Origin: a virus | Virus record (IMG/VR): IMGVR_UViG_3300018080_000003 | Location: 32,001-96,000 of that record | Strand: one strand, 5' to 3' | DNA: 64,000 nt | Shown here: one piece after another, positions 1 through 64,000 of the stretch | Position numbering within the stretch: position 1 is the stretch's first letter | How the letters are laid out: each line of letters opens with the position of its first letter | Position numbers and translations under genes: made by a program | Notes under the pieces: model-generated | What the model was told of the DNA's origin: nothing | Seen by the model: only the letters and a program-made list of their open reading frames with translations | Databases searched by the model: none

Positions 1-1
1 T

Positions 2-220
2 TCAGTCGTCTTGAAGCTTCTTCTCTTGTCTCTTGATTTTGCGCGCGAGCGCTTCGAGTCCGAGGGACATTGCGTTTCTGGCCACGGTCTCGATGGCAGG
101 AGCATCGACGCCTTCAGGAGTGAGCTTCATGAGCCGCTCTCTGAGTTCGTAGATGCTTCCCCAGTGTTCTTGGGTGAGACTGAGAAGGCGCCTTTTCTTA
201 GGTGAAGGTGTCTTGCTCAC
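2..220 (-). CDS. Small putative DNA-binding protein (ribbon-helix-helix-like)
   Basis: Probable GTG start at 220. KRRLLSL strand followed by two amphipathic helices. Operator-like motif immediately upstream. Confidence 0.4.
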   Translation of the reverse strand: MSKTPSPKKRRLLSLTQEHWGSIYELRERLMKLTPEGVDAPAIETVARNAMSLGLEALARKIKRQEKKLQDD

Positions 221-234
221 GTTACCGACGTTAC
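221..234. promoter_or_regulatory. GTWAC-N4-GTWAC operator-like site
   Basis: GTTAC-cgac-GTTAC between divergent genes. Confidence 0.55.
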
Positions 235-308
235 TTCCGTCACGTTTTGAACGCAAGGGCCAAGTGCGCCTGGTAGAAATTCTACGCTCGTTGTAGACTA
301 CCGGGGCT

Positions 309-983
309 ATGCGTTCGCTCCTGAAAGACCTCCGCTACCATGCTGCTCGTCGCCTGACTCTCTTTCTGGAGGGGGAAGAGGCGGAGCGTGATGACGCTGC
401 GTGGGCGAAGATGCACGAGGAGGAGCTTCGTGCTGTGGAGGCCGAGTCTCAGGCTATCGATGGCCAGCTGGTTCCTCGTGGTGAGGATGATGAGCCAGAG
501 TGGACGGAAGAGCAAGTGAGGGCTTTCGAGAAGGCCCTAGACGCTTCTGATCGAGCCTTGGATGACATTGGGGAGAAGCTGTTGGCTTTTGAGCAGGAGA
601 AGAGGTACACGGAGGCGGAGTTTCAGGCGGCGGTCAAGGACCTGAAGCGTAAGAACTCCGAGTACTTCGATGTGATCCGCTCTTTGGAGCGGGAACGGGA
701 CGACTGGCAGAAGCGGTTTCAGGTACATGTGAGCGGCCATCTGACGGCGCAGTCGATGTACGAAAGGGATTTGGTTCGCTCTCGGCAGGTAGGGGCGACG
801 CTGCTCAATAAGTTCAACGAGTACCGTGTTGAGAAGGGGGACGCTCCGATTGAGTTGCAGCGTCTCTCGGATATTCTGCCTGTGGATGGTGAGCCTGTGG
901 GTACTTTCAAGAAGCAGGTAGACGAGCACATCTCGCTCCTTCGGAGTCTGGATGAAGCGTTCAAGGCGTCTAGTCCCGAGTGA
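309..983 (+). CDS. Hypothetical coiled-coil protein
   Basis: 224 aa, charged helical composition, genome-typical codon usage. Confidence 0.7.
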   Translation: MRSLLKDLRYHAARRLTLFLEGEEAERDDAAWAKMHEEELRAVEAESQAIDGQLVPRGEDDEPEWTEEQVRAFEKALDASDRALDDIGEKLLAFEQEKRYTEAEFQAAVKDLKRKNSEYFDVIRSLERERDDWQKRFQVHVSGHLTAQSMYERDLVRSRQVGATLLNKFNEYRVEKGDAPIELQRLSDILPVDGEPVGTFKKQVDEHISLLRSLDEAFKASSPE

Positions 984-999
984 CGCCGTCGATTTATTC

Positions 1000-1028
1000 T
1001 TGACCCTTCTTACTTCTTTCCATACTCT
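1000..1028 (+). promoter_or_regulatory. Sigma70-like promoter of structural operon
   Basis: TTGACC-17 nt-TACTCT in an AT-rich intergenic stretch. Confidence 0.5.
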
Positions 1029-1106
1029 CATCCCTGAACTCAGGTCAGCTGGTTTCGAACACAGCGCGGTTTGACCCTGGAGTGCCTCGCCGGAGGTGCG
1101 TCCGAA

Positions 1107-3356
1107 GTGTCCCGCACGAAAGCTCTGACCCGACCCATCACTCGCAAGCAAGCGAGGTCGTACAACCGAACCGTCCCAAACGGTCGCGGTGTGACGGCAC
1201 TTGCTGAGGTGAACGGGAAAGGCGCTTACAAGCGGCGCTACCAGGCCACTCGCCGGCTCCTGAAGAACGGCAGCGGGAGTGACCAGATGTACACAGCGGC
1301 CCAAAAGCGCGCGATGAAGAAGATGAGCCCGGCTCAGCGCGCATCTTTCAAGAAGATGCTCAAGCGCGCGCCCTCGATCGCAACGCTTGAAAAGAAGCGG
1401 AAGGCCTCGGCGAAGCGCAAGGCCGCTCCCCAGCGGATGAAGTCGAACGGTCGACGAAAGTCGACGACCACGCGCTCAAAGATGACGCCGAACCGGCGCA
1501 AGACGCGCGCTGGGTCCACGGCTCCTCGGAAGTCGGATTTTATCGAGGCGCAGATTTCTCGTGGCCGCACCAAGAAGCAGGCCGAGTCTTCCTGGAAGCT
1601 CGCGCATGGCCGCCACTACAGCAAGACGGCCGCGAAGGGTGCTGCCAAGCGCAAGCGCCGTCGCGTCTACGGCAAGGGCAAGTACAAGGCTGTGAAGGCC
1701 CGGATTGGTCCCAAGAGCCGTTTCACCTACAAATACACCTCCAAGAGCCGGCGCAGCGGCAAGGAGTCCCTGCGGGACATTCCGGACCATGCGCTCCTCG
1801 GGTTCAAGACCCGCAAGGCCTATCTGGAGGTCGTCCGCGACATCGGCGAGTGGGGCCTCCCCCCCAAGCGCGCTCGGCGGGCGAAGGCGCTGGAGAAGCG
1901 CCTTGATCGTCTCGCAGCTCGAAGAGAGCGTGCTGCCGAGAGAGCCGCGAAGCGCATCAGGGCGGGTCGCGGCATGTTCACACCGAACGATGGGAGCAGC
2001 GCGCTCTCGTACGAGGAGTTCGAAGACATGAAGATGCGTCGAAACATCAGAAAGAAGTCGACCAAGAAGAAGGCGACTCGCAAGAAGACGACCGCGAAGC
2101 GGACTTCGTCGGCGAAGCGTCGTGCCGCGGCCAAGAAGGCTGCCGCGACCCGGAAGCGCAACGCGGCGAAGCGGAGCGCTGCGGCCAAGAAGGCGGCTCG
2201 GACCCGGAAGCGGAAGGCGACTGCCAAGAAGCGCACCACCAAGCGCACCACCAAGCGCACGACCAAGCGTCGCACCACGCGTCGCGTACGTCGGACTCGT
2301 GTCGGGCCGCGCAGCGCAGCGATGCGTCGTCGCAAGGGCAGCGTGAGCGTGAGCTACGCGGCCAACAAGCCGAAGCGTCGGAAGAAGGCCGCCAAGAAGC
2401 GCACGTACAAGAAGACCATCACGGTCGGTCGTCGTGGGCACAAGGTGCGCATTCGGTACCGCGCGAACCGCATGTTCAAGCGCAACGAGGGCTTCGTCAG
2501 CCAGCTGACCAAGAGCCTCAAGCTTGGCGCCGTGGTTCTCGGTGGCTACCTCACGCATCGCGTTTTGACTCGCGTCATCGACGACAACGTGACCAGCAAG
2601 ATCGGAGCGCTCAACGAGGGCACCCTCGGCAAGTACCGCACCCTCATCTCGGGCGCGGCGACTGCGGCCATCGGTATCCCCGCGGCCATCGCTGGTTCGC
2701 GCGCGGCCAAGATGCCCGATATCGCGGCTCCCATCGCAGGCGGCATGGCTGCCAGCCTCATTCAGTCGCTCATCGTGACCGTCCTGGGCGAGACCGCTCC
2801 TGAGTACGCCGGCTACTTCAGCAACTACGCGAACGCGGGTGGCACGGCCACTCCCGGCGGGGTTCTCGGCAGCTACTACACCCTTCCCCAGGCGGGCATG
2901 GGTTCGTACTACGAGTTCCAGCCCCATCAGATCATGCCGGCTGCCGGCATGGGCCAGCTCACCCAGGCTGCTGCGGGCATGGGCCAGCTCACTCAGGCTG
3001 CTGCGGGCATGGGCTCGCCGATGCTCACCCAGGCTGCTGCGGGCATGGGACAAGCGATGCTGACCCAGGCCGCTGCGGGCACCGGTGAGTACGTGGCTTA
3101 CGCCGCGAACGGCATTGGCGAGTACGAGGAGACTTCGGTTTCCGCGTCTCCCATGATGGTGGACGAGGGCATTCACCCGAACCTGCACAGCGCGGAGCAG
3201 GCTCTCACCGTGGCCGAGGCCGCGGCGGGCGTCGGCGCTGCCGACATCCCCCTCCAGTCGACCGTGGAGCCCACCGTCATCGCTGATCCGATCAGCGATG
3301 CGCCCAGTGGCTCGCGTGCCGGCGTCTTCCAAGGCGGCGACGGCATCTTTGCCTGA
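1107..3356 (+). CDS. Basic histone H1/protamine-like core protein with membrane segments and C-terminal AGMG repeats (possible polyprotein)
   Basis: GGAGGT SD 9 nt before GTG 1107. About 470 aa K/R-rich (AAKKAA, KRTT repeats), then about three hydrophobic helices, then LTQAAAGMG repeats. Confidence 0.8.
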   Translation: MSRTKALTRPITRKQARSYNRTVPNGRGVTALAEVNGKGAYKRRYQATRRLLKNGSGSDQMYTAAQKRAMKKMSPAQRASFKKMLKRAPSIATLEKKRKASAKRKAAPQRMKSNGRRKSTTTRSKMTPNRRKTRAGSTAPRKSDFIEAQISRGRTKKQAESSWKLAHGRHYSKTAAKGAAKRKRRRVYGKGKYKAVKARIGPKSRFTYKYTSKSRRSGKESLRDIPDHALLGFKTRKAYLEVVRDIGEWGLPPKRARRAKALEKRLDRLAARRERAAERAAKRIRAGRGMFTPNDGSSALSYEEFEDMKMRRNIRKKSTKKKATRKKTTAKRTSSAKRRAAAKKAAATRKRNAAKRSAAAKKAARTRKRKATAKKRTTKRTTKRTTKRRTTRRVRRTRVGPRSAAMRRRKGSVSVSYAANKPKRRKKAAKKRTYKKTITVGRRGHKVRIRYRANRMFKRNEGFVSQLTKSLKLGAVVLGGYLTHRVLTRVIDDNVTSKIGALNEGTLGKYRTLISGAATAAIGIPAAIAGSRAAKMPDIAAPIAGGMAASLIQSLIVTVLGETAPEYAGYFSNYANAGGTATPGGVLGSYYTLPQAGMGSYYEFQPHQIMPAAGMGQLTQAAAGMGQLTQAAAGMGSPMLTQAAAGMGQAMLTQAAAGTGEYVAYAANGIGEYEETSVSASPMMVDEGIHPNLHSAEQALTVAEAAAGVGAADIPLQSTVEPTVIADPISDAPSGSRAGVFQGGDGIFA
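2945..3080 (+). repeat. Tandem coding repeat LTQAAAG(M/T)G x4
   Basis: ctcacccaggctgctgcgggcatggg unit repeated with variation. Confidence 0.9.
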
Positions 3357-3364
3357 GCCCCACC

Positions 3365-3388
3365 GGGGCAGCCTTTCGGGGCTGCCCC
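3365..3388 (+). other. Stable UUCG-loop hairpin downstream of core gene
   Basis: ggggcagcct-ttcg-gggctgcccc, no U tract. Confidence 0.6.
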
Positions 3389-3512
3389 ATCGTCCAACCC
3401 AACAGATTCCACGGCTGAATTGGTCAGCCGTCGAAACATCAACCACAGAACTGCGGACCGAAGAGGAACCAGGCCTCTATAATCATGGAAGTCCGCTAAG
3501 GTATTGAGAAAA

Positions 3513-4268
3513 ATGGCCAAGTTGACCAACGTCCGTGAGCGTGTACATCAGCCCTTCCGGGACTCGCTCATCCGCACCTCCGGCTACAGCGCCGGCTCGC
3601 TCGACGACCGCACCGACCTGTTCACCCAGGCCGGCAAGTCCGACGGTGAGACCAACCTCAAGCAGGGCAGCGTGCTGCCCAGCGACCAGTCGATGGTCGT
3701 CCTCGCGCTTCGCGCCTTCCTCTGGTTCCGCGCTCCGGTCGCCCGTTCGGCCGCGACGCTCGGCGCCAGCACTGGCGTGAACGGTGACTACTTCATCACC
3801 GCTGGCAACGAGGCCGCCGCCGTGAACCTGCTCAACGGCAGCGTTCCCGGCGACTACCACGACGTGCACCGCCTCTACTGGCAGGCCTCGGAGCAGCTGC
3901 TCTGGAGCTTCGGTGCTGGAGACAAGTTCTCCCTCACCAGCATGCCGTCCAGCTACTTCCCCTGGGGTGGTGGTCTGAGCGGCGACGTGGGCGGCGCGAC
4001 CGACCTCGTGCACTGGAACAACGGCACCCCCGACCAGGCTGGCATCCTCCGCCTGGCCCGTGCCGTGCTCATCCCCCCGCGCCAGAACATCCGTACCGCG
4101 GCCACGATCGTCCGTCTCCCCGACGGCGGCAACGGTTCGGTTCCTTTCGGCGTCAACCAGGGCTCGCGCAACATGCTGAGCCTCCAGGACAACCTGAACG
4201 CGGTCGACCTTGTCAACAAGGTCATCGCCTTCTCGTTCGACGGCCTCTTCAGCCGCGACGTCCAGTGA
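3513..4268 (+). CDS. Putative major capsid protein (single jelly-roll inferred)
   Basis: 251 aa, beta-rich, strongly biased codons, own intergenic region and terminator. QPFRDSL..LF..TNL..G.LP pattern and terminal FSFDG strand. Confidence 0.55.
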   Translation: MAKLTNVRERVHQPFRDSLIRTSGYSAGSLDDRTDLFTQAGKSDGETNLKQGSVLPSDQSMVVLALRAFLWFRAPVARSAATLGASTGVNGDYFITAGNEAAAVNLLNGSVPGDYHDVHRLYWQASEQLLWSFGAGDKFSLTSMPSSYFPWGGGLSGDVGGATDLVHWNNGTPDQAGILRLARAVLIPPRQNIRTAATIVRLPDGGNGSVPFGVNQGSRNMLSLQDNLNAVDLVNKVIAFSFDGLFSRDVQ

Positions 4269-4304
4269 AAACCGGCGGCCTACAGAAGGTCGCCCGGTGA
4301 TTTG

Positions 4305-4345
4305 AGGGCCGGCTCAGCGCGGGGCTGGGTCGGCCCTTTCTTCTT
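4305..4345 (+). terminator. Intrinsic terminator after putative MCP
   Basis: agggccggctcagc..gctgggtcggccct stem followed by ttcttct. Confidence 0.6.
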
Positions 4346-4407
4346 CCCCGATGAAGATGTCATCCCGAGTTCTGACGCGGCTGCGGGATTGAAAGGAGCG
4401 TCACACA

Positions 4408-5550
4408 ATGGATCCTCGAATCAAAGCAATTCAGCAGCAGGCCTACGAGCAGGGGCTCCTTCAGGGGCAGCAGCAGGCTCGACTGAACGACATGGGTCTT
4501 CAGCAGGCTGCGACCGAGCTTCGCAAGGAGTTCGACGCCAAGATGAACCGGATGGCAGGTGGCCTCCGGAAGCAGATGACGGATCACAGCGCCTCGGTGC
4601 ACGAGAAGCTGGGTCAGATCCAAGCTGCAGCTGACAGCATCTCCATCACCGGCGGCGGAGAGGTCGGCTACAACATGCGGGATGAGGGCAACCTGGTTCG
4701 CCCCGGAAACACCCGCATCGAAGACATTCCAGGTCGGCGTGTTCCCTACGTCTACTCGGTGGACATCTTCATCGAAAACAACACCACGAGCGTTCGTGAG
4801 GCGAGCTTGACGATCAGTCAGGAGGGCCCGTTCGTCGCGGTGAAGCGGATGGCTATCTTTCAGAGTGCCTACGAGTTCCAAGCGACGGACCCAGCTTCGG
4901 GTAACTTGGCTCGCTTCGCAGGCCGTTCGTACGGCCGGTACCGTCCGATTCACTCGGCCTGGGACCTTTTGGATGCGCAAAGCAACGCCGTGACGGACAG
5001 CAACGGTTGGTGGGTTCAGCAGAAGGCTGAAGCGGCTTCAGCTGGCGTGGGCAACCCGGTTGCAACGGCTGCGCTGAGCCTTCCGAGCAACAGCAGCAGC
5101 TTCCGCACGATGGAGTTCGATGGTCGCATCGAGGTCATCAACGCGGGCAGCAGCTACCCGCGCCAGAACAAGGAGATCCCTTCGGCGTTCTGGAGCAGCT
5201 CGATCAACTCTCCTTGGGACCTCGGTGCCCTGGACTTCTTCGAGCGTGGCGAGGTTGTCACCTTCAAGGTGAATCCGACGCACGTGAACAATCCGCCCGC
5301 GGGGAACATCCAGAGCGACTGCGTTCTTCCGAATACCTTCAACGGTGGCGATGGCTGGCCCTTCTTGGAAGGCCAGTACGACCTTCACGAAGGCATCTGC
5401 ACCCCTGAGGGCGCGACCATCGGCGAGTTGGCCGCTCCTCAGCGTGTGAACGTGGTCGCAACGGACCCCATCCAGCGCCTTCCGGATGGTATCCTCACGT
5501 TGGCCTTCGAGGGCTATCGGATCATCCAGCCCATCGGTCCGGCCGCCTGA
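4408..5550 (+). CDS. Putative capsid/penton-like protein with N-terminal coiled coil
   Basis: AAAGGAG SD. Helical Q-rich N-terminus then a beta-rich domain ending LAFEGY. Confidence 0.5.
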   Translation: MDPRIKAIQQQAYEQGLLQGQQQARLNDMGLQQAATELRKEFDAKMNRMAGGLRKQMTDHSASVHEKLGQIQAAADSISITGGGEVGYNMRDEGNLVRPGNTRIEDIPGRRVPYVYSVDIFIENNTTSVREASLTISQEGPFVAVKRMAIFQSAYEFQATDPASGNLARFAGRSYGRYRPIHSAWDLLDAQSNAVTDSNGWWVQQKAEAASAGVGNPVATAALSLPSNSSSFRTMEFDGRIEVINAGSSYPRQNKEIPSAFWSSSINSPWDLGALDFFERGEVVTFKVNPTHVNNPPAGNIQSDCVLPNTFNGGDGWPFLEGQYDLHEGICTPEGATIGELAAPQRVNVVATDPIQRLPDGILTLAFEGYRIIQPIGPAA

Positions 5551-5560
5551 GGAGTGAAGT

Positions 5561-6460
5561 ATGGCGCATCGACGCAGAAAAAAGTCGCCCAATCTCGGTA
5601 CTGTGCCGGGTCAGGTGGTTCCGATCTCAAACGGGGGTCATCAGCTCGTTTCCAAGGGCGCAGCTCAGACCCTTCTGCGTGGTGAGATTGCGCGTGCGCT
5701 GCAGGACAAGGACGACTACCTCAGCACTTTCGAGGGACAGCAGGCTGGTGTTCCAGGAATGGGCTCGGCGCCTGAGGTTCGGCATGAGCCGGCTGGCGGC
5801 GTCTTCACCAAGTTCCTTCACCCGGCTTTCACCATCATGGAGTTCCTCCGGCGCTCGTTGCCGGAGGAGGGCTGGTTCGACCCGGGCGTGAACCCCCGCA
5901 ACCCGATCCAGTTCCAGCTTGGAAGCTTTCAGGTTCCAAGCGGTCTGGCCCTCTGGCTCTACGACTACGAGTACAAAGTTTTCCGTCCTTCTGGGGTAGA
6001 CCCGGGAGACTTCATCCCGGCTGAGGTCGGTCGCTACAGCAATCAGATCGGTTTCGATGTGACGCTGAGCGGTAAGAGAGACGCGCAGCTCAGCATTCAG
6101 CTCGACCCTCAGACGACGAGTCTTTCTCGTCAGGAGTTCGAGCAGCAGGGCAACACGGGTGGTGCAAGCATCTTCGGCAATCCTCCGACGGCATCTAGCG
6201 CGTTTGATCGCGCCACGGCGAACTCTTTCGCTTCGACGGCCGGGCCGGGAACGTCGCTTTTGCCCAACCGTCCGAACAAGTTTGGTCCTCGGGGCGGCCC
6301 GTGGACTCTGGTGGCAGACGAGGGCACGCGTGTCGCGCTCAACGTCGTCATCTTCAACCGTATTCGTTCTCCCTTGGCGGCCGTAGAGGGTCGCTTGGGC
6401 GGGTACTTGATTCAGCGGCAGGTGAGCAGTTCGCTCATCAACCGTGTCCGTCCGCGATGA
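5561..6460 (+). CDS. Putative minor capsid protein (beta-rich)
   Basis: GAGGAG SD. LGSFQVPSG strand pattern, VPGMG motif, terminal RLGGY strand. Confidence 0.5.
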   Translation: MAHRRRKKSPNLGTVPGQVVPISNGGHQLVSKGAAQTLLRGEIARALQDKDDYLSTFEGQQAGVPGMGSAPEVRHEPAGGVFTKFLHPAFTIMEFLRRSLPEEGWFDPGVNPRNPIQFQLGSFQVPSGLALWLYDYEYKVFRPSGVDPGDFIPAEVGRYSNQIGFDVTLSGKRDAQLSIQLDPQTTSLSRQEFEQQGNTGGASIFGNPPTASSAFDRATANSFASTAGPGTSLLPNRPNKFGPRGGPWTLVADEGTRVALNVVIFNRIRSPLAAVEGRLGGYLIQRQVSSSLINRVRPR

Positions 6461-6466
6461 TCAGGA

Positions 6467-6573
6467 GGCGAGAGGCAGAGCAGACAGTCGGAGTAGAAAC
6501 AGTGGGGACGCAACCGCGAATGTGTTGTGCCCTCCAGCCGCTGGGGCTTCGGCTGTCTGCTCTGCTTCTCGCC
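6467..6573 (+). ncRNA. 107-nt rod-shaped RNA hairpin
   Basis: 27-bp closing stem whose three mismatches are all G-U on the + strand. Inner helices also pair. Confidence 0.6.
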
Positions 6574-6584
6574 ATCGTTTGACC

Positions 6585-7253
6585 ATGTACACCTCTGTAG
6601 GACAGCTATCCGGATACGGACCTTGGGGCCGCAATGTTGCGGAGACCGATGAGGTGTACGTGTGGCGCGGTATGTTTGATGGTGCGCAGATCCTCACGCA
6701 GCAGGACCTGCAGGCCATCGTTGCAAGTGTCGGGAAGAACCAGAGTCTGGACTTCGACATCCGCGGCGTAACGGTCAAGCCTCTGGGTGGCAGGAATAAC
6801 AAGGTTGAGGTGGCCTTCACCACGAAGATCCCTCGTATTTACGCGCTCGACCCCGACTTCATCACGGATAGCGCTTCCAGCATTGCTCGGAAGCTAGAAG
6901 CTGACCTCGCGTCTCGCTTCGGACCGTTCCGTGTCGAGGATCCGAAGTTCCTCGCGATCGATGACGATGAGCCGAAGCATCCCGCCTTGGACTTCTGGCT
7001 GTCGCACGCGACCCTCTGGGATCAGCCTCTCATCGGAGATGCGATCCCCACCCAGGCCTGGGAGAAGTTCCAGGGCATGTACAAAGGATCTGTCGATCAG
7101 GGAATTGCCCTGAAGAAGTGGCAGAACCCCTCCGACCCGAGCTCGGGCAATGGAGACACTGAGAAAGACCATACCATCTTGTGGGCCATCGGCGGCGCAG
7201 CCGTGCTGCTTGGAGGCTTCTACTTGATGCGAAAAGGAGCAGCAAAAAGATGA
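6585..7253 (+). CDS. Tail-anchored membrane protein 1
   Basis: Starts MYTSVGQLSGYG. C-terminal TM plus RKGAAKR, no signal peptide. Confidence 0.8.
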   Translation: MYTSVGQLSGYGPWGRNVAETDEVYVWRGMFDGAQILTQQDLQAIVASVGKNQSLDFDIRGVTVKPLGGRNNKVEVAFTTKIPRIYALDPDFITDSASSIARKLEADLASRFGPFRVEDPKFLAIDDDEPKHPALDFWLSHATLWDQPLIGDAIPTQAWEKFQGMYKGSVDQGIALKKWQNPSDPSSGNGDTEKDHTILWAIGGAAVLLGGFYLMRKGAAKR

Positions 7254-7843
7254 GTTACGGTGGAGTTGGTTCGTACTACACCCTTCCTGGCATGGGTTCG
7301 TACTACACCCTTCCTGGCATGTCCGGGTTTGGCTCGACGGCCGACACCTTCGATGCCGCGGCGGTGTGGGCAGACGTGCAGCTTGGCGGCTCGTGCTACG
7401 GCGCGCAGGGCGTCATCAAGGGCTCGAACGTCGGCGCGTGCAACGCGGCTGGTGGTCGTGCGGCTCGCGCGATCCAAGCGGCGCTCAACGAGATGGGCTA
7501 CGGCCCGCTGGCCGTGACGGGCAAGTGGGACGGCGCGGTCTCGGGCAAGTGGAAGCGTTTCCTCTCGGATCACGGCCTTCAGCCGGGACCGGGCCTCGGT
7601 GTCTCCGAGCAGGGCCTTCTCCTGATGGAGAAGCTCCTGAAGGAAGGCAAGACCCCCGGGCCCAACAAGCCCATCGTCTACGACAAGCAGGGCGACCAGT
7701 ACATCCCGCGTGATGCCGGACCCGGCACCGCGACCGCGGGCATGGGCGCTGGTGGTCTACTCCTCGGCGTTCTCGTCATCGGTGGACTCGGCTACGCGGC
7801 CTACCAGAGCGGCAAGAAGCGGAAGGGTCGACGCGTCCGATGA
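7250..7843 (+). CDS. Tail-anchored membrane protein 2, peptidoglycan-binding-like domain
   Basis: GSYYTLPGM x2 then MSGFG. IQAALNEMGYGPLAVTG resembles PG_binding_1. TM plus KKRKGRR. Confidence 0.75.
   Translation: MSYGGVGSYYTLPGMGSYYTLPGMSGFGSTADTFDAAAVWADVQLGGSCYGAQGVIKGSNVGACNAAGGRAARAIQAALNEMGYGPLAVTGKWDGAVSGKWKRFLSDHGLQPGPGLGVSEQGLLLMEKLLKEGKTPGPNKPIVYDKQGDQYIPRDAGPGTATAGMGAGGLLLGVLVIGGLGYAAYQSGKKRKGRRVR
7268..7321 (+). repeat. 27-bp perfect tandem duplication
   Basis: ggttcgtactacacccttcctggcatg x2. Related sequence at about 2870-2910. Confidence 0.9.
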
Positions 7844-8088
7844 TCGATCCCTCCCAGGTCGACTACGCAGCGGTAGCCAACGTCGCGCAGAACGGGTCGC
7901 CGTTGCTGCTCTCGGCGCTCGGTCGTCTGTACGGCATCGGCCCCCAGGAGCGTCATGCGCTCGGGGCTGACGGCACCGGCGTGCCGACCTGGACGTGGGC
8001 TGCTTTGGCCTTTGTCACTGGGTACGTGGTCGGCGTCAGGGTCTACAAGGCCTACCCTGGCTACGTGCCAAAGATCATCAGCGGGTGA
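7840..8088 (+). CDS. Small membrane protein 3
   Basis: 82 aa, LYGIG motif, C-proximal TM. Confidence 0.75.
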   Translation: MIDPSQVDYAAVANVAQNGSPLLLSALGRLYGIGPQERHALGADGTGVPTWTWAALAFVTGYVVGVRVYKAYPGYVPKIISG

Positions 8089-8092
8089 ATCT

Positions 8093-8341
8093 ATGCACTT
8101 TGGAATCGACACGCCGGCTTCCGGCACATCTGAGATCGCAAGACAAGGACTTCGAGATGGGATTTACACCCTCGGAGAGACCATGTCCGGGCTTGGCCTG
8201 GAGTACCAGGAGTCTGGAGGCAGGTACATGCTTGCGACGACCAAACACTTCGAGGGTGAAAAGACGAAGTCTTTGGTGATTGGCGTTGGAGCTGGTGCTG
8301 CAGCAGCTCTGCTCATGGGTTTCTTTATCTTCCGGAAGTAG
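8093..8341 (+). CDS. Tail-anchored membrane protein 4
   Basis: MSGLG motif. TM plus RK. Confidence 0.75.
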   Translation: MHFGIDTPASGTSEIARQGLRDGIYTLGETMSGLGLEYQESGGRYMLATTKHFEGEKTKSLVIGVGAGAAAALLMGFFIFRK

Positions 8342-8348
8342 GCTCGTC

Positions 8349-8903
8349 ATGTACGCAGGACTCGGCAACATCCAGGTACCGACGCCCATCCCGGGCAACA
8401 TCAACCGCGTCGCGACGGTGCGGGCGACTGGCTACAACTACTGCGGCGACCTTCGCGGGTTGCAGCAGATGTTGGCTGAGCTGGGCTGGTACCAGGGCGC
8501 GGTCGACAACCAGTTCGGTCCTGCGACTCGAAAGGCGGCGGAGGCTGCCGCTCGTGAGTACGGTGTTCCTTTCACCAAGGGTGGCACCATCAACAACGAT
8601 TTCTGCCAGGCGGTGATGGATGCTTGGAAAGCGCAGAACGCTCCCAATCCCTCCCCCGCTCCGGCACCCAAGCGTCCGTCCTCTTCTTCTCCAGCAGGCC
8701 CGGCCCCCTCACCATCGTCCAAGCCTGCCGCGTCTCCTTCCGGCAAGCCGGCGTCACCCCCTCGTCAGGGCGGTGGTGAGGGGATCACCGGCTGGTGGAG
8801 TAGTCAAGAGAAGAGCACACAGATCGCCATCGGCCTCGGAGCTGTGGGGATTGTCGGACTGGGGGTCTACCTTCTAGCCACCCCCAAGAGACGTCGAGTT
8901 TGA
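8349..8903 (+). CDS. Tail-anchored protein 5 with peptidoglycan-binding domain
   Basis: Starts MYAGLG. LQQMLAELGWYQGAVDNQFGPATRKA fits PG_binding_1. P/S-rich linker, TM plus KRRR. Confidence 0.8.
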   Translation: MYAGLGNIQVPTPIPGNINRVATVRATGYNYCGDLRGLQQMLAELGWYQGAVDNQFGPATRKAAEAAAREYGVPFTKGGTINNDFCQAVMDAWKAQNAPNPSPAPAPKRPSSSSPAGPAPSPSSKPAASPSGKPASPPRQGGGEGITGWWSSQEKSTQIAIGLGAVGIVGLGVYLLATPKRRRV

Positions 8904-8930
8904 TGCCCACCGAGGCATAGGAGAAAAGAA

Positions 8931-9551
8931 ATGTACAGCGGAGTTCCTGCATACACCGAGATTTCGCACTTCCGTGCGCCCTACAAGAACGCTGTGATCT
9001 CTGGCTTCGGCCAGGAGGCCGGCGGGCCGGACCCGGCGGCTGCCTTCCTCATGGAAGACGAGCGCGGATATCGGTTCCTCAAGCCTGAGATGCACGTCTT
9101 GTTCATGAACATGATGGCGGAGGCTTACGGCGCTGAGACCATCACCGGCGACCGCATCAAGATCAGTGCGCTCACCCCTGAGCAGGCTGCTGTGGCCGCG
9201 ATCCCGCGCCCCGCGCCTTGGATCAAGGCGGCGGTGGAGTCTGGCAAGGTCGTCTTCGCGAACCAGGCGCTGGTCTTCGCGGTCCTTGGTGGCACGCAGA
9301 TCCCCAGCGGTGTCGACGAGCTTGGTTCGGCCAAGGTCGGGTCCGAAGCCGCCAAGACTTCCGCCAAGGACTACGGCCTCATCATCGTGGCCGGCGACCC
9401 CGACAAGGACCTCGGTGGGGGGAGCAAGAAAGACAGTGGCGAAGGCTTCCTCGCGAACCTCGGTCCGGCCGGAACGGCAGCCGTCGCGGCTGCGGTGATT
9501 GGCGTGGGGTACGTCGCCCTCAAGGGCGCCAAGAAGCGCAATAAGAAGTGA
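8931..9551 (+). CDS. Tail-anchored membrane protein 6
   Basis: AGGAG SD, ISGFG motif, TM plus KKRNKK. Confidence 0.8.
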   Translation: MYSGVPAYTEISHFRAPYKNAVISGFGQEAGGPDPAAAFLMEDERGYRFLKPEMHVLFMNMMAEAYGAETITGDRIKISALTPEQAAVAAIPRPAPWIKAAVESGKVVFANQALVFAVLGGTQIPSGVDELGSAKVGSEAAKTSAKDYGLIIVAGDPDKDLGGGSKKDSGEGFLANLGPAGTAAVAAAVIGVGYVALKGAKKRNKK

Positions 9552-9555
9552 GCTG

Positions 9556-10236
9556 ATGAACGCTCTTCTCCGCCTCGTTGATCCTTCCTTCGCTGCGCAG
9601 CAGCAGCGGCTGAAGCAGACCTCCAGCTCGGCCCATTCCGGTCCGCGCGGAGGTTTGCTGATGGCTGATGGCTCGTCTGGTCCGGCGATGATGTTCGACC
9701 CATCCCGCACTTCGGGCGCTTCTATGTCTCAGGGAGGCGGCGGAGCCACGATGCAGCAGCTCGATCAGCCTGGCCCTGGTGGTGCTCCCCCGAGTGACCT
9801 TGGGTTGCAGGCGACGAAGGTCGCGGGCGGAAAGAGCTACTGTGGGATCACGCCGAACGGCTTGCTCCTCTTCAACTCGGTCTACCCGAGTCAGATCTCC
9901 GGGCTTGGCCCCGAGATGGCGACCGAGGTCAACGGAAAGAAGGTCACGGCACGAGAGATGGTCCCAGTGGGTGGTGCCCCTTCAATCTCTGTGGAGAACT
10001 ACGTCCGCGGTGAGCAGGAGAAGGGCAACGGCATCATCATGACCAACACGGCCATGATCGCGACGAAGAACCTCAACGTCGCTGTTGCCCTCGCGCCTTC
10101 GCCTTGCGGCCAGAACGTGGTCTTGATGGATCCGCCTGGTGGCTGGTCGACGATGAGCCCTCTGGTGTATGCAGGCATCGGAGTCGGCGTCGTCGCGGTT
10201 CTCGGCGGCGCGTACTACCTGACGAAGAAGAAGTGA
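9556..10236 (+). CDS. Tail-anchored membrane protein 7
   Basis: ISGLG motif, TM plus KKK. Confidence 0.75.
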   Translation: MNALLRLVDPSFAAQQQRLKQTSSSAHSGPRGGLLMADGSSGPAMMFDPSRTSGASMSQGGGGATMQQLDQPGPGGAPPSDLGLQATKVAGGKSYCGITPNGLLLFNSVYPSQISGLGPEMATEVNGKKVTAREMVPVGGAPSISVENYVRGEQEKGNGIIMTNTAMIATKNLNVAVALAPSPCGQNVVLMDPPGGWSTMSPLVYAGIGVGVVAVLGGAYYLTKKK

Positions 10237-10883
10237 TGAAGCATCAGAGCTACGATCAGGCATGCCATGGCTACGGCGTCTACGCCAGCTTTGGCTCTGC
10301 TGCGGCTATCCCTTCGGCCGAAGAGGTGTTCCGCAACGTCGACAAGTACATCTTGAACGACGATGGCATCCAGGTGCTTCAGCCCCAGTTGCGCAAGGCG
10401 GCGATTGATGGCTTGGGCAAGACGACGCTCGGCATCATGGGCTCTGAGGACGGCCCGGTCATCACGGCCACGGCCACGGCGGACCTACTGGGCTTGAACG
10501 TGGGTGGCGGTTGGGCCGCGGACTACTTGGCCATGGGCTACGCGATCATGGGTGACAAGACCAGCGTGGGCAAAGGCTTGACGGGTCGCATCATGATGGC
10601 CAAGGCGCCGGGCTACATCAAGGACAACGCTGGTGTCGGTGGCAATTACGTCGTGATCGACGCGCCTCCTCAACTCTTGTTGGACGCCCAGAAGCTGGCG
10701 GCTGGCATCCCGCCGGGGATCCCTGGAAGTGAGATCCCTCCGGGTGGTGTCCTCCCTGAAGACAAGCAGAAGCAGCCTGAGTTCAAGGCTGCGGGTGCGG
10801 CGCCCACCTGGCTCGTGCCTGCAGTCGTTGGCGTGGGTCTGTTGACGCTGGGCGCTTTCGCGGTCAGCGCGAGAAAGAAGTGA
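10236..10883 (+). CDS. Tail-anchored membrane protein 8
   Basis: TGATG coupling. HGYG, ASFG and IDGLG motifs, TM plus RKK. Confidence 0.8.
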   Translation: MKHQSYDQACHGYGVYASFGSAAAIPSAEEVFRNVDKYILNDDGIQVLQPQLRKAAIDGLGKTTLGIMGSEDGPVITATATADLLGLNVGGGWAADYLAMGYAIMGDKTSVGKGLTGRIMMAKAPGYIKDNAGVGGNYVVIDAPPQLLLDAQKLAAGIPPGIPGSEIPPGGVLPEDKQKQPEFKAAGAAPTWLVPAVVGVGLLTLGAFAVSARKK

Positions 10884-11680
10884 CGACAATGCGCGGTTTC
10901 GGACAAGCTCCCGTTTTCATCGACCCCCCTGTCTACAACGACGGAGGGCTCAAGCGCGTGACGGCTGCGGCCAAGCCTGCGGCGATGTGGTCGCTGAACG
11001 CGACGACCGTCTTGGACCCGAGCCTTGGCTTCACCCAGAGGCCGTACAGCAACTTCAAGGACAGCTTTGAGCTGAGCGTCCCGAGCGGCCCTGGCACCAA
11101 CTGGCTGGATGCGAAGGTCAAGGAGGGATACGTGGTGATGCTGGTCCCGCCGGATCCGACGAACCTTGGCCCGAATCTCACGTTCATCATCACGAAGGAC
11201 CCGGTCGCGGTAAAGACCGCGTCTGCGTACATCAACCCGGTTGGTGCGGTGATCCTCGACGGCCCCCGTTCGGTCATCGAGGCGGCGAAGGGGCAGGCCC
11301 CCTCCGTCCCAGGTATCCCCGGCTCTGGCGGTACGTGCCCTCCCGGCAAGGTGGGTATTCCTCCTTTCTGTCTTCCTGTGCCTTCGGGCGGAGGAGGGGG
11401 TGGTCAGCAGCCCACGCCTCCTTTCGTTCCTCCGCTGCCGGGTGGTGGCGGCCAGAGCCCCGCGCCTACCCCGACGCCTTCTCCGACGGACCCGAGCCAG
11501 ACGCCGACCCCGGTCGTGCCGCCTCCGGCGCCCACACCGACCCCTGCACCCGCTCCCGCTCCTCAGAAGCCGGCAACGGCTGCGATGGGCGGCTCGGGAT
11601 GGGTCCTCCCTGTCTTGGTGGGGATCGGAGCCATCTCCCTCATCTCCCTGAGTGCTGCGAGCCGGAAGAAGCGTCGCTGA
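10880..11680 (+). CDS. Tail-anchored membrane protein 9, Pro/Thr-rich stalk
   Basis: MRGFG near N-terminus, PTPTP linker, TM plus RKKRR. Confidence 0.8.
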   Translation: MTTMRGFGQAPVFIDPPVYNDGGLKRVTAAAKPAAMWSLNATTVLDPSLGFTQRPYSNFKDSFELSVPSGPGTNWLDAKVKEGYVVMLVPPDPTNLGPNLTFIITKDPVAVKTASAYINPVGAVILDGPRSVIEAAKGQAPSVPGIPGSGGTCPPGKVGIPPFCLPVPSGGGGGGQQPTPPFVPPLPGGGGQSPAPTPTPSPTDPSQTPTPVVPPPAPTPTPAPAPAPQKPATAAMGGSGWVLPVLVGIGAISLISLSAASRKKRR

Positions 11681-11707
11681 AATCACTCCTTCTGCTAGGA
11701 TTGCCAG

Positions 11708-12286
11708 ATGGAGATCGATTTTCGACAGATGCTCTTTGGGGTGGGCAGCACCGCTGTTCAGAGCCTCCGTTCGGGCAATCCGACCACCGACAGCTACGCA
11801 CAGGCGGCGGCTCGTCTTCTCCAGCATGCCGGCAAGTGGTCTGCGGTCAGCCAGTCGGGGGTACGTTGTACGACGCGTCAGCGCACACCGATCGGAACGA
11901 CTGAGATCTGTCGAGCCCCTGGGATTGGAGCCTGTGTCGTCTGTGACCAGCCGACTTGTTTCAACCACTCGATGATCTCTCCCCATGATGGAACGCAGAT
12001 CTGTTTTGGGTGCGTGGGGCGTTCTCAGCAGCAGTACCGTGCGGGTGGTCCGGCAGAAGCTCCTGGGGTCAGCGACGCTGAGAAGAAGGCGGATTGCCTC
12101 ATCGTACTTGGCCTCGCGGGAGAGGTGACTTGGGCTCAGGTCCAGGCGGTCTACAAGGCTATCGCCAAAGAGCAGCACCCCGACAAGTTCCCTCCCGCTC
12201 AACGGAAGGAGCAGGAGAAGAAATTCAAGAAGATCAACCAGGCCTATGAGTGGCTCAAGGCCCACTACGAGAAAGAAGCAGCATGA
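11708..12286 (+). CDS. Zn-finger plus C-terminal J-domain protein
   Basis: CxxC-x4-CxxH..CxxC, then VLGL..YKAIAKEQHPDK..FKKINQAYEWL with intact HPD. Confidence 0.9.
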   Translation: MEIDFRQMLFGVGSTAVQSLRSGNPTTDSYAQAAARLLQHAGKWSAVSQSGVRCTTRQRTPIGTTEICRAPGIGACVVCDQPTCFNHSMISPHDGTQICFGCVGRSQQQYRAGGPAEAPGVSDAEKKADCLIVLGLAGEVTWAQVQAVYKAIAKEQHPDKFPPAQRKEQEKKFKKINQAYEWLKAHYEKEAA

Positions 12287-12579
12287 TGATTCGTGGATTT
12301 GGAGCCTTCGGGCAAGAGACCCCTGTCGTTCCTGGCATGCCTGGTGGCATCACCTCCATGGATGAACTTGGCCAGCAGGTCACCTCCGGCCTCGTCGTCG
12401 AGCTTGGGAACAAGCAAGAGGGCAACTACAAGTGCTACGAGCCGACCGAGAAGCAGGCGGCCGAGGGCAAGAAGGCCATGTGCGTGGGCTCTAAGCAGTT
12501 CTACACCATGAGCCACCTCGGAGCGCTTGCCATCGGTGGAGCTGTCGGCTTCGCCATCTGCAAGATGATGAAGAAGTGA
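12283..12579 (+). CDS. Tail-anchored membrane protein 10
   Basis: Starts MMIRGFGAFGQ. TM plus KMMKK. Confidence 0.8.
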   Translation: MMIRGFGAFGQETPVVPGMPGGITSMDELGQQVTSGLVVELGNKQEGNYKCYEPTEKQAAEGKKAMCVGSKQFYTMSHLGALAIGGAVGFAICKMMKK

Positions 12580-12583
12580 TCTG

Positions 12584-12982
12584 ATGTATACCTCTCTTGG
12601 ACAGAACTTGGACTACGGCTGGGTGTTCCTCTACGGACCTCCCGCCAAGGGTGCGGCTGATCAGTTCCTTGGTTGGGTCTACACCTCCACGCCCGGCGCT
12701 CAGGTGATCGCGAAGCGAGCCTCGGGCGCTATCCCGGGGTTCCTCGACTTCAGTGCGACCACAGGTCTAGGCTGGCAGCAGCTTCAAGAGATGATCAGCC
12801 AGAAGACGGGTGAGTTCAGTAGTCAGCTGACGCCTCAGTTCTTGAGCTACTACTATCCCGCGACCCCTCAGGTCGCTCAGACGGTGCGTACCATCATGCG
12901 TGGTATCATCACGACGTCCGACCGAGAAGGTTGGATCCGCCAGGTTCGAGTGTTCGACCCGAACCGCAACCAGATCCGGTGA
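12584..12982 (+). CDS. Putative virion protein (same N-terminus as 6585 protein, no TM)
   Basis: Starts MYTSLGQ. Confidence 0.7.
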   Translation: MYTSLGQNLDYGWVFLYGPPAKGAADQFLGWVYTSTPGAQVIAKRASGAIPGFLDFSATTGLGWQQLQEMISQKTGEFSSQLTPQFLSYYYPATPQVAQTVRTIMRGIITTSDREGWIRQVRVFDPNRNQIR

Positions 12983-12987
12983 CAGAC

Positions 12988-13344
12988 ATGTTCGGCTCCT
13001 ACTACGAGGCAGATTACTACCGCAACCCGGTCCCCTACCGGCAGAGTGACATCGGCGAGCCGGTGCCTGGTTGGGGTGTAAACCCGTTGGTGGCTGGTCC
13101 TGCTCGTCTCGGGGTGGGAGCGCCTCCAATGCTGGACACTTCGCTCATGCGGGCTTCGGCCGCGCAGATGCAGACGCCCATTCTCCAGATGCAGACGCAG
13201 CGTGGTGGCACAACGACTACGGAGGGTGGAGTCACGCCCGGAGCGGGCGCCCCGATGGCGCTCCCGTGGTGGACGTACCCTGCTGCTGCTGCGGTCGCGC
13301 TCGGCCTCGTGGGCTTCTACGGGACGAAGAAGGGTTGGTTCTGA
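12988..13344 (+). CDS. Tail-anchored membrane protein 11
   Basis: Starts MFGSYY, RLGVG motif, TM plus KKGWF. Confidence 0.75.
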   Translation: MFGSYYEADYYRNPVPYRQSDIGEPVPGWGVNPLVAGPARLGVGAPPMLDTSLMRASAAQMQTPILQMQTQRGGTTTTEGGVTPGAGAPMALPWWTYPAAAAVALGLVGFYGTKKGWF

Positions 13345-13345
13345 G

Positions 13346-14368
13346 ATGAGCTACGCAGCTGTTGGAAATGTTGGCTTCAACGTCCAGGTGGACATCCCTC
13401 TGTTGACGGGTGGCCCTGCGGCCGAGGACACTGGTGCAACGAAGCCGAATTGTCCTGGCAAGCTCATGTCGGCGAGTGGTAGCGGGCCTCCGGCCCGATG
13501 CGACGGTGGCATCCATGCGGTGAACTGCAAGGAGGTCTGTTGCAAGGTCGAGTCTTGGACGAACAACACGTACAAGGACATCGGCGGTGAGATCTCACTG
13601 CAGCGTTTGAACGAGTCTCGCATCGAGCACTTGTTCGCAGCGATCTTCGCCGGTGGTGGTCTTCAGAACATGGCCTACGACCTCGGCGTGAAGCCGCCCT
13701 CCCAGGCGGACATGGCGCGCTACAACGAGGCGTTCACCGACTACTTCCGCATCATGGACAAGAACCGCTGGGTTCTTGCGAAGGGCCCTCGTCGCGGCTG
13801 CGACGGTGGAGGCGTTTATGATGTGTGGCGGACGCGTCCGGGCAGGTCGACTTGGACTGTGCAGCGCGTGACGACGTTGGAGAAGCTTGTCGGAAGCCTC
13901 GGCGGCCCTGGTCGTGCGAAGGCCATCGATCAGGTGGGTGTGCCCTACAACCAGTTCCTCCCCCCGGCTCACACGGCGAAGATGGACGAGCTGATCAATC
14001 TCACGATGACGGTGCCCGGTAGCCGGATGGGCGATCGGGTAGGCATGATGCCCACGCTCGCAGCGGCCTTCCGGCCGCAAAACGGCCTGCTCATGCCCTA
14101 CGGTTGGTTTGCGACGTTCTTGCAGGCGCTTCGTCCGCCTCGGGTGATGATCTCAACCGCACTTGCGACGAAGTTCGGACCCCAGCAACAGCGCCTTGTC
14201 GATCTGATGAATCAGCCTGCGACGCAGCAGGCGGCCCGGGACACGACGCAGCCGGCGGCTCCGCCTCCGACAATGACCCAGCAAGAGGGTGGCATTCCCA
14301 CTGCAGCGCTTGTCGCTGGTGGGCTCTTGGTGGCGGGTGGCGTTGCGTTCATTGCTCTGAGAAAGTGA
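13346..14368 (+). CDS. Tail-anchored membrane protein 12, Cys-rich N-terminal part
   Basis: Starts MSYAAVG, six Cys, TM plus RK. Confidence 0.75.
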   Translation: MSYAAVGNVGFNVQVDIPLLTGGPAAEDTGATKPNCPGKLMSASGSGPPARCDGGIHAVNCKEVCCKVESWTNNTYKDIGGEISLQRLNESRIEHLFAAIFAGGGLQNMAYDLGVKPPSQADMARYNEAFTDYFRIMDKNRWVLAKGPRRGCDGGGVYDVWRTRPGRSTWTVQRVTTLEKLVGSLGGPGRAKAIDQVGVPYNQFLPPAHTAKMDELINLTMTVPGSRMGDRVGMMPTLAAAFRPQNGLLMPYGWFATFLQALRPPRVMISTALATKFGPQQQRLVDLMNQPATQQAARDTTQPAAPPPTMTQQEGGIPTAALVAGGLLVAGGVAFIALRK

Positions 14369-14375
14369 TCTGGCC

Positions 14376-15749
14376 ATGTACGGCCTTGGTGTTCCCCCCA
14401 GTGAGACACTGGAAGACCTGAGAGAGCTTCAGGACTTCAAGTTCCCGTCGCCGCCGGAGAAGATGCAGGGCGTGATTGATGGGATCGATGCGGTCGTGCC
14501 CATCAAGAACATCAACTTGGATGTGGGCGGCATCATCAACCCTCCTGTTGCGAATCTGGTCACGGGTGTTCAGACGACCATCGAGAGCGCCACGGGGATG
14601 GGGTTCGGTCAGCTCGTCTCGCTGGCGGACAACGTCTACGGGCTCGCAAACGCGGCGAACACGGGGCAGTTCTTCATGGCGCTGAATCAGCTCATGAACG
14701 GAGCGCTGGACCTGGCGGCAGAGGCGAACGCGCAGGTCGCAGCGGCTGTGGAGTCGTTCCAGTCCATTCCTTACTTCGGGATGATCATGGATGCGATGCT
14801 GGGCTTCATCAGCGATGTGTTGAAGTCTCAGGCGCGGTACGCGGGAGCTACGGCGAAGTGCCAGCAGCGTGTGGACCAGAAGATGAACAACTTCTGCAGC
14901 ACGCTCTCTCGGCAGTCAACGCCTCGTCCGACGGGTCCGAAGGGGCAGACGCCTGCGGACATGTTCCGTCCCTTGGCGGTGAAGTACCAGCAGGGGAGCC
15001 GGAAGTACCCGGCGAACGTCTCTACGATGTACCTGCTCTTGTGCGGGGAGGAGACGCAGGGCTTTGGCTTCCCGCGCGGCCACAAGTTCCCTTCGGGGGT
15101 TCGGATTCAGATCCCTCAGGACACGCAGCGTCGAATGTGGCGTGTGATCCAAGGGCTGATGAAGCAGGCGAAGAACCCGTCGATCACAGCTGCTTTCTCT
15201 GAGCTGAGTGACGGGGATGACGGCTACAGCTTGATGCCCATCTTGCAGGACGTCGTCTACAACGAGTGGATGGCGGGCCGCCTGACGCGGAACACGCTGA
15301 ACTACCTCTCCGACTACGCGTTGAACTGGACCTACCACTACGAGGAGTGTCCAGATCTGACGAGGGGAGAGATCGGAGCCGGCGGCAAGCCTGCGGGTGG
15401 CGGAAGCTGCACTTCGCGTATCAACCTTGCCGAGGCTTTCGAGAAGTCGATCCAGACGTACAAGAATCAGCTTCGAGCGTATTACTGGGACCCGGTTCGA
15501 AACACGTGGAAGAATCCTCGCGGGGTCAAGTACAACATCAGCGGTGGTATTGCGAAGAACGCAAAGGCCAAGGGGCTCCTGACGCTGACTCCGAACGCCA
15601 TCAAGCAGTTGGAGCAGACGCAGAAGTCTCGCGGTGGCGTCGCCCCGCTTGCCCACCTGTCGGATGATCAGCGCAAGGCAGCGATCGCGACTACGGCTGT
15701 CGTGCTAGGAGGAGGAAGCTTCTTCTTGGCGCGGCGTCTTGCGAAGTGA
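14376..15749 (+). CDS. Tail-anchored membrane protein 13
   Basis: Starts MYGLG, 457 aa, TM plus RRLAK. Confidence 0.8.
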   Translation: MYGLGVPPSETLEDLRELQDFKFPSPPEKMQGVIDGIDAVVPIKNINLDVGGIINPPVANLVTGVQTTIESATGMGFGQLVSLADNVYGLANAANTGQFFMALNQLMNGALDLAAEANAQVAAAVESFQSIPYFGMIMDAMLGFISDVLKSQARYAGATAKCQQRVDQKMNNFCSTLSRQSTPRPTGPKGQTPADMFRPLAVKYQQGSRKYPANVSTMYLLLCGEETQGFGFPRGHKFPSGVRIQIPQDTQRRMWRVIQGLMKQAKNPSITAAFSELSDGDDGYSLMPILQDVVYNEWMAGRLTRNTLNYLSDYALNWTYHYEECPDLTRGEIGAGGKPAGGGSCTSRINLAEAFEKSIQTYKNQLRAYYWDPVRNTWKNPRGVKYNISGGIAKNAKAKGLLTLTPNAIKQLEQTQKSRGGVAPLAHLSDDQRKAAIATTAVVLGGGSFFLARRLAK

Positions 15750-15758
15750 GCCGCTGGC

Positions 15759-15965
15759 TCAGTCTTCTTCCTCTTCATGTACGACGATGTACTCGCAGTT
15801 CTTCTCTTTCCCTCCGACGATGCCGAGGAAGACGGAGACCGAGCGTTCGCACTTGCGCACCTTCAGGCCCTCAGGGGTCTGGACGGCGTGTGTGATGTAG
15901 GGCCCGACGGTCGTCGTGCAGCCAGTGACAGATAGCAGAATGATGGTGATGATGATGCTCTTCAT
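15759..15965 (-). CDS. Small lipoprotein
   Basis: MKSIIITIILLSVTG-C signal II/lipobox and two further Cys. Confidence 0.75.
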   Translation of the reverse strand: MKSIIITIILLSVTGCTTTVGPYITHAVQTPEGLKVRKCERSVSVFLGIVGGKEKNCEYIVVHEEEED

Positions 15966-15974
15966 GGTGATCTC

Positions 15975-16358
15975 ATGTTGACGACGGTTGCTTGTGTTCT
16001 GGCCAGAAGGGCCGACGGAAGTGTGTTGGCGGTTTCACGCCCAGACCCACCCCTTCGCTTCGGGTTGCCTGGTGGCGAGGTTGAGCCTGGAGAGTCTTGG
16101 GAGCAGGCAGCTCGTCGAGAGCTGTTCGAGGAGACGGGCATGCATGTCGCGGGTCCGCTGGTGAAGCTCTACGACACCATCACCGAGACGGGCGCTCATG
16201 TCATCACCTTTGAGGCGCCTCGCGTCTTCGGTGATATGCGGAGCAGCCCTGAGGGTTTGGCAGCTTGGGTGCCGGCTGTGACGCTGATTGCTGGCGACAA
16301 GGCGGCCTACCCTGAGCACACGCGTCGGGTCTTCACCATTGCTGGGGTTCGCGTCTAG
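15975..16358 (+). CDS. NUDIX hydrolase
   Basis: Nudix box GGEVEPGESWEQAARRELFEETG. Confidence 0.95.
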   Translation: MLTTVACVLARRADGSVLAVSRPDPPLRFGLPGGEVEPGESWEQAARRELFEETGMHVAGPLVKLYDTITETGAHVITFEAPRVFGDMRSSPEGLAAWVPAVTLIAGDKAAYPEHTRRVFTIAGVRV

Positions 16359-16361
16359 CAC

Positions 16362-16427
16362 GTTACAGCCGTAACACGCATCGCCGCCCGGAACAAGAGG
16401 TAGACTTTCTACCGTTACCGTGGCAAC
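16362..16427. promoter_or_regulatory. Two GTWAC-N4-GTWAC-type sites
   Basis: GTTAC-agcc-GTAAC (16362) and GTTAC-cgtg-GCAAC (16414). Confidence 0.55.
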
Positions 16428-16436
16428 CTCTTCGAC

Positions 16437-17108
16437 ATGGCCGAACAAGAAGCCTCCGAAGGGGAGTTGAAGAAGGCTGAGGCTCCGAAGGTGCCTGAAG
16501 CTTTTGTTCGAGGTGGTACCTCCACGATGAAGAGCGAGGCGCTCTACGAGCAGCGCTTCCAGGAGGCGGAAAAGAGACGCGACGCGCAGGCGAACGAAGA
16601 GGGCGACGCTGTTCGAGTCAAGGGCTTCTCTGACCAGAAGAAGTCCGATCTAGCCTCCGCAGAGGCCATTAACGAGGCGACAGCCAAGGGCACCGGGACG
16701 CTTTTCCAGAACCAGTTCACGCGGCATCCGGAGATCCCAAAGGCTTACATCCTGCTCAAGTACTGCGACAGTCGTGGCGAGCAGATCAAGTTTCAGGGTG
16801 ACCCCGTCTTCTGCCAAGCAGACCTCATCGTGGGCATGGACCCTCTCTTCCCTGAGGAGCTGAGTCTCATCCTCGTCTGTCCTCGATGTGTCCAGCATGG
16901 TCAGAAGCATCTCCAGGACTGCCAGATGACGATCCGTCAGAGGAACCGAAACTTCGAGTTTCGTTCCGGGATGGGTCCTCCGACTTTCATCTTTCAGGGC
17001 CGCACGTTTCGATCTGCCGGCATGATCGTCGAGTCTGAGTCCTTCCGTTGCCCCGACTGCAACTGGAAGGCTCGCATCAGCAAGAACATGGTGCTTCCGG
17101 ATCGATGA
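16437..17108 (+). CDS. Hypothetical protein with two CxxC pairs
   Basis: CPRC and CPDC motifs. Confidence 0.75.
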   Translation: MAEQEASEGELKKAEAPKVPEAFVRGGTSTMKSEALYEQRFQEAEKRRDAQANEEGDAVRVKGFSDQKKSDLASAEAINEATAKGTGTLFQNQFTRHPEIPKAYILLKYCDSRGEQIKFQGDPVFCQADLIVGMDPLFPEELSLILVCPRCVQHGQKHLQDCQMTIRQRNRNFEFRSGMGPPTFIFQGRTFRSAGMIVESESFRCPDCNWKARISKNMVLPDR

Positions 17109-17251
17109 TGGAAGACTTTCTCGACATGGGCCTCGTCACTTTCTTGGTATGTGTCGTCTTCTTCTTCGGAAGTTGTGCCACACATTGTGGCTGGCGAGCT
17201 GGCGACGCGTTCTCTGACTTCGCCGAGAGGCTATACTTGAAGAGTGAGTAG
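17105..17251 (+). CDS. Small membrane protein
   Basis: Coupled start, hydrophobic LVTFLVCVVFFF. Confidence 0.5.
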   Translation: MMEDFLDMGLVTFLVCVVFFFGSCATHCGWRAGDAFSDFAERLYLKSE

Positions 17252-17519
17252 TGAAGACGCCCTTCCGGGCTCCGCGTCGTTCCAGGTTGGGAACGACACT
17301 TACATCGTCTGGGTTCCTTCTGTCACCGCGCTGCGGTCGATACGCCCGACGAGCTTCAATCCTCAAGGGGAGACTGCAATCTATTCTGGTCCGACTGAGA
17401 TGATGATCTTGCCCCTCCCGATAGGGGAGGTGGCCGCGAAGATCGAAAAAGAGCGAAAGGGGTACTTGGAATGGCGAATGAAGCTGAAGAAGCGGGTGAA
17501 GGCTGGGCAAAGCAGCTAG
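17244..17519 (+). CDS. Hypothetical protein
   Basis: Fills gap in operon. Confidence 0.5.
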   Translation: MSSEDALPGSASFQVGNDTYIVWVPSVTALRSIRPTSFNPQGETAIYSGPTEMMILPLPIGEVAAKIEKERKGYLEWRMKLKKRVKAGQSS

Positions 17520-18805
17520 CTGGCTACCATGGCGCGTACAACGCGTCAGATCAAGATCGAGCCTTTCACCCGAGCACTCGTGCAGCTGAGCACGAGAAGG
17601 GTGTTGCTTTCATCTGTCCGTGGGAGGATCCCTACTCGGGGTTCGCGGAGCATTCTCGCCGCCTCGCTCGTGCTCTCAACGACGCGGGGCTTCCCACGCA
17701 CATGCGCTCGCTCGATGCGAGCATGCAGATGCACACCCAGTTCGAGCTGGGCGGCAAGGACAAAGTCGACCTGCGTGAGCAGTACCACGACCTGCTCGAC
17801 AAGAGCATCAAACATCTGATGGTCAGCGTCTACCATCTCGTCCCCGACGATGCTGAGCTTCAGGTTCTGACGACACACCGTCATCTGACGCCGGAGCAGC
17901 TGGAGTGGGCGAACAGCTACAAGATCATCTCGACGGTCTGGGAGCGGGATCGGATCAGCCCGGCTGCGACTCAGGCGTTGAACCGCGTGGGACAGGTCTG
18001 GACGGCGACGTCGCAGCACGCAGAAATGCTGGCGGAGTGCGGTGTGAACTCCGACAAGATCAAAGTCGTCCCGCTCCCCTATTCGAAGATCGATCCCATC
18101 TTCGACTTGCGAGGCCGCAAGCGCATGAAGGGCGTCCCTCGTTTCTACCATATAGGAAAGTGGGAGCCGCGGAAGGCCCAGCACGAGATGCTGGGTTGTT
18201 TCCTCCGCGCCTTCGAGCCTGGTGAAGCGAAGTTTTACCTGAAGACGAGCGAGACGTCGCCGGACTTCGGAGACTACCCGCGCAGCCCTGATGCGTCGAT
18301 CGAGCGCTGGCTGACGAAGGAGGGCCTCTCCGGCAAGTGGTCGTTGGATCAGGTCAACCAGAACATCCACGTCATCAAGAAACGGATCAGCCCAGAACAG
18401 ATCTTCCAGCTGCATCGGATGGGGGACATCTACTTGTCGCTCAGCCGTGGTGAAGGCTGGGACATGCCCGCCTACGACGCGAAGCTTGCGGGCAATCTCC
18501 TGGTCTGGACGGCAAGCGGTGGCCCGCAGGAGTACGCAGGACAGGACAGCTTCTTCGTGGACTCCCTCGGCACTCAGCCGGCTCATCCTTTCTACAAGTG
18601 GGACGACGCAGAGTACCTCAGCTGGGACTACGTTCACGCGGTCAAACAGATGCAGAAGGCGGCAGGAGAGGTCAACTCGACGCTGAAGCCGCCTGACCTT
18701 CCACCTCTCTCTGACTTCGATCGCTTCAGCCCAGAGTGCGTTGGTCAGCTGATGAAGTCGTTCATCGAAGAGCTGGTCGAGCAGAATGAGGAGCGGTGGT
18801 CATGA
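17471..18805 (+). CDS. GT-B (GT4-like) glycosyltransferase
   Basis: FYHIGKWEPRK and LSRGEGWDMPAYDA motifs. Confidence 0.9.
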   Translation: MANEAEEAGEGWAKQLAGYHGAYNASDQDRAFHPSTRAAEHEKGVAFICPWEDPYSGFAEHSRRLARALNDAGLPTHMRSLDASMQMHTQFELGGKDKVDLREQYHDLLDKSIKHLMVSVYHLVPDDAELQVLTTHRHLTPEQLEWANSYKIISTVWERDRISPAATQALNRVGQVWTATSQHAEMLAECGVNSDKIKVVPLPYSKIDPIFDLRGRKRMKGVPRFYHIGKWEPRKAQHEMLGCFLRAFEPGEAKFYLKTSETSPDFGDYPRSPDASIERWLTKEGLSGKWSLDQVNQNIHVIKKRISPEQIFQLHRMGDIYLSLSRGEGWDMPAYDAKLAGNLLVWTASGGPQEYAGQDSFFVDSLGTQPAHPFYKWDDAEYLSWDYVHAVKQMQKAAGEVNSTLKPPDLPPLSDFDRFSPECVGQLMKSFIEELVEQNEERWS

Positions 18806-19113
18806 TGTGGGTTGTATCTTTTGCAGTTTCTGAGGACAACGTCGTCTTGATGGGCACCTTCTCCGAGCGGCTTGAAGCTAAGCGGTTTGGCGAGAGGGTC
18901 GCCAGGCGACAGGGCTACAAGGGCGAGCTGTCTTGGCATGATGGCTCCGAGACGTTCTGGTTCGAAGAGCCAGGACTCGAAGGCGGCTTCTTCATCACGC
19001 AGCCCGTCTCCAGACTCACCCATGAAGGCAAGAAGGCACAAATCGACATCAGTCGACCTAGCTTCGAGAAGGTGTTCGATCTGATGGAGGAAGAAGAATG
19101 CCAAACCGCGTAG
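18802..19113 (+). CDS. Hypothetical protein
   Basis: Coupled ATGA overlap. Confidence 0.55.
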   Translation: MMWVVSFAVSEDNVVLMGTFSERLEAKRFGERVARRQGYKGELSWHDGSETFWFEEPGLEGGFFITQPVSRLTHEGKKAQIDISRPSFEKVFDLMEEEECQTA

Positions 19114-22100
19114 GCATCGTCACCGTCGCTGATAGTCGCAAGGGGCTGTGGCGCGACATGGAAGTCCTTAGCTGGGCCGTCAGCATGCCGCCCCCCAGGG
19201 CGGAAGGCCAGCGTGCTCAAGGTTTGAGCGTCTTCTGTGCGAAGATGAGTGACCGCGTCTCCCCTTCGGTGGTGAACAGCTTGCCGGAGGGCGGTAGCGC
19301 GGGGGCACCCCTGTTCCAGGGCACCTTCGAAGCGTTTGCACAGACATGTGATGTGGTGGTCTTCTTCGAGACCTTCTACATCAACCTCGTCAAGCATCTG
19401 GTCGAGAAGGGTAAGCGCGCGATCTACGTCCCGAACCTCGACTGGGCGACCTGCTCAGACGGAGGCTCGATGGCGTGGAAACGTCAGATCAAAGAGCTTC
19501 AGAACTCGACTGACAAGTTCCAGGTCTGGGCTCGGCAGCCTTCGATTGAGCATGCGCTTTTGGAGCATGGTGTTCGGAGCGAGCATGTCCCTTGGTCGAT
19601 CCCTGATGAGATCGTTCGTGAGCCTGAGGTCAAGGCTGACGATCAGCCCTTGAAGTTCTTCGTCAACGCAGGCTTCGGAGGCCACAAGGGACGTCGCGCG
19701 GTGGACCTCGTGCTCAAGGCCTTTGCGAAGGCGAAGAAGCGCGCCCCGATGGAGCTAATCGTCAAGAGCATCAAGCCTCTCGTCGAGTACGTCGGAGATG
19801 CGATGGGTTGCATCGACGAAGACGTCGGTGTCATCGAGGGCTTTAGTCCGCGGACTCAGATCGATCAGCTGATGAAAGAGGCTGATGTTGTAGTTAGTGT
19901 CTCTCGCTGGGAGGGGTTCGGTTACGGTGTCATCGAGGCACTTCATGCGGGCAAGCCAGTGATCACACATGGTGGTTGGCCTGTTGGTGACGCGGTCACT
20001 CACAAGCACAACGGTCTCCTGGTGGAATGCGCATCTCAGGGGAAGTTCAACCTGACGCCTCACTGGGAAGCTGACGTCGACTCCATCGCCGATGCGATGG
20101 TCGAGCTTGTGACAGATCGCGATCTGTTGCGTCGTCTCACCGCACCCTGCCCGGCGGAGCTTCAGGCGCGCCAGTACGCGTTCATGCTTCGCGCTCGCGC
20201 TCTTCTCTTCGAGGAGCCTGAGCCGCGGGTCGTCATCTTTGGGAGCGAGCAGCATTTAGCTCAGCCTTCTGAGAAGTACTGGCAGATGGCGCTCGAAGCT
20301 CACGGCTATCGGGTGGACTACCAGCTGGCGAAGGGCGGCAACTACGGCGCGACTCTCGCGAAGTGGTGCGATTTCATCCTAGTGGGCAAGGCGCGCTTGG
20401 AGACGCTCAAGAAGGTCCGTGACAACAACGCACACGACGTGCCGGTGATTGTCTGGCATCACGACTACGGGACGGTTGTCAGCGAGCTTCACGACAACTT
20501 CCTCAAGTACGGCGATCTCGTCTTTGCTCCCTACGAGCAGGACGACGTGAACTATCTTCTACCGGGTCCTCGCTCGGGTGGCGACCGCGGCCGGGGCCTT
20601 CGCCGCACCTACAAGAAGCGGGCGGAGCCCGAGCATGACGTCGTGTTCATCGGTGGGGACTCCTTCGAGCGGAAGGCGATCCTCAAGCAGCTGAAGGCTG
20701 AGGTTGGCCTCGTAACGTTCGGCCCTGGGATGGCACACCCGCCTGTGTACGACGCCTCAGCTGACGACGTCTACAGCAACGCGAAGATCGCTCTCAGCCT
20801 TTCTCGCTTCAACGACACGCCTGGCTACACGAGCAACCGGCTGTTTCACGCAGCCGCGCTTGGGACGGCTGTCTTCTCGCACACATTCCCTGGTGATCGA
20901 CAGCTTTTTCCAGAGAAGCTTGCTGGCATCTTCTTCGTCCGTGGTGGCGACATGTCAGCGTCGATCCAGAAAGCGCTCATCGGCTGGGATCACCTCAAGG
21001 GACAAGCGCAGGAAGTGGAGAGCTACTGCTGGCGCCACCATTCTTGGCACGATCGGATCTACCAGATGGTCTGGCGGATCCACAAAGCCATGACGGACAT
21101 CCGAGACAAACGTCGCAAACGCAACCGGAAGAAGAAGCCGCCTCGCAACGCTCTGCAGTTCATCCCGAAAGGAAAGCCCATGGCACCCCCGAAGCCGCCT
21201 GTTGTTCAGACCCCTGACTGGAACGGACCGAAGAAGGTCAACATCGGATCTGGTCCGCGCGTCCATGCGGGCTACGAGAACATCGACGTGCGGCCGTTCC
21301 CTGGCGTGCGTCAAGTCGACTTGATGAAGGGCTTGCCGTACCCGGACAACGTTCTGCACGAGGTCCTGGCGGAGGATGTGTTGGAGCACTTCCGACCGGC
21401 GGAGCTGGTCAAGACGATCCTTCCGGAGATCTACAGAGTCCTCCGACCCGGCGGCAGACTGGTGGCGCAGATGCCCGACCTTCACGAGATGGTCAAGCAG
21501 TGGAAGCGTGGGGATGTTGACGATGAGATGATGTCGATGCGCATTCACGGTCGTCAGGACTATCCGGAGAACACGCACTACGCCTCCTACACCGAGGCGT
21601 CGATGACGAAGATCCTCAACCGCATCGGCTTTGGCACGGTGAAGCGTCTCGACACCCGGAACTGGAACATGGTGCTGGAGGCTCGCAAGGGCCCAGCGGA
21701 GGCTCCGCAGCAGAACCACCGCAAGGAGTTCAAGCCTCAGCCTGGCAAGGGCGACCAGACGGACTGGAACGCGTACTGGGAGCAGCGCTCACAGAAGATG
21801 GGACAGCTCTCGGTCACGCCGGGGAGCTGGAACGAGCTGCGTCAGCGCCAGGAGACGGACAAGCTCTTCAAGCTGATGGAGGTCGAGTGGCGCAAGCGTT
21901 CTGGCGCTGTCGTCATGGACTATGGCTGCGGCGTGGGCCGGATGTCGCGCAAGCTCCAGGAGGCGGAGGTCAAGGTCAAGGGTGTCGACGTGTCGCCGAA
22001 CATGGTGATGATCGCGCGGAAGAACGGCGTGGATGCCGATCTGATCGAAAACAAGCGCATCCCCTACGAGGACGACACCTTCGAGGGTCTCTTCGTCTGC

Positions 22101-22409
22101 ACCGTGCTGCAGCACATTCCTGACCTCGACCTCAAGGCAGCGGTGGAAGAGATCAAGCGCGTGCTCAAGCCGGGCGCTTTCATCATGCTCTTCGAGAACT
22201 GCGAGGGTCGCTACGGACGCACGTCTTCGAGTGGGCATGTCATTTTCCGTGAGCCGGGTGAGTATGCTTCTCTCTTCGAAGGGATCCAAGAGGTACTTCG
22301 CTACAACATCGAGGGCGAAGACCACGTCCTCATGTGGGGCACGCTCGCGGGCGAGCCTGAGGCGGAAGCCGAGGAGTCTGAAGGAGAGCCTGAAGAGACG
22401 GAGTCATGA
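19098..22409 (+). CDS. Multidomain enzyme: GT4 + CgeB-like glycosyltransferase + two SAM methyltransferases
   Basis: SRWEGFGYGVIEA; SNRLFHAAALG; VNIGSG..DVLEH..RVLRPGG; MDYGCGVG..GVDVS..VLQH..RVLKPG. Confidence 0.9.
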   Translation: MPNRVGIVTVADSRKGLWRDMEVLSWAVSMPPPRAEGQRAQGLSVFCAKMSDRVSPSVVNSLPEGGSAGAPLFQGTFEAFAQTCDVVVFFETFYINLVKHLVEKGKRAIYVPNLDWATCSDGGSMAWKRQIKELQNSTDKFQVWARQPSIEHALLEHGVRSEHVPWSIPDEIVREPEVKADDQPLKFFVNAGFGGHKGRRAVDLVLKAFAKAKKRAPMELIVKSIKPLVEYVGDAMGCIDEDVGVIEGFSPRTQIDQLMKEADVVVSVSRWEGFGYGVIEALHAGKPVITHGGWPVGDAVTHKHNGLLVECASQGKFNLTPHWEADVDSIADAMVELVTDRDLLRRLTAPCPAELQARQYAFMLRARALLFEEPEPRVVIFGSEQHLAQPSEKYWQMALEAHGYRVDYQLAKGGNYGATLAKWCDFILVGKARLETLKKVRDNNAHDVPVIVWHHDYGTVVSELHDNFLKYGDLVFAPYEQDDVNYLLPGPRSGGDRGRGLRRTYKKRAEPEHDVVFIGGDSFERKAILKQLKAEVGLVTFGPGMAHPPVYDASADDVYSNAKIALSLSRFNDTPGYTSNRLFHAAALGTAVFSHTFPGDRQLFPEKLAGIFFVRGGDMSASIQKALIGWDHLKGQAQEVESYCWRHHSWHDRIYQMVWRIHKAMTDIRDKRRKRNRKKKPPRNALQFIPKGKPMAPPKPPVVQTPDWNGPKKVNIGSGPRVHAGYENIDVRPFPGVRQVDLMKGLPYPDNVLHEVLAEDVLEHFRPAELVKTILPEIYRVLRPGGRLVAQMPDLHEMVKQWKRGDVDDEMMSMRIHGRQDYPENTHYASYTEASMTKILNRIGFGTVKRLDTRNWNMVLEARKGPAEAPQQNHRKEFKPQPGKGDQTDWNAYWEQRSQKMGQLSVTPGSWNELRQRQETDKLFKLMEVEWRKRSGAVVMDYGCGVGRMSRKLQEAEVKVKGVDVSPNMVMIARKNGVDADLIENKRIPYEDDTFEGLFVCTVLQHIPDLDLKAAVEEIKRVLKPGAFIMLFENCEGRYGRTSSSGHVIFREPGEYASLFEGIQEVLRYNIEGEDHVLMWGTLAGEPEAEAEESEGEPEETES

Positions 22410-23140
22410 GGATTGCCGTCGCCGTTAAGAGCCACAATCCGATGGCTCACATGCGCATGCACCTTTTGGAGTCATGCATGAAGTCGGTGTACGAGGCGTT
22501 CCCTTACGATCCGTCGGGCGGGATTGTCTGTGAGAACTTCCTGTTCATGAATGGCTTCGATGACGGGAGCCAGGAGGCCCAGGAGGAGCTTGCCCAGTCC
22601 TTCGACTTCCACTGCCTTCCCATCAAGTCAACGGACGACAACTACACGCCGGGGGCGGGGGCGAACGTCATCGGTGACTTGCTCAGCTACCGTTGGCGTT
22701 CAGAGTTTCCGATCTTCGACGCGGTGGTGTTCAGCGACGATGACATGATCTGGCGCCCGCGTGCGGCTGAGATCGTAGCGCACCTCATCCTCAACAAGCC
22801 CGACAGCGTCAAGATCATCTCAGGGCTCCTGGAGCCAGACTGGGCGTGGAACAAGCCGCGCCGCACGGTCTCGACTCCGGCTGGCATCAACATGCTGGTT
22901 CGGGACAGTTGTCCGGGTGCAGGCTGGTTCTTCAGCCCAAGTGACTGGGCAGACCACATCTCACCGCACATCGAGCGGAAGTTCGGTTACGACTACGACG
23001 CTTGCGTCGAGCTGAAGAAGGCGGGTTTTGAAGTGGCTCAGGTTGATCTGGCGGAGCATGCTGGTTGGGGAGCATCGACCCATGGTAACGAAGCCATCAA
23101 CCACGGAAAGCCGCTTGATCGAAAGCGCTGGGGAGTGTGA
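22406..23140 (+). CDS. GT-A (GT2-like) glycosyltransferase
   Basis: VVFSDDD DxD motif, late H-x-G motif. Confidence 0.7.
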   Translation: MRIAVAVKSHNPMAHMRMHLLESCMKSVYEAFPYDPSGGIVCENFLFMNGFDDGSQEAQEELAQSFDFHCLPIKSTDDNYTPGAGANVIGDLLSYRWRSEFPIFDAVVFSDDDMIWRPRAAEIVAHLILNKPDSVKIISGLLEPDWAWNKPRRTVSTPAGINMLVRDSCPGAGWFFSPSDWADHISPHIERKFGYDYDACVELKKAGFEVAQVDLAEHAGWGASTHGNEAINHGKPLDRKRWGV

Positions 23141-23298
23141 GCCTGAGGTCAGGTCGCGCGCCGACCAGCGGCTGATGCGCTGCGCCTGGTGCTACATTCT
23201 GCTGGCCCAGCCTCACCCATGGTACGACAAGGATACTGGGATGCTCTGGGGTCTTTGTCGTAGGTGCGTACCGGGTGGTTTGCTATACTACTAGCGCC

Positions 23299-23769
23299 AT
23301 GGGCCAGTACACTTTCCAGCAGGGATTTAGCTACGTCGCAGCTTTCGACAAGCCTTGGATTGCCAGCTCGGGCATGATCAAGAGCGGCGTCGAGGACCAA
23401 GGCTTTCGGGTTGATGCCTACTACAAGTGCGAGAAGGCCCCCAACTTCCCCTTCGTCCCCCCGAGTCGCGCTCGCTGTGGCAAGGACTACGACCACGTGG
23501 CCGTGGTAACGCGGACGGCGCGAACGGAGCGAATCGATGTTCCGAAAGAGGTGAAGTGGATCGTCCAAGTTCCGAAGGCTCAGCCTTCGCCTCCGCCCAA
23601 GCCGCCTTCTGGCACGCTTCCGCAGCAGGGCCCATCGGGGCCCAACATCGCATCGTCGGCGCAGGCGCCGAACCTGTTAAAGACTCCAGGCAAGGAAACG
23701 CCGAAGTGGGTCTGGGCAGCGGCGGGCGGAGCCGGTATCATCGTGCTCTTGAAGTTGCTGGGCAAGTAG
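23299..23769 (+). CDS. Tail-anchored membrane protein 14
   Basis: Pro-rich linker, C-terminal TM plus K. Confidence 0.75.
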   Translation: MGQYTFQQGFSYVAAFDKPWIASSGMIKSGVEDQGFRVDAYYKCEKAPNFPFVPPSRARCGKDYDHVAVVTRTARTERIDVPKEVKWIVQVPKAQPSPPPKPPSGTLPQQGPSGPNIASSAQAPNLLKTPGKETPKWVWAAAGGAGIIVLLKLLGK

Positions 23770-23790
23770 CTCTGAAGGAAGGGGGAAGAG

Positions 23791-24849
23791 ATGAAGATTC
23801 GACTGTACGGCGTAGACCGTGGAGAAGGCAGCTGGACGCGCGTCAGCCGTGGGGTAAAGGAAGGCCTGGAGGCTTGCGGTGCGCTTGCGTCGTTTCTGAA
23901 TGTCAGCCGGGTGGATGATCCTGGCTACGACTCCCTTGACCAAGGTTTTGACGCTCCGGTCGGTTTGACGATCGGTCCGCCGATGGCGGCTAGCGTGATG
24001 ATGGGGCGTGGAGAGCATTATCGGCGCCTGCTGATGATCGCGAGCAACAGCTCGTGGTTGCCCCGAAGCCTGATGGAGCGGTCGGACAAGATCGTCACGG
24101 GCTACGTTGGTCCGAGTCAGTTCTCGATTGAGGTGATCAAGAGAAACACGCTGATGACGAAGAGTCTCCACCTCTACCTGCATGGGGTGGACAAGGCTTT
24201 TCAGCCGATGCGCGGGGTGCGGAAGCCGAAGGGGTGGTCGGTGCTTCACATGGCTTCGACGCACATGCAGCGTAAGGGAACGCGGGAGCTTCTGTACGCG
24301 TGGGGCTTGGCGCTCCGGAAGAAGCTGATCCCTCAGGACAGCGTTCTTCGTCTGGTGATCGATGGCCCGAAGGGGGTATATCTTTCGGAGATCCATAAGG
24401 CGACGCAAGGGATCGTTGAGCACGCGGAGAGCATCGTGGTTCTGCCGCGCCTAGAGCTTTCTGTAGATGATCTGCGTTTCTTCTACGCGCAGCACCACTT
24501 GGTGGCTCAGCCTTCTCGGGCCGAAGGGTTCGGCATGGTTCCTTTGGAATCAAGGGCCTGTGGTGTCCCTGTGCTCGCGACGGCTTGCACCGGTCATGAG
24601 GAGCACATCCAGCCGGCGGATGGCATCGTCGTGGTACCGCATGGCTTGAACGGTCCGATCGATGATGGTCCGGGAGCGGAGGCGCCAACTGTTTCTCCGG
24701 AGGACATCTGTGAGGGCCTCATCGAGGCTTACGATCGACGAGAGGTTTTGAGTGCGCTCGCGATGGAGCAGTCGGCTTACTTTCGGGATGTTTGGTCCTG
24801 GCCGAAGGTGACACAAGAGTTTCTCCGGTCTCTTGAAGCTAGCTCTTGA
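23791..24849 (+). CDS. GT4-like glycosyltransferase
   Basis: QRKG and PSRAEGFGMVPLESRACGVP motifs. Confidence 0.9.
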   Translation: MKIRLYGVDRGEGSWTRVSRGVKEGLEACGALASFLNVSRVDDPGYDSLDQGFDAPVGLTIGPPMAASVMMGRGEHYRRLLMIASNSSWLPRSLMERSDKIVTGYVGPSQFSIEVIKRNTLMTKSLHLYLHGVDKAFQPMRGVRKPKGWSVLHMASTHMQRKGTRELLYAWGLALRKKLIPQDSVLRLVIDGPKGVYLSEIHKATQGIVEHAESIVVLPRLELSVDDLRFFYAQHHLVAQPSRAEGFGMVPLESRACGVPVLATACTGHEEHIQPADGIVVVPHGLNGPIDDGPGAEAPTVSPEDICEGLIEAYDRREVLSALAMEQSAYFRDVWSWPKVTQEFLRSLEASS

Positions 24850-24874
24850 CAGGTCTTCCTTGTAGAATGCGAGC

Positions 24875-27769
24875 ATGGATTTCGGTTCTGCTGGTATCAA
24901 GGGAAACGGGAAGGCACGTGCCTTTGAGTTCCCGGATGGCGTGGACGCTGAGGTGGCGCTCGCGGGTCGCGCTCGTCTTCGCTACAACGCTTTCACGAAC
25001 CAGCTTGAACTGAGCGTCAGTGGTAACCCTTACTTGCCTTTCACGGCAGGTGGCGGAGCGATTCCACTCAATGGAATATCCTGGGTAGACGGACGTAACG
25101 GGAACGATGGAACTGCCATTTATGGCAGTCAAAACAACCCCTTCCAGACGGTTCAAGCCGCCATCAACTCGGCGATTGGGTCTGGGTTCACGACTATCGG
25201 CATCGTCGTTCTTGGCGGAGATTACCCAGAGGACGTCGTCGTGCCGAACGTCCTCGTCGACACGCGCCTGGGGATCGTGGGCCTTGGCGGGGCGGGCGTC
25301 AACATCCGTTCGCTGACGGCCTCTTGTCCGACAGGTGCAGGTGTTCGACTTGATCTCTCGATCGAGTCGCTCACGTTGGGCACCCGAGTTGGTGGGGGCC
25401 AGACGGTAGCTCCTTTGACCCTTGTGGGGGACAACGGGAACTTGGAGGTGGAGACCCGTGGCGTGAACATGAACAGTTCGACGCCGAACATTCCTCCCTT
25501 CCAGACGTTGAACGCCGCTGCGACTGGCAACCTCGACGCCGTGATGGGAGAGTCGATTTTGCGCGCGACGGCATCTCCGGCGGCGGCCGTAGAGATGGCG
25601 TTTGGCGATGTCGAGTTTCGCGACATAACGCTTCGAGGCCTGGATACGACTCAGGTTCTGATCACGGGCCCGTGCAATTTCACGGGTTCAGACGTGGTGC
25701 TCCTCGCAGATGGTGCAGGCGGCAACCCTCTGATCGCTCACTCTGGGCCTTCTGGTCAAATCAACTTCGTCTCAAGTTTCTGTCAGCCCTCTTCGACGAC
25801 CGATGATTTTATCCAGGTCTCTTCTCCTGCGACGAGCGTTGTACTTCGCTCCTGCATCGTTGGAAGCAACGGTTACACCGGTCAGGTTCTTCTATCCGGC
25901 GGACCGGTCTTCTACAACTTTGTCAGCTCTGTAGACGGAAATCCTGTTCCGATTGTGGGTGCTGGCTTTGAGACTCGTTTTCAGAACAGTAGCCAGGTCC
26001 AGCACAACAGCACGACGGTCATCGGAACGCAGCCTGTCGATCAGGCCATGGACGACTTGCTCTTCGGGACGACGCAGATTGGAGCGCCCATCGTTGGCCC
26101 TGGCACCTTCGCCCTTGGAGATGATTCGACGATTCTCGTCGATACGGGTGCGGCTGTAACGCTGACGCTTCCGGCCATCACGACGCGGCCTCGCGGCAAG
26201 GCTTATCGGATCGTGGACGCGACGGGCGGCGGCACGCCTGTCACGATCAATCCGACGGGTGCAGATACCGTGAATGGCGGCGCGTCTCTTACGTTCACCC
26301 CTGGTGGCGCGAACGCCTCCATCGTCCTTCAGTCGGAGTCCGCTTCCACCAACTGGGCTCTGACCCAGGCGGATCCAACGACTGGCGGCGGTGGTGGTTC
26401 GACGATTCCTGTTGACCGCATCACCTACGTGAATCAGCTGAACGGCAACGACGCAACCGGTGTGGCGGGTGACATTGCTTTCCCCTTTCAGACTGTTCAG
26501 GCAGCGGTCAACGCGGCCATCGCGACTTTGGGCTTCAGTGCGGGCAACCTGGGCATCGTCGTTTCTCCTGGGTCCTATCTGGAAGATGTCGATATCGACT
26601 ACACGCTCAGTAGCGGGATGTATCTCGGCATTTACGGCGATGGTCACGCGGTGAAAATCCGGAGCATCAACGTCATCGGACCCAATATCCCGGTCGGTTC
26701 TCCTTTCTTCCAGGAGCTTTTCATCGGTGATCTCTGCATCGGCTTTCCCGAGGGCGCTGGCTTCTCTAGCCGCCCCGCACTTCAGGTCCGCGAGGGCCTT
26801 GCCCCTCTGAACGTTGTGCTCTCGAACGTGGGATGCTTCGTAGCAAACGGCAACGAAGACGTCGTCGTCATTGGCCCAGCCTCGACGGGAGGTGTCACAG
26901 TTGAGGCTGTTGGCGGCGGAGCTTTCGCGAATGACAACATCAACGCTGTGACGGGCCGCGCGCTGGTGATGGACACGGGTACCTTCCGGGGTACTGGCTT
27001 CAATCTTCAGTCTCGGAACGCCCCTGCGGTTGAGATCACTGGCGCCGCCATCTACAACGACCAGGGTTCTCGTATCGCTCAGGTGTTGGGCGTGGGAACG
27101 GACCCTCTAATCCGAACGACTGCGACGACGCTTCACCTCATCAGCCTGAACAACACGCAGCTCGTTCCGACCACGACAACGGTCGACGTCATCGAGACGA
27201 ACGACATCAACGCGGACATCACGTTGAACGATGTTCAGGTTCAGCTCATCGGTTCGTCTGGCAACATCAACATGACCTCGGGTGGCATCGTCAACGTTAC
27301 GAGCGCCTACGTCTCGCAGACGGGTCCTTGTCCCATTATCGGCGCCACGGTCGTGAACCTCGACCACCAGGGTTCACAGGTCGGCTACTCGTCCTCGACG
27401 GTCCTTGGTGACCGCGACATGACAGATGCTGTGACGCAGGTCGTACAGGGTGTCAGTGACACGGTGGCTCGGCTCACAGGTGGCGGCGCGTTCGCTGCTG
27501 GACCGGAGGAAGTCATTTTGGTGGCTGAGGGCGCCTCTCCGACGACCATCACGTTGCCTCTTCGGAGTACAGTAGTCGATGGTAAAAAGTACCGTGTGGT
27601 GGATGCGCTCCCTGCAGGTTCTGCGGGCATCACGATCGCTGCTTCTGGCGCCGATACTATCAACGGTGGCGCGACGTTTGTGATGACGACGGGCCCGAAT
27701 AACTACGTCGAGGTCATCGCTGAGGTGGGCGCTCCCTCGGCTTGGACGATCATCGGTATTCGTCCTTGA
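24875..27769 (+). CDS. Spike/fibre protein 1 (adaptor plus two beta-helix-like modules)
   Basis: Shared N-terminal RAxEFP..GRARxRYN adaptor. GND..PFQTVQAA x2 and GADT(V/I)NGG domain x2. Confidence 0.75.
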   Translation: MDFGSAGIKGNGKARAFEFPDGVDAEVALAGRARLRYNAFTNQLELSVSGNPYLPFTAGGGAIPLNGISWVDGRNGNDGTAIYGSQNNPFQTVQAAINSAIGSGFTTIGIVVLGGDYPEDVVVPNVLVDTRLGIVGLGGAGVNIRSLTASCPTGAGVRLDLSIESLTLGTRVGGGQTVAPLTLVGDNGNLEVETRGVNMNSSTPNIPPFQTLNAAATGNLDAVMGESILRATASPAAAVEMAFGDVEFRDITLRGLDTTQVLITGPCNFTGSDVVLLADGAGGNPLIAHSGPSGQINFVSSFCQPSSTTDDFIQVSSPATSVVLRSCIVGSNGYTGQVLLSGGPVFYNFVSSVDGNPVPIVGAGFETRFQNSSQVQHNSTTVIGTQPVDQAMDDLLFGTTQIGAPIVGPGTFALGDDSTILVDTGAAVTLTLPAITTRPRGKAYRIVDATGGGTPVTINPTGADTVNGGASLTFTPGGANASIVLQSESASTNWALTQADPTTGGGGGSTIPVDRITYVNQLNGNDATGVAGDIAFPFQTVQAAVNAAIATLGFSAGNLGIVVSPGSYLEDVDIDYTLSSGMYLGIYGDGHAVKIRSINVIGPNIPVGSPFFQELFIGDLCIGFPEGAGFSSRPALQVREGLAPLNVVLSNVGCFVANGNEDVVVIGPASTGGVTVEAVGGGAFANDNINAVTGRALVMDTGTFRGTGFNLQSRNAPAVEITGAAIYNDQGSRIAQVLGVGTDPLIRTTATTLHLISLNNTQLVPTTTTVDVIETNDINADITLNDVQVQLIGSSGNINMTSGGIVNVTSAYVSQTGPCPIIGATVVNLDHQGSQVGYSSSTVLGDRDMTDAVTQVVQGVSDTVARLTGGGAFAAGPEEVILVAEGASPTTITLPLRSTVVDGKKYRVVDALPAGSAGITIAASGADTINGGATFVMTTGPNNYVEVIAEVGAPSAWTIIGIRP

Positions 27770-27780
27770 GGAGGTGAGAG

Positions 27781-29301
27781 ATGGGTAGAGGAACAGTCGG
27801 TTTCAAGGGCCACGGGATCACGCGATCTCTGGAGTTCCCCAACGGGGAACTGGCCCCTGTTGCGCCTCCAGGTCGTGCTCGTCTTCGCTACAACGATGCG
27901 ACAAGTCAGCTTGAGCTGAGCATCTCCGGCGGCGCCTTTGCGCCTGTAGGCACGGGCGGCGCCACTGCGGCGCTGAGTTACGCGGCCTGGGTGGATGAGC
28001 GCTCAGGCAACGATGGCACGGCGGTGGTAGGCAACATCAACCTGCCATTCCTCACGGTCCAGGCTGCGGTGAACGCGGTCATTGCCCTGGGCAACCCAGA
28101 CGCATCGATTCTCATCTTGCCTGGCAATTACCAGGAGGATGTTGTGGTTCCGGCTGCCTTTGCTGACATCCAGATAGGCTTCTCTGGAGTGAGTGGTGCG
28201 AGCAATATTCGCTCGATCACGCTGAACGCTCCGGCGGCTCCTGCGGTCCGGGCTCAGTTCACGCTCAACGAGCTGACGCTGGGCAACCGTGTGGGTGGTG
28301 GGCAGACGGTTGCGCCTCTGGTGATCGTCAACGGTGACGGGGACACGGACGTCTTCGCAACGCAGCTGCAGCTCTTCACTTCGACGCCTAACATCGACTT
28401 GGTTCGAACTGAGAACAACACGGCTTTCGGTTTATTGACGGTCCAATTCAACGGCGGCCAGGCTCTAGCGACACCTGGGTCGGCGAACTCGCGAGCCTTG
28501 TTCTTGGAGGCGGGTACGATTCTGACGAACGATTTTCTCACCTTCTCGCAGACGGCTTCTGCGATTGAGATCGACGGCTTCGTTGCTCTGTTCGACGTGG
28601 GCTCGGTCTATCAGCAGAGCCTGGGCTCGGTGTCGCCTCTCATCACTTGCTCGCTGACGTCCTTCGCGTTCGTCAACCTTTTTGGAACGTCGCTCCAGCT
28701 TCCGACGGCTAACACCGTCATCGACCTGCCTTCTCCAGGCGCGAGCGTGAACCTCAACGGAGGCGTTGTTCAGTCGTTCGTGCATGCCGGCGCGGGTATC
28801 GCGACGCCCGGCACCGCGGCGGTGAACTACATCTCCGACTTGGCGGGCAACCGCCTCTCGGTGTCTGCGCTTTCTGGTTTGGGCCTCCTTCAAGGCGCCG
28901 AGCTGGTGGCCTTCGACTCGACGACGAACGTACTCCCTGCAGGCCTAACGGCCACCGAGGGCATCGATCGTGCCATCCAAGGGGTGAGCGACACGGTGGC
29001 ACGCATCACGGGCGGCGGCGCTGTGGCGGCAGGGTCTGAAGAGATCATCTTGGTGGACGAGCCTGCCCTAGCCACCACCATTCTTCTTCCGCTCCGAAGT
29101 ACGGTCGACGAGGGGAAGAAGTATCGTGTCGTCGATGCGACGCCGGCTGGTGCCGCTGGCATCACAGTGGCAGCTTCGGGCGCTGACACAATCAACGGAG
29201 GCCCTTCGACGGTGGTCACCTCTGGTCAGAACAACTACGTGGAAGTCATGGCGGAAGCTGGCGCGGCCACAAGCTGGGTGATTGTCGGCATTCGGCCCTG
29301 A
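27781..29301 (+). CDS. Spike/fibre protein 2
   Basis: Same adaptor and C-terminal domain as 24875. Confidence 0.75.
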   Translation: MGRGTVGFKGHGITRSLEFPNGELAPVAPPGRARLRYNDATSQLELSISGGAFAPVGTGGATAALSYAAWVDERSGNDGTAVVGNINLPFLTVQAAVNAVIALGNPDASILILPGNYQEDVVVPAAFADIQIGFSGVSGASNIRSITLNAPAAPAVRAQFTLNELTLGNRVGGGQTVAPLVIVNGDGDTDVFATQLQLFTSTPNIDLVRTENNTAFGLLTVQFNGGQALATPGSANSRALFLEAGTILTNDFLTFSQTASAIEIDGFVALFDVGSVYQQSLGSVSPLITCSLTSFAFVNLFGTSLQLPTANTVIDLPSPGASVNLNGGVVQSFVHAGAGIATPGTAAVNYISDLAGNRLSVSALSGLGLLQGAELVAFDSTTNVLPAGLTATEGIDRAIQGVSDTVARITGGGAVAAGSEEIILVDEPALATTILLPLRSTVDEGKKYRVVDATPAGAAGITVAASGADTINGGPSTVVTSGQNNYVEVMAEAGAATSWVIVGIRP

Positions 29302-29309
29302 GGTGATTC

Positions 29310-30797
29310 ATGAGTGATGGCTCTATCGGTTTCAAGGACGTCGGGCGCTGGCGTGCGCTTGAGTTCCCTGACGGACAGAATGCAGAAGTCTCTCCTCTTG
29401 GGCGTGCTCGTGTTCGCTACAACGACGGCAGCGGGGAGCTTGAGGCCAGTCTGGATGGCGGGCCGTACCAGCGTATCGGAGGCCTCACGCAGAACGGTGC
29501 GGGCTGGGTTGACGCTTTTGGCGGGAACGATACGACAGCGGAGTATGGCCGTCTCGATCTCCCCTTTCGAACGGTGCAAGCAGCAGTCGATGCGGCTTAC
29601 GCGACAGGGGGAGACAATCTAACTCTTGTCATTTTTGCAGGGGACTACCCGGAGGATGTCGTCATCCAGCCCCCCCCCGCTCAGCCGACGACCTTGACGT
29701 TGTTTGGTCTCTACCGTAGCGGTGTGAGGGTCCGTTCCGTCACGTTGGACAACCCAAGTGGCGCCCAGACAGCTGACGTCGTGATGTCTTCCCTGTCTCT
29801 TGGCAGCGATGCGGGTGGCCAAACGGTTCCACCCATCACGCTCCAAGCTCCGAACAACGGGACCCTTCGAGCACGCCTCGACAACGTCATCGCGACGAGT
29901 TCCACGCCTGGCATTGACGTTTTTCAGCAGACCAACAACTTTGGCGTTGTTACCTGTGAGGCCAACAACAGCACCCTGACTGCGACGGATGCTGCAACAG
30001 GTTCACGCGCTGCCTTCATCAACTCAGGGGCCCTCGTCGCCAACAACTGCACTCTGAGAGGCTTCTCCGCCAACACCGTATTGGTCGAAGCCGCTGGCAC
30101 TTTCACTATGTCAGGAGGGTTCCTCGACCAGGGTGGCCTCTTTGGTGGTTTCACTACTCTTCAGAGCAATGGCACCGGAGCCGTGGTGCTCACCAACATT
30201 CGCGCGAGCCCAGCTGGGTTTTTCGACGACGTTATTGCCGCTAGCAACTCGCTCGCTAACTTCACTGTTCTGGGACTGCTGGTTATCGACGGTTTTTACT
30301 TCGGGAATGCTTTCATGAGCGGGAATGTGTTCGCGTATTCCTTCCTCGCGAATACGGCTGGCACTCCGATTCCGATCATCACTGCGCTACAGGTACGACT
30401 TCAGCGGGCCGAGCAGGTAGGCGCCTCGGTTGGCACTCTGGGGAACACGACTGTCAACGCTGCGCTTGACAACATCCTCGTCGGTGTCACCAACATCAAC
30501 AATCGCATCAACGGTCCTGCCGTTTTCGCACCTACGACACAGCGAACTTTGCCTTGCAATACGACGGGAGGGGTCGTCACCTTTAACCTTCCGACGATTA
30601 ACGCTTTCCCTCGTGGCAAAACTTTCCGGTTCGTTCATGCTGTGCCTGGAGCGAGCGACATCGTCATCAACTCCTCTGGTGCTGATACGATCGACGGAGG
30701 CGCATCCTTCAACCTACCGGCTGGAGCGAACAACTATGTTGAGATCCAAAGCTAGGTGGGGATCAACAACTGGGTGGTGGTTTCTCGCCGTCCTTGA
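29310..30797 (+). CDS. Spike/fibre protein 3, with in-frame TAG at 30753 (13 codons before the homologous end)
   Basis: NNYVEIQS*VGINNWVVVSRRP aligns with paralogue ends NNYVEVIAEVGAPSAWTIIGIRP. Confidence 0.7.
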
Positions 30798-30805
30798 GGT
30801 AAGAA

Positions 30806-31777
30806 ATGGCAGCAGGTGATGACGGCAGCGCGGGTCCTTGGGGCTTCAAGGGACAGGCTCGAAGGCTCTTCGAGCTTCCGAATTCTGAGGAGGCTCAGGG
30901 CAATCCGAGTGAGACAGCTCCGATTGGGCGTGCTCGGATTGGCTACGACGACTTCCGGAATTGGATCACAGCGTCGATCGGTCTCGACGTCTTCCGTCCG
31001 ATCTTCGAGGACGCGCAGTACATCTACACATTCTTCCGCGAGACGATGGTCGAGAACGGCCAGTTCACTCCGGTGGAGATCGACGCGGGGCTCATCAGTC
31101 AGCCTTTTATCCAGGCATCAGACCTCCCGGTGCCTCCTCCCATGGGACCGACGATGCCTGCGTTTGCGGTTGTGCGCGAGGGTGCAGCCCAGCTTCAGCT
31201 CTACTACTGGGACTTCATCGGTGCGACCGGTTGGATCGGTACGACCTACCCTTGGCTGAGTCCGGTGTTGCCGCCTGAGTTCGTGCTCGACCAAAACACG
31301 GGCTACGGCGCTCCGCTGGGCAACTTCCAGTTCTCTTTCGGCTCTGAGATTCAGATCGCCCAAGCCTGCACGGCAACGGACATCAACGCTCGCGTGAACG
31401 CTGTCGGCGGACCTCATGCCTTCGACGTTCGACTTACGACGACGCCAGGGCCGTCAGCTCCTGCGCTTACGAGCTACACGAACATCATCGTCTCTGGCAC
31501 GCACACCTTCACGACGACGGGTTGGGAGACCATCGCGACGATCTCTCAGCCGCTGGCCGTGAACGACTGGATCCTCACGAGCATCTATGGCTCACCAAAC
31601 TCTGCGTTCTTCAACATCCCTGCAGAGCGCTCTGCTGGCAATTTGAACGAGAACTTTGGCGTGCTGAATGCCAGCCTCTATGCCTTTGTGGGAGCAGCTC
31701 CCCCGGGAAGCATCGTCATTCCTACGACGCGTGACATCAACAACTGCTACGGCCTTTGCACTCCGGAGCTTGGGTAA
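30806..31777 (+). CDS. Spike/fibre protein 4 (diverged adaptor)
   Basis: WGFKG..FELP..GRARIGYD. Confidence 0.7.
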   Translation: MAAGDDGSAGPWGFKGQARRLFELPNSEEAQGNPSETAPIGRARIGYDDFRNWITASIGLDVFRPIFEDAQYIYTFFRETMVENGQFTPVEIDAGLISQPFIQASDLPVPPPMGPTMPAFAVVREGAAQLQLYYWDFIGATGWIGTTYPWLSPVLPPEFVLDQNTGYGAPLGNFQFSFGSEIQIAQACTATDINARVNAVGGPHAFDVRLTTTPGPSAPALTSYTNIIVSGTHTFTTTGWETIATISQPLAVNDWILTSIYGSPNSAFFNIPAERSAGNLNENFGVLNASLYAFVGAAPPGSIVIPTTRDINNCYGLCTPELG

Positions 31778-32100
31778 TGTCTAACGAGAAAACCCTTCTT
31801 CCGCCTCTGATCACGGAAGACCGCGCCCGCCGCGAGCGCACCCTCGATGCGGTTCAAGGTCAGACGATTCATTCCATTGTGGAGACGAGCCCCGCGACAG
31901 TCGCCAAGGCCCACTTTGCCTATCAGGCCTTTCTGGTCGACAAGGTCGAGCAAGCTTGGCTCTACACTCAGACGAACTCCAATCTGCTGTCTAAGGCCGT
32001 AGCCGTGGACACTTCTACGCCTTGGCTCGACAACGTGACCTCGAACGGTCTGACAATTCGGGCGAACATCATCGCCCAGCTGGCTTCACCGGTACCGTAG
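31777..32100 (+). CDS. Hypothetical protein
   Basis: TAATG coupling to spike 4. Confidence 0.65.
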   Translation: MSNEKTLLPPLITEDRARRERTLDAVQGQTIHSIVETSPATVAKAHFAYQAFLVDKVEQAWLYTQTNSNLLSKAVAVDTSTPWLDNVTSNGLTIRANIIAQLASPVP

Positions 32101-32607
32101 TTGGAGACCTTCGAGCCGGCCCATGACCATGGTGTCGGACTTGTTTCGGATCTCCCACTTGAAGCTCTCGTTATTGAGCGCTCGCAGCCTACGACGCTGC
32201 ACCTGACGGATGGCATCCTCTGGGCCGCAGTTGGTGAGTATGCGGATGGCGCAGGCGTTGATGAGCCCGCTCCGGTTCCATCCGGCCATGCAGGTGACCA
32301 GCACGGGCTCAACAGCGGCTCGCTCTGCGACCCACAGCGCCGCGACGAGGACCGCATCCCACTCCTGTTGACTGAGGGGGTCACCATCGTCTTCGAGCGG
32401 CACGCGCAGCACGCGCATCCCCACGTAGTTGCTCTGGCTGGGCTGGTGCTCCTTGGCGGAGAGCACGAGGCTCTTGAAGCCGGCGCGCTGAAGCATCTCA
32501 CCGGGAGGAGCCATCCCGCCCTGCCAGACGTTGGGGATGACCTCATCGGCGTCGATCGGTTCAGGCTCGTTGAGGATGTACCGTTCGAGGTCGTCGATAG
32601 CTTTCAT
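32086..32607 (-). CDS. Dual-specificity/tyrosine phosphatase family protein
   Basis: VLVTCMAGWNRSG CX5R loop and upstream PLEDD acid loop. Confidence 0.9.
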   Translation of the reverse strand: MKAIDDLERYILNEPEPIDADEVIPNVWQGGMAPPGEMLQRAGFKSLVLSAKEHQPSQSNYVGMRVLRVPLEDDGDPLSQQEWDAVLVAALWVAERAAVEPVLVTCMAGWNRSGLINACAIRILTNCGPEDAIRQVQRRRLRALNNESFKWEIRNKSDTMVMGRLEGLQLRYR

Positions 32608-33296
32608 CGTCTGAGCATTCTGACAGCAAAGAAGCCGAGAACGCCAGCGGCAATTGCTGGAGCGACGCGTGCGTTGAGCGAAGCCTTCGGGTCGTACTGG
32701 GGATGACCGGGAATGATGGGAGGACCGTTCGAGCCGGGCCCTGGGGGCAGCGGCCCGTTGGGAACGTCAGGCACGAGGATGTGCGCCTTGCCGTAGGCGC
32801 GCGTCACGTGGGGTCGTACCGACCCTGTGGCGTCTTCGACGCTGATGACGCCGTCGCCGCCCTTGTCGAGTCGCTTGTTTAAACGGTAGGCATCAGAGGG
32901 GGCACTGTAGACGGTAGCAGAGGGGGAGGAGCCGATGAAGCTTGGAGCGAAGACGGCCATGTAGTGGTCTTCGAGGCTGGTTCGGCGGACTTTCTTCTGG
33001 CGCTGGACGTACTCGAAGTACTTTTCCACAAGGGGGAGCTGCTCTTCAGCGCTCATCTTCATCAGATCGTCGTTGGTGACTCCGAGCATATCCCGAGCGG
33101 TCTTGCAGAACTGGATGAGACCTGTGCATTTGCTGCTTGGGTTCTGTGCCTTTGGATCAATTCCGCTTTCGAAGCGCATCACGGCTGCGAGGTAGCTGGG
33201 GTCTAGGCCCTGGCGATCGCTCAGCAGGACAAGCTCCCTTCGGAAGGCGGGGGTCTGCCTGTCAAGTCTTTCGATGGCAAGAAGTTCGCGCGACAT
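32604..33296 (-). CDS. Membrane-anchored lytic transglycosylase (SLT-like)
   Basis: AAVMRFESG..P.AQN..GLIQF, Pro linker, C-terminal TM plus RR. Confidence 0.85.
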   Translation of the reverse strand: MSRELLAIERLDRQTPAFRRELVLLSDRQGLDPSYLAAVMRFESGIDPKAQNPSSKCTGLIQFCKTARDMLGVTNDDLMKMSAEEQLPLVEKYFEYVQRQKKVRRTSLEDHYMAVFAPSFIGSSPSATVYSAPSDAYRLNKRLDKGGDGVISVEDATGSVRPHVTRAYGKAHILVPDVPNGPLPPGPGSNGPPIIPGHPQYDPKASLNARVAPAIAAGVLGFFAVRMLRR

Positions 33297-33324
33297 GACG
33301 GTTGTGATATCTTACCACCCAGTC

Positions 33325-33795
33325 ATGAGGTCTGCGAAGCGACTGTGGATTTACGCGGGTCTCGGTGTCCCGGAGGGTGTTGCGCTGGTGCGCCGTCCTC
33401 GGAGAAGCCGAGCGAATCGGCGTGTCTTGCTGGCGGGGGAGCGAGAGGTGGTCGGAGCGCTGACGCCACCGCTTTCGCGTTTGGTTCATGACGCGGATGC
33501 GGCGCTCCATGTCGATGCACGAGAGGGGAATGCGCGAGCGTGGGTGACAGAGGGATGGCTCCCCGCTGCGCTCGCGGTATTCGAGCCGACGACCGTTTTG
33601 TTGGCGCTTGACCCTACGGATGTTCTTGCGCGCCGCGCAATTCGTGCGCGAGTCCGAGGCTCACGAGCCGAGGAGTTCTGGCTCATCCCGCCGGGTGTGA
33701 GGGTTCAGCCTTCCAGTCGGTTTATCGCGTCCGAGGGTACGGACGCACGGTCTCTGGCGGCGTGGGCCGCTCGGGCCTGGTCTGTCATTGAATGA
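33325..33795 (+). CDS. Hypothetical protein
   Basis: Fills gap and overlaps next start. Start uncertain. Confidence 0.45.
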   Translation: MRSAKRLWIYAGLGVPEGVALVRRPRRSRANRRVLLAGEREVVGALTPPLSRLVHDADAALHVDAREGNARAWVTEGWLPAALAVFEPTTVLLALDPTDVLARRAIRARVRGSRAEEFWLIPPGVRVQPSSRFIASEGTDARSLAAWAARAWSVIE

Positions 33796-34726
33796 GGCAA
33801 ACATGTCGGTCGTAGGTTTCATCACGCGCTCGGGCGCAAGCAACTTCTTCAGTCAGGCAGAGGGTAACGTTGGAGACACAGGGGGCAACCGTTTCATCGC
33901 ACGCAAGCCAGATGGCACGTCGCTGGGCGGCTACAACAGCGCTGGTGCAGCGCTGAATGCTTTCCGTCGTCTGCATGGCGGTAACCGAGTGTTTCAGATC
34001 CGTCGCCGCGACTTGCCGAGCCGGGTGGAGCACTATGAGGTGATCAGCGATCCGCCGAGCCCGAATGAGATCTTCGAAGAGAACCTCGTTCTTTGGACGG
34101 AACCGGTCTTTCGCCCGAGTGTGACGCTCAGTGGCACGGCGAATCAGATCGCTCGGGTGCGGAGCCGTACGGCCAAGCCTACGCCGCAACTGTTTCAGGC
34201 CACGGCTGGCAACCAGCCTTTTTTTCTTCAGAACGACGATCAGTTCAACGAGAACAACGTCTTCGACACGGACGATCCCACTCAGCGTTTCTTCGACGTC
34301 TCGAACCTGATTCTGACGCCGCCCTTCGCCATTTTCCTCTGCTGCAACCATACGTCGGCGGTCCCGGTCGACTTCACGGCTTCGGCTGTCAGCTTCGCGT
34401 CTGGCGGTGGCTACATCGGGAACGTCGGCGGTGTTTCAGCGGTTTGGGGCGTGAACAATGGGGCGGTCATCGCGAGCCCTCAGTTCATTTCTACGACCAC
34501 GCCTGACGTCGTGGTGTACGAGCAGAGCACGACGGGTGCGGCGCTCTACGTGAACGGTGTTTTGGCAGGAGTTAACGGTGCGGTGCCTGGCGCGGGCACG
34601 CTGCAGATCGGAACGAACCCTGACCCTTGGCGCGGGAAGTTCGCGAGCATCTTCGCGGTCGACTTTATCCCCGAGCCGAGCCAGCGAGCGCTTGCGACGC
34701 GGTACCTTTCGGAGGCGTTCCAGTGA
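33788..34726 (+). CDS. Putative virion protein with LamG/concanavalin-like domain
   Basis: Beta-rich, LYVNG motif, terminal YL helix. Confidence 0.6.
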   Translation: MNEANMSVVGFITRSGASNFFSQAEGNVGDTGGNRFIARKPDGTSLGGYNSAGAALNAFRRLHGGNRVFQIRRRDLPSRVEHYEVISDPPSPNEIFEENLVLWTEPVFRPSVTLSGTANQIARVRSRTAKPTPQLFQATAGNQPFFLQNDDQFNENNVFDTDDPTQRFFDVSNLILTPPFAIFLCCNHTSAVPVDFTASAVSFASGGGYIGNVGGVSAVWGVNNGAVIASPQFISTTTPDVVVYEQSTTGAALYVNGVLAGVNGAVPGAGTLQIGTNPDPWRGKFASIFAVDFIPEPSQRALATRYLSEAFQ

Positions 34727-35625
34727 GCGGGAAGCTCATCGATGTCGTTCAGCGGGTGAAGGAAGGGACGGCTTACTGGGACTGGGAGACAGTCATCAGT
34801 GAGCATCAGGGGCACAAGCTCTACATCCGGGTGTTCGCGGATGCGATGAAGTTTGACGACGTGCCTCCGTTGACTTGGAACTACCAGACGTTCCGGGAGT
34901 ACGACGAGTCAGGCGAAGAGGTCAAGCGGACGTACAACGGTGTGCGTCTTCCTGCGAGCGCGCAGGAGCTGCAGCAGATCGCTGACTTGACTTCATGCAT
35001 GCTGCTGACGCCGAAGGTCGTCGACCTGATCTGGCTTCAGGCGAAGGTGAAGTTTGATCCGGTCATCAACTCGGGGCCATCGCAGTATCAGATCGTGGCA
35101 GAAATGCCCATCGTCGGCAGAATGCCCTACCGTGGGACGACTCTGATTGGCGTCCATGAGCTGATTCAAGAGAAGATCGACACGACGAGTGACGGCACGG
35201 GTCTGGTCGCTTCGGTCGGCAAATACTGGGTGCTAACGAACGGCCTCGGGAACACTTCGATGCTTCGCTTCGGCGATGAGACCGCGTGCAACTACGGCTG
35301 GTGCTCGTCGAGCGCTTCTGGTCCTGGCGTGACGCCTGGGGTCCAGTGTTGGCAGCGCCCTGGCTACGCGCATGACATCCGGCACTGGGACCCGTCTCAG
35401 GTCATTCGTCTGATGTTCCGCACGGCTCGCCTGGTTCGTGCAGATGGGACGGAGGAGTACGTCGACCTCGGCGACATCGCGCAGGACCCCGAGCTGGGTC
35501 CGCTCATTACGCACGAGGGCGAGCTTGGGATCTTGCGTCAGCCTGGAGTCGAGGAGCTTCCGGCGATGCAACCGATCCAGCTTCCTCCGGAGACGATCAT
35601 AGCAAACCCTTGGAGGGGGGCGTGA
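34723..35625 (+). CDS. Hypothetical protein, possible cell-wall enzyme
   Basis: GK.WV..NYGW..Q..H...H.D.SQ pattern, directly upstream of endolysin. Confidence 0.6.
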   Translation: MSGKLIDVVQRVKEGTAYWDWETVISEHQGHKLYIRVFADAMKFDDVPPLTWNYQTFREYDESGEEVKRTYNGVRLPASAQELQQIADLTSCMLLTPKVVDLIWLQAKVKFDPVINSGPSQYQIVAEMPIVGRMPYRGTTLIGVHELIQEKIDTTSDGTGLVASVGKYWVLTNGLGNTSMLRFGDETACNYGWCSSSASGPGVTPGVQCWQRPGYAHDIRHWDPSQVIRLMFRTARLVRADGTEEYVDLGDIAQDPELGPLITHEGELGILRQPGVEELPAMQPIQLPPETIIANPWRGA

Positions 35626-36473
35626 GCGAACCTACCCCGACGCTCTGGCTCACGCTCCCTAAAGATGAGGTCTTGAAGCGAGGCGACAAGGGCGCGCTAG
35701 TGCAACGTGCTCAGCTGAGGATGCTGGTGCATGGGATTGACCTGGAGCCCTACGGAGCAGACGGCCACTTCGGCGACAAGACCAAGGCGGGCGTGAAGCT
35801 ATTTCAGCGTCGCGAGAGCATCCCGGTGACTGGTGTGATCGACAACCGCACCTGGGAGGAGCTGATGGACAAGGCAGAGCCAGAGGTTCAGTCGACCATC
35901 GCGGCGTCCGGGTTCGTCTCAAAGCCGAGCTTCAGCCCCCTGGCGAGCAACGATGCGCGCGCGGCTGTTTTTGGGAAATTCCGCTACCGTCCTGCACCCA
36001 TCAAGGGGAATCCTGAGCGGATCATCATGCTCGACAACTGGATGGTCGAGAACACGACGGTGGTAGAGATCCCACAGCTGAAACAGATCCCTGGCGTGAT
36101 GTGGCAGGGGAAGCGTTGGTCGAAGGGGCCGAAGTCGGGAAGGGTTCGCTGTCACAAGCTCATCGCAGAGCAGCTGGTGGGCCTCTGGGCAGCGTGGGAG
36201 CAGGCTGGGCTCATCGATCGGATCTACAGTTGGGATGGTTTGGGCAACCCTCGCTTCATTCGTGGTAGCCGGTCCATTCTGAGCAACCACGCTTGGTACA
36301 CGGCGTTCGACATCAACTACAGATGGAACATGCTAGGCGAGACGCCTGCTGACATTGGCGAGAAAGGATCGGTGAAAGAGCTTGTCCCCATCGCTCATGA
36401 TTTTGGGTTCTACTGGGGCGGCCACTTCCGCCGCAGGGATGGCATGCATTTTGAGGCAGCGAAGGTTCTGTAA
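35622..36473 (+). CDS. Endolysin: PG-binding domain plus M15 peptidase
   Basis: LKRGDKG..ADGHFG.KT..FQ; SNHAW..AFDIN; DGMHFE. Confidence 0.9.
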   Translation: MSEPTPTLWLTLPKDEVLKRGDKGALVQRAQLRMLVHGIDLEPYGADGHFGDKTKAGVKLFQRRESIPVTGVIDNRTWEELMDKAEPEVQSTIAASGFVSKPSFSPLASNDARAAVFGKFRYRPAPIKGNPERIIMLDNWMVENTTVVEIPQLKQIPGVMWQGKRWSKGPKSGRVRCHKLIAEQLVGLWAAWEQAGLIDRIYSWDGLGNPRFIRGSRSILSNHAWYTAFDINYRWNMLGETPADIGEKGSVKELVPIAHDFGFYWGGHFRRRDGMHFEAAKVL

Positions 36474-36700
36474 TGACTCCCGCGACAAAGTACTACTTCA
36501 AGCAAATCTGCACCGAGTGCTGGGGCAGAGGCCGCAAGATGATCTCCACCTGGAACGTTGAAGGTCAAAAGGTCGAAGAGAAAGACCTAGGCGTCTGCCC
36601 TGCCTGCGGAGGCGCCGGTCATCATGGTTATCAGACTTTCGATGCAGGCACTTCTCCCGAGCCCATCTGGCAAGAAGGGACTCACGCTGTTGTAGGATGA
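36473..36700 (+). CDS. Small CxxCxGxG zinc-finger protein
   Basis: CTECWGRG and CPACGGAG. Confidence 0.7.
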   Translation: MTPATKYYFKQICTECWGRGRKMISTWNVEGQKVEEKDLGVCPACGGAGHHGYQTFDAGTSPEPIWQEGTHAVVG

Positions 36701-36703
36701 ACC

Positions 36704-36958
36704 ATGGCCAAGAAGATTACTGCTGAGGAGGTACGCTACATCGCGATCACGGCTGCCATCACGGCCGCCGCGAGCGCCGTTGCGACCTCGATCGTTACTT
36801 TTGCCATCGAGAAGTACTTCGAGCGCAAAGACGAAGAGGAAGCGACGACGGCTGCTCAAGGCATGGGCACGCTGATTGTGAGCCGGGGGGTGCCCGTTGC
36901 GCCTCACCTCAACAACACACTTCAGCGGCCTCGCGCGATTCGCCGTTCGACGCTGTAG
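36704..36958 (+). CDS. Small membrane protein with QGMG motif
   Basis: One TM, AQGMG. Confidence 0.65.
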   Translation: MAKKITAEEVRYIAITAAITAAASAVATSIVTFAIEKYFERKDEEEATTAAQGMGTLIVSRGVPVAPHLNNTLQRPRAIRRSTL

Positions 36959-37124
36959 ATGGTCCAGTAGGTTGATGCTCGCAGTACATCAGCCCGCACA
37001 TCTCGCACATCTCCTCGGGCACCTCGCCCCAGCCGTCGCAGAGGGAGCAGTCTCCGACATGGCCGCCCGTCCCGCCGAAGGGGTCGCAGTCGCCATGGCA
37101 GGCGAAACAGGCCTTGTACTTCAT
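36909..37124 (-). CDS. Small Cys-rich zinc-finger protein
   Basis: MKYKACFACHG..CSLCDGWG. Confidence 0.55.
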   Translation of the reverse strand: MKYKACFACHGDCDPFGGTGGHVGDCSLCDGWGEVPEEMCEMCGLMYCEHQPTGPSTASNGESREAAEVCC

Positions 37125-37252
37125 CAGAAGAAGATCCACTTCGCGAGAAGGAAGGATGCTGCGCCTACGAGCATAAAGAAAGCTGAGGGCAGCGCGACGC
37201 TGAAGACCCAGAAGTGCCATCTGGGCTCTTTGTAGGTTCGGATTCGGTTCAT
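37124..37252 (-). CDS. 42-aa membrane protein
   Basis: MNRIRTYKEPRWHFWVFSVALPSAFFMLVGAASFLLAKWIFF, coupled both sides. Confidence 0.6.
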   Translation of the reverse strand: MNRIRTYKEPRWHFWVFSVALPSAFFMLVGAASFLLAKWIFF

Positions 37253-37821
37253 TGTAGTTTCACCTCATTGATTGCCCTCAAAGCCTCTGGCCACGACATC
37301 ACACGGGTGAAGTAGAACCTGTCTTGCTCGTCTCGGTTGTAGGGTGTGTCGAACAGGATGGCATGCCCCTTCTGTCTCACTGCCCACCCATGGACGTTCC
37401 CGGGCTTGTCTTCGATGAGAACATTACCTGAGATGAGGTACTTCTGAGAAGTGTGGATGGTCCGCTTTCCGAGCGCGCCGAAGTGATCGGTCAGCCAGTG
37501 GTTCCGGTCGTAGACCCAGGTCGGGCTGCCTCGCCAGTCGGCGGTGACGAAGTAGACCTCGTGTCGCTGAGCGAGCTTTTTCACCGACTCGATGGCGTGC
37601 GGCAGCGGCTGAAGCTTGCGGGCGAAGCCGGGTGACTGGATCTCTTTGACGGTCTCCGCCCAGTCGTCACGGTCGAGGTCAAGGCACTCTTCGATGTTCC
37701 ATCCGTTGACGTCTTCGCGGGAGTACCTGGTCCCGCTGACTTCGTAGATGGTGTCTAGAACAGGGCCGAGGAAGTCGGCGCAGACGCCGTCGACATCGAC
37801 GAGGATTTCGAGCTTGCTCAT
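37249..37821 (-). CDS. 5'(3')-deoxyribonucleotidase (HAD, NT5C-like)
   Basis: ILVDVDGVCADF, FVTA, LIEDKP.N, FDTPYN. Confidence 0.9.
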   Translation of the reverse strand: MSKLEILVDVDGVCADFLGPVLDTIYEVSGTRYSREDVNGWNIEECLDLDRDDWAETVKEIQSPGFARKLQPLPHAIESVKKLAQRHEVYFVTADWRGSPTWVYDRNHWLTDHFGALGKRTIHTSQKYLISGNVLIEDKPGNVHGWAVRQKGHAILFDTPYNRDEQDRFYFTRVMSWPEALRAINEVKLQ

Positions 37822-38255
37822 GATTCCCTTTCTGTGTCTTGGAGGAGAGTTCGGATGTCTCCTTGCATCGTGCCCCATGGCCAGGACTTGAGGACTTCTT
37901 CTGAAAGTCGCTCTCCCCGACAGATGGGTCGGGCTGAGAACTCGGGCTCTGCTTCGTCCTCGTGGTGAAACTCTTCGGCCACCTTGGCAGCTTCGCTGCG
38001 GCTGTTGGCGGTGACGTAGATCGTCTTGGTGACCTTCACTTCGTAGACGTTGGTCTCTGGGATCACTTTCAGCCCCATCAACCGTCGGCACTTGGAGCAG
38101 GTGGGGTAGCCCTTCTTCTCTCCGCCTCGGAACATGACGACGTAGCCGCAGAGCGTTTCGTCGGAGACAGCCTCTTCGTCCAGCTGGTTCTTGGCAGCGC
38201 ACCAGCCGGTGCGGTGACGGACGATCCAGCGCTTTTTGACGGCTACCCTTGGCAC
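37818..38255 (-). CDS. Hypothetical protein
   Basis: GGAGG SD, coupled to next gene. Confidence 0.6.
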   Translation of the reverse strand: MPRVAVKKRWIVRHRTGWCAAKNQLDEEAVSDETLCGYVVMFRGGEKKGYPTCSKCRRLMGLKVIPETNVYEVKVTKTIYVTANSRSEAAKVAEEFHHEDEAEPEFSARPICRGERLSEEVLKSWPWGTMQGDIRTLLQDTERES

Positions 38256-38358
38256 TCTTGAGACCTCCAGAGTCGTTCAGATTCCTGGTGGGATTCGTCG
38301 ATGGGTTTCTCGATGTCGTACTTTTTCGTGCATTTTGGTGGTGGTTGTCGGTAGGCGT

Positions 38359-38688
38359 TCATACCCATTTCTGGTAGTCGAACTTGACGTCGAGCTGGAA
38401 GCTGCCGTCGTACCCTTGCTTGAGGTCGACGAAGGTGATGCCACGTTTGGACTGGAGCGCATCTCTGACTTCCGCCGCCTCGTAGTTGCTTACCTCTCCG
38501 AGGTCGAAGCTTAGCTTCGAGTCGACCCGAAGCACTCCTCTGCTATGGAGCGAGTAGGTTTCCTGGAAGATCTTTTCAGCTTCGAGCGCGGCTCTTCGGC
38601 GCATGTCCGCGTAGCGGATCCACAGCCACGCAAACAGGATGACGAGGCTCAGATTCAGAGCAAGCCAAAGCATGACTAGCGCAGTCAT
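38359..38688 (-). CDS. Membrane protein
   Basis: N-terminal TM. Confidence 0.65.
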   Translation of the reverse strand: MTALVMLWLALNLSLVILFAWLWIRYADMRRRAALEAEKIFQETYSLHSRGVLRVDSKLSFDLGEVSNYEAAEVRDALQSKRGITFVDLKQGYDGSFQLDVKFDYQKWV

Positions 38689-39296
38689 CTCTCGAAAGTC
38701 TCAAGCCTGAGGAGGTCTCCGTAGAACTGATCTTGAGAGAGCTGCTCTTGAGCTTCTTCAGCAAGAGGAGCGTAGTTCAAGCCCTGAGGTTCGGGCTCGA
38801 AGGGCTGGGGAACACCGGCCGCTTTTTCTGCTTCTTTCCTGTCATGGGCGAGGAGGAGTCTTTCGAATTTTCCGCTTTCCCAAGCAGGTAGTCCTTCGCG
38901 AAGCAGCTTCTGAGCAGAGTAGACCACTCGGTAGCGGGTACTGTTTTCATGCAAGGACTCGTTGATGAAAACTGCCCAGAGCATCCCTTTTGGGAAGTAC
39001 TCCCGCCATGAGGCTACAGCCTCTCGGTCAGAGTCGCTGTCCGCATCGAAGATCCTCTCTGCGCTCAGTGGCTTGCCATCTTGAAACGACCTGGTGGCAA
39101 AGACCATCACGGAGGCCTTTCCTGAGCGTATAGCTTGGATGTTGGGCTCTTGAGAGAGAGCCTCGACCACAGCATCAGGGTCAGCCTCTACATCGAACTT
39201 GAAGTCCATCGTCTCACTGCTTGGGAGTCGAAGGTCTCGAAGTCTTTCTTGGATGATGAGAGTGATCTCTTTCGCTTCTTTTTCGGCTTCAACCAT
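38685..39296 (-). CDS. Hypothetical protein
   Basis: 203-aa ORF. Confidence 0.7.
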   Translation of the reverse strand: MVEAEKEAKEITLIIQERLRDLRLPSSETMDFKFDVEADPDAVVEALSQEPNIQAIRSGKASVMVFATRSFQDGKPLSAERIFDADSDSDREAVASWREYFPKGMLWAVFINESLHENSTRYRVVYSAQKLLREGLPAWESGKFERLLLAHDRKEAEKAAGVPQPFEPEPQGLNYAPLAEEAQEQLSQDQFYGDLLRLETFER

Positions 39297-39304
39297 GAAC
39301 GCAA

Positions 39305-39318
39305 GTTACGCTCGTAAC
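39305..39318. promoter_or_regulatory. GTWAC-N4-GTWAC operator-like site
   Basis: aGTTAC-gctc-GTAACt, 8 nt from start at 39296. Confidence 0.6.
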
Positions 39319-39327
39319 TGACTGAAG

Positions 39328-39951
39328 TCAACGCCTCTGACTCGTCTCGACGATCCAAGGCCACATCTTCTCTGCCCAGGCGGCGTAGCCGCTCATGTGC
39401 AGATGGATGCCGTCAGCGGCGCGAGGGAATTCGAGCGGGCGCGAGTCGTAGCGCGGGATACCGGTGTCTCGCCATGCTTGGCGGATGCTCTCGTTCTCGA
39501 TCCGTTTGGGTAGCAGCAGTGGCTCAACCCATGCGGGTTGCGCGCCGGCCTGTCGGATCCGTTGTAGCAGTTGCGCGATGCCAGGCTCAACACTCTTGCG
39601 CGAGCGGCCGAAGTCGTTGGCACCAAGGCTGATGATGACGAGGGTCGGGTTGAAGTCCAGAGCGCGGTCGATCTTGTAGCCGCTCTTCCAGTCGTTGATC
39701 CCTGACCCTACCTTCGGGTTGGCGAAGAAGGGGATGCCGCAGCACTCGCTCAGCGAGCGTAGGCGATGACTGAGTCCGACGCCGTACGAGTCGCCGATGA
39801 CAGCGATCCTAGTGGATGCGCTCGGACACGGGAATTCTTCACCGCATCGCTTGGGGACTTTGAACTCGGCTTGCTTTGGCTTGCTGCTCTGCAGCAGCAG
39901 GTAGGCGGCGCCGATGGCGACGCCGATGCCGAGGAGGTCGGTGGGCCTCAT
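39328..39951 (-). CDS. SGNH/GDSL hydrolase with N-terminal anchor
   Basis: IGDS, G, LGAND and DGIH blocks. Confidence 0.9.
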   Translation of the reverse strand: MRPTDLLGIGVAIGAAYLLLQSSKPKQAEFKVPKRCGEEFPCPSASTRIAVIGDSYGVGLSHRLRSLSECCGIPFFANPKVGSGINDWKSGYKIDRALDFNPTLVIISLGANDFGRSRKSVEPGIAQLLQRIRQAGAQPAWVEPLLLPKRIENESIRQAWRDTGIPRYDSRPLEFPRAADGIHLHMSGYAAWAEKMWPWIVETSQRR

Positions 39952-40181
39952 GACTCGCCTGTGATGATATCGCCGAAAAGATCTACGGTATTGAGTCCGC
40001 TGGCGTAGAAGTCGAGGATGGCAGCTTCGACGGCGTCTTCGAGAGAGCGTGACGAAGAGATCCCATGTCGAGCATCGTTGGTGACCTCATCTGGGTCGGC
40101 GATGGTCACAGTGTACTCGTCCTTGTCATGTGCCATGACGACGATCATACCAGCTCTCAGAAGTCTTGCGATTTCTTCCAT
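39948..40181 (-). CDS. Hypothetical protein
   Basis: Short ORF in operon. Confidence 0.5.
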   Translation of the reverse strand: MEEIARLLRAGMIVVMAHDKDEYTVTIADPDEVTNDARHGISSSRSLEDAVEAAILDFYASGLNTVDLFGDIITGES

Positions 40182-40186
40182 CTGGC

Positions 40187-40858
40187 TCACCAGACAGCGC
40201 AGGCGTCTCCGAACCAAGCGGCGAAAGTGTCCATGGCATCGAAGACGACATCCTTCTTCTCTACGCGATGGTAGTGAAGGCCCCAGGGGCGGTCTTTGTT
40301 GGGTCGAGGAGAGCCAGCGTTGTAGGCGGCGTAGACGAGGATCGGATCCCAGTAGCAGGTGTAGCGTTCGTTGATCTGCCGAAGCATTTCTGCTCCGAGG
40401 AGGACACTGGCGGTGTTGTTGTGTAGGACGCGTCGCCACTCTTGCAGGTTCCCTCCTTGAGGGATGGGTTTCATGTGGGCGATGTCTTTGCGGTGGAGGT
40501 GAGGGGCAGAGCGAGCGATCCCCCAGGCGGTCTTGGTCAAAGTCTGCATGACCCCGATGCTCCAGTCATTGAGGTGCTTCTCGTAGCGTTCTCCGCCGTC
40601 GTGGCCGCCGGACTCGTTGGCGATGGTGGCGGCGAGCAGCTGGATGGGCACACCGGTGTCGAGGAAGACTTGCTCCATCAGTTCGCCGAATCGGTCTTTG
40701 ATCCGCGTCAGGGTCTTCGGCTCACCTCGGGTGCGCCTGACGGAGCTTTCTCCTTGGACAAGTACGCCTTCTGGAACGATTTTCCAGATGTGGCCCTTGG
40801 TGCCCTTGATGCGGTGAAAGCGCTCGGGGTCCCAGGTTTCGCAGTCTTCGACCAACAT
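40187..40858 (-). CDS. Lytic transglycosylase (SLT domain)
   Basis: IANESGG, GVMQ and AAYNAG motifs. Confidence 0.9.
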   Translation of the reverse strand: MLVEDCETWDPERFHRIKGTKGHIWKIVPEGVLVQGESSVRRTRGEPKTLTRIKDRFGELMEQVFLDTGVPIQLLAATIANESGGHDGGERYEKHLNDWSIGVMQTLTKTAWGIARSAPHLHRKDIAHMKPIPQGGNLQEWRRVLHNNTASVLLGAEMLRQINERYTCYWDPILVYAAYNAGSPRPNKDRPWGLHYHRVEKKDVVFDAMDTFAAWFGDACAVW

Positions 40859-40904
40859 GCCCTTTGCATGCTATCATGCGGGGAGCTACCGGTCAGGATT
40901 CAGG

Positions 40905-41507
40905 ATGTCAGATGAAGGCAGTTGGGGCTTCAAAGGCCTGAAGGGTCGGGCGCTTGAGTTTCCGTCGGCACCAGATGTTGAGCCGGCTCCGTCTGGTCGT
41001 GCCCGGATGCGTTACAACCCTGGGACTGGCGAGCTTGAAGCCAGCCTGGATGGCGCCCCCTTCGAGGTCGTGCAAGTTGGTGCCGCTCCGGCTGTTTCTC
41101 GTTTCTTTCCGGCCAACTACAACCAGAACGCGGGACGTTTTCGTGTTCGTACTCAGAACAGCAACGGGGACTTCAACTACACTTTTGTGGTTCCCGACGA
41201 GGCCACGACAGTTATCTCGATCGATCTCATCGGCTTCGCTTCTTCGGGCGGCGCGACCGGCCCGAACAAGAACATCGACTTGTTCAGTGAGTTCGGGGGT
41301 AACGGTCAGCCGAGGAACCTCAACGCGCAAGCCGACACTGGCACGCTCTACACCATCCCTCCGGTCAACGAGCTGTTCACCATCGACTTGCTTCCGGTCT
41401 TCGTGGGCGTAGCTGGGGGCGATCGATGTGGGATCGAGGTGGATCACACGAACGTTGGCGGGAACATCTCATACCTCGGGATCAACATCTCCTACACGAC
41501 CTCCTGA
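40905..41507 (+). CDS. Spike/fibre protein 5 (shared adaptor, short head)
   Basis: GSWGFKG..RALEFP..GRARMRYN..ELEASLDG. Confidence 0.75.
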   Translation: MSDEGSWGFKGLKGRALEFPSAPDVEPAPSGRARMRYNPGTGELEASLDGAPFEVVQVGAAPAVSRFFPANYNQNAGRFRVRTQNSNGDFNYTFVVPDEATTVISIDLIGFASSGGATGPNKNIDLFSEFGGNGQPRNLNAQADTGTLYTIPPVNELFTIDLLPVFVGVAGGDRCGIEVDHTNVGGNISYLGINISYTTS

Positions 41508-41513
41508 CAAGCC

Positions 41514-41939
41514 ATGACTGTTCTGCTTTACAACCGCGGCACGACGCCTTCTGGCGAATTTGCCATCAACAACCCGGAAGCGCCGGCTCCGTTGGCCAAA
41601 CAGATCCAGGCTTCGTTCCCTGATCGCGTCGTCCGTGTGAGCTGTGCGGGACTGGAGTGTACTGTAGAGGTTGTTCCTGACCTGACTCCTGCGGAGACAG
41701 AGCAAGTCAACAACATCGTCTCGCTGCACAAGACGGCGACAGGGTTCAACCTGGATACGGTGACCCCTCCGGTCACGCTCGGCGTCTACGCAGAGGCAGA
41801 ATTGCCTGACCCCGCCACCGTGGCTGAAGGGCCATTCAGCGGCCTGGCAGTGGTCGAGCCTGCGGGGGGAGGCGCCCCGATTCTCGTGTTCGCGACGCCC
41901 AGTGGATGGCTTCGAGCAGACGGCGTGCCCTTCGGCTGA
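41514..41939 (+). CDS. Hypothetical, probable virion/spike partner protein
   Basis: Co-oriented with spike 5. Confidence 0.65.
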   Translation: MTVLLYNRGTTPSGEFAINNPEAPAPLAKQIQASFPDRVVRVSCAGLECTVEVVPDLTPAETEQVNNIVSLHKTATGFNLDTVTPPVTLGVYAEAELPDPATVAEGPFSGLAVVEPAGGGAPILVFATPSGWLRADGVPFG

Positions 41940-41948
41940 TAGGCTTGT

Positions 41949-42009
41949 AGAGCGCCCTCTCTAGGTCAGAACCCACATCCATTCTGAAGGCCTCTTGAGA
42001 GGGCGCTTT
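41949..42009. terminator. Hairpin between convergent gene blocks
   Basis: agagcgccctctc..gagagggcgcttt. Confidence 0.6.
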
Positions 42010-42236
42010 CATACGTTCCAGCCGGTGAAGCGCATGTTCTTGATCAGCGCGAAGCGGGTGGGCTTCAGCTGTCCTTGGATGATCTCGTGGTCGAGTCGTC
42101 CATCTCGGTATCGGATGAGCTTGATCTGACCAGGTCCTGGGAGGCAGGGGCTGTCGGGACCAGCGGGGGTGTTGGGGATGCTGGTGTAGTGTCCCTCTTC
42201 GATGTCGAGGTAGCTCGTAGCTACAATGTCGTTCAT
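42009..42236 (-). CDS. Hypothetical protein
   Basis: Coupled ORF. Confidence 0.55.
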   Translation of the reverse strand: MNDIVATSYLDIEEGHYTSIPNTPAGPDSPCLPGPGQIKLIRYRDGRLDHEIIQGQLKPTRFALIKNMRFTGWNV

Positions 42237-42496
42237 GAGTTCTTCTTCTTCTTCTTCTTCTTCAGAAAGCCGATGATCTCTCGGAATTGCTTGGCGGTCA
42301 TGGTGACGATCATCTGATCGCTCATGGTTTCGAGGTCGTTGAGGTCGTCGTCGGACCAAATCCACTTGCCGTCTCGTTCTTCGCATGCGGAACGCATCCG
42401 CTCAAGCTGAGAGCGGAGCTTGTCGCGCTCGGCTTCAGCCTGGATGAGGGCTTCGGCGAGTGTGTGGCTCTTGATACCAGAAGCAACGTGGCTCAT
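42233..42496 (-). CDS. Hypothetical protein with poly-Lys tail
   Basis: (AAG)n microsatellite at 3' end. Confidence 0.6.
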   Translation of the reverse strand: MSHVASGIKSHTLAEALIQAEAERDKLRSQLERMRSACEERDGKWIWSDDDLNDLETMSDQMIVTMTAKQFREIIGFLKKKKKKKNS

Positions 42497-43104
42497 GACT
42501 CTTTCTCTTCAATCTTCTTGATGGCTTCACCGAAGTGCTTAAGCGCTTCGTAGAACTGGTCTTCATCGAACCAGTAGCTCAGTCGGTAGCGTGGTTTGTC
42601 CCTGATGTCGGTCTTGGCGATGATGTACGGAGCGGCAGTGGCCTGTCTAGCACGGGCCTCGTCGAGCTGTTTGTACATCGACTGGAGCAGCTCTTTGCCT
42701 TGGTTCTTCTCTTGGAGAGCTTGCAAAGCCTTGTTGACGTGTTCGACGATCTTGTCGAGGTTGAAGGTGCCATCTTTGCGTACCTTGAAGGTCTTGTCGG
42801 GGACAACCTTCCGGCCATGTAGGCGTACGCCTTCGACGGTCAGCTCGGGATTCTTGGTGCTCCAGCTTTGGAATCCTCCAGCAGAGTGTCGAAATTCTTC
42901 TCTGATCCAAACAGAGACGTTCCCGTGCGGGTTGAGTCGTTTGAGGTCTGCGTTTGAGACGAACATCTGCTGAGGTCTATCCCAACTGCTGCTCGTCTTT
43001 GCGTCCAAGACCTTGAAGTCTTCTTCGCAGAATCGGCTGAAGGCCTGGTTCCAGGCTCGCTTCATCTTCGAAGAGAGGCTGAGTTCTTCGTATTTCTTGT
43101 TCAT
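42493..43104 (-). CDS. Hypothetical protein
   Basis: AAAGGGGA SD, 203 aa. Confidence 0.75.
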   Translation of the reverse strand: MNKKYEELSLSSKMKRAWNQAFSRFCEEDFKVLDAKTSSSWDRPQQMFVSNADLKRLNPHGNVSVWIREEFRHSAGGFQSWSTKNPELTVEGVRLHGRKVVPDKTFKVRKDGTFNLDKIVEHVNKALQALQEKNQGKELLQSMYKQLDEARARQATAAPYIIAKTDIRDKPRYRLSYWFDEDQFYEALKHFGEAIKKIEEKES

Positions 43105-43124
43105 TTGTTGTTCCCCTTTCTTAG

Positions 43125-43196
43125 AGCCACCAACAGGAGTCGAACCTGCAACCGTCGCCTTACAAGAGCGCTGCTCTACCGTTGAGCCATGGTGGC
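43125..43196 (-). tRNA. tRNA-Thr(UGU)
   Basis: GCCACCA acceptor, GCTC/GAGC D stem, CTTGTAA anticodon loop, GGTTCGACTCC T arm, no encoded CCA. Confidence 0.92.
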
Positions 43197-43198
43197 GA

Positions 43199-43567
43199 TC
43201 AAGGCTTATCTCCTCTCAGGCACCTGCCATGGTGTCCGAGGGCGAGAACGCACCCACCTCTCTGGCAAGTGACGATGTTGTAGGACGTAGCGCCGTCCGC
43301 CCCTCGGGGCGGTGCGGGGTGGGTAGCCGCCATCGGGCGGCCCTTCAAAAGCTCGTGCTCTTGGCGATATACTTTGGCCCAGGCTTCGAGGTCGGCGGTG
43401 TTTCTGGTGTCGGGGTAGTTGAAGCGGGGGAGGCCGCAGGCGCACTTCTGACCGCATCCGCAGTGACAGAAGAAGCCGCACCAGTTCTCTTCCTCTTTGG
43501 GCTTCTCTTCAGTGCACACGCAGACGCACTTCTCTCCTTCACACCACGGGCAGGTGGGGTCATTCAT
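43199..43567 (-). CDS. Cys-rich hypothetical protein
   Basis: About 13 Cys. Confidence 0.55.
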   Translation of the reverse strand: MNDPTCPWCEGEKCVCVCTEEKPKEEENWCGFFCHCGCGQKCACGLPRFNYPDTRNTADLEAWAKVYRQEHELLKGRPMAATHPAPPRGADGATSYNIVTCQRGGCVLALGHHGRCLRGDKP

Positions 43568-43833
43568 GGCGACTCGGGGCTCTCTTCTGGAAGCTGAAGC
43601 CACCAGTACTCTTCTCGCTGGGTCACGAGGCCTTGCTTCCGGAGGTAGTTGAGGTGAAACCAAGCAGTCTGGTAGGACATGTCGATGGCTTCGGCGACTT
43701 CGCTGGTGGATGCGCACTCAAGCGCGTGGATGCAGCGGATGACTTGACCTCGGGTGGTCTGGCTGGCGATCCAACAGAGGTGGCGGTCGGGCAGCTTTCG
43801 GACCTCTTCTGCCTCCCAGCGAGCGTCACTCAT
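43564..43833 (-). CDS. Winged-helix HTH protein
   Basis: TSEVAEAIDMSYQTAWFHLNYLRKQGLV. Confidence 0.8.
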   Translation of the reverse strand: MSDARWEAEEVRKLPDRHLCWIASQTTRGQVIRCIHALECASTSEVAEAIDMSYQTAWFHLNYLRKQGLVTQREEYWWLQLPEESPESP

Positions 43834-44026
43834 CAATCTTCTTGCTCCTCGTTAGAGGGAGGAAGGGTGCAGGTGTGAGGATGAGCAGGATTCCGATGAC
43901 CAGGATCAGCTGGTCGAGGTCGCTCACCTTCTCATACACAGCCTTAACTCACTCCTAGCTTGGATTTCAGCCTCTTGAGGTCGTCCATCTCTCCATCCAG
44001 CCATCGTTCTCGCTTTTGGATGAAGT

Positions 44027-44332
44027 CTAAAGCCTCTTGGCTTTTCCCAGAGATGGCTTTCTTGATCGCTTCTGAGTGGATTCGCAGTCTTGGACAAGGA
44101 AGGTCTCGTTGGAGCTGCCGATGAAGTGGTCGGGATGGATGACACTGATGGTCCAGGCGCCGTATCTGGGATCACGGAAGATCAGAATACGAGAGCCTTC
44201 GGTGAAGAGGCTGTACTCCTGGATGAAGTCGAAGAGGTCTTCGATTCCGAGTTCGGATTTCTCCTTCATAACTCCTCGCTGCTCTTGCAACTCTTGGATG
44301 GCCTTCTTCAGGTCTTCTTGCTTCGGCATCAC
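44027..44332 (-). CDS. Hypothetical protein
   Basis: Coupled ORF. Confidence 0.6.
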   Translation of the reverse strand: MMPKQEDLKKAIQELQEQRGVMKEKSELGIEDLFDFIQEYSLFTEGSRILIFRDPRYGAWTISVIHPDHFIGSSNETFLVQDCESTQKRSRKPSLGKAKRL

Positions 44333-44613
44333 GGTCCCTCCATCATGATGTCGATACCTTCTTTCTTGAAGACCTTGGCGAAGTGCTTGCGGATGGTCTT
44401 GATGGCGTCTTCGACGCTGAGGATGGTTCCAGGTACGCCCATGTACTCCACGACAAAGGTGTTCTCGCGTGGAATTTGGTACTTTCGGATGGCACTGCTG
44501 AGAGCCTGACCTGCGTTACCGGTGGTCTGCACTCTGAGGGCGCTCGCCATCTCTCCTTGGGAGGTGTAGGTGGTGACGCGGTACTCGTGTTGCTCGATCT
44601 TCCTTCTTGGCAT
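44329..44613 (-). CDS. Hypothetical protein
   Basis: Coupled ORF. Confidence 0.65.
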   Translation of the reverse strand: MPRRKIEQHEYRVTTYTSQGEMASALRVQTTGNAGQALSSAIRKYQIPRENTFVVEYMGVPGTILSVEDAIKTIRKHFAKVFKKEGIDIMMEGP

Positions 44614-45011
44614 TATCCCAACCTCTCGTGCCTTTGTGCCACCTCGATCGCCTCCTTGGCCTCTTTGAGTCCGAGGCCAGTGGTCTCTCGCAGCTGCTTG
44701 ATGGCAGGGATCTTTCCGATCCTGCCGTCGGGACCGGGCTGGTGAAGGATTTTCGCGGCGGACAACACTTTGTTGACGAACACGTCGAGCCCTAGGTAGG
44801 TAGGCCGATAGGGTTTCAGTGCTTCCTTGATTTCGTCCTTCAGCGTGTTGCGTGTCCGGAAGGCTTGGATGATGTCGTCAGCGGTACTGATGGCTGTTGA
44901 TGCTGCCATGAGTACGCCCTGGTTTTGACGGATGGCGGCGACTACAGCCATTTTCCACAGCTCGGCCTCGTCTTTGTTGATGAATGGGCGGTCTTTTTCT
45001 TTGATGGGCAT
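44613..45011 (-). CDS. Protein with ribosomal bL12 C-terminal-like domain
   Basis: KIPAIKQLRETTGLGLKEAKEAIE. Confidence 0.8.
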   Translation of the reverse strand: MPIKEKDRPFINKDEAELWKMAVVAAIRQNQGVLMAASTAISTADDIIQAFRTRNTLKDEIKEALKPYRPTYLGLDVFVNKVLSAAKILHQPGPDGRIGKIPAIKQLRETTGLGLKEAKEAIEVAQRHERLG

Positions 45012-45014
45012 GGT

Positions 45015-45188
45015 TTACTCGTGACGAAGCTCTCGAAGGTCGATGCCATCGGAATCGGCACATTCGAGCCGGACGTCGATCTCTTCGCGCATGGCGAGAA
45101 GCGCGCGGTAGTAGTCTTCGATCTGCAAGTCTGCAGCTCTATCTGCGAGCTGGTTCATGCGCTCGCGGTATTCTTCGAGGTTGTTCAT
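45015..45188 (-). CDS. Hypothetical protein
   Basis: Short helical ORF. Confidence 0.55.
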   Translation of the reverse strand: MNNLEEYRERMNQLADRAADLQIEDYYRALLAMREEIDVRLECADSDGIDLRELRHE

Positions 45189-45207
45189 CAGACCTTCTCT
45201 TCCTTTT

Positions 45208-45522
45208 CTACAGCTGGCATGATGTCTCTTCCTCTTTTCTCGCTTCATCGGCGAGGTACTTGTGGTCGTCGCAGTAGCAGACGCTTTTGAAGCTTCCGAA
45301 GGCGAGATGGCGTCCGTTCTTGGAGCAGGTGACGCCCTTGCGGCGGAAGCCGCAGCGCATGGGGATGACTTTGGGTGGCGGTCCGCCGCGGCGGGTTCCT
45401 CCGGGCTTGCGTCGGATGTAGCCCCAGTCGCCGCAGGTCGTACAGATGCGGCGGTTCTTGTGGAAGTCGTCGTAGAAGGGCCCCCAAGTGTGGTTTCCGG
45501 GGGCGCAGCTTGGCTTACTCAT
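45208..45522 (-). CDS. Cys/His-rich basic protein
   Basis: CTTCG and YCDDH motifs. Confidence 0.55.
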   Translation of the reverse strand: MSKPSCAPGNHTWGPFYDDFHKNRRICTTCGDWGYIRRKPGGTRRGGPPPKVIPMRCGFRRKGVTCSKNGRHLAFGSFKSVCYCDDHKYLADEARKEEETSCQL

Positions 45523-45694
45523 GGTTCTCTGGACGTTCGTAGATGTTGACGATCCAAACGTTTCTCTTCTTCTCTTGTGTCGGTTCACAGCAACAAGCGT
45601 TTTGGGTCAGTTTCGATGCGATGAGCCAAGAGATCGAGACGCTGATTGCGATGAGGAAGAGGCCTTCCAAGGTTCTTTTGTCGTGTCTGCTCAT
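45515..45694 (-). CDS. Small membrane protein
   Basis: 59 aa with one TM, coupled both sides. Confidence 0.5.
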   Translation of the reverse strand: MSRHDKRTLEGLFLIAISVSISWLIASKLTQNACCCEPTQEKKRNVWIVNIYERPENHE

Positions 45695-46809
45695 GTTCTA
45701 ATCTCAGGGCTCCACTCCTCAGGGTTGAGTCCGTAGGTCCAGGCGTTCGCTTGACGCGCTGTCGTCATCTCGGGCGGGACCGGCAGCACGAACGTGCGCC
45801 CGGTCCCGCACCGCACCTGCAGGAACTGCTCACCGGGCGCGTCAGGCAGATCCACGCGCAGCAGCTTGCCCACCTCCGGGCTGTCCTCGTCGACCACGAC
45901 GGGCGACAACTGGTCAAGGACCTTGTCCCAGCCGACGATCTCAGCCAAGCACCGCCGCTGCTCGATGTTCTCCCAGGTCAGCGCCAGCTTGGGGTCGACG
46001 TCGGCTGTCTGCTCGATCCAATCCGCTGGCACCCGTGTGCCGTGCCACGCGTGCACGGCGAACCCGTCGCGGCACAGGATGGCCGGGCCATCTTCGCAAT
46101 GTAGGCGTCGCTCAGCGTCGAAGCGGACGCGTTCGTGTCGCTCCGCGCAAAAGCACACGCCCTCGTATGGGAACCACCACCCCGACGCTGCCGCTAGGCG
46201 CTCCCATTGCCGTAGTAGCTCATCATCCTTCGAGGCGTATTCCGCCCCCGCGACGTCACGGCAAGCCGCATAGTGGCCTATCCAGAATCCCGGCTGCGCG
46301 AGGTGCCAGCCGTTGTCCAGCTCCCTGCGGGCCTGGCCCCCGAGCTGGCCCCCGAGCTGGCCCCAGAGCTGGTCCCAGAGCTGGCCCCAGAGCTGGCCCC
46401 CGAGCTGGCCCCAGAGCTGGCCCCCGAGCTGGCCCCAGAGCTGGTCCCAGAGCTGGCCCCAGAGCTGGCCCCCGAGCTGGCCCCGGAGCGGGCCCCGGAG
46501 CTGGCCCCCGAGCTGGCCCCAGAGCTGGCCCCCGAGCTGGCCCCCGAGCTGGCCCCCGAGCTGGCCCCGGAGCTTGCCCCTCTTTGAGAGGCTCGCCACG
46601 AGCGTGGCTTCTAGGCAACTAGCCAGCGGCCCGCTTCCCCAAACGAACGCCGGCCGATCTTTGCCAATGCGCCGGTAGAAGCCTGTGATCACCTCCTCGG
46701 TGGTCTCCCGGTCTGCCGGGTCTGTGCACGAGCCGATAGCTACCCAGCGCTCACGCTCGCGCGCCACAGCGGCCCACTGATCTGCGCTCAGCGCTTCAAT
46801 CCTCGACAC
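45691..46809 (-). CDS. DUF6745-like protein with GQL(W/G/R) tetrapeptide repeats
   Basis: [46 protein letters not shown]. Confidence 0.8.
46333..46573. repeat. 12-bp tandem repeat, about 20 copies
   Basis: (gagctggccccN)n encoding [12 protein letters not shown]. Confidence 0.95.
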
Positions 46810-47131
46810 GTCGCCAGCCCTCCGGGGTGTACTCGCGCTGGCGCCGCAACTCGAAGGTGCCGGCGGGGATGAGAAGCGACTCGTGCGTGTCGACGGGGCG
46901 GTGGTGCTCAAGCACGATGGGCGACTCGCACCGCAGGTAGCAGACCATGGGGTCCGCGGGCTCTCGCCATAGCTCGGCGTCCGATGGGATCGTGTGGTGG
47001 TGGCCCGTCTCACTGTGGGCCACTACGTGGTGGTCGCCGGTGGCATGGATGCGCTCTGCGGCCTCTGGGATGGTGTTGATGCGACGGATCAAGAGATCGC
47101 CCTGTGCAGCTTGGTTGTTGAACTTCATCAT
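46796..47131 (-). CDS. His-rich partner of DUF6745-like gene
   Basis: QGDLL..SETGHHH..H..G.FELRRQREY. Confidence 0.8.
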   Translation of the reverse strand: MMKFNNQAAQGDLLIRRINTIPEAAERIHATGDHHVVAHSETGHHHTIPSDAELWREPADPMVCYLRCESPIVLEHHRPVDTHESLLIPAGTFELRRQREYTPEGWRRVED

Positions 47132-47145
47132 GTTTCTTCTTCCTT

Positions 47146-47358
47146 TCATGGCTCCAGTTGTTCTGAGAACCTCGAAGGCTTGTAGAAGCCTTCGAGGATG
47201 CCGTCGATGACGGCCTTGAGGGTGTAGTAGGGCTCGTATGGCGTGGGTGTCTTCGCGAGGGAGACGACGGTTTCCTTGTCGATCTTGCTCACGTTCTCGG
47301 GCCAGAGGTCTTCATCGACGATTCTACGCGCCTTCTTCTGCCAGGCGGTTCCGCTCAT
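47146..47358 (-). CDS. Hypothetical protein
   Basis: Coupled ORF. Confidence 0.6.
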   Translation of the reverse strand: MSGTAWQKKARRIVDEDLWPENVSKIDKETVVSLAKTPTPYEPYYTLKAVIDGILEGFYKPSRFSEQLEP

Positions 47359-48044
47359 CGCAGGGGTCCTTTCCAGAGTCGGTGGGGAATGGCACCGCGT
47401 AGCTGTTTCGCGGTGAAAGGGTCGATGTTGTCTGTGTTTTCTCTCCTGGCGTAGAGCAGGGTGCCGTTCCAGCATTTGGTAATCTGCCACCAGTAGGTGC
47501 CGGAGAAGAACCACCTCGCGAATTCTCCGTCGGTTCGCTCCCACCAGGGGAGAAGGTCGTCCTCGTTGTCTTCTTCGGGGTCTTCTGGCTCTTCGCCCTC
47601 GATGTAGTAGCCGTCGTCGTGAAGCATCACGCGGGGGATGGGCATTTCCAGGCTTTGCCGATTGAACTTTTGTGTGACAGCTTCTCCAAGATCGATGTTG
47701 AGCGAGTCGGCGAGCAGTCCGAGGTAGATGGCGGTGTCGGCCAGCTCGAAGGCGAGCTTGGTTTTCAGATCGTCTGAGAGGATCGATTCGTCTGAGAGAC
47801 CACAGCGGTCCACGAGCCCAGAAGAGTTCTTGATGTCTTCCAGGTCGACTTCGAAGTCACCTCGGAGCACCTTCTTCAGCAGGTTGGCGAACTCTCCTAG
47901 CTCGCCCATCGTGGCGAGCGTCCAGCGCTCGGGTGTCCACTTGGCGTCAGGCTTCTGTGCGAGGCCGCCTCGGGCGTTGCGGAAGCGCTTGTTGCGCTTG
48001 CGTGAGGCTTCTTGGAGAGCCTTGAAGCTGAGGTCTTTTGACAT
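47355..48044 (-). CDS. MazG-like NTP pyrophosphohydrolase
   Basis: GELGEFANLLKK..ELAD..Y..LLA..KFN. Confidence 0.85.
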   Translation of the reverse strand: MSKDLSFKALQEASRKRNKRFRNARGGLAQKPDAKWTPERWTLATMGELGEFANLLKKVLRGDFEVDLEDIKNSSGLVDRCGLSDESILSDDLKTKLAFELADTAIYLGLLADSLNIDLGEAVTQKFNRQSLEMPIPRVMLHDDGYYIEGEEPEDPEEDNEDDLLPWWERTDGEFARWFFSGTYWWQITKCWNGTLLYARRENTDNIDPFTAKQLRGAIPHRLWKGPLR

Positions 48045-48068
48045 GCTGGGTGCTCTTTCTTGAAAGAT

Positions 48069-48171
48069 GGGCGCAGGGAGCCGAGGAGGACCGGGTGTCG
48101 ACACGCGCTGAGGCTTGGCTATCGCTCCAGCGACAGTCGACGATGAGGTCTTTCCTCGGCCCCCTTTGCCC
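48069..48171. ncRNA. Long imperfect rod hairpin
   Basis: gggc..gccgaggaggacc..gtcgac..gtcgac..ggtctttcctcggc..gccc nested pairing. Confidence 0.45.
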
Positions 48172-48218
48172 GAGGTATTAGGAGAACAAACAATGCAAAC
48201 AGCCGGAGATGACTGCGG

Positions 48219-48287
48219 AGGCTGGTTGAGGATTCGAACCTCGAAGAGGGGCGCGCTCTTCAGCTACTCTTCAGCCGGACGCCAGCC
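48219..48287 (-). ncRNA. tRNA-like element (atypical or pseudo-tRNA)
   Basis: GGCTGG/CCAGCC acceptor, GAGG-TTCGAAT-CCTC T arm, 6-bp stem with 7-nt loop, non-canonical D region. Confidence 0.55.
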
Positions 48288-48361
48288 AAGTGTGTCGAAG
48301 GGGCTGTTTCATGTTGGACTACGTGATGGGATCTCCCCACCCACCATGGCCCCTTCGGCAC

Positions 48362-48375
48362 GTAACTCATGTTAC
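48362..48375. promoter_or_regulatory. GTWAC-N4-GTWAC operator-like site
   Basis: GTAAC-tcat-GTTAC. Confidence 0.55.
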
Positions 48376-48878
48376 TGCAGGACGCCCTGCCGTTGCAACT
48401 CTTCGATGACTTTCTTCGCCATCCGCTTGGTGCGTCGCGAGCCGAGCATGCGCCTGAGCGCTGCTTCTTCCTTTTTGCCAGCAAGCTCGGGTGGCTCGTC
48501 GTCGTCGAAGGTGAACCAAGAGCCGATGTTTCCGTAGACGCTCTGCTCCGCTTTCTGGATGAAGCGGGTCGGGGCGTTCACTTCTGCGCCGACGCGCATG
48601 GTGACGACAGTCGCTCTGAGTTCGTTGAAGTCGCAGAACTGGTCGGATCGCTTCGCAAGCTCAGAAGAGATGTCTTTCTTACCTCCCGGTGGCTCGCTGA
48701 GACTCTCGCCGAGGCCGAGCCAGTGGCCCATCTCATGGGCGAGGAACTCCACCAGGTGCCAATTGGGCCAGTCACCCATCCGGTAGTGGGGTTTTTGCAT
48801 GCGGTGGTACTCGGCGATCTCCGTGACGGGCAACCACTCAGCAGCGAGCGCTTCGAGTCTCTCTTGGTTGATCTTCAT
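48372..48878 (-). CDS. HExxH putative metalloprotein
   Basis: FLAHEMGHW with downstream NE. Confidence 0.65.
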   Translation of the reverse strand: MKINQERLEALAAEWLPVTEIAEYHRMQKPHYRMGDWPNWHLVEFLAHEMGHWLGLGESLSEPPGGKKDISSELAKRSDQFCDFNELRATVVTMRVGAEVNAPTRFIQKAEQSVYGNIGSWFTFDDDEPPELAGKKEEAALRRMLGSRRTKRMAKKVIEELQRQGVLQ

Positions 48879-48886
48879 CTTCGGAC

Positions 48887-49213
48887 CTAGCTCTTTGGTG
48901 AGAGCGCCTCCATGTCGTCGAAGACCTTGAACAGCTCGTGGGCGCTTCTGGTGATCTTCTCTACATGACTCTGTCTCTCGTGGTACTCGGCTTGAACGAG
49001 CTTGAAGACGAAGGACCAGAGGTTGTCGAGGGCATCGGACGGGCTTTGGGACTCTCCTGAGGTCACGAGGAAGGTACCCTCCGGATCTCCCTCGTAGATT
49101 TCTCGCACCCGCGCATGCCAGCCTTTCTCGCCCTCGAATATTTCGAGCTGGAGAGGCTTTGAGAGGGCCAGACTGGCTGCTTTCAAGAGTAGCTCTACGC
49201 GTTGGTTGGTCAT
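48887..49213 (-). CDS. Hypothetical protein
   Basis: GAGGAG SD. Confidence 0.65.
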   Translation of the reverse strand: MTNQRVELLLKAASLALSKPLQLEIFEGEKGWHARVREIYEGDPEGTFLVTSGESQSPSDALDNLWSFVFKLVQAEYHERQSHVEKITRSAHELFKVFDDMEALSPKS

Positions 49214-49215
49214 GA

Positions 49216-49584
49216 TCAGGGCTCCTCTCCTTCGGGACCGAAGAACTGTGCGATGGCGCGCGCCCTGCCCCCGGTGAACATGTCGGCGGTCTGCTCGGCG
49301 GTGAGACCGAGGCGGATGAGGCATTTGCCGGTCTTCTTGCTTCGGATCTCGAAGAAGTAGCAGCCGTTGCCCTTCTGCAAGCGCACGACGGCGTCTTGGA
49401 CGGGCTTGAACCGAACGAGCTTCTCCTCGTCGTACGAGGGCATGTCGTCGTAGTCGAACTCGCTGAAGCTGGGCGGCTCGGTTCCGAGCCCGATGCGGGT
49501 CTGGTTGAGTGCCTGGCGTTGCTCCTTGGTGGGGAAGCCGGCGAGGGTCTTGTCGAATTTGTCTTCCATGATGTTGGTGCTCAT
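49216..49584 (-). CDS. Hypothetical protein
   Basis: Coupled ORF. Confidence 0.65.
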   Translation of the reverse strand: MSTNIMEDKFDKTLAGFPTKEQRQALNQTRIGLGTEPPSFSEFDYDDMPSYDEEKLVRFKPVQDAVVRLQKGNGCYFFEIRSKKTGKCLIRLGLTAEQTADMFTGGRARAIAQFFGPEGEEP

Positions 49585-49997
49585 TGGTTTTGGATCTCCT
49601 CGCGGAGCTTCAGCAGTTGCGCTTGGGCTACTTCAAGCCTTTCTCGCAGAACTTCGTTGTACTGTTTGGTCTTCTCGATGGCGTACTTCAGCGCTTGGGT
49701 GCGCGTGTAGAAGAGCCTGGACACCTCAGGCTTGTTGAGGCGCCTTTGAATCCACTTCGTGGTCGTACGCCCTGTAGGGCAGTTGTTCTCTGACACCATC
49801 CAGTCGTCGATCAGGTCGGCTCCAGCGCGGCCGGTGTCGTGGGGCGCGTACTCAGCCCACGTGCAGTGCTCGTAGTAGGTGTAGGTATTCTCGAAGACGT
49901 GGTACTTGTCGGAGTAGAAGGAGACGTGAAACAGCGTGAAGCTGTCTCGGTCTTGTGGGTCTTCGAGGATCTTTTTGATCTCTTCTTCTGAGGTCAT
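49581..49997 (-). CDS. Hypothetical protein
   Basis: Coupled ORF. Confidence 0.65.
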   Translation of the reverse strand: MTSEEEIKKILEDPQDRDSFTLFHVSFYSDKYHVFENTYTYYEHCTWAEYAPHDTGRAGADLIDDWMVSENNCPTGRTTTKWIQRRLNKPEVSRLFYTRTQALKYAIEKTKQYNEVLRERLEVAQAQLLKLREEIQNQ

Positions 49998-51190
49998 GCC
50001 GTCCACCCGAACAGGTCGCTGTCATCGTCGAGCGTGCCGTGGTCGGGCTCAGCGTCCTGGCCCACGGGGCCAGAGGGCGGAGCGCTCACGGGCGGAAGCT
50101 CGTCGACCGAGGGCGGCGGAGGCGGAGCCTCCGAAGCGGGCGGCGGGGAGGCGTCCGAAGTGCGCGTCTCCGCGGCGGGCTCCGGCTCCTCCTCGTCGAG
50201 GAAGTCGACCACCTGACCCTGGAGCAGCGAGCGGAAGTGCCGCTGGTAAAGCTCCTGGGTCTCCTGAAGGGGCGTCATGACGCTCGCCTCGATGACCTCC
50301 TTGTAGAGGGAGAGCTTGTTGCCGAGCTGCTGCATGTTCTCCAGCTGGCGCTTGATGTAGCCCTCGCGGCTCTTGGGCTTGCCCTTGGCGGTGAGCGAGG
50401 GGCTCTTGGCCTCTTCGATCTCACGCTGCAGGCGCTCCTTCATCTCGGCCAGCTCCTCGGTGAGCTTGCGCTTGCCGGCGTCCTGCATGACGGCCACGTC
50501 GTGGGCGGCGCCCATCGTGGTCTTCGGGTCGCGCAGGTAGTAGATGCCGAGCCGGACCCGGCACTCGTCCATGAAGGCGTGGAGCGCAGGGGCGTTGTGG
50601 TGGATGATGTAGTAGTTGTTGCCACCACCGAGGCTCTTGCTGCCTCCGGCCTGCTCGACGGCAGCGCGGAGCGCTTTGCCCAGCTGGCTCGCATCCATGT
50701 TCTCCAGCAGGGAGTTGGCCTGTTGGGCGATGTCTTCGGCACGCTTGCGCGCCTCCTCATCGGGGAAGGTGCTCTGCCCCTCGGGCGGGAATGCGCGGGC
50801 CTGGACGATGGTGTTGCCGTCCTCGTCGAGGCCCAGGTTGCCGATGCGCACGCGGGCGAGGCAGGTGTACTCGTCGCCCGATTCGTCATCGCCGGTGACC
50901 TCGGTCACGTGGATGGCCATGGGCGTGTCTGGGTTGGGGTGCACGAATTCGCGCACCAGGTAGCCCTTGGGGTTGCGCCCTCGCCGCGACGCGGCCTTCA
51001 GGGCGCTGTCGGGCTTGGGCGGTCGCTCGACGAGCGAAGCGAAGCCGTGCTCCTGGAACACCTTGAGGGCGTCGCGGCGCGGGACGTAGACGCCCGTCAC
51101 GGCGAACTCGATGCGGTCGCCGAGCCAGGTCGCGCCGTGCTTCTCGCAGCGCTTGCGGGTCTCTTTGATGGTCTCTGATTCGATGGTCAT
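49994..51190 (-). CDS. Hypothetical protein, DUF6744-like (tentative)
   Basis: 398 aa, strong codon bias, coiled coil and acidic Pro tail. Confidence 0.7.
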   Translation of the reverse strand: MTIESETIKETRKRCEKHGATWLGDRIEFAVTGVYVPRRDALKVFQEHGFASLVERPPKPDSALKAASRRGRNPKGYLVREFVHPNPDTPMAIHVTEVTGDDESGDEYTCLARVRIGNLGLDEDGNTIVQARAFPPEGQSTFPDEEARKRAEDIAQQANSLLENMDASQLGKALRAAVEQAGGSKSLGGGNNYYIIHHNAPALHAFMDECRVRLGIYYLRDPKTTMGAAHDVAVMQDAGKRKLTEELAEMKERLQREIEEAKSPSLTAKGKPKSREGYIKRQLENMQQLGNKLSLYKEVIEASVMTPLQETQELYQRHFRSLLQGQVVDFLDEEEPEPAAETRTSDASPPPASEAPPPPPSVDELPPVSAPPSGPVGQDAEPDHGTLDDDSDLFGWTA

Positions 51191-51417
51191 CAGTAGTCTC
51201 CGTCACAGAGCACGATGGCTCGCTTGTTGGCGTAGTGGTCGGTGCTGTCGTAGACCTCGTGGAGGTCGCTGGCCTTCAGATCGGATCCGTCGAGCTGCTG
51301 TTCCTTCAGCTCTTTCTTCAAGATCGCTTTCGCCTCGACGCGAGACTCGGCGAGCACGATGGCGGCGGTGCCCGTAGGCTGACGGCCTGTGAATGCTGTG
51401 CAGGTGTAGATCTTCAT
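51190..51417 (-). CDS. Hypothetical protein
   Basis: AAGGAG SD, ends LCDGDY. Confidence 0.7.
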   Translation of the reverse strand: MKIYTCTAFTGRQPTGTAAIVLAESRVEAKAILKKELKEQQLDGSDLKASDLHEVYDSTDHYANKRAIVLCDGDY

Positions 51418-51620
51418 GGTTGTTCTCCTTCTTCTTGCTCCCAGTAGGGATCGGGTTGCTCGGGTGCGCCGTACTCCTTGAGCGCACGCTGGGCCAGCCA
51501 TCGGATAGCCTTCAGGCTCTCGGCAGGGTTCTGCGTTGTCTCAGTGGCGACCAGGATGCCGCGCATGTACTCGGTCAGCGCGATCGCCTGCTCGCAGTTG
51601 CAAAGCTCGTCGGTTGCCAT
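51414..51620 (-). CDS. Hypothetical protein
   Basis: GAGG SD. Confidence 0.6.
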   Translation of the reverse strand: MATDELCNCEQAIALTEYMRGILVATETTQNPAESLKAIRWLAQRALKEYGAPEQPDPYWEQEEGEQP

Positions 51621-51621
51621 G

Positions 51622-51969
51622 TCAGTTGTCCTCGTTGATGACTTTGATGGCCTCGGTCTCGCTACCGTTCCACTCGGTGCGGATGCCAAACTTGCTGAGA
51701 GTTCGAACGACGGTGCTCGCGATGTCTTTGGCTTCGAAGGGAACGCCAGGCGTCTTGCCGTAGTAGAGGTGGAAGTTGTGTCCTTCTGCTTTTCGCTCTC
51801 CCTCTTGCTGGTGGAAGAACACGTACCCGATGCCATCGCGCTTCCCCTCTTCGAGGTCACGTTCCAGCTTGGACAGAGCGCAGCTCTGGCAGCAGCTGTA
51901 GTTTTGTAGCGCGATGATCTGCTTTCGTCGCAGCGCCTTGAAGGCGCGGGTCAGTCTCGTGCTTGTCAT
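51622..51969 (-). CDS. DUF6891-like protein
   Basis: AFKAL...IIA.QNYSCCQSC..GYVFFHQQ. Confidence 0.7.
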   Translation of the reverse strand: MTSTRLTRAFKALRRKQIIALQNYSCCQSCALSKLERDLEEGKRDGIGYVFFHQQEGERKAEGHNFHLYYGKTPGVPFEAKDIASTVVRTLSKFGIRTEWNGSETEAIKVINEDN

Positions 51970-52080
51970 GCTTGTTCCCTTTCTTCTTCGCGTCTTGAAT
52001 CGAGGCTCGTCCTCCAGGATTGGAGAGGAGGACAGGTCGCACAGAAGACGAGCCCCGATTCGAGGCGCGAAGCCTCTGGT

Positions 52081-52110
52081 ATTGTTCGTTACCGCTGTTA
52101 CTAGTGTCAA
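52081..52110 (-). promoter_or_regulatory. Sigma70-like promoter with operator in spacer
   Basis: TTGACA-18-AACAAT on minus strand. GTTAC-cgct-GTTAC at 52088-52101. Confidence 0.6.
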
Positions 52111-52301
52111 GCGAAAGATGATCAGCTTGAAACCTTCACCCACTGGACGCCCAGCTGTCTGGCTGCTTCGACGTCGCAGTTCTTGTCTCGGTAGATCCCT
52201 TCTGGGTCCAGACTGGAGGGCTCAACTGGGTCTCCCGGGAAGAAGGTCCAGACGCTCAGGTCCTCCTCGTTTTCTTCGTCTTCTGGACGCGGGCGTAGTG
52301 C

Positions 52302-52466
52302 TCATGCCCAGTGCGTGGAAGCCAGTGGAAACAGCGCTTTCACTTCTTTTAGGCGTTCGCCCCTGTAGTGGAACTTCTCAGACAGTCTCTTAGGTCCCCA
52401 GAACCATCGAGCCTGAAAGCTGTTCCAGCATAGGTAGTTTCCTCCGATCGACAAGATCACCATCAT
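52302..52466 (-). CDS. Hypothetical protein (possibly interrupted longer gene)
   Basis: GAGGAGG SD-like sequence. Frame stays open to 52122 after the TGA. Confidence 0.45.
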   Translation of the reverse strand: MMVILSIGGNYLCWNSFQARWFWGPKRLSEKFHYRGERLKEVKALFPLASTHWA

Positions 52467-52577
52467 CCCTCCTCGGAAGTCCCCGAGCCTTGCGGCTGAG
52501 GCCCAGAAGGCAGAACAGCGCCCTTCGGGGCGCCGCGCTGCGTGGCTCATGCGTTCACGTGCTCTAGCGTTCGCGGC

Positions 52578-53429
52578 TCACTTGACGTCCTCCGCGGTCA
52601 CGGGGCCCTGGTCCTCGGTCAGGCCGCGCGGGAACATGCTCCGCCGCGTGGGCGGTTGCATCTCGGCGGCGACCTTGGGTAGGTGCTCCTTGGCGGCTGC
52701 GACGCTCCGCGGGTCGGGCTCGTAGTTGTCCTGGAACTCGAAGCCCAGCTGCCCGTCGCCCAGCTCGTTGAGTAGCTGGACGGCTTGCTCTTCGACCTCC
52801 GCCTTGAACTCGGCTTCGAGGGCGGCGAGTCGCTGCGACCAGCGCACGGCTTTCTTGGCCCGCTCGCGAATCACGTTCGCGTACTGGCTGCAGATGACGT
52901 TGCCGATGCGAGCACGCTCCTCGGCGGCCATCAGATCGGCGACCTTGGCGAGGGCGTTCTCGATGTAGCGGGGTAGGTCTTGGTCGATGCCATCGTCGAG
53001 GAAAGCGGCGTTCGCCTCTTCTTCGGAGATGATCTGACTGGGCTTGTCTGCTTTGAATCGTCGGTCGGCGAAGAAAGTCACCTGACGTCCGTAGCCAAAG
53101 CCAGCGCTGGACTCGTCTTTGCGACTGTCGTTCCACCGACTGCTGAATTCTCCTGAGTACTTCTTGCCGTGCTCCTCTTCGAGCTGACGCTCAACGTCGA
53201 GCTTGATGAACCACCAGCCACTGACGTGGCGGTCTTCTTCGTGCTCCACTCGGAAGTACTCGATCGCTCGGTACTTCTCGTCGGTCATGTACACGTCGAT
53301 GGCTATCGAAGCATGCCGGTAGTAGAGCTTGTCCTTCCGGTTGTCCTTCGTGTGGGTGTTCCACCGATCGTCGGTGAAAACGTAGTCTGGCTTGTTGGCC
53401 ATCTCTTGCTTCTCTTGCTGCTGTTCCAT
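52578..53429 (-). CDS. Early hypothetical protein
   Basis: AAGGAGGACAAC leader. Confidence 0.8.
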   Translation of the reverse strand: MEQQQEKQEMANKPDYVFTDDRWNTHTKDNRKDKLYYRHASIAIDVYMTDEKYRAIEYFRVEHEEDRHVSGWWFIKLDVERQLEEEHGKKYSGEFSSRWNDSRKDESSAGFGYGRQVTFFADRRFKADKPSQIISEEEANAAFLDDGIDQDLPRYIENALAKVADLMAAEERARIGNVICSQYANVIRERAKKAVRWSQRLAALEAEFKAEVEEQAVQLLNELGDGQLGFEFQDNYEPDPRSVAAAKEHLPKVAAEMQPPTRRSMFPRGLTEDQGPVTAEDVK

Positions 53430-53506
53430 GTTGTCCTCCTTTGGTTCACGAATCGTCACCGAGCACGGTCCCGAAGGACCGAGCCCGAGAACGCGCCGTG
53501 AAGCGC

Positions 53507-53812
53507 TCAGAATGCGACCGTGACGACTTCGCCCCGCTTCGTGCGGGCCGAGCGGTAGCCGTGGGGCCGCTCGATGCCGAGGGCGACCCGCGCCGTCTGC
53601 GCGGCGCCCACGGCCGCGGCGCCCCGGGTCCCGAACGAAGCCCTGAGGCTGAGGTCCAGCAGCTCGTCGTGGTAGTAGACCAGTCTGGTTTCGACCCAGC
53701 GCCCGGGGCTGTCTGGGTCCTCGCTTACGGCCAGGAAGTACTTGATCCCAGACGGCTGCGCGATGACGGCGACGTTGCCTGACTTGTCGCTGATGAGTCT
53801 GCACTCATTCAT
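53507..53812 (-). CDS. Early hypothetical protein
   Basis: AGGA SD. Confidence 0.65.
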   Translation of the reverse strand: MNECRLISDKSGNVAVIAQPSGIKYFLAVSEDPDSPGRWVETRLVYYHDELLDLSLRASFGTRGAAAVGAAQTARVALGIERPHGYRSARTKRGEVVTVAF

Positions 53813-53821
53813 GGCTGTCTC

Positions 53822-54130
53822 CTACAGGCTGTAGGCCTGGTACTTGGTTGACGTCCCCCGCATCGCGCCAAAGCTCGATCCGGTCCGCCCGAGACGGGCG
53901 GCGATGACGAAGCGCCGGGTGTCGGGGCAGACCTCGGCTTGCTCGACGATCGTGCCCTCGACCACGTCCTCCTCGGGCTCGAATCCCATGCGGATGGCGT
54001 AGTCGCGATCGAACTTGGCGTGCCGCTCGCACAGCACGTCAAACGATCCGTAGCGGTGCGAGAGCGCTGCTGCCACGCGGACAGCGTTGTCGCTGTACTC
54101 GCGCGGCATCCCTTGCTTGTAGTAGTTCAT
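53822..54130 (-). CDS. Early hypothetical protein
   Basis: Follows leader repeat. Confidence 0.75.
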   Translation of the reverse strand: MNYYKQGMPREYSDNAVRVAAALSHRYGSFDVLCERHAKFDRDYAIRMGFEPEEDVVEGTIVEQAEVCPDTRRFVIAARLGRTGSSFGAMRGTSTKYQAYSL

Positions 54131-54197
54131 GGTTGTTGTCCTCCTCTCAGCTCGCGTACGCGTGCACGCGAGCTGAGAGAAGGGCAGCAAGCTGCCC
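54131..54197 (-). repeat. Two-hairpin leader repeat copy 1
   Basis: GGGCAGCTTGCTGCCC, long stem, GGAGGACAACAACC. Confidence 0.9.
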
Positions 54198-54204
54198 CTG
54201 CCCG

Positions 54205-54249
54205 TCATTCCCAGACGGGCATGTCGTTTTCATCCCAGTGCCAGTCCAT
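54205..54249 (-). CDS. 14-aa micropeptide MDWHWDENDMPVWE
   Basis: AGGAGG SD, fills gap exactly. Confidence 0.5.
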   Translation of the reverse strand: MDWHWDENDMPVWE

Positions 54250-54258
54250 GGTCTCCTC

Positions 54259-54648
54259 CTAGAAATTGAAGTCGTAGTACTCGCTGCGCTTGCCGAGCAC
54301 CACGGTTCCCCCGCGTTGCTTGGTCGGCGTGCCTACGTGCTTGTAGATGTAGCCCTCGGCGTTCGGCCGCTTGCGGCGCGTGACGACCAGACGCTCACCG
54401 TCCGGGTTGCGTTCGTAGCGGTACCGCTGCGTGCCACTGGTGTGGCCCGCGAAACCTCCCGGACTGAACTGCAGCGCATCGGGCTCTCCCGAGCCATGTC
54501 CGTTCAGCAGGATGGCGCGGTCGCGCTGGAGCACGAGCTTGCGCCCGTTCTCCTTCACCTCGATGACAGTGAATGCCTGGCGATCGCTGTAGCAGTACAG
54601 CGTCGCGCCCATGCCGACCTCTGGTCGGACTTCCGTTTCGGTGTTCAT
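54259..54648 (-). CDS. Early hypothetical phage protein
   Basis: VGMGAT...SDR..TVIEV; YYDFNF. Confidence 0.8.
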   Translation of the reverse strand: MNTETEVRPEVGMGATLYCYSDRQAFTVIEVKENGRKLVLQRDRAILLNGHGSGEPDALQFSPGGFAGHTSGTQRYRYERNPDGERLVVTRRKRPNAEGYIYKHVGTPTKQRGGTVVLGKRSEYYDFNF

Positions 54649-54713
54649 GTTGTTGTCCTCCTCTCTAGGCACATGTCGTGCATGTGCCCAGAGACGAGGG
54701 CAGCAAGCTGCCC
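54649..54713 (-). repeat. Two-hairpin leader repeat copy 2
   Basis: Identical (inverted) to 57527-57591. Confidence 0.95.
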
Positions 54714-54719
54714 CGCGGC

Positions 54720-55454
54720 TCAGTGAGCCGCAATCCAAACCGACTTGGCCCCCGACGCGTTGCCGCGGCAGAGCCCGCAGGTGGCGCACGTAGCGCGACC
54801 CGAGACCGCCGGACAAGACACCTCACCCTTGGCCGGAGCCGCATCGCGGTCCTCGTCAGCCCGGAAGTAGCGCCAGCCCGCGGCCCGCGCCTCGGTCGCA
54901 TCCGCCGGACTGTCGCAGCTGGCCATGAGCCATGCCGCAAGCTCCGGGCGCGAACGCCACGAGTGAGTGTAGCCGGTCCAAGAACCCGCCGCGTCGGCCA
55001 GCTCCGCTACCAGCTCCACTGGCAGCGCAGCCGGGTCACCGTACGCCCCAAAGCGAAGCGCCTTACCGCGCAGACGCGACAGCGCCCGAACCTTGTTGGT
55101 CCCGCGGCTGTAGGTCGACGCCCACACGCTACGTGGCGCCTGAAAGGCGCGCTTGGCGACGTAGCACATGGTGAGACCGTTCTCCCGGGCCACCGAAGGG
55201 CGCCGAGGACAGTCGCCGCAGATCGCAGCGTCCTCGCCCGTTTTGATCGCCTCATGCGGCGCGACGTCGGCAGGAAGGATCCACAGCTGGACCATGTGGC
55301 CCGTCTTAGTATTCTTGCTGTCGGCGTCGAGACCCGTCAGGACCGCGACGATCGGCTCGCCGTTGAGCCGCGACGGTCCGCGCCAGATCACCTCAGACCG
55401 AGGCGTCCGCTTTCGGATCACGTCGCGCTTGGCGCGAATGTTGATCAATTGCAT
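54720..55454 (-). CDS. Cys-rich GP88/radical-SAM-like phage protein (tentative)
   Basis: N.KTG, ICGDCP..CYV, RFGAYGD, GYTH, CP..CATCGLC. Confidence 0.65.
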   Translation of the reverse strand: MQLINIRAKRDVIRKRTPRSEVIWRGPSRLNGEPIVAVLTGLDADSKNTKTGHMVQLWILPADVAPHEAIKTGEDAAICGDCPRRPSVARENGLTMCYVAKRAFQAPRSVWASTYSRGTNKVRALSRLRGKALRFGAYGDPAALPVELVAELADAAGSWTGYTHSWRSRPELAAWLMASCDSPADATEARAAGWRYFRADEDRDAAPAKGEVSCPAVSGRATCATCGLCRGNASGAKSVWIAAH

Positions 55455-55520
55455 GTTGTTGTCCTCCACTCTGCGCGCATGCGTCACATGCACGCAGAGG
55501 GGAGAGCAGCAAAGCTGCCC
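55455..55520 (-). repeat. Two-hairpin leader repeat copy 3
   Basis: Same architecture, compensatory changes. Confidence 0.9.
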
Positions 55521-55527
55521 AGACGGC

Positions 55528-55962
55528 TCACTGCTCGCGCAGCACCGTCATCGCATCCTCGTCGAGGCCCGCGAGGAATTCGTCGACCTTGTCCACGGTC
55601 GCGACGCACGCCTCGTAGATGCGCTCTGCGCGTCGCGAGTCCGTGTCGTACCCAAACTCCGCACAGAAGTCCTCGAAAGACTCGCAGTAGCGAGCCGCGT
55701 CCGCGTCGGACATCAGGCTGTGAAGCACGTCCGCCGCTTTGGGTTCGTGCTGAAACGCCGGACCCATGTGGAAGCTGGTGGTCAGCGTCCGCATGGCAGG
55801 CTTGCTGAAGTGAGGGCCCGGTCCGGGCCAGCTCAGCGTGACCGTCCAGCTCGTAGACCCAGCCGGCATGTCGCTCGGGGTGACGTCCACGCAGCCCATG
55901 ACGGACTGCGTGCGGATCCCAAGCTTTTTGCAGAGCTTGTCTGCGTCAGTGAGATTGTTCAT
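55528..55962 (-). CDS. Early hypothetical phage protein
   Basis: SFEDFCAEFGYDTDSRRA. Confidence 0.8.
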   Translation of the reverse strand: MNNLTDADKLCKKLGIRTQSVMGCVDVTPSDMPAGSTSWTVTLSWPGPGPHFSKPAMRTLTTSFHMGPAFQHEPKAADVLHSLMSDADAARYCESFEDFCAEFGYDTDSRRAERIYEACVATVDKVDEFLAGLDEDAMTVLREQ

Positions 55963-56030
55963 GATTGTTGTCCTCCTGCGGAGCCCCGTTGCGCACGGAG
56001 CCCCGCAGGAGAGCAGCAAACGCTACTCTC
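55963..56030 (-). repeat. Two-hairpin leader repeat copy 4
   Basis: Same architecture, compensatory changes. Confidence 0.9.
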
Positions 56031-56039
56031 GCGTCGCGG

Positions 56040-56297
56040 TCAGGCCGCGTCCTCGTCGGCGACCATCAGCACCACGTGGTGCCGCGACCCGCCGTCGGTG
56101 GTCCCGCAGCAGTCGCACGAGCGCCACGAGAACTCCTCGTCGCGCTCCGCGTCGCCGTTGCAGAGCCATCCTTCCTGCGAGAGCGCATCCAGCCCCTCGG
56201 CTACCTCGCGCTCGCGCTCGTCGGTGATGTCATCCACGTAGCCGTGCGCAATCGTGTGCACACAGTCCACGCAAACCTCTAGGTCGTGAGTTTGCAT
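56040..56297 (-). CDS. Small acidic Zn-binding protein
   Basis: AGGAGG SD, CVDC and CDCC. Confidence 0.75.
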   Translation of the reverse strand: MQTHDLEVCVDCVHTIAHGYVDDITDEREREVAEGLDALSQEGWLCNGDAERDEEFSWRSCDCCGTTDGGSRHHVVLMVADEDAA

Positions 56298-56589
56298 ATC
56301 TGTCCTCCTGTCGCCCACTAGGGCAACGCTGACCCCCGTTGCGCTCTGCAGCGCCCCGGGCCGTCGTTCCACCCCCTGCCCCACCGCTGCACCCCGATGC
56401 CCCTGGCCTGTGAAGCGTGACGCTAATAGTAATTAGCGTCACGTATAACATGGTACGTTACGGTTACTGAAATATCGTCACGCACCACACAACAAGTAAA
56501 ACGGGGGTCAGCGGTGGGGCAGGGGGTGACCGGCAGGGTCGAGGCACAACGGGGTGCCGCGATGGTACAGCCGGTGAGAGGACATACAG
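56298..56589. promoter_or_regulatory. Divergence centre with nested inverted repeats and AT-rich palindrome
   Basis: 12-bp IR 56416-56443, 19-bp IR 56371-56389/56509-56527, 13-bp IR 56328-56340/56499-56512. Confidence 0.75.
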
Positions 56590-56796
56590 ATGACCAAGCT
56601 ACTTACTAAGAGCATCGAGCGATGGCGCGCTACGGCGAGTCAGCGTCGCTTGCACGGCGGTGCGACCGTCACGCGGTTCTTCGTCTGCGAAGCGGACGGG
56701 GAGCGCCACGGCGAATTCGTCGGTTATGGCCGAACGCCTGGCGACCGTAAGAGCTATGCCATGGCTGCCGCCCGCAAAGCGTGGGGGCTGTCATGA
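56590..56796 (+). CDS. Early hypothetical protein
   Basis: GAGGA SD. Confidence 0.65.
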   Translation: MTKLLTKSIERWRATASQRRLHGGATVTRFFVCEADGERHGEFVGYGRTPGDRKSYAMAAARKAWGLS

Positions 56797-56996
56797 TGCG
56801 GCTCTGCTACTACCCAGCGAACGTGGCTTGGGGGTTCGTCTTTGGCGACACCCCGATCCGCATGGGCGACGGGCCGCTGCTCTACAGCGGGAAGAACGCC
56901 AAGGCGAGGGCCAAGGCGGACGCGGCGCGGCAGGGCCTGACGGTCGTGCTCGGACGCGTGGTTCCCGCGGGGCCTAACCGCGACGCGGCTCGCTGA
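56793..56996 (+). CDS. Early hypothetical protein
   Basis: Coupled ORF. Confidence 0.6.
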   Translation: MMRLCYYPANVAWGFVFGDTPIRMGDGPLLYSGKNAKARAKADAARQGLTVVLGRVVPAGPNRDAAR

Positions 56997-57003
56997 GCCG
57001 TTC

Positions 57004-57069
57004 GGGCAGCTTGCTGCCCTGCTTTCAGCTCGCATGCCAGACATGCGGGCTGAAAGGAGGACAACAACC
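57004..57069 (+). repeat. Two-hairpin leader repeat copy 5
   Basis: Same architecture. Confidence 0.9.
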
Positions 57070-57519
57070 ATGAAAACTATCGAGCTGAAACAAGACACGA
57101 TTCTCGTGTCGGCAACGACGCCCCTCGGAAGCCCGATCCTCACTGAGGACGACGGCATGGGCCCGCTCTGGGCCTGGAGCGACAACCCCTACGGTGGCGT
57201 CTCTGCCATCGTTCGGGCGCAGTCCTACGAGAAGGCTCTGGAGATCGTTTACGATCTCCTGCCGACGATCCCGGAAGACGAGGTGCACGAGGCCTATGGC
57301 TTCGACTGCGAGGGCGAGTTCCAAGCGGCCATCTCGCGGGGCGAGCAGCCGGAGCTGATCGAAGGCTACCACGACCAAGCCAACAGGAGCGGCACGGGAA
57401 TTGTCTCCGTCGACCACTGCGAGCGCATGTGGAAGCTGGACCACGAAAACGCAAAGTATGCGGTCCGGCTGAAGGTGCGTCACTTGGACGACGTTCTTCT
57501 CGACGACTTGTTCGATTGA
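57070..57519 (+). CDS. Early acidic hypothetical protein
   Basis: Follows leader repeat. Confidence 0.8.
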   Translation: MKTIELKQDTILVSATTPLGSPILTEDDGMGPLWAWSDNPYGGVSAIVRAQSYEKALEIVYDLLPTIPEDEVHEAYGFDCEGEFQAAISRGEQPELIEGYHDQANRSGTGIVSVDHCERMWKLDHENAKYAVRLKVRHLDDVLLDDLFD

Positions 57520-57526
57520 GATGTCA

Positions 57527-57591
57527 GGGCAGCTTGCTGCCCTCGTCTCTGGGCACATGCACGACATGTGCCTAGAGAGGAGGACAACAAC
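57527..57591 (+). repeat. Two-hairpin leader repeat copy 6
   Basis: Identical to copy 2. Confidence 0.95.
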
Positions 57592-57867
57592 ATGAAGTAT
57601 GCGACAAAACGCTTGCTCGATTCCGTCTGGACCGTGGCATTCACGGTCACGAAGGATGGCAAGGCAACGATCCACGGCTACAGCCGTGACTGCCAGCTGG
57701 GTTACGACCTGGAGGGCGATCTTCCGGTGTGCCGGCTCATCGAGGGTCCAGGCCGTGAGGTAAAGGCGCTCGACGTCAAGCTCGCGACCGAAGCGGGCTC
57801 GCGTTCGACCTTGTATCAGGTGTCGAACCCTCGGCACGTATTCAGCTACGGCGAGGTACAGGTATGA
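57592..57867 (+). CDS. Early hypothetical protein
   Basis: Follows leader repeat. Confidence 0.75.
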   Translation: MKYATKRLLDSVWTVAFTVTKDGKATIHGYSRDCQLGYDLEGDLPVCRLIEGPGREVKALDVKLATEAGSRSTLYQVSNPRHVFSYGEVQV

Positions 57868-58037
57868 CGACCACCAGGCGTGCACGGCGCTTCGCGAACC
57901 AATACGGGTTCGGCTCCGATCTTCGAAAGCTCAAGCGGCCGGCTCGGCGGCGCGAGCGCCGCAACATCAACCAGGCGATCCGACGCGGCGACTACGATGC
58001 GGCGATGCGCCCCCTGACAGAGAGGTACGTGGCATGA
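57864..58037 (+). CDS. 57-aa Arg-rich protein
   Basis: ATGA coupling both sides, GAGG SD. Confidence 0.55.
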   Translation: MTTTRRARRFANQYGFGSDLRKLKRPARRRERRNINQAIRRGDYDAAMRPLTERYVA

Positions 58038-58204
58038 ACAAGAACACGGAGAAAGCCGCCAGGTTTCATATCCGCTGCTGCCTGCGACGTGGGCGCAGCA
58101 AAAGCCAGGCCTACAACCAGCTGACGCGAGCGTTCGGCTATGGTCCGGACATCGGTGCACTCATCGACGATGAGTACGAGAAAGCGAAAGGGGACGTGGC
58201 ATGA
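58034..58204 (+). CDS. 56-aa protein
   Basis: ATGA coupling both sides. Confidence 0.55.
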   Translation: MNKNTEKAARFHIRCCLRRGRSKSQAYNQLTRAFGYGPDIGALIDDEYEKAKGDVA

Positions 58205-58440
58205 ATCTGAACGGCAACATCAAGCATGGCCGCTTCGGCGGCGACGTGTTGGCGGCTACGCGCTGGGAGAAGAGGGAAGGCATGCGAAAGAGTCGTGTCG
58301 TCCTGATCCAGATCGCCAGCGAGTGGTGTACAGCCATCCACTGCGAGGGGGATTATGAGTGGCTGTACGGCAAGTACTTCGTGACCCCGGAAGCGGCGTG
58401 GGAGAGCTTCACGGAGCGGGCGCGAGACTTGCTCTCGTGA
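58201..58440 (+). CDS. Early hypothetical protein
   Basis: Coupled ORF. Confidence 0.65.
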   Translation: MNLNGNIKHGRFGGDVLAATRWEKREGMRKSRVVLIQIASEWCTAIHCEGDYEWLYGKYFVTPEAAWESFTERARDLLS

Positions 58441-58446
58441 GGCGAT

Positions 58447-58512
58447 AAGACAGCAGGGATGCTGTCTTCCTTTCGGTGCCTGGCATGGGTCAGGCTTCGA
58501 AAGGAGGACAAC
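58447..58512 (+). repeat. Diverged two-hairpin leader copy 7
   Basis: AAGACAGC..GCTGTCTT, CCTTTCG..CGAAAGG, GGAGGACAAC. Confidence 0.75.
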
Positions 58513-58797
58513 ATGAACACGTTCAACATCAAGACGGACGAGCACGGCGATCAGACCGTCGAGATCCGAAACGAGCAGGGCGACGTGGTGGCTGAGATCA
58601 TCGCGGTGCCCGTCAGCAAAGATGGCATGAGCATCGACGTTCGGCCGATGGTTCACGCCAGGGTGCAGAACATCGTTTTCGGTGTCGATGAGATGGATCG
58701 CATGAGCGACCGCTTCGTGTACAACACCAAGAACCACAACGGCAACATCAACGATGTTTGCCTCCCCTTCGTGTGCGTGGAGGTCAACCCGTCATGA
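58513..58797 (+). CDS. Early hypothetical protein
   Basis: Follows leader. Confidence 0.75.
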   Translation: MNTFNIKTDEHGDQTVEIRNEQGDVVAEIIAVPVSKDGMSIDVRPMVHARVQNIVFGVDEMDRMSDRFVYNTKNHNGNINDVCLPFVCVEVNPS

Positions 58798-59174
58798 GAC
58801 AGCTACCGGCAAACCTTCAGGGAAAGCTCATCGAGAGCTACTACGACGGGGGCGAGACCCCGCTCGACTACAACCACCCCGACTTCGACGCGACGCGCGT
58901 CGCGACCGCCATCGTGCGGCACGCCTACGCGATGGGCATCGAGGAGGGGCGAGACCGCGCCGAAGGTCGCTACCCGATGGTTAACGGGAGGATGGGTGCG
59001 CGAGTAAAGCATCCTGTGGGGGGAGAAGAGGTACACGCACAAGACGCGATCGAAGACCTTGATGGCATCCTTTGTGTGATCCTCAGCCATCTGGTCGGTC
59101 GTATGCGGTACACGGAGATGGTCATCGCGCGGGCTCACCAGGAGCTAGAGCGGGCGGTCGTCAAAGAAGCCTGA
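58794..59174 (+). CDS. Early hypothetical protein
   Basis: GGAGG SD, coupled. Confidence 0.65.
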   Translation: MRQLPANLQGKLIESYYDGGETPLDYNHPDFDATRVATAIVRHAYAMGIEEGRDRAEGRYPMVNGRMGARVKHPVGGEEVHAQDAIEDLDGILCVILSHLVGRMRYTEMVIARAHQELERAVVKEA

Positions 59175-59273
59175 GAGGGAAGCGCCTTGCTGGCGCCCCT
59201 CGGGGCGCACGAAAGTTCAATCCAATTGAACGTTCGTGCGGCCCGAGGTGCACGAGCACCCAAGGAGACAAGC

Positions 59274-59662
<389 letters not shown>

Positions 59663-59666
<4 letters not shown>

Positions 59667-59878
59667 ACGGCTCTCCCATCTCTGTGGGCAGCAAGGTGCA
59701 CGTCGGCGAGCCCTACTCGGACGAGTACGACGAGGGCACCGTCGTCGAGCGTGAAGGCGACTGTCTCCTGGTCTTCTGGTCGCGCTGCGGCGAGGAGTAC
59801 TGGGAGGCAGAGGACGTGCTGAACCACGGTCACCCTGGCTGCTGGCCGGAGGTGCCGATCGCTGAGCGCGCGAGCTGA
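59663..59878 (+). CDS. Small SH3-like beta-barrel protein (tentative)
   Basis: VGSKVHV..GTVVE..LVFW. Confidence 0.6.
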
Positions 59879-60006
59879 GCTGAGTTGAGCGTGCAGACTT
59901 GAGCGGCCCTCAGGCCGCCGCCGCGCCCCTTGGGGCGCCGTGTCCACTCTCCGTCCTCCGGGACGGGGCGTGGCCACGGTGCATCAGGCATCGACAGGAG
60001 GACGAC

Positions 60007-60357
60007 ATGGAACGACATCAGATCAACAACGAGGACCACGACCGCCAGGCGCTCGAAGCCTGTGCGGCATCCCACGAGCAGTTTCTCCATGAGCTGGGCG
60101 CCTTCATGGGCATGCTCAAGGAAGATGCCGAGGCCAAGGACCTCGACCACACCGACGTCTTTCGGCTCATCGACGAGGCGGCGAAGATCCTGGGTCCGAA
60201 CACCCGGCTCGATCAGCACGTCCAGTGCACGCAGGAGCTGATCCGAAACCTCGCGGAGGCCGGGCGCTCGCACCGCATCGCCTGGGTTCGCCGCGGGCTG
60301 CAGACCGCTTACAACGGCGCCAAGCGGCACCGCGACTACCTGAGAGGCGAGCTTTGA
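60007..60357 (+). CDS. Early hypothetical protein
   Basis: AGGAGGACGAC leader. Confidence 0.75.
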   Translation: MERHQINNEDHDRQALEACAASHEQFLHELGAFMGMLKEDAEAKDLDHTDVFRLIDEAAKILGPNTRLDQHVQCTQELIRNLAEAGRSHRIAWVRRGLQTAYNGAKRHRDYLRGEL

Positions 60358-60441
60358 GCTGACCCTTCCTCGCTAGGGCCTGAGGAGCTATCTTCTCGGG
60401 CCCCTGCGAGGGCGCGTGAGCCCAACAGAGGAGAACCAAAG

Positions 60442-60675
60442 ATGATCAGAAGGAAGGCAAGCACGGTGCAGCAGTCACAGCGCGAGCGCGAGAAGGCGCG
60501 GGCGTATTGGAACACGCTGATGCCTCAGGACAAGGAAGCGCTCGCGGACGCGATGGTGTTCGGCGAGAACCTGGTCGAGGCCGGGTTCTTCGAGCGGCTT
60601 CCGAGCGGCATCTTCCAGGATGAGCTGGGCGAGCTGATGGTTCAGCGAGAGATCGACTTCATCCCCCGCGCATGA
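60442..60675 (+). CDS. Hypothetical protein
   Basis: GAGGAG SD. Confidence 0.7.
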   Translation: MIRRKASTVQQSQREREKARAYWNTLMPQDKEALADAMVFGENLVEAGFFERLPSGIFQDELGELMVQREIDFIPRA

Positions 60676-60698
60676 GCGTGGGTCGAAAGGGGACAGAC

Positions 60699-61082
60699 AT
60701 GAACGACGACAAGGCAGGAAAGATCGCGCTGCTCGCGGCGGAGAACGCGGCGGAAGGCTTCATCTACGGCATGGTGCAACATGCAGCGGAGGCCATCAAC
60801 AAGCTGGCGGAGGATCACTCAGTGAGACTCACCGACGCGAAGATCCGACTCAGTTACGGCCGCCGTCGCGGCATGAACGTGAGCTACGGCTGGCGCGCGG
60901 AGATCGAAAAGGGCGCCTTCGACGTGGATGAGGGCGCCGTCTACGCGTTGCGCGACATCGCGGAGAACGGTCGGAGCTGGGAGTCGGACGGCGCCGTGAG
61001 GGCGGTGGAAACGATGATCTCCTGGATGGGAGAGGTCTTCCGCGCTGGATCTCGGCGCCCGTCGTGGGAGGACTCAAAGTGA
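60699..61082 (+). CDS. Hypothetical protein
   Basis: AAAGGGGA SD. Confidence 0.7.
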   Translation: MNDDKAGKIALLAAENAAEGFIYGMVQHAAEAINKLAEDHSVRLTDAKIRLSYGRRRGMNVSYGWRAEIEKGAFDVDEGAVYALRDIAENGRSWESDGAVRAVETMISWMGEVFRAGSRRPSWEDSK

Positions 61083-61342
61083 GCTACAAGAGCCTCAGCG
61101 ACGCGCCCTGGTGCCAGGCCCTGAACGACTGGATCGAATCCCAGAACGCTCGGGTGCTCTGGCGCGAGCTGAAGACGGACCGGGAGGTCAGCTGCTACGA
61201 GGCGAAGGGTAAGATCTTCGTGGTCGTCGCCTACGCCCACGGCTGGGAGCTGCTCATTCCTGCGTCCGCAGACAACGACGTCAAGAAGACGCTGGAGGCC
61301 GCGGAGGCCTACCTCAACGCACACCACGAAGGAGAAAACTGA
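61079..61342 (+). CDS. Hypothetical protein
   Basis: GGAGG SD, GTGA coupling. Confidence 0.7.
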   Translation: MSYKSLSDAPWCQALNDWIESQNARVLWRELKTDREVSCYEAKGKIFVVVAYAHGWELLIPASADNDVKKTLEAAEAYLNAHHEGEN

Positions 61343-61758
61343 TGCCATTCATCGTAGGCAAAGAACTGCGCGCTGGAGCGCGCCTGACCATCTCAGCACC
61401 GCAGGGGGGAGGCGAGAGTAACCCTGGAATGACCATCTCCGTCTCAGACGACGCTTCTCTGACGGAGGCTTTGGAGATCCAAATCAGCCACGAGGACCTC
61501 ATGCGGGCGCTGACCGGCCACGGCTATATCCGATGCCAGGCCACCTGGCGCGTGTCCAAGCTCGGGCTCAAGCGCGAGCACAAGGAAGAGAAAGGTGTGA
61601 CCGAGGAGAACCTTCACACCTTTGAAGTCGATGGCTGGAAGGGCCGGAAGGAAGACCTCAAGAACTTCCATCGCAGAACCTACGACAAGAAGAGCGGGGA
61701 GTACACCGCTCGCGTTGGCTTCGAGCGCTGGGTTCCGATCGAGGACGAGGATGTATGA
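61342..61758 (+). CDS. Hypothetical protein
   Basis: AAGGAG SD. Confidence 0.7.
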   Translation: MPFIVGKELRAGARLTISAPQGGGESNPGMTISVSDDASLTEALEIQISHEDLMRALTGHGYIRCQATWRVSKLGLKREHKEEKGVTEENLHTFEVDGWKGRKEDLKNFHRRTYDKKSGEYTARVGFERWVPIEDEDV

Positions 61759-61814
61759 GCCTCGGTTCTTCCCTCGGCTGGGGGACGTCAAGCTCATCCA
61801 GGAAGGCAAGAGAG

Positions 61815-61844
61815 TTGACTCAGACTCGTAACAGGCGTTACAAC
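61815..61844 (+). promoter_or_regulatory. Promoter with overlapping GTWAC-N4-GTWAC site
   Basis: TTGACT at 61815, GTAAC-aggc-GTTAC at 61828-61841. Confidence 0.6.
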
Positions 61845-61867
61845 AGACATCGAAAGGGGAACAACAC

Positions 61868-63070
61868 ATGACTGCCAAGCTCAAGGCTGTGGAAGAACAG
61901 CCCAAGACCAACCCACTGCACGACAAGGTCGTGTCCATCCGCCGCGCCCTTGAGGGCGCCATGCTGGAGCGCGAGGACGCGATCGAAGCGCTCATGCTCG
62001 CGTTCGTGACGCAGGAGCACGTCGTCTTCGAGGGGCCGCCCGGCACGGGCAAGAGCTACTTCGTCGATGCGCTCTTCTCGTGCATGGAGGCCGACAACCG
62101 CTACGTGCGGCGGCTCATCCACAAGTTCATGACCCCGACCGAGTTAATCGGCGGGATGGACCTGAAGCACTTCCAGGAGCACGGCCGGGTGCGCACGGTC
62201 ATCGAGCGCGGCCCGGCTACGGCGGAGGCGGTGTTCCTGGATGAGATCTTCAAAGCGAACGGCGCGTGCCTCAACTCCCTACTCAGCCTGCTCAACGAGC
62301 GGCTGTTCATGGACCAGGAGCGAGGGACCATCGAGGTGCCCCTGCGCATGTGCGCGGCGGCCTCCAACGAATTCCCCGAGGACAAGAGCCTCGCGGCGCT
62401 GTACGACCGGTTCCTGTTCCGCTGCCAGGTGAGCTTCCTGCGGCCCGAAAACCGCAAGCGGCTGCTCATGCGCAAGGCTGGCCAGGACAAGCGGGCGCAG
62501 GCCTTCGAGCCGCCCGTTCAGCTCACTACCGACGAGTGGGATCAGATCGCCGCCGAGGCCGACGAGGTCACCATCCCCGAGGCCGTCATCGACGCCATCC
62601 AGAGCTTGGAGCACAAGCTCTTTCACGAGCACGGCCTTACCAGCTCCGACCGGCGCTTCGTTCAAGCCCTGCGCGCCATCAAGGCCGCTGCCTGGCTCGA
62701 TGGGGACGACGAGGCCGACGTCAGCCACATCGAGGCCCTTCGCTTCGTGCTCTGGGACACCCCCGAGCAGCGGGAGAAGGTCGAGGACGCCATCGCAGCC
62801 ATGGACCAGGGTGAGACCAAGGCGCTCATCGACGCCATGGACAACGCCCTGCGCGCCTTCCACAGCCGCCCCACCGAGAACGCGGCCCTCTACGAGGCCA
62901 TCCCGCAGATCCTCGCAGGCATCAAGGCTGCCGCCGAGCAGGCCCGCGAAGCGGTCACCTCCGGCCGGCTCTCGCGCAAAAACGTCGACAAGATCAAGCG
63001 CCGCGGCGCTGAGGTCGCCGAAGCGCACAAGGAACTCATCAAGCTCATGCAGTCTGGGGTGGAGTTCTGA
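61868..63070 (+). CDS. MoxR/RavA-like AAA+ ATPase
   Basis: GPPGTGKS Walker A, VFLDEIFKA, LLSLLNER, AASNE, ALYDRF. Confidence 0.95.
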   Translation: MTAKLKAVEEQPKTNPLHDKVVSIRRALEGAMLEREDAIEALMLAFVTQEHVVFEGPPGTGKSYFVDALFSCMEADNRYVRRLIHKFMTPTELIGGMDLKHFQEHGRVRTVIERGPATAEAVFLDEIFKANGACLNSLLSLLNERLFMDQERGTIEVPLRMCAAASNEFPEDKSLAALYDRFLFRCQVSFLRPENRKRLLMRKAGQDKRAQAFEPPVQLTTDEWDQIAAEADEVTIPEAVIDAIQSLEHKLFHEHGLTSSDRRFVQALRAIKAAAWLDGDDEADVSHIEALRFVLWDTPEQREKVEDAIAAMDQGETKALIDAMDNALRAFHSRPTENAALYEAIPQILAGIKAAAEQAREAVTSGRLSRKNVDKIKRRGAEVAEAHKELIKLMQSGVEF

Positions 63071-63074
63071 GGTC

Positions 63075-63449
63075 ATGACCTACACCCACCAAGTCCCCAG
63101 CTACAAGCATGGACCCACGGCCAAGGCGCTCATCGCGCAAGGCTGGGCCCTGCACGTCGTGGAGACCTACAGCAGCAAGAACTACACGGACCTTCTCATC
63201 CGGATCATCCCCGCCGCTGAGACCCTCGCCGGTCTCGCCGCCGATGAGGGCATCCGCATGCTCAAGCTCGATCGCTACGACATCAATGTCCGCGTCCGCA
63301 TGGACGAGTCCGCGCCTCCCAGCATCGACGATGCCGTCGAGTATGCCTCCAGGTGCTTCGCCAAGAGCATCCACAACACCCTCGGCCGCTACGTCGAGCG
63401 CCTTCAGTCCGTCCTCAGCCGTGTCCCCGTCCCTCAGGAGAAGTCATGA
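63075..63449 (+). CDS. Hypothetical protein
   Basis: Between ATPase and vWA genes. Confidence 0.65.
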   Translation: MTYTHQVPSYKHGPTAKALIAQGWALHVVETYSSKNYTDLLIRIIPAAETLAGLAADEGIRMLKLDRYDINVRVRMDESAPPSIDDAVEYASRCFAKSIHNTLGRYVERLQSVLSRVPVPQEKS

Positions 63450-64000
63450 GCATCGAAACATCCTCTGCCTGGAAGGCTGCCACTGGCGCCTTCAGTCCAG
63501 ATCCCGGCTCTTGGGCCGAAGCGTTCATGGACACGATGCCTCAGCAGTACGCTTCCCTGCTCGCGAGAGGTGGCCCGGCCCTGGACTGCGCCGTCAAGCG
63601 GCACAACGAAGCGAAGACCAACATGTTCTCCCAAGGTCACCGAAGCCCCTTCCACATGCGAGAGACCTGCCGCGAAGCTTGGAGACGCTTCCAGGAAGAA
63701 GCAGAGCGGCGTGAGTCTCTCGAATTCGGCCTCGGCTTCGACCAGTCCGACAGCTGGGACCACAGTTTCCGTGCCGAGCTGCCCCAGAAACTGCGACCCG
63801 CCAAGGTCTACGACATCGCCCGGCTCGCCGGCCGGCTGGTCGTCGCGCTGCGTGGAGAGAAGGCAAAGAAGGTCTCTTCTGTACCCGAGGAGGTCTACGA
63901 CGTCGAGCTGGGCGGTGACCCCTCCCGTCTGCTCACCAGCGAACTGATGCACCTCGGGCAACCCACCGAGCTGATGCTCCTCAACCGCATCAACGAGCAG
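63446..64000 (+). CDS. ViaA/vWA-domain partner protein (5' part, runs off window)
   Basis: Open frame to the end. EEVYDVELGGDPSRLLTSEL matches the ViaA-like pre-vWA motif, next to a RavA-like ATPase. Confidence 0.75.
   Translation, partial: MSIETSSAWKAATGAFSPDPGSWAEAFMDTMPQQYASLLARGGPALDCAVKRHNEAKTNMFSQGHRSPFHMRETCREAWRRFQEEAERRESLEFGLGFDQSDSWDHSFRAELPQKLRPAKVYDIARLAGRLVVALRGEKAKKVSSVPEEVYDVELGGDPSRLLTSELMHLGQPTELMLLNRINEQ

Follow-up and report, generated by a model that had tools for sequence, protein, structure and literature searches.

Probable morphogenesis operon of a large tailless, membrane-containing bacterial virus with predicted single-jelly-roll capsid proteins

Large bacterial dsDNA viruses are generally regarded as tailed phages with a terminase motor, and the bacterial membrane-containing viruses that we compared have genomes of 17–44 kb. 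Prokaryotic double-jelly-roll viruses stay below 20 kb; the Tectiviridae and Corticoviridae, with PRD1 and PM2, combine genomes of this size with double-jelly-roll trimers and a packaging ATPase (PMC8812541). Halopanivirales are defined by two capsid proteins together with an FtsK-type packaging ATPase (PMC5332951). In 2025, dsDNA viruses whose capsid proteins have a single jelly roll were transferred from Varidnaviria to Singelaviria (PMC12714852). The phage SSIP-1 is bacterial, circular and tailless with an internal membrane, and standard phage preparations tend to lose particles that contain lipid (PMC6356626). The nearest models for the virus considered here are SPV1 (Portogloboviridae) and the unclassified SSIP-1.

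The DNA analysed (the window, 64,000 nucleotides) comprises positions 32001–96000 of the virus record IMGVR_UViG_3300018080_000003, which is 143,727 bases long, has a 123-base terminal repeat and is rated 100% complete. Once the repeat is removed, a 266-aa gene spans the junction intact and agrees in length with its homologues in relatives (269–288 aa); the genome is therefore a closed circle of 143.6 kb, and an earlier note, made from the letters of the window, was right to place it above 64 kb. Gene calling gave 224 genes with 92% coding density and a largest gap of at most 623 bases. In the interval 1107–36958 there are 40 called genes, almost all on the plus strand. The note had taken these 35 kb for a structural module; structural genes are indeed present, but enzymes are interspersed among them, namely three glycosyltransferases (one fused to methyltransferases), a DnaJ protein, a Nudix hydrolase, a phosphatase and an endolysin. 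Structural genes also lie beyond the window, at genome positions 412–15528 and about 135–143.7 kb; the block at 412–15528, on the minus strand, encodes nine tail-anchored proteins, an 837-aa coiled-coil protein and a 199-aa Cys-His-Asp enzyme. The large-phage accessory genes listed in the note (tRNA-Thr, MazG-like, NT5C-like and MoxR/vWA) were found as well.

We interpret the interval as the main morphogenesis operon of an uncultured dsDNA bacterial virus with a tailless particle, in which an icosahedral single-jelly-roll shell encloses an internal membrane and DNA coated with protein, on the pattern of SPV1 and SSIP-1, and assign this interpretation a probability of roughly 0.68. Such an architecture has so far been described only in viruses smaller by a factor of three to seven. 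The interpretation draws on two predicted jelly-roll folds, the inventory of membrane proteins, a conserved cassette, and the failure to detect head-tail genes or a packaging ATPase; the assembly steps given further below are those we infer from them.

Five relatives of about 112–182 kb were assembled, two of them closed circles, so that six genomes could be compared. Twenty-two families occur in all six, and BLAST adds the coiled-coil protein. They include a four-gene cassette (the core protein and three beta proteins), several membrane proteins, the Cys-His-Asp enzyme, an HExxH protein, DnaJ, two glycosyltransferases, the phosphatase and a tyrosine-recombinase-like protein of 1,200–1,370 aa. 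Replication genes vary, with a primase-helicase in the present genome and DnaB-like helicases in the others; it is therefore the structural module that defines the lineage.

The cassette begins at 1107..3356 (plus strand) with a 749-aa protein, conserved in all six genomes, whose composition suggests a membrane-anchored, DNA-condensing core protein. Residues 1–459 contain 35% K+R and 5% D+E, carry [MYF]-x-x-N motifs and have a net charge of about +141, in keeping with the basic core protein noted earlier; they are followed by hydrophobic helices near residues 512–556 and an acidic tail with G-M-G repeats. By a rough estimate, about 1,000 copies would neutralise half of the DNA charge.

The three capsid-like beta proteins reported earlier are all real, and follow on the same strand. 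The candidate major capsid protein (3513..4268) and a predicted second capsid protein (4408..5550), the latter with an N-terminal coiled coil (about residues 1–80) ahead of its jelly roll (about 108–375), each give a model with one 8-stranded jelly roll. The third (5561..6460), present in all six genomes and a candidate minor capsid or penton protein, is probably also a jelly roll, judging from its conserved alternating hydrophobic strands. The earlier note had named a fold other than the jelly roll as evidence against its reading; two of the three proteins give jelly-roll models. A strong terminator-like hairpin with a 15-bp stem and a T-rich tail (4304..4338, plus strand; consensus match only) lies directly 3' of the candidate major capsid gene.

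None of the three proteins belongs to a family in Pfam, PHROGs, PDB sequences or cultured phages, and Foldseek against the PDB gave no match at E 0.001 or better. For both modelled proteins, the SPV1 capsid protein VP4 is the best or tied-best structural match; a PDB sequence search returned no SPV1 match. Profile comparisons of the three proteins with each other and with the capsid proteins of SSIP-1 or P23-77 gave nothing significant; a capsid profile against SSIP-1 gp45/gp46 gave a suggestive alignment over 64 columns (E 0.053). ESM Atlas feature matches to the PM2 P2 and PRD1 P3 families scored 0.75–0.79 and serve as leads only.

A packaging ATPase of the FtsK/HerA/A32 kind, for which the earlier note had suggested a search, was not found: the Pox_A32 (PF04665), FtsK (PF01580) and HerA (PF01935) profiles gave no match in this genome. 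The alternative that fares best supposes the same tailless, membrane-lined jelly-roll particle, with DNA pumped into a preformed shell by an unrecognised or host motor. An FtsK-HerA ATPase is found in helvetiaviruses and in most double-jelly-roll viruses (PMC8812541), the 144-kb genome far exceeds the 20 kb of SPV1, in SSIP-1 a structural protein, gp40, carries a Walker A motif, and a HerA-like protein (609 aa) occurs in one relative, G001. Against such a pump, every P-loop protein of the present genome is accounted for: the set consists of a primase-helicase, three helicases, MoxR and a nucleotide kinase. Queries with the P23-77 ATPase and SSIP-1 gp40 brought up no convincing homologue here. 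There is no ATPase among the 22 universal families and none common to the six genomes; the sole family found in five, a DnaB-like helicase, is absent from this one. The genome is, moreover, circular and encodes the conserved, strongly basic core protein, and we regard pumping as unlikely. A Walker-A-like string in the product of the gene at 10236 was rejected as a motor; this is a tail-anchored protein without homologues.

Downstream of the cassette lies an array of genes (6585..15749, plus strand) for about 13 small membrane proteins of the tail-anchored type. Each finishes with a transmembrane segment rich in Gly and Ala, followed by a basic tail; most carry an N-terminal G-[LMFIV]-G, and one has a peptidoglycan-binding domain. 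The conserved DnaJ-domain gene lies inside the array (11708–12286, plus strand). By a strict rule there are 11 tail-anchored proteins in the interval 1107–36958 and 24 in the whole genome. The same C-terminal hydrophobic segment was recognised by eye in four more (7840, 12988, 32604 and the additional plus-strand gene at 23299), and the previous count of at least 15 membrane-anchored proteins thus holds. An internal lipid membrane is probable on the strength of the 24 tail-anchored proteins. The large membrane proteome, with 24–34 such proteins per genome, would also suit a particle whose membrane is outermost, or a pleomorphic one, in which the jelly rolls are decorations or a transient scaffold like poxvirus D13; the Orf virus scaffold and vaccinia D13 are indeed among the fold matches. 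We consider an arrangement of this kind distinctly unlikely, and retain the internal membrane within a jelly-roll shell as the preferred reading.

Two short motifs stand out. G-[LMFIV]-G within the first 60 residues was found in 14 of the 24 tail-anchored proteins vs 26 of 188 soluble ones (p 4e-6), with similar enrichment in all five relatives. In the basic part of ten core-protein homologues, M, Y or F occupies the third position before the Asn in 72 of 147 cases, against 6% expected from composition; similar Asn motifs are seen in SSIP-1 gp40, gp41, gp43 and gp44 and, close to its termini, in the recombinase-like protein. By analogy with adenovirus core maturation, we read both motifs as putative processing or loading signals for the conserved Cys-His-Asp enzyme. 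That this enzyme, possibly with the HExxH protein as a second one, cleaves precursors at both motifs has, in our estimate, a little under an even chance.

Much of the rest of the interval would serve the surface of the particle, entry and lysis. Pfam matches define a modification-enzyme region (17471..24849, plus strand) with two single GT4 glycosyltransferases (17471 and 23791), both of which all six genomes share, and, at 19098, a glycosyltransferase-methyltransferase fusion. The spikes expected from the earlier note correspond to four spike- or fibre-like proteins (24875..31777, plus strand), putative in function, which have in common an N-terminal anchor domain of ~55 aa; this domain recurs at 40905 and outside the window. 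Three of them match a PHROG 'tail protein' over ~60 aa of its length, and the four are not conserved in relatives. On the minus strand, a dual-specificity phosphatase-like protein conserved in the lineage (32086..32607) is adjacent to a lytic transglycosylase (32604..33296), a candidate entry enzyme whose SLT domain (E 8.6e-6) and C-terminal hydrophobic anchor bear out its earlier description as membrane-anchored; in this it resembles PRD1 P7. The product of 33803..34726 (plus strand), lectin/LamG-like by a weak match below the cut-off (Pfam Laminin_G_3, E 0.065), is a possible receptor-binding protein, and 35610..36473 (plus strand) encodes an endolysin with a peptidoglycan-binding domain and an M15 peptidase (Pfam E 1.2e-10 and 4.5e-12). 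The endolysin and two transglycosylases point to a host among walled bacteria. The only GTDB matches are two contigs of 4.6 kb, placed in MAGs from separate phyla (Pseudomonadales and Pirellulales); both are probably mis-binned and were set aside as evidence of the host.

The absence of tailed-phage hallmarks that had been seen in the 35 kb extends to the complete genome, including the terminase, portal and HK97 capsid genes that the note had named as evidence against its reading should they occur elsewhere on the contig. Profiles of terminase (PF03237, PF17289, phrog_2), portal (PF04860) and HK97 capsid (PF05065) gave no true match in this genome or the relatives scanned; the same profiles gave matches in prophage-containing genomes used as positive controls. 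A lone weak terminase-profile match, in G001, was ruled out, the protein being an SF2 helicase. When nearly all proteins above ~80 aa were compared with PHROG and Pfam, no head, portal or sheath appeared among the families listed, and the six-genome comparison gave no conserved HK97-capsid or portal candidate of suitable size. Apart from enzymes (helicases, the primase-helicase, a nuclease, MoxR, glycosyltransferases and an integrase-like protein), the proteins of at least 400 aa are the spikes, the core and coiled-coil proteins and a single tail-anchored one, which leaves none as a plausible terminase, portal or sheath. The genes that define Caudoviricetes thus have no detectable match here, very divergent forms of the HK97 capsid protein or portal being conceivable. 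A tailed phage with head-tail genes diverged beyond recognition and jelly rolls as cement, or a satellite using a helper capsid, is highly improbable and largely refuted by the complete genomes, since the same genes are missing from three independent circular genomes (112–144 kb), the PHROG matches span single shared domains, and a helper-dependent element would need no spikes, endolysin or 24 membrane proteins of its own.

With a tailless, membrane-lined particle as the preferred reading, the comparison with described viruses can be drawn more closely. PRD1 and PM2 resemble this virus in being tailless, in the internal membrane (here deduced from genes) and in the anchored transglycosylase; the modelled proteins, however, have one predicted jelly roll each and no packaging ATPase was found, so the earlier PRD1/PM2/Varidnaviria frame is not supported. 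The predicted folds agree with the single-jelly-roll capsid proteins of Halopanivirales (P23-77, SH1, HCIV-1, HHIV-2; Helvetiavirae, Singelaviria), two of which build heteromeric capsomers in that order, but the genome (143.6 kb against 17 kb in P23-77) is set apart from P23-77 and SH1 because no FtsK/HerA/A32 packaging ATPase was found. They agree also with the VP4-like capsid protein characteristic of Portogloboviridae. SPV1 further resembles this virus in its circular dsDNA, glycosyltransferase and methyltransferase genes and lack of a detected packaging ATPase, and probably in a nucleoprotein core and internal membrane, which are deduced here from gene content. It differs in its archaeal (Sulfolobales) host, 20-kb genome with 45 ORFs and non-lytic life, compared with 143.6 kb, an endolysin and an indicated bacterial host; the primase-helicase, the three beta proteins in a cassette and the large membrane-anchored core protein are further differences.

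The profile of the Cys-His-Asp family matches the SSIP-1 structural protein gp34 (E 3.3e-15). SSIP-1 also has tail-anchored proteins (one with a transglycosylase-like domain), short x-E-N-P/G motifs in gp40, gp41, gp43 and gp44, a coiled-coil gene directly 5' of gp34, and, preceding its pair of capsid genes, a gene for a hydrophobic-hairpin protein. HMM comparison of the coiled-coil and core proteins of the present virus with gp33 and gp44 yielded no significant match, so these parallels are of layout only. In contrast to this lineage (about 111–182 kb), SSIP-1 has a 43.8-kb genome, two capsid proteins of 210 aa that are paralogues of each other and, in gp40, a structural P-loop protein without counterpart here, and its gp34 is membrane-anchored while the Cys-His-Asp enzyme is not. 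With significant homology in one gene, kinship is likely, and proven for that gene only. The virus is placed near SPV1 and SSIP-1 and not near PRD1/PM2 because it is predicted to be single-jelly-roll and is apparently motorless. Each established family considered differs in a defining feature, yet the design is of a known type.

SPV1-like assembly (PMC8459092), in which the shell would close without a motor, is the simplest account of these features. Fixed in the inner membrane of the host by its anchor, the core protein would bind and condense the circular genome through its basic N-terminus, and at least 24 tail-anchored proteins would mark a membrane patch and tie it to the shell. The 3513 protein, aided by those of 4408 and 5561, would assemble around the condensed core, so that no DNA pump would be needed. 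The Cys-His-Asp enzyme encoded outside the window, possibly with the HExxH protein, would then cut precursors at both motifs. Glycosyltransferases would decorate the surface and interchangeable spikes bind the host; the anchored transglycosylase would open peptidoglycan at entry and the endolysin free the progeny. Scaled to the packing density of SPV1, the particle would be very roughly 160 nm in diameter.

The proteins of this virus fall in clusters labelled Uroviricota, and such genomes are therefore probably being counted as tailed phages. In the open literature (subscription journals mostly outside coverage) we found no publication describing the lineage, and the suggestion of an undescribed large lineage is supported in its main elements: a large tailless virus, a widespread lineage, a jelly-roll capsid and a probable internal membrane. 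More tentatively, at rather less than even odds, this would be a widespread motorless lineage of family or order level, with genomes on the scale of jumbo phages (110–180 kb), in which a membrane-anchored, protamine-like polyprotein condenses the DNA, a single-jelly-roll shell of roughly 160 nm closes over it, and a transglutaminase-fold protease matures the particle by way of two short sequence codes; it would form the large bacterial branch of a portoglobovirus-like state that has been proposed as the ancestor of Singelaviria. If our reading is true, the single-jelly-roll membrane design would be extended three- to ninefold in genome size and no pump would be required to package 140 kb; a large family of relatives would be gained for SPV1 and for the orphan SSIP-1, and the proposed portoglobovirus-like origin of Singelaviria would become testable.

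A second structural block, outside the window, occupies the minus strand of the circular genome at positions 412-15528 (L001:412-15528; L001, L002, L004 and L005 are stretches of this genome). It contains nine tail-anchored proteins, an 837-aa coiled-coil protein kept in all relatives, and a Cys-His-Asp enzyme (199 aa, L001:9856-10455) whose homologue in SSIP-1, an unclassified tailless membrane-containing phage, is gp34.

An N-terminal domain of ~55 aa (G-F-K-G ... E-F-P) is common to six proteins of 200-1,107 aa, encoded at window 24875-31777, window 40905-41507 and L004:360-3683, and was not found in any of the five relatives. The shared domain suggests that these proteins form an interchangeable spike set with a single anchor. 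A 266-aa minus-strand gene that crosses the contig junction (genome 143204-143604 joined to the contig start) is present in all six genomes, that is, the virus and its relatives, and adjoins spike-like genes; its product is a candidate vertex protein.

The basic membrane-anchored core protein (window 1107-3356) is called at 717, 721 and 749 aa among near-identical copies of the virus (compared with L068-L070), which may reflect strain-to-strain length variation in its basic repeat region or else differing start calls.

Alongside a primase-helicase, the replication block (L002:6919-16288, genome 22618-31987) encodes helicases of the DinG and SF2 types, an SSB-like protein and a PD-(D/E)XK nuclease, whereas the relatives have DnaB-like helicases instead; no DNA polymerase was among the matches listed in scans of the genome's proteins. 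Phage-encoded two-component genes (L004:7219-9505, genome 119318-121604) comprise a histidine kinase flanked on both sides by receiver-domain proteins. Other genes include a TnpB/IS605 gene (L004:11186-12355), two more tRNA calls beyond the window, one for Arg and one for Ile (genome 99556-99628 and 117082-117161), and, in the early region, a minus-strand gene (window 45691-46809) whose 372-aa product contains G-Q-L-x repeats in tandem.

A 174-aa HEFGH protein (L005:10251-10775, genome 135550-136074, minus strand), found in 6/6 genomes, is a candidate metalloprotease that may act as a second enzyme of maturation. Every genome also encodes a tyrosine-recombinase-like protein of 1,210-1,369 aa; the one here (L004:13689-17357, genome 125788-129456, minus strand) has 1,222 aa, and its catalytic motifs appear intact. 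Close to its ends lie Asn motifs similar to the [MYF]-x-x-N motifs of the core protein, proposed as processing or loading signals, and the protein may serve as a resolvase or integrase loaded into the virion.

Follow-up and report, generated by a model that had tools for sequence, protein, structure and literature searches.

A portable F/M/Y-x-x-Asn motif in the basic core protein of an uncultured tailless bacterial virus: a possible cleavage signal

Cleavable core proteins in described viruses

Adenoviruses, poxviruses and some giant phages condense their genomes with basic proteins that can be cleaved. In adenoviruses, pVII and pre-mu (pX) are highly basic, genome-condensing virion proteins processed by AVP (adenain, MEROPS C5), an enzyme dependent on DNA. 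The core protein described here fits them in composition, and its proposed site is likewise short, a hydrophobic residue being the fourth ahead of the bond thought to be cut. The adenovirus site reads (M/I/L)XGG-X or (M/I/L)XGX-G, whereas the fixed residue in the core protein is Asn, with F, M or Y at position -3. Unlike the adenovirus proteins, the core protein is membrane-anchored, has many sites and belongs to a virus with a bacterial host; there is no sequence similarity. Once the adenovirus precursors are cut, the core becomes looser and is held less tightly to the shell (PMC4246237).

Prohead proteases act on head and ejection proteins packaged in T4-like and giant phages, which are tailed, have the HK97 fold and carry an S77- or S80-type protease. 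The T4 enzyme recognises L/I-x-E, those of phiKZ and SPN3US recognise A/S/G-x-E, and the inner-body proteins of phiKZ are cut into several pieces. P1 is Glu in these substrates and Asn in the core protein, and, unlike the core protein, the substrates are neither membrane-anchored nor protamine-like. Packaged head proteins of giant phages are cut at a short motif (PMC10052503); the likeness to the core protein, for which both packaging and cutting are proposed only, is that of a protein packaged with the DNA and bearing a short motif made mainly of P1 and a nearby hydrophobic or small residue.

In a third group, the proteins with Asn-dependent self-cleavage, the scissile bond lies after Asn, and the classic self-cleaving bond, Asn-Pro, is found at about 8–9% of the sites in the core-protein family. 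This group holds the coat proteins of nodaviruses, tetraviruses and picobirnaviruses and reovirus mu1 (MEROPS N families), as well as the bacterial proteins YscU/FlhB with N-P-T-H. Each has a single site in a folded, assembled protein and needs no aromatic residue at -3, whereas the core protein has many sites in disordered basic linkers and no sequence similarity to any of them.

Judged from its sequence, the core protein is best explained as the major genome-condensing protein of a large, tailless, membrane-containing, uncultured bacterial virus with a 144-kb genome. To our knowledge, cleavable basic condensing proteins have not been described in membrane-containing tailless bacterial viruses, and we know of no case with Asn as the fixed residue. 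A literature search found no description of the virus group, of the motif or of an Asn-directed processing site in virions. The family is large: a profile search (E <= 1e-30) returned 199 clusters at 50% identity, setting a lower bound of at least 199, none of them studied and all of their known members from metagenomes.

The core protein and its surroundings

The window is the whole stretch of DNA that was analysed, 64,000 nucleotides in length. Residues are numbered along a 761-aa ORF that opens at TTG 1071 (the translation of 1071–3356, plus strand). The features are:

309–983, plus strand: upstream acidic coiled-coil gene, 224 aa, pI 4.9 (locus comparison)
1092–1109, plus strand: Shine-Dalgarno GGAGGT (1092–1097) and likely GTG start codon (1107–1109), read from the sequence
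1107–3356, plus strand: core-protein gene (translation and homologues)
1107–1268, plus strand: conserved N-terminal segment, residues 13–66 (alignment column counts)
1437–1448, plus strand: motif site M-K-S-N126, lineage-specific, in a predicted disordered stretch (alignment and AlphaFold model)
1482–1493, plus strand: motif site M-T-P-N141, then RRK, just upstream of the folded domain (translation and alignment)
1518–1970, plus strand: predicted folded domain, about residues 150–300 (AlphaFold)
1977–1988, plus strand: motif site F-T-P-N306, in the linker directly after the folded domain (alignment)
1989–2045, plus strand: conserved 19-aa acidic spacer ending at motif site M-R-R-N325 (alignment and charge)
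2355–2366, plus strand: motif site Y-A-A-N432, in a disordered basic stretch (alignment and AlphaFold model)
2457–2486, plus strand: anchor-proximal motif sites Y-R-A-N466 and F-K-R-N472 (alignment and AlphaFold model)
2487–2819, plus strand: predicted membrane region, residues 473–583 (AlphaFold model and hydropathy)
2820–3356, plus strand: acidic C-terminal tail, pI 4.1 (composition and alignment)

The core gene heads a conserved capsid gene block. Its likely start is GTG 1107, where the sequence-only reading had also placed it: GGAGGT lies 9 nt 5' of this codon and the family consensus N-terminus starts there, while the open frame extends back to TTG 1071. A promoter candidate spotted by eye upstream of the gene (TTGACC ... 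CATACT) failed a consensus scan and was discarded. The acidic coiled-coil gene stands directly before the core gene in 6 of the 7 loci examined, with a different basic gene in that place in L007; an ESM Atlas search with the acidic protein returned coiled-coil look-alikes only, below 0.9. Several glycosyltransferase and methyltransferase genes are found in the late region.

The protein has three parts: a 460-aa basic part (162 K or R in 460 residues, 35%; pI 12), a membrane anchor and an acidic Gly/Ala/Gln tail. The proposal that it is a basic, DNA-condensing core protein tethered to a membrane agrees with this composition, with the gene's place as first of the capsid block and with the helices seen in the model; DNA binding and membrane topology are both inferred. 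In the N-terminal segment, Asn occurs in x-x-P-N37, A-E-V-N48-G and L-L-K-N66-G, each followed by G-x-G; among 121 sequences the corresponding columns hold P in 91 and N in 89, N in 96 and G in 92, and N in 39, respectively.

The folded domain is predicted by AlphaFold with a pLDDT of 85–96 in the full model and 83.8 in a model of the domain only. It runs through helices, three strands and a short helix to two further helices, of which the last is long. The first part of residues 150–300 recalls HU/IHF (DNABII) in this helices–three strands–short helix order, and HU and IHF chains recur with African swine fever virus pA104R among weak Foldseek rows. The HU/IHF rows, however, are not significant (E 0.6–2.6, TM about 0.3), VIA-align gives 1ihf_A a Z of 4.2 over 40 residues only, Pfam Bac_DNA_binding gives no match to the core protein, and the domain is dispensable, being missing in distant relatives. 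Fold searches with the whole model and with the domain model otherwise returned membrane-bundle and coiled-coil look-alikes, none of them significant. Pfam, PHROG and PDB sequence searches of the core protein gave no match, as did a tblastn search of its C-terminal half against GenBank phages.

In the model, the membrane region consists of an amphipathic helix (473–506) and two strongly hydrophobic helices (about 518–545 and 549–583); only two Kyte–Doolittle peaks exceed 1.2, pointing to two or three membrane passes. The acidic tail contains GSYY modules, Q-A-A-A-G-x-G repeats and a conserved end (R749, G751, F760), and shows no enrichment of the Asn motif. Short homologues made up of anchor plus tail raised the idea of natural split genes, which was rejected: on long contigs they are contig-end truncations or reflect a 100-N scaffold gap in the repetitive basic region.

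The Asn motif in the protein and across its family

Residues 1–472 hold 12 Asn, eight of which have L, M, F or Y at -3. All eight contexts listed in the sequence-only reading are present (LLKN66-G, MKSN126-G, MTPN141-R, FTPN306-D, MRRN325-I, YAAN432-K, YRAN466-R and FKRN472-E), as are its VPN37-G and EVN48-G; missing from that list were two Asn outside the motif, SYN32-R and RKRN364-A. The core protein carries nine [FMY]xxN sites against 1.5 expected by composition (p = 3e-5), whereas the other 196 crude ORFs of the genome carry 131 against 118.7 expected, which is no enrichment. Neither a proteome-wide count, nor the N-terminal regions, nor a scan for Asn followed by a K/R run gave enrichment outside the core protein in this genome.

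The sites do separate basic blocks, as had been claimed: the fragments measure 54, 60, 15, 165, 19, 107, 34 and 6 aa and have a pI of about 12 throughout, except for the acidic 19-aa fragment, the spacer before N325, with a net charge of -2. The last site likewise falls directly before the first helix of the membrane region (N472, helix 473–506 in the model). All eight motif sites are predicted to lie outside helices and strands, four of them in disordered stretches. Three are at helix ends in the model, N66 and N325 directly following helices and N472 directly preceding helix 473–506. The sole Asn modelled inside a helix, N364, is without the motif.

Family statistics refer to the basic part of 121 homologues, out of 223 found in all. 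F, M or Y stands at -3 of 44% of the Asn, against a background of 6.6%. At the other offsets from -6 to +4 the frequency stays near background, with a maximum of 11% at -6, and for 11 other residue types F/M/Y at -3 never exceeds 7.5%. K or R at -3 falls to 7.4% for Asn, compared with 25–49% for other residue types. Seen from the other end, Asn stands at +3 after 26% of Phe, 19.5% of Met and 18.5% of Tyr. The pattern first noticed as hydrophobic-x-x-Asn is real, but it does not extend to any hydrophobic residue: L, I, V and W at -3 are at background, and Ala is tolerated. Only positions -3 and 0 are strict and the flanking positions are loose, with Pro favoured at -1 (28% of motif sites), Arg enriched 1.5–1.7x at +1 to +3, Asn-Arg or Asn-Ala the most common pair, and Pro at +1 roughly twice as frequent as background. 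Family proteins have a mean of 5.7 motif sites each; this number and the placement of the sites outside helices and strands do not fit the Asn peptide lyase type, in which a single Asn within a folded coat-protein domain is the point of cleavage on assembly.

Three sites are near-universal. F-x-P-N after the folded domain is complete in 112 of 121 sequences (F 112, P 116, N 116), and its F, P and N are invariant in a 9-sequence domain alignment. M-x-x-N follows by 12–23 aa: the N325 column is Asn in 107/121, and in 93 of 112 sequences the first Asn downstream of FxPN is preceded at -3 by M, W or Y. The anchor-proximal N472 column, [YF]-[RK]-[RK]-N, is Asn in all 121, with Y, F or M at -3 in 113. 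The N432 column holds Asn in 71/121 sequences, and ahead of the folded domain an x-x-P-N-[RK] site, varying in its position, occurs in most relatives.

Elsewhere the motif recurs at positions that are not homologous. Among 42 members below 50% identity, 24–28% of the lineage-specific Asn have it, where the local residue pool predicts about 7% (z = 7–12). It occupies 118 alignment columns, 65 of which hold it in a single sequence only. In 74 unseen family representatives it is present at 38% of Asn versus 7.9% (z = 33), and it extends to distant relatives whose similarity to the core protein is confined to the C-terminal half, at 26–33% identity. Aligned homologues thus bear out the early expectation that Phi-x-x-N is kept while the spacers diverge.

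The signal is a portable short linear motif, as follows from this recurrence at lineage-specific positions, from tandem Arg-rich units and from Arg runs on unrelated membrane proteins. In P0075, P0069, P0098 and L015, tandem units of 8–13 aa of the form 'Arg run ... Y-x-x-N', in which Arg is present and Lys often absent, precede the anchor. The proposed units resemble adenovirus mu, which is 19 aa long. Unrelated tail-anchored proteins in related loci end in M-V-A-N, Y-D-K-N-P or Y-A-R-N plus an Arg run, or in M-A-A-N-R-R; the tail-anchored proteins of this genome have plain K/R tails without the motif.

Possible roles of the motif

The reading we favour over the others, though it falls just short of probable, takes the motif as a recognition site for cleavage after Asn; every cleavage step in it is inferred. 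The 460-aa Lys/Arg-rich part would coat the DNA, and the membrane anchor and acidic tail would tie the protein to the virion membrane and probably also to the shell. The signal begins with F, M or Y, occasionally Ala, and reaches its Asn across two free positions, the second frequently Pro; Arg usually comes next. It is found in exposed linkers, at the junctions of short Arg-rich units and immediately beside the anchor, and a maturation protease may recognise it and cut on the C-terminal side of the Asn. The basic part would thereby come free of the anchor and be divided into small protamine-like peptides and one folded domain, and the loosened link between genome and membrane would allow the DNA to leave the particle, as in adenovirus maturation.

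Cleavage is favoured by the strict P1 and P4-like positions with loose P2/P3, a combination typical of protease sites; by the near-universal sites and the recurrent gain of others at lineage-specific positions; by the tandem units, which resemble a multi-peptide precursor, and the portability of the motif to unrelated proteins; and by the predicted accessibility of all eight sites, outside helices and strands. It is weakened by the confinement of the motif to one protein of this genome, since a protease serving maturation in general should act on more proteins than one, by the share of Asn-Pro sites, which ordinary endopeptidases handle poorly, and by N66, N325 and N472, which in the model lie at helix ends and some of which may be structural caps.

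The failure to recognise a protease also counts against cleavage. The only peptidase that Pfam searches of about 60 larger ORFs brought up was an M15 cell-wall enzyme, and a six-frame search for Transglut_core (PF01841) in this genome alone was negative. When the six-frame approach was applied to this genome together with four relatives, there was no match to C13 (PF01650) or C14 (PF00656), a result that a host enzyme or divergent fold could escape, no match at E <= 1 to C48 (PF02902) or C5 (PF00770), where a divergent enzyme could be missed, and no match to S77 (PF03420). An adenain-type site is absent from residues 13–472, LAGG at residue 6 (before the likely start) and IAGG in the membrane region being the only instances. 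Should the motif prove to be cut, the protease specificity would be a new one, a single sequence rule would predict mature virion peptides across an uncultured lineage, and assembly by way of a membrane-anchored condensing protein that is later set free would gain support.

The negative protease searches and the tolerance of Pro at +1 would also suit a motif that is never cut, which we consider somewhat unlikely: a DNA-contact or packing module heading Arg runs, a docking site (for example for the upstream acidic coiled-coil protein) or a cargo-loading signal. In the DNA-contact version, the aromatic or Met residue and the Asn would touch DNA. The association with Arg runs (the enrichment at +1 to +3), the position ahead of C-terminal Arg tails on membrane proteins of relatives, and the acidic partner gene adjoining the core gene in most of the loci examined all agree with such a role. 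Contact motifs, however, usually fix more of their flanks than the two strict positions seen here, and an Arg tail can bind DNA without a cap; the tails of this genome's tail-anchored proteins are plain K/R tails. No motif of this form is known to us from DNA binding or docking.

It is distinctly unlikely that an Asn-directed activity of unrecognised fold, or a DNA-templated self-cleavage, frees oligo-arginine peptides from a membrane-tethered precursor inside the particle, the tag being a portable cut signal that relatives would put on unrelated membrane proteins so as to load Arg peptides onto the genome.

The three sites at modelled helix ends invite a structural reading, which we hold to be quite improbable: Asn would form helix caps or Pro-Asn turns bounding helices that Ala/Lys/Arg-rich stretches adopt on binding DNA, with the -3 residue packing on the cap. 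L-L-K-N-G does resemble a Schellman-type C-cap, and N-caps often have a Pro at -1. Helices are capped equally well by Ser, Thr and Asp, however, and these are abundant, yet they show no -3 preference (3–7.5%). Gly at +1 is not enriched (0.8x), so that a C-cap fits few sites only, and the Pro found so often at -1 is incompatible with one, while basic residues at +1 to +3 make poor helix N-termini. Half of the sites in the core protein are, moreover, in predicted disordered stretches.

The glycosyltransferases and methyltransferases of the late region raise the thought that the motif is the sequon of an enzyme that modifies the Asn side chain by glycosylation, methylation, deamidation or cross-linking to Lys; other viruses do have Asn-Lys isopeptide bonds and unusual Asn sequons. 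This reading is very improbable: an N-x-S/T sequon is missing, as the lack of S/T enrichment at +2 shows; deamidation-prone Asn-Gly is not enriched at motif sites; the tandem units are often Lys-free, which rules out Lys-Asn cross-links there; and a sugar on a DNA-coating peptide has no obvious role.

Chance, low-complexity composition or shared ancestry has a negligible probability and is refuted: the original sighting did concern 12 Asn of one protein, and homologous sites do inflate raw family counts, but local-pool controls, non-redundant subsets, lineage-specific sites and the out-of-sample set all give z >= 7, and the effect is limited to Asn and to offset -3, with none in the rest of the proteome.

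Were the motif cut after Asn, Arg or Lys would make up about 44% of the new N-termini. As pure speculation, the released peptides could enter the bacterial N-degron pathway (Aat, ClpS, ClpAP), by which the next host would strip the incoming genome.

The core protein and its family

The source record (IMG/VR) is a viral genome of 143,727 bp with direct terminal repeats, of which the window covers bases 32001-96000. It is bacterial-virus-like and encodes a DnaG-type primase, helicases, an SLT transglycosylase, an M15 peptidase with a peptidoglycan-binding domain and one tRNA; its structural genes have no match in Pfam or PHROGs. The core protein comprises a basic part, a membrane anchor and an acidic tail:

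1071-3356 (+): core-protein ORF, 761 aa, whose residue numbering is used throughout

The true start is probably the GTG at 1107, given the GGAGGT before it and the agreement with the family consensus N-terminus. Residues 13-472 hold 162 Lys and Arg and 21 Asp and Glu (pI 12). The homologues number 223 and come exclusively from metagenomes, their contigs reaching 177 kb; when 1.84 billion cluster representatives were searched with a profile, 199 matched at E <= 1e-30. Assembly breaks or N gaps often fall inside the repetitive basic region (homologous loci L021:3622-5000 and L008:9770-10000; contig starts of P0124 and P0132), and gene callers often overlook the non-ATG start; many family database entries are therefore truncated and resemble split genes, a splitting that is only apparent.

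AlphaFold models made with the family alignment give a folded domain at residues ∼150-300 (pLDDT 85-96 in the full model, 83.8 alone), a long basic helix (345-382), a disordered stretch (384-470), three helices (473-583) and a disordered tail. Only two anchor segments pass a strict hydropathy threshold, so the predicted anchor may cross the membrane twice or three times, and the basic part may accordingly face the same side as the tail or the opposite one. Fold searches with the folded domain returned no significant structural match, HU/IHF chains recurring among the weak rows. Distant relatives (L013:9089-11161, L014:8603-10906, L015:9944-11854) have longer Arg/Lys tracts in place of this domain, which in L013 include repeated T-H-R-[KR]-N-R-R units with His at -3.

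The [FMY]-x-x-N motif

The sequence-only reading, that Asn sites punctuate the basic part, holds up in translation: its eight L/M/F/Y-x-x-N contexts, together with VPN-G and EVN-G, are all present among the 12 Asn of residues 1-472. It had omitted two non-motif Asn, SYN-R and RKRN-A. The core protein contains nine [FMY]-x-x-N sites where 1.5 are expected (p = 3e-5); the remaining 196 ORFs of the genome, from a crude ORF call made for this analysis, contain 131 against 118.7 expected. Chance is excluded.

Across 121 aligned members, F, M or Y stands at -3 of 44% of basic-part Asn (background 6.6%). Pro at -1 is enriched 4.5-fold, and position -3 shows a strong deficit of K/R, G and P. Other offsets stay near background (<= 11%), none of 11 other residue types tested shows a comparable -3 preference (<= 7.5%), and Asn in the C-terminal part shows no F/M/Y effect at -3. 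Read in the other direction, within the basic part Asn occupies +3 for 26% of Phe, 19.5% of Met and 18.5% of Tyr, and only at background for L, I, V or W. Three sites are near-universal:

Near-universal motif sites in the family alignment
F-[TS]-P-N306: F in 112/121, P in 116/121, N in 116/121
M-x-x-N, 12-23 residues past F-[TS]-P-N: M, W or Y at -3 in 93/112
[YF]-[RK]-[RK]-N472: Asn in 121/121; Y, F or M at -3 in 113/121

Common descent does not account for the enrichment. Among 42 members below 50% identity, 41% of Asn carry the motif where the local residue pool predicts 7.7% (z = 29), and 24% against 7% in columns with Asn in at most two sequences (z = 7). Motif sites fall in 118 alignment columns, 65 of them single-sequence sites, although MAFFT is unreliable on low-complexity basic sequence and misalignment of homologous sites may account for some of the 'lineage-specific' columns. 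The local-pool test is independent of alignment, as is an out-of-sample test on 74 new representatives (38% against 7.9%, z = 33). Relatives that match the C-terminal half only (26-33% identity) and lack the folded domain still have the site next to the anchor, together with tandem units of the form 'Arg run ... Y-D-D-N'.

The motif is also portable. In several relatives, runs of 8-13-aa units, each an Arg run ending in Y/F-x-x-N, stand just before the anchor. In related-virus loci, M-V-A-N, Y-D-K-N-P or Y-A-R-N followed by an Arg run, or else M-A-A-N-R-R, forms the C-terminus of unrelated tail-anchored membrane proteins.

In the model, none of the eight motif sites falls within regular secondary structure. 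N141 and N306 flank the folded domain, N66 and N325 come after helices, helix 473-506 begins directly after N472, and N126, N141, N432 and N466 lie in disordered stretches. The sole Asn within a helix, N364, lacks the motif.

Two sequence signals adjoin in the core protein. A G-x-G (GRG, GKG and GSG) comes straight after each of the conserved N-terminal N37, N48 and N66 (window 1179-1280 (+)), and GRG precedes F-T-P-N306.

Readings of the motif

Two strict positions, non-homologous recurrence, unrelated carriers, exposed linkers and unit boundaries argue that the motif is a recognition signal for a factor acting in trans. The simplest reading is cleavage after the motif Asn, as had been proposed for the release of protamine-like peptides; the factor would then be a protease. 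Full cutting would yield pieces of 54, 60, 15, 165, 19, 107, 34 and 6 aa and would leave an anchor and tail of 289 aa. The predicted pieces are strongly basic, with the conserved 19-aa acidic spacer as the exception. Cleavage has a little under an even chance, because no profile search found a protease, in this genome the motif is enriched in no other protein and stands ahead of a basic run in none, and Asn-Pro occurs at motif sites at twice background.

The main rival, an uncut motif for DNA contact or docking, is rather unlikely. Helix capping accounts for a few sites but leaves the Asn specificity and the -1 Pro unexplained, and is improbable. Modification of the Asn is very unlikely indeed.

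Proposed Asn cleavage follows the same logic as processing in adenovirus: there AVP cleaves pVII and pre-mu at (M/I/L)XGG-X or (M/I/L)XGX-G, which loosens both the core itself and its link to the shell (PMC4246237). By the defining features of the adenain type, the putative system is not one of that type, since the basic part has no adenain-type GG/GxG sites and profile searches detected no C5 or C48 enzyme; it may work like one. Giant phages offer a further likeness, as they cut packaged head proteins at a short motif (PMC10052503).

Neighbouring genes

An acidic coiled-coil gene immediately precedes the core gene in 6/7 loci examined, L007 having a basic gene there:

309-983 (+): acidic coiled-coil gene; products across the loci ∼190-230 aa, pI ∼5-6
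L008:9116-9673, L016:8186-8758, L017:8786-9490, L018:9149-9730, L019:9260-9850: counterparts in relatives

The product has no family match. R114, R130, D131, H144, E152, R159, N170, R173 and G198 are invariant in a six-sequence alignment. The protein may act as an enzyme, or may serve the basic protein as chaperone or scaffold.

Further features of the core tail and beyond are:

2880-3090 (+): core-protein tail, GSYYTLP/GMGSYY modules and four or five Q-A-A-A-G-x-G repeats (Q632, A634, A635, G636 and G638 conserved at >= 90%)
7181-7843 (+): next-but-three gene, starting MSYGGVGSYYTLPGMGSYYTLP
11708-12286 (+): DnaJ-domain protein with eight Cys; also at ∼22 kb in L016, L017 and L019
17471-18805 (+) and 23791-24849 (+): two GT4-type glycosyltransferases
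19098-22409 (+): 1103-aa fusion of two glycosyltransferase domains and a SAM methyltransferase
32086-32607 (-): dual-specificity phosphatase-like protein (weak DSPc match, below the Pfam cut-off), adjoining a membrane-anchored SLT transglycosylase
L005:9788-13456 (-), same record, ∼30 kb past the window's end: 1222-aa protein with a tyrosine-recombinase (Phage_integrase) domain at 308-487 and no match outside it

Given the tail modules and the MSYGGVGSYYTLPGMGSYYTLP leader, a short module is common to the core tail and membrane-protein leaders. The late-region glycosyltransferases suggest glycosylated virion proteins. The DnaJ-domain gene has a conserved place ∼10-12 kb downstream of the core gene, within a block of genes for tail-anchored membrane proteins; a virion module is an unusual setting for a J-protein.

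Follow-up and report, generated by a model that had tools for sequence, protein, structure and literature searches.

A trio of genes downstream of a basic core-protein gene

The window, i.e. the 64,000-nucleotide stretch of DNA analysed here, derives from a complete virus genome of 143,727 bp with a 123-bp direct terminal repeat. As stated in a preliminary description of this DNA, it harbors three consecutive open reading frames on the + strand, hereafter referred to as g1, g2 and g3, with coordinates as in the ORF list. The short strings quoted from their translations could all be located: IAFSFDGLF, TLAFEGYRI and EGRLGGYLI near the ends of g1, g2 and g3, respectively, and LGSFQVPSG within g3. 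The features of the locus are the following:

1071-3356, + strand: core-protein gene upstream of g1, 761 aa; basic (Lys/Arg-rich), contains GMG repeats and hydrophobic stretches; may serve as a core protein that condenses DNA
3365-3388, + strand: 10-bp GC-rich hairpin just 3' of the core-protein stop (-22.4 kcal/mol, z only -1.8 versus shuffles)
3478-3483, + strand: TATAAT hexamer, 30 nt before the g1 ATG at 3513; possible -10 box
3504/3513-4268, + strand: g1, 251 aa; putative major shell protein, modelled as a beta sandwich that resembles a single jelly roll
4304-4348 (hairpin 4304-4338), + strand: terminator-like 15-bp GC-rich hairpin with T-rich tail, after g1
4408-5550, + strand: g2, 380 aa; candidate for a second protein of the shell
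4414-4641, + strand: long N-terminal helix of g2 (residues 3-78) in the AlphaFold model
4729-5547, + strand: predicted jelly-roll-like beta domain of g2 (residues 108-380)
5561-6460, + strand: g3, 299 aa, 10 nt downstream of g2; third conserved protein of the trio
6465-6575, + strand: very long hairpin directly 3' of g3 (-79 kcal/mol, z -8.6)

The TATAAT hexamer, which had been put forward as part of an upstream region belonging to g1 alone, is indeed present, but a matching -35 element was not found, and a consensus scan detected no full sigma-70 -35/-10 promoter at this position. The terminator proposed to follow g1 corresponds to the terminator-like 15-bp hairpin with its T-rich tail. It recurs in related loci, as the structure after g1 lay below the 5th percentile of the controls in 16 of 19 cases (the window and 18 related loci), and the best 45-nt hairpin after g1 had a mean of -30.3 kcal/mol compared to -20.2 kcal/mol in the controls. 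The hairpin after g3 was conserved in 0/19 relatives, none being below the controls' 5th percentile. The GC content at third codon positions (GC3) of g1 is 0.89 versus about 0.74 typical of the genome; apart from g1, very high GC3 was seen in only a single unexplained ORF, which is DUF6744-like and not a capsid gene. Judging from these sequence features, g1 appears to be the most abundant protein, as had been suggested earlier, which fits its hairpin-bounded unit, its GC3 and its conservation, the highest of the three. No RNA data set was among the sequencing runs listed for this stretch.

Predicted folds and relatedness of the three proteins

Pfam and PHROGs scans of g1, g2 and g3 assigned no family, and a profile search of PDB sequences with the three proteins returned chance matches only (antibodies, apolipoproteins, HopBF1). 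A separate, wider PDB search with g2 was dominated by its N-terminal helix and is uninformative on the beta domain. Likewise, Foldseek searches of the g1 and g2 models against PDB and BFVD gave zero matches at E ≤ 0.001. The structural neighbours of the g1 model and of the g2 beta domain are jelly-roll proteins only, viral capsid proteins included, and those common to both models comprise Sulfolobus polyhedral virus 1 (SPV1), PRD1 P3, PHM, BMV, GOLD and nucleoplasmin-like domains. The top match of g1 is an icosahedral capsid jelly roll, as are most of its neighbours, but the matches are weak and the second-best one is TasA, which is not a capsid protein. With its 251 residues g1 appears to form one barrel, and the g2 beta domain aligns with a single barrel of double jelly-roll (DJR) proteins only. 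From these models, which reached a pLDDT of 43 to 66 over five models for g1 and a pTM of 0.47 for g2, both proteins are predicted with moderate confidence to adopt the jelly-roll fold that is found in numerous viral capsids.

The description of all three proteins as beta-rich agrees with the beta sandwich or domain in the g1 and g2 models, but the first 78 or so residues of g2 are helical. For g3 (43 homologues), the layout comprises a variable basic N-terminus, a conserved GQxAGxPGxG motif and a domain that starts near residue 80, extends to residue 299 and on sequence grounds is probably beta-rich; a crude profile-based propensity method suggested 7-8 strands. The ESM Atlas model of g3 is poor (pLDDT 0.46), and its neighbours are its own kin only.

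The three genes had also been interpreted as paralogues from one duplicated single jelly-roll gene, encoding major capsid, minor capsid and penton proteins. They are adjacent and co-oriented, the g1 and g2 models are both jelly-roll-like with shared structural neighbours, and g1 is duplicated in tandem in one relative (L009). Furthermore, the tetrapeptide PRQN is invariant in the g1 and g2 families and absent from the other proteins of the genome, and a collinear H.GI...RLPDG stretch aligns g1 with g2 (P = 0.049). However, at these protein lengths chance alone should produce about one common 4-mer, and the hhalign probabilities of the pairwise comparisons were only 1.3%, 0.2% and 0.6%, with no significant similarity from either small or 143-sequence alignments. 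In addition, the g2-like and g3-like proteins of a distant lineage are dissimilar to each other (BLASTP E 0.64).

The similar terminal strand, on which this interpretation was based, could be confirmed with regard to its position in g1 and g2, since the quoted strings of these two are contained in the last strand of the AlphaFold models (residues 235-247 and 361-373, respectively), but the likeness itself amounts to a loose motif. Each family has an invariant glycine within the quoted string in its last strand (G244 in g1, G369 in g2, G281 in g3), and alignment on this residue gave 1-3 identities in 7. The motif [DEG]-G-[YLF] is present among the C-terminal 30 residues in 16 of the 194 proteins of the genome, so that the resemblance does not clearly exceed what chance would give. 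Nothing in the sequences shows that g1, g2 and g3 are copies of one another, and we consider the complete scheme, duplication of one gene together with the three assigned roles, unlikely. The earlier interpretation is supported in part, by the fold models of g1 and g2, but not with regard to the relatedness of the trio.

The resemblance of LGSFQVPSG to a strand of Thermus phage P23-77 did not hold up either, as no six-frame match was found in the P23-77 genome at up to 3 mismatches. Comparisons of g1, g2 and g3 with P23-77 VP16, VP17, VP11, VP15 and VP20 gave hhalign probabilities of at most 0.7% and BLASTP E values of at least 0.097, and the P23-77 ATPase showed no profile similarity in the trio comparison.

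Genome context and conservation of the structural module

Downstream of the trio, the genome carries roughly nine genes for proteins whose C-termini contain transmembrane helices, followed by those for glycosyltransferases, spike-like proteins and peptidoglycan hydrolases; PG_binding_1, SLT and M15 peptidase domains are encoded, and three large proteins at 24875-30755 bear a short PHROG 'tail protein' stretch. Terminase, portal, HK97 capsid and FtsK-type ATPase were absent from Pfam searches of all ORFs of at least 300 aa and from PHROGs searches of the majority of the ORFs that Pfam had left unassigned, although an HK97 capsid or terminase that has diverged strongly could escape HMM searches alone. 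Six-frame searches for PF05065, PF03237, PF03354, PF04860 and PF01580 were also empty, while control genomes gave matches, and a Walker A scan of the genome returned helicases, a MoxR protein and chance sites only, but no packaging ATPase. The trio is situated in a structural module of a virus in which HK97 capsid, portal and terminase genes were not detectable.

The gene order core protein, g1, g2, g3 and, further on, DnaJ is kept in 21 further IMG/VR contigs (38-182 kb) and one 161-kb NCBI contig, with a core-protein homologue directly upstream of g1 in most of the related loci. A distant lineage keeps the same order, with hhalign values of 96% for g1 and 95.8% for g2. Identity declines from g1 (53-70%) over g2 (34-57%) to g3 (27-51%), and within the module g1 is conserved best, with at least 65% identity among the 120 matches listed.

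A different reading is that the proteins are structural but non-icosahedral, forming the matrix, the nucleocapsid coat or a membrane-associated layer of a pleomorphic or enveloped virion. The very many tail-anchored membrane proteins encoded together with a membrane-anchored basic core protein would fit such a virion, as would the lack of a detectable packaging ATPase, and the structural matches are too weak for placement in a capsid family. However, those matches are led by, and mostly consist of, icosahedral capsid jelly rolls, and a small, very highly conserved beta-sandwich protein is typical of a lattice-forming coat, so that we regard this reading as quite improbable. In a third reading, the trio is accessory, acting as fibre knobs, as trimeric TNF/C1q-like heads for receptor binding or as proteins that decorate or cement the capsid, with a true capsid encoded elsewhere and too divergent to be recognised. 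The layout of g2, a long helix followed by a C-terminal beta sandwich, is common in trimeric fibres, and the nearby large proteins carry the 'tail protein' stretch. However, receptor-binding proteins usually belong to the most variable ones of a virus, in contrast to g1, no scanned ORF or frame contained an HK97 capsid, portal or terminase candidate, and the position of the trio directly after the core-protein gene is fixed, so that we regard this reading as highly doubtful.

A candidate shell of a large, probably non-tailed virus

On balance, we favour the view that g1, g2 and g3, which are probably shell proteins of this virus, represent the conserved proteins that form the virion shell in a lineage of large dsDNA viruses not described before. 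The virion probably contains a membrane and no tail, and the host probably has peptidoglycan. What we infer here is the presence of the proteins in the virion, the role of each of them, icosahedral assembly and the mode of packaging. g1 would be the abundant major shell protein with a single jelly-roll-like fold and its own transcription unit, in which the following hairpin may terminate transcription or stabilise the mRNA; its own unit and the 3' hairpin would allow g1 to be made in excess over g2 and g3. g2 would represent a second jelly-roll protein, whose extended N-terminal helix might either point inward to the membrane or the core or hold capsomers together. g3, tightly coupled to g2, may be the third component, beta-rich but conserved to a lesser degree, and is a candidate for the penton at the vertices. 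Instead of being pumped in by a terminase or FtsK-type ATPase, the DNA is probably condensed by the upstream basic core protein, similar to SPV1.

SPV1 has a shell of separate single jelly-roll proteins, an inner lipid layer and subcapsomer membrane proteins, and it also encodes a DNA-condensing core protein, a glycosyltransferase and a methyltransferase, while no polymerase or replication protein was identified (PMC8459092). The trio shows no sequence similarity to proteins of Portogloboviridae (SPV1 capsid proteins VP4 and VP10, core protein VP1). Moreover, SPV1 has a 20-kb circular genome, a hyperthermophilic archaeal host and two conserved capsid proteins, in contrast to the 144-kb linear genome with terminal repeats, the three conserved proteins and the peptidoglycan-directed enzymes found here, which places the genome outside Portogloboviridae (about 20 kb, circular, archaeal host). 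Halopanivirales have two vertical single jelly-roll major capsid proteins (P23-77 VP16/VP17; HHIV-2 VP4/VP7), and in both cases genes for a smaller and a larger predicted beta-barrel shell protein adjoin in a virus with an internal membrane (putative here). However, their module includes an FtsK/HerA-type ATPase gene beside the capsid genes, whereas here the gene for the basic 761-aa core protein is located upstream, and the genome is about 8 times larger. The DJR major capsid protein of Bamfordvirae combines two jelly rolls per chain, whereas g1 and g2 appear to hold one each, and no counterpart of their A32/FtsK-like ATPase was found in the six-frame search with PF01580. Unlike TasA/camelysin-type bacterial jelly-roll fibre proteins, g1 is located in a viral structural operon and has neither a signal peptide nor sequence similarity to TasA. 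An HK97 capsid, large terminase and portal, as in Duplodnaviria, were not found in the ORF scans and six-frame searches.

It is possible, and we propose it tentatively, that these genomes constitute a new high-rank lineage with an icosahedral membrane-containing capsid built of two to three sequence-novel single jelly rolls, histone-like condensed DNA and no terminase or FtsK motor, with genomes of 110-182 kb in several aquatic and sediment habitats and a probable bacterial host, i.e. a jumbo-sized bacterial counterpart of the archaeal portoglobovirus design. To our knowledge, all characterised prokaryotic dsDNA viruses larger than about 50 kb are tailed HK97-fold phages, and the jelly-roll viruses of bacteria and archaea known so far are small. 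Here, a widespread clade of 110-182-kb genomes would have as its sole capsid candidates jelly-roll-like proteins without known relatives, and no recognisable packaging motor. If confirmed, non-tailed viruses of prokaryotes would be known over a wider range of sizes and with additional modes of assembly and packaging, and g1 could serve as a marker gene for their detection.

A tblastn search of g1 against 50,697 GenBank phage records gave no match, the viral contigs scanned with the distant-lineage g1-like protein contained no pattern match, and the literature searched, a limited library, does not describe the lineage. The complete or long contigs of the lineage measure 110-182 kb, and the clade, which accounts for hundreds of protein clusters, occurs in samples of sediment, seawater and microbial mats. 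The only match in a scan of GTDB species genomes was a 4.3-kb contig binned with a Methanomicrobiales MAG, which is probably a binning artefact and not evidence of the host. IMG/VR-type pipelines appear to label such contigs as tailed phages by default.

Layout and expression signals of the trio

The IMG/VR record, rated complete, comprises 143,727 bp and carries a direct terminal repeat of 123 bp; the window corresponds to its bases 32001-96000. The three adjoining candidate shell-protein genes (g1, g2 and g3) follow the gene for a basic protein, here termed the core protein, and a replication module is located upstream on the opposite strand (a DnaG-type primase fused to a P-loop domain, two helicases and a PD-(D/E)XK nuclease).

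Features of the window
1071-3356: core protein, 761 aa, Lys/Arg-rich, with hydrophobic helices and GMG/GSYY repeats, directly before g1
3365-3388: 10-bp hairpin 3' of the gene upstream of g1
3513-4268 (ORF 3504-4268), + strand: g1, 251 aa
4304-4338: GC-rich 15-bp hairpin with a T-rich tail, after g1
4408-5550, + strand: g2, 380 aa
5561-6460, + strand: g3, 299 aa
6465-6575: very long hairpin (~110 nt; -79 kcal/mol, z -8.6), directly 3' of g3
11708-12286: DnaJ (J-domain) protein of the structural module (likewise L029:3800-4462)
24875-30755: three consecutive large proteins of 964, 506 and 481 aa
45691-47013, - strand: DUF6745 protein
49994-51190, - strand: DUF6744-like protein
61868-63070, + strand: bpMoxR AAA+ ATPase
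63353-64000 onwards: VWA protein

The ATG at 3513 is taken as the real start of g1, since nearly all of its homologues are 250-251 aa long. All sequence strings quoted for the three proteins in the preliminary description were recovered, and so was a terminator-like hairpin after g1. The proposed TATAAT hexamer is indeed located at 3478-3483, 30 nt before the start, but a consensus scan revealed no complete -35/-10 promoter. Across the window and 18 relatives, the best 45-nt hairpin after g1 had a mean of -30.3 kcal/mol, compared to -20.2 ± 3.8 for random 150-nt control windows from the same loci, and fell below the 5th percentile of the controls in 16 of the 19 cases; its structure is conserved, its sequence is not. 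Used as an internal negative control, the identical test after g3 was positive in none of the 19, and no counterpart of the long hairpin following g3 was found in the 19 related loci checked. The start of g3 lies 10 nt behind the end of g2 (≤15 nt in most related loci), and g2 has a good Shine-Dalgarno sequence. From the hairpin and the short gap we conclude that g1 forms its own hairpin-terminated unit, with g2 and g3 tightly coupled. Such a predicted arrangement fits a protein that is required in large excess. The GC3 of g1 (0.89) is among the highest in the genome, which averages about 0.74, with 0.76 for g2 and 0.70 for g3.

Conservation of the module

At the cluster level, g1 has 685 homologues, g2 625 and g3 43; identity to g1 was at least 65% for all of the 120 matches listed, and the only two names among the homologues of the trio both read "MAG: hypothetical protein". 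The gene order core protein-g1-g2-g3 is shared by 21 IMG/VR contigs between 38 and 182 kb long, with identities to the window of 53-70% (g1), 34-57% (g2) and 27-51% (g3), and a 161-kb NCBI contig shows an identical layout, including a divergent replication arm. A core-protein homologue immediately precedes g1 in most related loci. In most relatives, DnaJ, likewise part of the conserved module, lies a few kb 3' of the trio; in the distant lineage it follows directly. A profile search of 1.84 billion representatives yielded 140 clusters, including a distant member, P0381, whose contigs encode proteins of 378 aa, 238 aa (g1-like), 270 aa and 269 aa followed by DnaJ; hhalign gave 96% for the g1-like and 95.8% for the g2-like protein, and a full-length but weak match (9%) for the third. 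From the retention of this order we conclude that the module is both old and fixed.

GenBank phage records contained no match to g1, and the sequencing runs with this stretch are metagenomes of sediment, seawater and microbial mat. Among 185,579 species genomes, the sole match was a 4264-bp contig (JAJRCO010000025.1) carrying the whole trio and binned in a Methanomicrobiales MAG; because it is so short, it is probably mis-binned and therefore no host evidence. In another relative, L009, a second g1-like copy occurs in tandem (8650-9840 and 10001-10774), apparently interrupted or frameshifted.

A shell reading and its alternatives

We consider it somewhat better than an even bet that the trio builds the protein shell of a large, membrane-containing and probably tailless virus. 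In this reading g1 would serve as the major shell protein and g3 as a third component, possibly at the vertex; g2 would supply the second jelly roll, its helix reaching inward or cementing capsomers; and the basic protein encoded upstream, a candidate for a membrane-anchored, DNA-condensing protein, would condense the DNA. The best predicted model of g1 (pLDDT 65.6, pTM 0.67; the remaining four were worse) has long strands at 12-22, 33-36, 61-73, 129-135, 138-145, 193-199 and 235-247, with helices between the third and the fourth of these. For g3, a crude profile-based propensity method, with a Q3 of only about 0.62 in a check on g1 and g2, suggests 7-8 strands at residues 115-286 plus a long variable loop.

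No match was found for terminase, portal, HK97 capsid or FtsK-type ATPase, either with Pfam (every ORF of at least 300 aa) or with PHROGs (most of those without a Pfam match). The models Terminase_6N, TerL_ATPase, Phage_portal, Phage_capsid and FtsK_SpoIIIE gave no match in any of the six frames of the genome, and control genomes matched; a Walker A scan gave nothing beyond helicases, chance sites and one MoxR ATPase. The proposed virus comes closest in design to Sulfolobus polyhedral virus 1 (SPV1), whose hexamers and pentamers are made of separate single jelly-roll proteins and whose particle also contains an inner lipid layer, subcapsomer membrane proteins and a core of nucleoprotein (PMC8459092). 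SPV1 differs in genome size, topology and probable host, and kinship is not implied. Neither of the two features tested for a Halopanivirales module, profile similarity and an adjacent ATPase, was found, and the proposed likeness of the g3 string LGSFQVPSG to a strand of Thermus phage P23-77 proteins could not be found in a search of the P23-77 genome.

The original proposal, true paralogs with major, minor and penton roles, appears unlikely. Between-family hhalign probabilities were ≤1.3% with small and 143-sequence alignments alike. On its side, PRQN is invariant in the g1 and g2 families and absent from all other proteins of the genome, and both share a collinear H.GI...RLPDG stretch (P = 0.049); these motifs give a hint of g1-g2 kinship and no more, because about one common 4-mer is expected by chance. 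As to the supposed common terminal strand, the g1 and g2 strings do lie in the last predicted strand, with an invariant Gly per family, but the strings agree at just 1-3 of 7 positions; 8% of all proteins encoded in the genome carry a loose terminal motif of this kind. That the trio forms a structural layer other than an icosahedral shell is rather improbable: although Foldseek found no significant match in PDB and BFVD, its weak matches were mostly capsid jelly rolls. Least probable, given the empty capsid searches and the fixed place of the trio behind the core-protein gene, is an accessory, cement or receptor-binding role with an undetected capsid gene elsewhere.

Neighboring genes

Genes for some nine proteins that have transmembrane helices at the C-terminus lie 3' of g3, and two of these proteins also carry peptidoglycan-binding domains; further downstream follow DnaJ, glycosyltransferases, methyltransferases, the three large proteins, an SLT transglycosylase and an M15 peptidase. 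The large proteins have in common a ~57-residue stretch matching PHROG 4577 "tail protein", which may be an anchoring module of spikes or fibres. The g3 family keeps a GQxAGxPGxG motif (5735-5764, residues 59-68) similar to GMG-type motifs of the core protein and of membrane-protein N-termini; a shared docking or processing signal would be conceivable. The ORFs scanned, few of them below 300 aa, included no protease.

Very high GC3 is found in one other unexplained ORF, at 49994-51190; its product is DUF6744-like and not a capsid protein. The DUF6745, DUF6744-like, bpMoxR and VWA proteins come from families characteristic of bacterial conflict systems, and several of these genes hold the top GC3 of the genome (0.90-0.91). 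Beyond the window, the virus also has genes for a response regulator with a histidine kinase (L005:9189-11176), an IS605 OrfB/TnpB-like protein (L005:13285-14460) and a protein of 1222 aa that contains a tyrosine recombinase domain (L006:788-4456).

Follow-up and report, generated by a model that had tools for sequence, protein, structure and literature searches.

The tail-anchored protein array

Positions 6585-15749 of the window, the 64,000-nucleotide stretch analysed here, hold 15 co-directional genes on the plus strand, 13 of which encode tail-anchored proteins. The window belongs to the complete 144-kb genome of an uncultured bacterial virus. Codon-model calls reproduced the gene starts given in an earlier note on this DNA, from 6585 through 14376, with 10880 and 10889 as alternatives for one gene. 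That note described a run of 13 genes for proteins of one plan. The 13 proteins are indeed tail-anchored, but the run itself is of 15 genes, and the genome-wide set is of ~25 such proteins arranged in two arms. All 13 have a single hydrophobic helix at most ~35 residues from the C-terminus, and none has an N-terminal hydrophobic segment or a signal peptide; the basic tail said to be general, rich in Lys and Arg, follows the helix in most of them. Compared among themselves, the array proteins give no match at E<1e-3, so that their ectodomains are unrelated, as had been supposed, and no conserved residue precedes the C-terminal helix. What they share is a short motif, hydrophobic-x-Gly-hydrophobic-Gly, near the N-terminus and often behind a Met-(Ser/Thr)-Tyr start.

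The first protein (6585..7253; 222 aa) starts MYTSVGQLSGYG and has its transmembrane (TM) helix at residues 197-215, followed by RKGAAKR; in its orthologues, found in seven relatives, conservation covers the N-terminal tag and the site's first Gly. The second (7250..7843; 197 aa) starts MSYGGVG and continues with GSYY repeats, LPGMG and MSGFG, and all 9/9 orthologues contain G[FY]G[AS]. Two proteins of 82 aa follow: that at 7840..8088 has GRLYGIGPxER at residue 30, the site being retained in 8/9 orthologues, and that at 8093..8341, for which no orthologue was found among the fetched relatives, has MSGLG at residue 31. The fifth (8349..8903; 184 aa) combines a conserved tag, MYAGLG, with a peptidoglycan-binding domain (PF01471, 25.6 bits against a cut-off of 23). 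The sixth (8931..9551; 206 aa) is more conserved in its leader, MYSGVPAYTEISHFRAPYKNAVISGFG, than in any other part. Next come the proteins at 9556..10236 (226 aa; ISGLG at residue 114, far from the N-terminus) and 10236..10883 (215 aa), where conservation extends to GYGVY (residue 12) but not to IDGLG (residue 57). The ninth (10880..11680) is 266 aa long from a GTG and starts MTTMRGFGQ; there is an ATG at 10889.

The remaining genes include the two whose products lack a TM helix. One encodes a J-domain protein (11708..12286; 192 aa; PF00226, E=8.6e-10) with a Cys/His cluster and an HPD motif, in the same position within the array of seven relatives. The other (12584..12982; 132 aa) is tag-bearing and starts MYTSLGQNLDYG; in the 85% relative the protein is shorter by these first 10 residues and begins with MYGWYF. 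Between them lies the tenth tail-anchored protein (12283..12579; 98 aa; start MMIRGFGAFG). The last three are at 12988..13344 (118 aa), which starts MFGSYY and has RLGVG at residue 40, retained as R[LV]G[VI]G in 5/6 orthologues, at 13346..14368 (340 aa; start MSYAAVGNVG) and at 14376..15749 (457 aa; start MYGLG).

Upstream on the same strand lies the gene for a putative major capsid protein (4408..5550; 380 aa), a marker of the virus group with 625 metagenomic homologues; its low-confidence model gives weak matches, mostly to jelly-roll capsid proteins. Terminase, portal and HK97 capsid genes were all looked for in the complete genome and none was found. The virus is probably a large, tailless, lipid-containing bacterial virus. 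Its particle probably has a membrane, judging from gene content and from analogy with SSIP-1, a cultured phage with a reported membrane (PMC6356626). Tentatively, the array may be the main block of genes for proteins of that membrane.

A glycine motif across the structural module

Every instance of (M/L/I)xGxG listed in the earlier note was found. Its enrichment over a Gly-rich background had been set beforehand as a test, and is clear: in this genome the motif occurs in the first 60 residues of 9/25 tail-anchored proteins and of 10/197 others (Fisher 3e-5), and composition-keeping shuffles average 2.9 carriers where nine are observed (P=0.0005). The strongest feature, M-(S/T)-Y-x-x-hydrophobic-G at the extreme N-terminus, is seen in 7/25 tail-anchored proteins and 0/197 others. 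The first tenth of the protein holds 26/50 sites. Two of the sites listed in the earlier note, ISGLG of the 9556 protein and IDGLG of the 10236 protein, are not N-terminal or not conserved. In an independent test, the patterns were counted in 92 array proteins from seven relatives; neither the window nor its 85% relative was included. Against 1000 composition-matched shuffles (first 60 residues for the motif counts), (M/L/I)xGxG was observed 29 times with 8.3 expected, (M/L/I)xG[LIVMFY]G in 27 of the 92 proteins with 2.2 expected, and Tyr at position 2 or 3 41 times with 6.3 expected; for each of the three, 0/1000 shuffles reached the observed count. The motif is conserved in orthologues from genomes with 47-65% capsid-protein identity. 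Codons vary from tag to tag; selection therefore acts at the protein level.

A chance origin in Gly-rich composition or miscalled starts can be dismissed as very improbable: the tail-anchored proteins are richer in Gly (11.9% versus 8.1%) and the patterns were refined post hoc, but the shuffles reject it both here and in the seven independent relatives, where independent gene calls also give agreeing starts.

The spread of the motif through the structural module reaches well past the membrane proteins, which is the pattern expected of a particle-wide recognition or cleavage site. Its proposed presence in the capsid-like and core proteins is borne out in relatives. In the capsid-like protein (5561..6460, plus strand; 299 aa) the leader varies in length, from 25 to 100 aa among relatives, and ends in the conserved GQ(Q/E)AG(V/P)PG(M/L/F)G, after which comes a conserved body; this boundary, from its sequence, looks like a propeptide junction. 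The very basic ‘core’ protein (1107..3356, plus strand; 749 aa), with two hydrophobic segments, carries QAGMG, four AAGMG, ANGIG and AAGVG in a train at its C-terminal end. Such trains, of 5-10 copies spaced 10-13 residues apart, are retained in 8/8 relatives, and multivalent binding suits them at least as well as cleavage does. A further module, GSYY(E/T)(F/L)xPHQ, is common to the core protein and the 7250 protein.

A candidate cysteine enzyme

The likeness of the motif to adenain sites had suggested a protease of that family. When the complete genome was searched in six frames for Peptidase_C5 and Peptidase_C48, neither was found, so that a link to the adenain/Ulp1 family is not supported. 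Beyond the window, 28 kb from the array, lies a gene whose product has the predicted structure of a transglutaminase/LapG-like cysteine enzyme (genome 9856-10455, minus strand). The gene opens the second tail-anchored array, here and in one relative, and its product has no TM helix.

The candidate has 403 homologues and, in three contigs matched by length, shows 62-72% identity, against 47-65% for the capsid protein. Residues D126, C127, H159 and D176 are invariant in set A2; in the wider A3 the first three remain invariant and D176 nearly so. It has no direct Pfam match, PF06035 included, while 44/57 of its distant homologues match Transglut_core and two match PF06035. The model (pLDDT ~60 in the first 30 residues, mostly >90 thereafter) resembles transglutaminase-like proteases, transglutaminase cores and LapG (structures 4fgq, 4fgo and 4u65), with Foldseek probability 1.0, and aligns with 3kd4 over 142 residues (VIA-align Z 12.4, rmsd 3.0 A). 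The chemistry is not fixed by the fold, since the same fold is found in proteases, transglutaminases, amidases and inactive proteins. The enzyme itself carries the Gly site: a variable leader ends in G(F/M/L)LG ahead of the conserved body, a boundary which again looks like a propeptide junction. It may cut or sort the tagged proteins.

Proposed mechanism and alternatives

We suggest, with a probability somewhat below one half (about 0.45), that these genes specify a code by which proteins of the particle membrane are sorted and processed, the tag being cut by the transglutaminase-fold enzyme. The array proteins would be made in the cytoplasm, each bearing two signals. The C-terminal helix and basic tail would lead to insertion as a tail-anchored protein with its N-terminal domain cytoplasmic and facing the capsid. 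The tag, a Met-(Ser/Thr)-Tyr start and then hydrophobic-x-Gly-hydrophobic-Gly, would direct the protein to the assembling particle, where it would come to reside, and the viral Cys-His-Asp enzyme would recognize the Gly site and most likely cut it. The J-domain protein probably recruits host DnaK, so that the anchors would be handled before insertion; insertion of the tail-anchored TssL is YidC-dependent and modulated by DnaK (PMC3426401).

Several observations count against a cut tag. The conserved leader of the 8931 protein is not what one expects of a propeptide that is thrown away, cutting at some tags would release just 5-6 residues, the core-protein sites suit multivalent binding, and the sites of the 9556 and 10236 proteins are not N-terminal or not conserved. 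The first and third of these favour instead an uncleaved sorting or docking motif, which we regard as unlikely, though as the likeliest of the alternatives. The tags and Gly-hydrophobic-Gly sites would bind a common receptor, e.g. a scaffold, the core protein or the inner face of the capsid lattice, and so gather the tail-anchored proteins into the patch from which the particle membrane forms; the enzyme would be tagged only for packaging and have another job. MSY and MY starts should both give a mature X-Tyr N-terminus under the usual rules of Met removal, which points to recognition of a free end, and the module shared by the core and 7250 proteins also fits docking. The common receptor is a postulate, however, and docking accounts neither for the propeptide-like boundaries seen both in the enzyme and in the capsid-like protein nor for a cysteine enzyme as the most conserved gene of the module.

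It is improbable that enzyme and motif are unrelated, the enzyme being a particle-borne cell-wall or other hydrolase used in entry and the Tyr/Gly-rich N-termini a physical feature such as an interfacial membrane anchor or flexible arm. Several tagged proteins are peptidoglycan-binding, one distant enzyme homologue matches a pseudomurein isopeptidase family, and the SSIP-1 homologue of the enzyme, gp34, is an annotated structural protein that is itself tail-anchored. However, the motif is position-specific and present on the enzyme itself, conservation above that of the capsid protein is unusual in host-facing lysins, and the genome already encodes an M15 peptidase with a peptidoglycan-binding domain.

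We think it quite improbable that the enzyme is a true transglutaminase whose Gln-Lys isopeptide cross-links between tagged proteins harden the membrane-capsid-core interface, as Tgl cross-links Bacillus spore coats. The model does align with the catalytic cores of factor XIII and transglutaminase 2 (VIA-align Z 11-12, ~155 residues), but its small single-domain bacterial matches of known activity, LapG and CPR-C4 (a protease by its PDB title), are proteases. Gln directly follows 11/90 first sites, the AAGMGQLTQ repeats are dense in Gln, and the Lys-rich tails and core protein offer possible acceptors; Gln is, however, no constant part of the motif. Variable leader lengths would also be left unexplained.

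Comparison with known systems

Adenain, the adenovirus protease (MEROPS C5), cuts at (M/I/L)XGX-G and (M/I/L)XGG-X, and the Ulp1-like proteases of ASFV and poxviruses are related to it. As there, the consensus here is short, with a hydrophobic P4 and Gly at P2 and P1', is found on many capsid-associated, core and membrane proteins of the particle, and is paired with a candidate cysteine enzyme. The differences are the transglutaminase/LapG-like fold of the candidate in place of a C5/C48 homologue, the location of most sites in the first 10-30 residues, the bacterial host, and cleavage that is here only proposed.

The short N-terminal leader common to unrelated proteins recalls the capsid targeting sequence of phage T4, which brings internal proteins to the particle during assembly and has at its end the site where the prohead protease, gp21, removes it. 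In T4, a tailed phage, the last residues of the leader are (L/I)-x-E and gp21 is a serine protease; in the virus described here, Gly closes the motif, and tail-anchored membrane proteins bear it.

LapG (PF06035; MEROPS C93) shares its fold with the candidate, both being small Cys-His-Asp enzymes of a single domain, and cuts LapA near its N-terminus at a site of small residues. It is periplasmic and not viral and cuts an Ala-Ala bond, not Gly sites; the candidate lacks a direct PF06035 match, which appears only in those two distant homologues.

The GlyGly-CTERM/rhombosortase and PEP-CTERM/exosortase systems also place a Gly-rich C-terminal helix and basic cluster on many unrelated proteins. Those proteins have a signal peptide and a signature motif directly before the helix, whereas the array proteins have neither a signal peptide nor a conserved pre-helix residue and carry their motif N-terminally. 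Such sorting had already been set aside, and these differences bear that out.

SSIP-1 offers a further parallel. It is smaller (44 kb against 144 kb), its proteins lack the Met-Ser-Tyr start, there is no detectable similarity between the capsid protein and SSIP-1, and gp34 has the TM helix that the enzyme here lacks. However, the enzyme profile matches gp34 (E=4e-10) with the Cys and His aligned, the SSIP-1 module is likewise full of tail-anchored proteins, and G(L/M)G occurs in the first 45 residues of three of them as against 1/42 other SSIP-1 proteins.

Genome and virus type

The source contig is a single molecule of 143,727 bases with a GC content of 0.60, and the window covers its bases 32001-96000. 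The first and last 123 bases are identical, IMG/VR classes the sequence as having direct terminal repeats, and CheckV gives a completeness of 100%. The replication genes are of phage type: a DnaG primase, two helicases, a PD-(D/E)XK exonuclease, an integrase and TnpB. The non-structural part includes, on the minus strand of L004 (which, like L001 and L005 below, is a piece of this genome), a TnpB/OrfB_IS605 gene (L004:11285-12454) and a 1222-aa protein with a phage-integrase domain (L004:13788-17456). A 358-aa protein in the early region belongs to DUF6745 (window 45691-46767, minus strand; E=1.4e-35), and a MoxR-type AAA+ ATPase (PF20030, E=9e-46), a 124-aa gene and a von Willebrand A protein follow one another at window 61868-64573 (plus strand), the last 573 bases lying beyond the window end.

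The large structural genes find no match in Pfam or PHROGs. Six-frame searches of the complete genome gave no match to the profiles PF03237 and PF03354 (large terminase), PF04860 (portal) or PF05065 (HK97 capsid), and a Walker-A scan of the structural genes gave no candidate packaging ATPase. An M15 peptidase with a peptidoglycan-binding domain, together with peptidoglycan-binding domains in array proteins, indicates a bacterial host. Searching species genomes for the host yielded two binned contigs, which belong to Gemmatimonadota and Methanomicrobiales MAGs and are both too short to trust.

The tail-anchored array

Fifteen co-directional genes, several overlapping by 4 bases, occupy window 6585-15749, and a codon-model gene caller recovers the starts proposed in the earlier note. 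The plan that it described for 13 of the products holds: a single C-terminal helix, in most cases with K/R after it, and an N-terminus free of hydrophobic segments, as judged by hydropathy scans and sequence reading rather than by dedicated predictors. The lone transmembrane helix lies within about 30-35 residues of the C-terminus, with neither a signal peptide nor any other helix. The two exceptions are a J-domain protein (window 11708-12286; PF00226) and a tag-bearing protein without a helix (window 12584-12982). The ectodomains are indeed unrelated; no array protein matches another at E<1e-3, which rules out paralogy among them. GlyGly-CTERM and PEP-CTERM proteins combine an N-terminal signal peptide with a signature motif that immediately precedes the C-terminal helix, whereas the array proteins lack both: there is no N-terminal hydrophobic segment, and the residues before the helix are not shared. 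These systems were thus rightly set aside.

The genome encodes about 25 tail-anchored proteins in all. Besides the array there is a second block, on the minus strand at genome 1158-9763, and two further proteins are scattered. Several small tail-anchored proteins of this second arm (L001:6152-7909, minus strand) are Cys-rich, with repeated CPDPIMF(K/R)D...GKCWCPPPYLD...GKCVN units that may be disulfide or metal sites.

Just past the first array, a small gene on the opposite strand (window 15759-15965, minus) starts MKSIIITIILLSVTGC, apparently a lipoprotein signal peptide with its lipobox; no other start near the array resembles a signal peptide. The small gene is followed by a Nudix-box protein (GLPGGEVEPGESWEQAARRELFEETG; window 15975-16358, plus), with a NUDIX gene at the equivalent position in the relative L013. 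A glycosyltransferase cluster lies directly after the array (window 17471-24849, plus); one of its genes encodes a 1103-aa protein in which two GT4-like domains are fused to a SAM methyltransferase. Glycosylation of particle proteins is a possibility. The N-terminal parts of four successive proteins of 964, 506, 481 and 323 aa (window 24875-31777, plus) have the segment G-F-K-G-x-G-x-x-R-x-x-E-F-P-x-G in common, and the sequences diverge beyond it; the proteins resemble a set of interchangeable spikes or fibres built on one anchor.

The N-terminal tag and the glycine site

Every (M/L/I)xGxG instance listed in the earlier note was found, and the motif is enriched: it occurs in the first 60 residues of 9 of the 25 tail-anchored proteins and 10 of 197 others (Fisher 3e-5), with a mean of 2.9 carriers when the tail-anchored proteins of this genome are shuffled within their own composition (P=0.0005). 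A stronger signal is the start M-(S/T)-Y-x-x-hydrophobic-G, present in 7/25 tail-anchored proteins and 0/197 others (1e-7), with examples such as MYTSVG, MYAGLG, MYTSLG (twice), MYSAMG, MSYAAVG and MSYGGVG. Identical tags are written with different codons (e.g. TCT or AGT for Ser, CTT or TTG for Leu), so that selection acts on the peptide and not on the DNA; nucleotide-level conservation of the tag is thereby ruled out.

The tag patterns were refined after the data had been seen, and the arrays of seven relatives, comprising 92 proteins, served as a test set independent of the window. Of these 92 proteins, 27 have the form (M/L/I)xG[LIVMFY]G within their first 60 residues, against 2.2 expected by shuffling, and none of 1000 shuffles reaches 27. 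Half of all sites fall within the first tenth of the protein. Across nine arrays with 120 proteins, a C-terminal helix is found in 95 and Tyr at position 2 or 3 in 53; in the latter the preceding residue is Ser (25), Met (19) or Thr (4), and Gly follows four residues on in 24. Of 90 first sites, 65 have a hydrophobic residue two positions before the first Gly; hydrophobic-x-G-hydrophobic-G is the most fitting form of the motif. Most groups of orthologues keep the site, at G[FY]G[AS] in 9/9, LYGIG-type in 8/9, SGFG in 7/9 and R[LV]G[VI]G in 5/6, but IDGLG is not kept.

The gene that follows the enzyme described below encodes a protein without a transmembrane helix that ends, rather than starts, with the motif (L001:8820-9308, minus strand; ...AGFGMSPDGLG). 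Its counterpart in the relative L015 (L015:10652-11152) ends ...EGYGIGPDGLGRFG.

Capsid genes and core protein

The putative capsid protein (window 4408-5550, plus strand) has 625 metagenomic homologues on contigs of up to 177 kb. In a set of eight related loci, with capsid identities of 47-85%, the gene order is always a basic core protein, a 250-aa protein, the capsid protein, a 290-aa capsid-like protein and the tail-anchored array. The predicted structure of the capsid protein is poor (pLDDT 59), and its best matches, at E of about 0.01, are to jelly-roll capsid proteins, among them that of iridovirus, a weak hint of a jelly roll. Profile searches of PDB sequences with the capsid protein gave chance-level rows only, tblastn of the capsid protein and the enzyme against GenBank phages found no match, and ESM Atlas matches were confined to unnamed viral clusters. 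The capsid-like protein, the core protein and most array proteins likewise retrieve nothing from Pfam or PHROGs.

The glycine site also occurs outside the membrane proteins, in the capsid-like protein, the core protein and the enzyme. The capsid-like protein (window 5561-6460, plus) begins with a leader of about 25 to 100 residues across the relatives, ending in a conserved GQ(Q/E)AG(V/P)PG(M/L/F)G, after which the body is well conserved. The core protein (window 1107-3356, plus; 749 aa) is extremely basic over 470 residues and then has two hydrophobic segments, followed by a train of sites (QAGMG, four AAGMG, ANGIG and AAGVG); every relative has 5-10 such copies. A GSYY..PHQ stretch of the core protein region recurs at the start of the array protein encoded from window position 7250. 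Sites of the adenain type, (M/I/L)-X-G-X-G, are present, enriched and conserved in several putative particle proteins, as had been proposed, at the level of sequence.

A transglutaminase-fold enzyme

The earlier note found no protease in the window; a candidate, found by reading the second structural arm, lies outside it at genome 9856-10455 on the minus strand. The suggested clan CE cysteine protease (adenain/Ulp1) did not materialize, PF00770 and PF02902 having no match at E<=1 in six-frame searches of the complete genome. PF06035 (LapG/BTLCP) has no genome match at E<=10, and PF01841 (Transglut_core) has no direct one. The candidate is a protein of 199 aa with the arrangement DCD...H...D. 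Both here and in a 148-kb relative its gene opens the second tail-anchored array. The protein itself begins with a variable leader whose last residues are G(F/M/L)LG; the conserved domain comes next.

Homologues of the enzyme number 403, and in three contigs matched by length its identity is 62-72%, as against 47-65% for the capsid protein. Four residues, D126, C127, H159 and D176, do not vary across 25 homologues; in 57 distant ones this still holds for C127 and H159 and very nearly for D176. C127, H159 and D176 follow the Cys-His-Asp order of the transglutaminase-like superfamily. A profile of the enzyme retrieved 1064 relatives from 1.8 billion representatives. By a transitive route, through profile matches at E<=1e-10, 44 of the 57 distant homologues match PF01841 (best 1.3e-16) and two match PF06035. 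The AlphaFold model (pLDDT 87, but about 60 over the first 30 residues) is matched by Foldseek at probability 1.0 to transglutaminase-like putative proteases (3kd4, 3isr), PNGase and LapG. VIA-align gives Z 12.4 to 3kd4 (rmsd 3.0 A over 142 residues) and Z 11-12 to the factor XIII and TG2 cores. The enzyme is thus predicted to have the transglutaminase core fold; a profile search of PDB sequences gave chance-level rows only.

A second protease candidate is a 174-aa protein with a zinc-protease-like HEFGH motif (L005:10550-11074, equivalent to genome 135550-136074, minus strand).

The J-domain protein

The J-domain protein at window 11708-12286 matches PF00226 at 39 bits (cut-off 27.8) and has the HPD motif. 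A mid-array J-domain gene is present in six of the eight related loci and in one further contig. In E. coli, the tail-anchored protein TssL requires YidC and is modulated by DnaK (PMC3426401). Taken with the conserved place of the gene in the array, this suggests that the J-domain protein recruits host DnaK for tail-anchored clients.

Mechanism and alternatives

The array products are probably proteins of the particle membrane, given their architecture, their position beside the capsid genes and the link to the phage SSIP-1 discussed below. As they have no signal peptide, their N-terminal domains should stay on the cytoplasmic face. Were a patch of membrane to be enclosed by the capsid, this face would be turned towards the capsid, and the peptidoglycan-binding domains would come to lie outside once the membrane is exposed at entry.

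A motif shared by capsid-associated, core and membrane proteins and by the enzyme itself looks like the pattern of a maturation-protease site, and so do the leaders of variable length that end at it. That the candidate enzyme cleaves the tag sites is a proposition to which we give slightly less than even odds. The wider reading, to which we assign a probability of about 0.35, is that widespread large bacterial viruses without recognisable tailed-phage genes mature their particles in the style of adenovirus and ASFV, with an unrelated cysteine protease of transglutaminase fold. The protease would cut hydrophobic-x-Gly-hydrophobic-Gly in proteins of the capsid and core and in some 25 tail-anchored membrane proteins, with the Met-Ser-Tyr leader as a loading signal, and the viral J-protein would borrow host DnaK for anchor insertion.

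A tag that is never cut and serves as a docking motif, which we consider rather unlikely, would be in keeping with the repeated sites of the core protein and with the strong conservation that some leaders show. It is improbable that the enzyme has a role unrelated to the motif, such as that of an entry hydrolase. Quite improbable, too, is a true transglutaminase that cross-links particle proteins, a role with which Gln after 11 of the 90 first sites would agree and for which the fold match to factor XIII and TG2, equal to that to the proteases, also speaks. Chance occurrence of the motif is very improbable, being rejected by the shuffle tests in this genome and in the seven relatives.

Should maturation by the transglutaminase-fold protease prove correct, it would offer a first handle on how membrane-containing phages choose their particle-membrane proteins, which is poorly understood. 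It would also allow particle proteins to be annotated by a simple sequence rule in a large and uncharacterised group of metagenomic viruses, that of the 625 capsid and 403 enzyme homologues. The compact set of tag, anchor and enzyme could possibly become a tool for loading proteins into lipid vesicles.

Comparison with known systems

The literature search found neither the tag nor the anchor code nor this enzyme described in phages. A cultured relative is SSIP-1, a phage described as membrane-containing (PMC6356626). Its gp34, which is annotated in GenBank as a structural protein and is itself tail-anchored, is matched by the enzyme profile at E=4e-10 with Cys and His aligned. The late module of SSIP-1 is also rich in tail-anchored proteins, three of which have G(L/M)G in their first 45 residues, as against 1 of 42 other proteins. 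The capsid protein shows no detectable similarity between the two viruses.

The type 1 consensus of adenain resembles the site of this virus. The enzyme is not an adenain, and the resemblance would be convergent. According to the model of one review, the jelly-roll lineage acquired its maturation protease in eukaryotes (PMC6260650). A protease-driven maturation code across the whole particle of a bacterial virus, if true, would mean that the strategy also arose in prokaryotic viruses, where site and strategy would both have evolved convergently, with another enzyme fold acting on a near-identical site.
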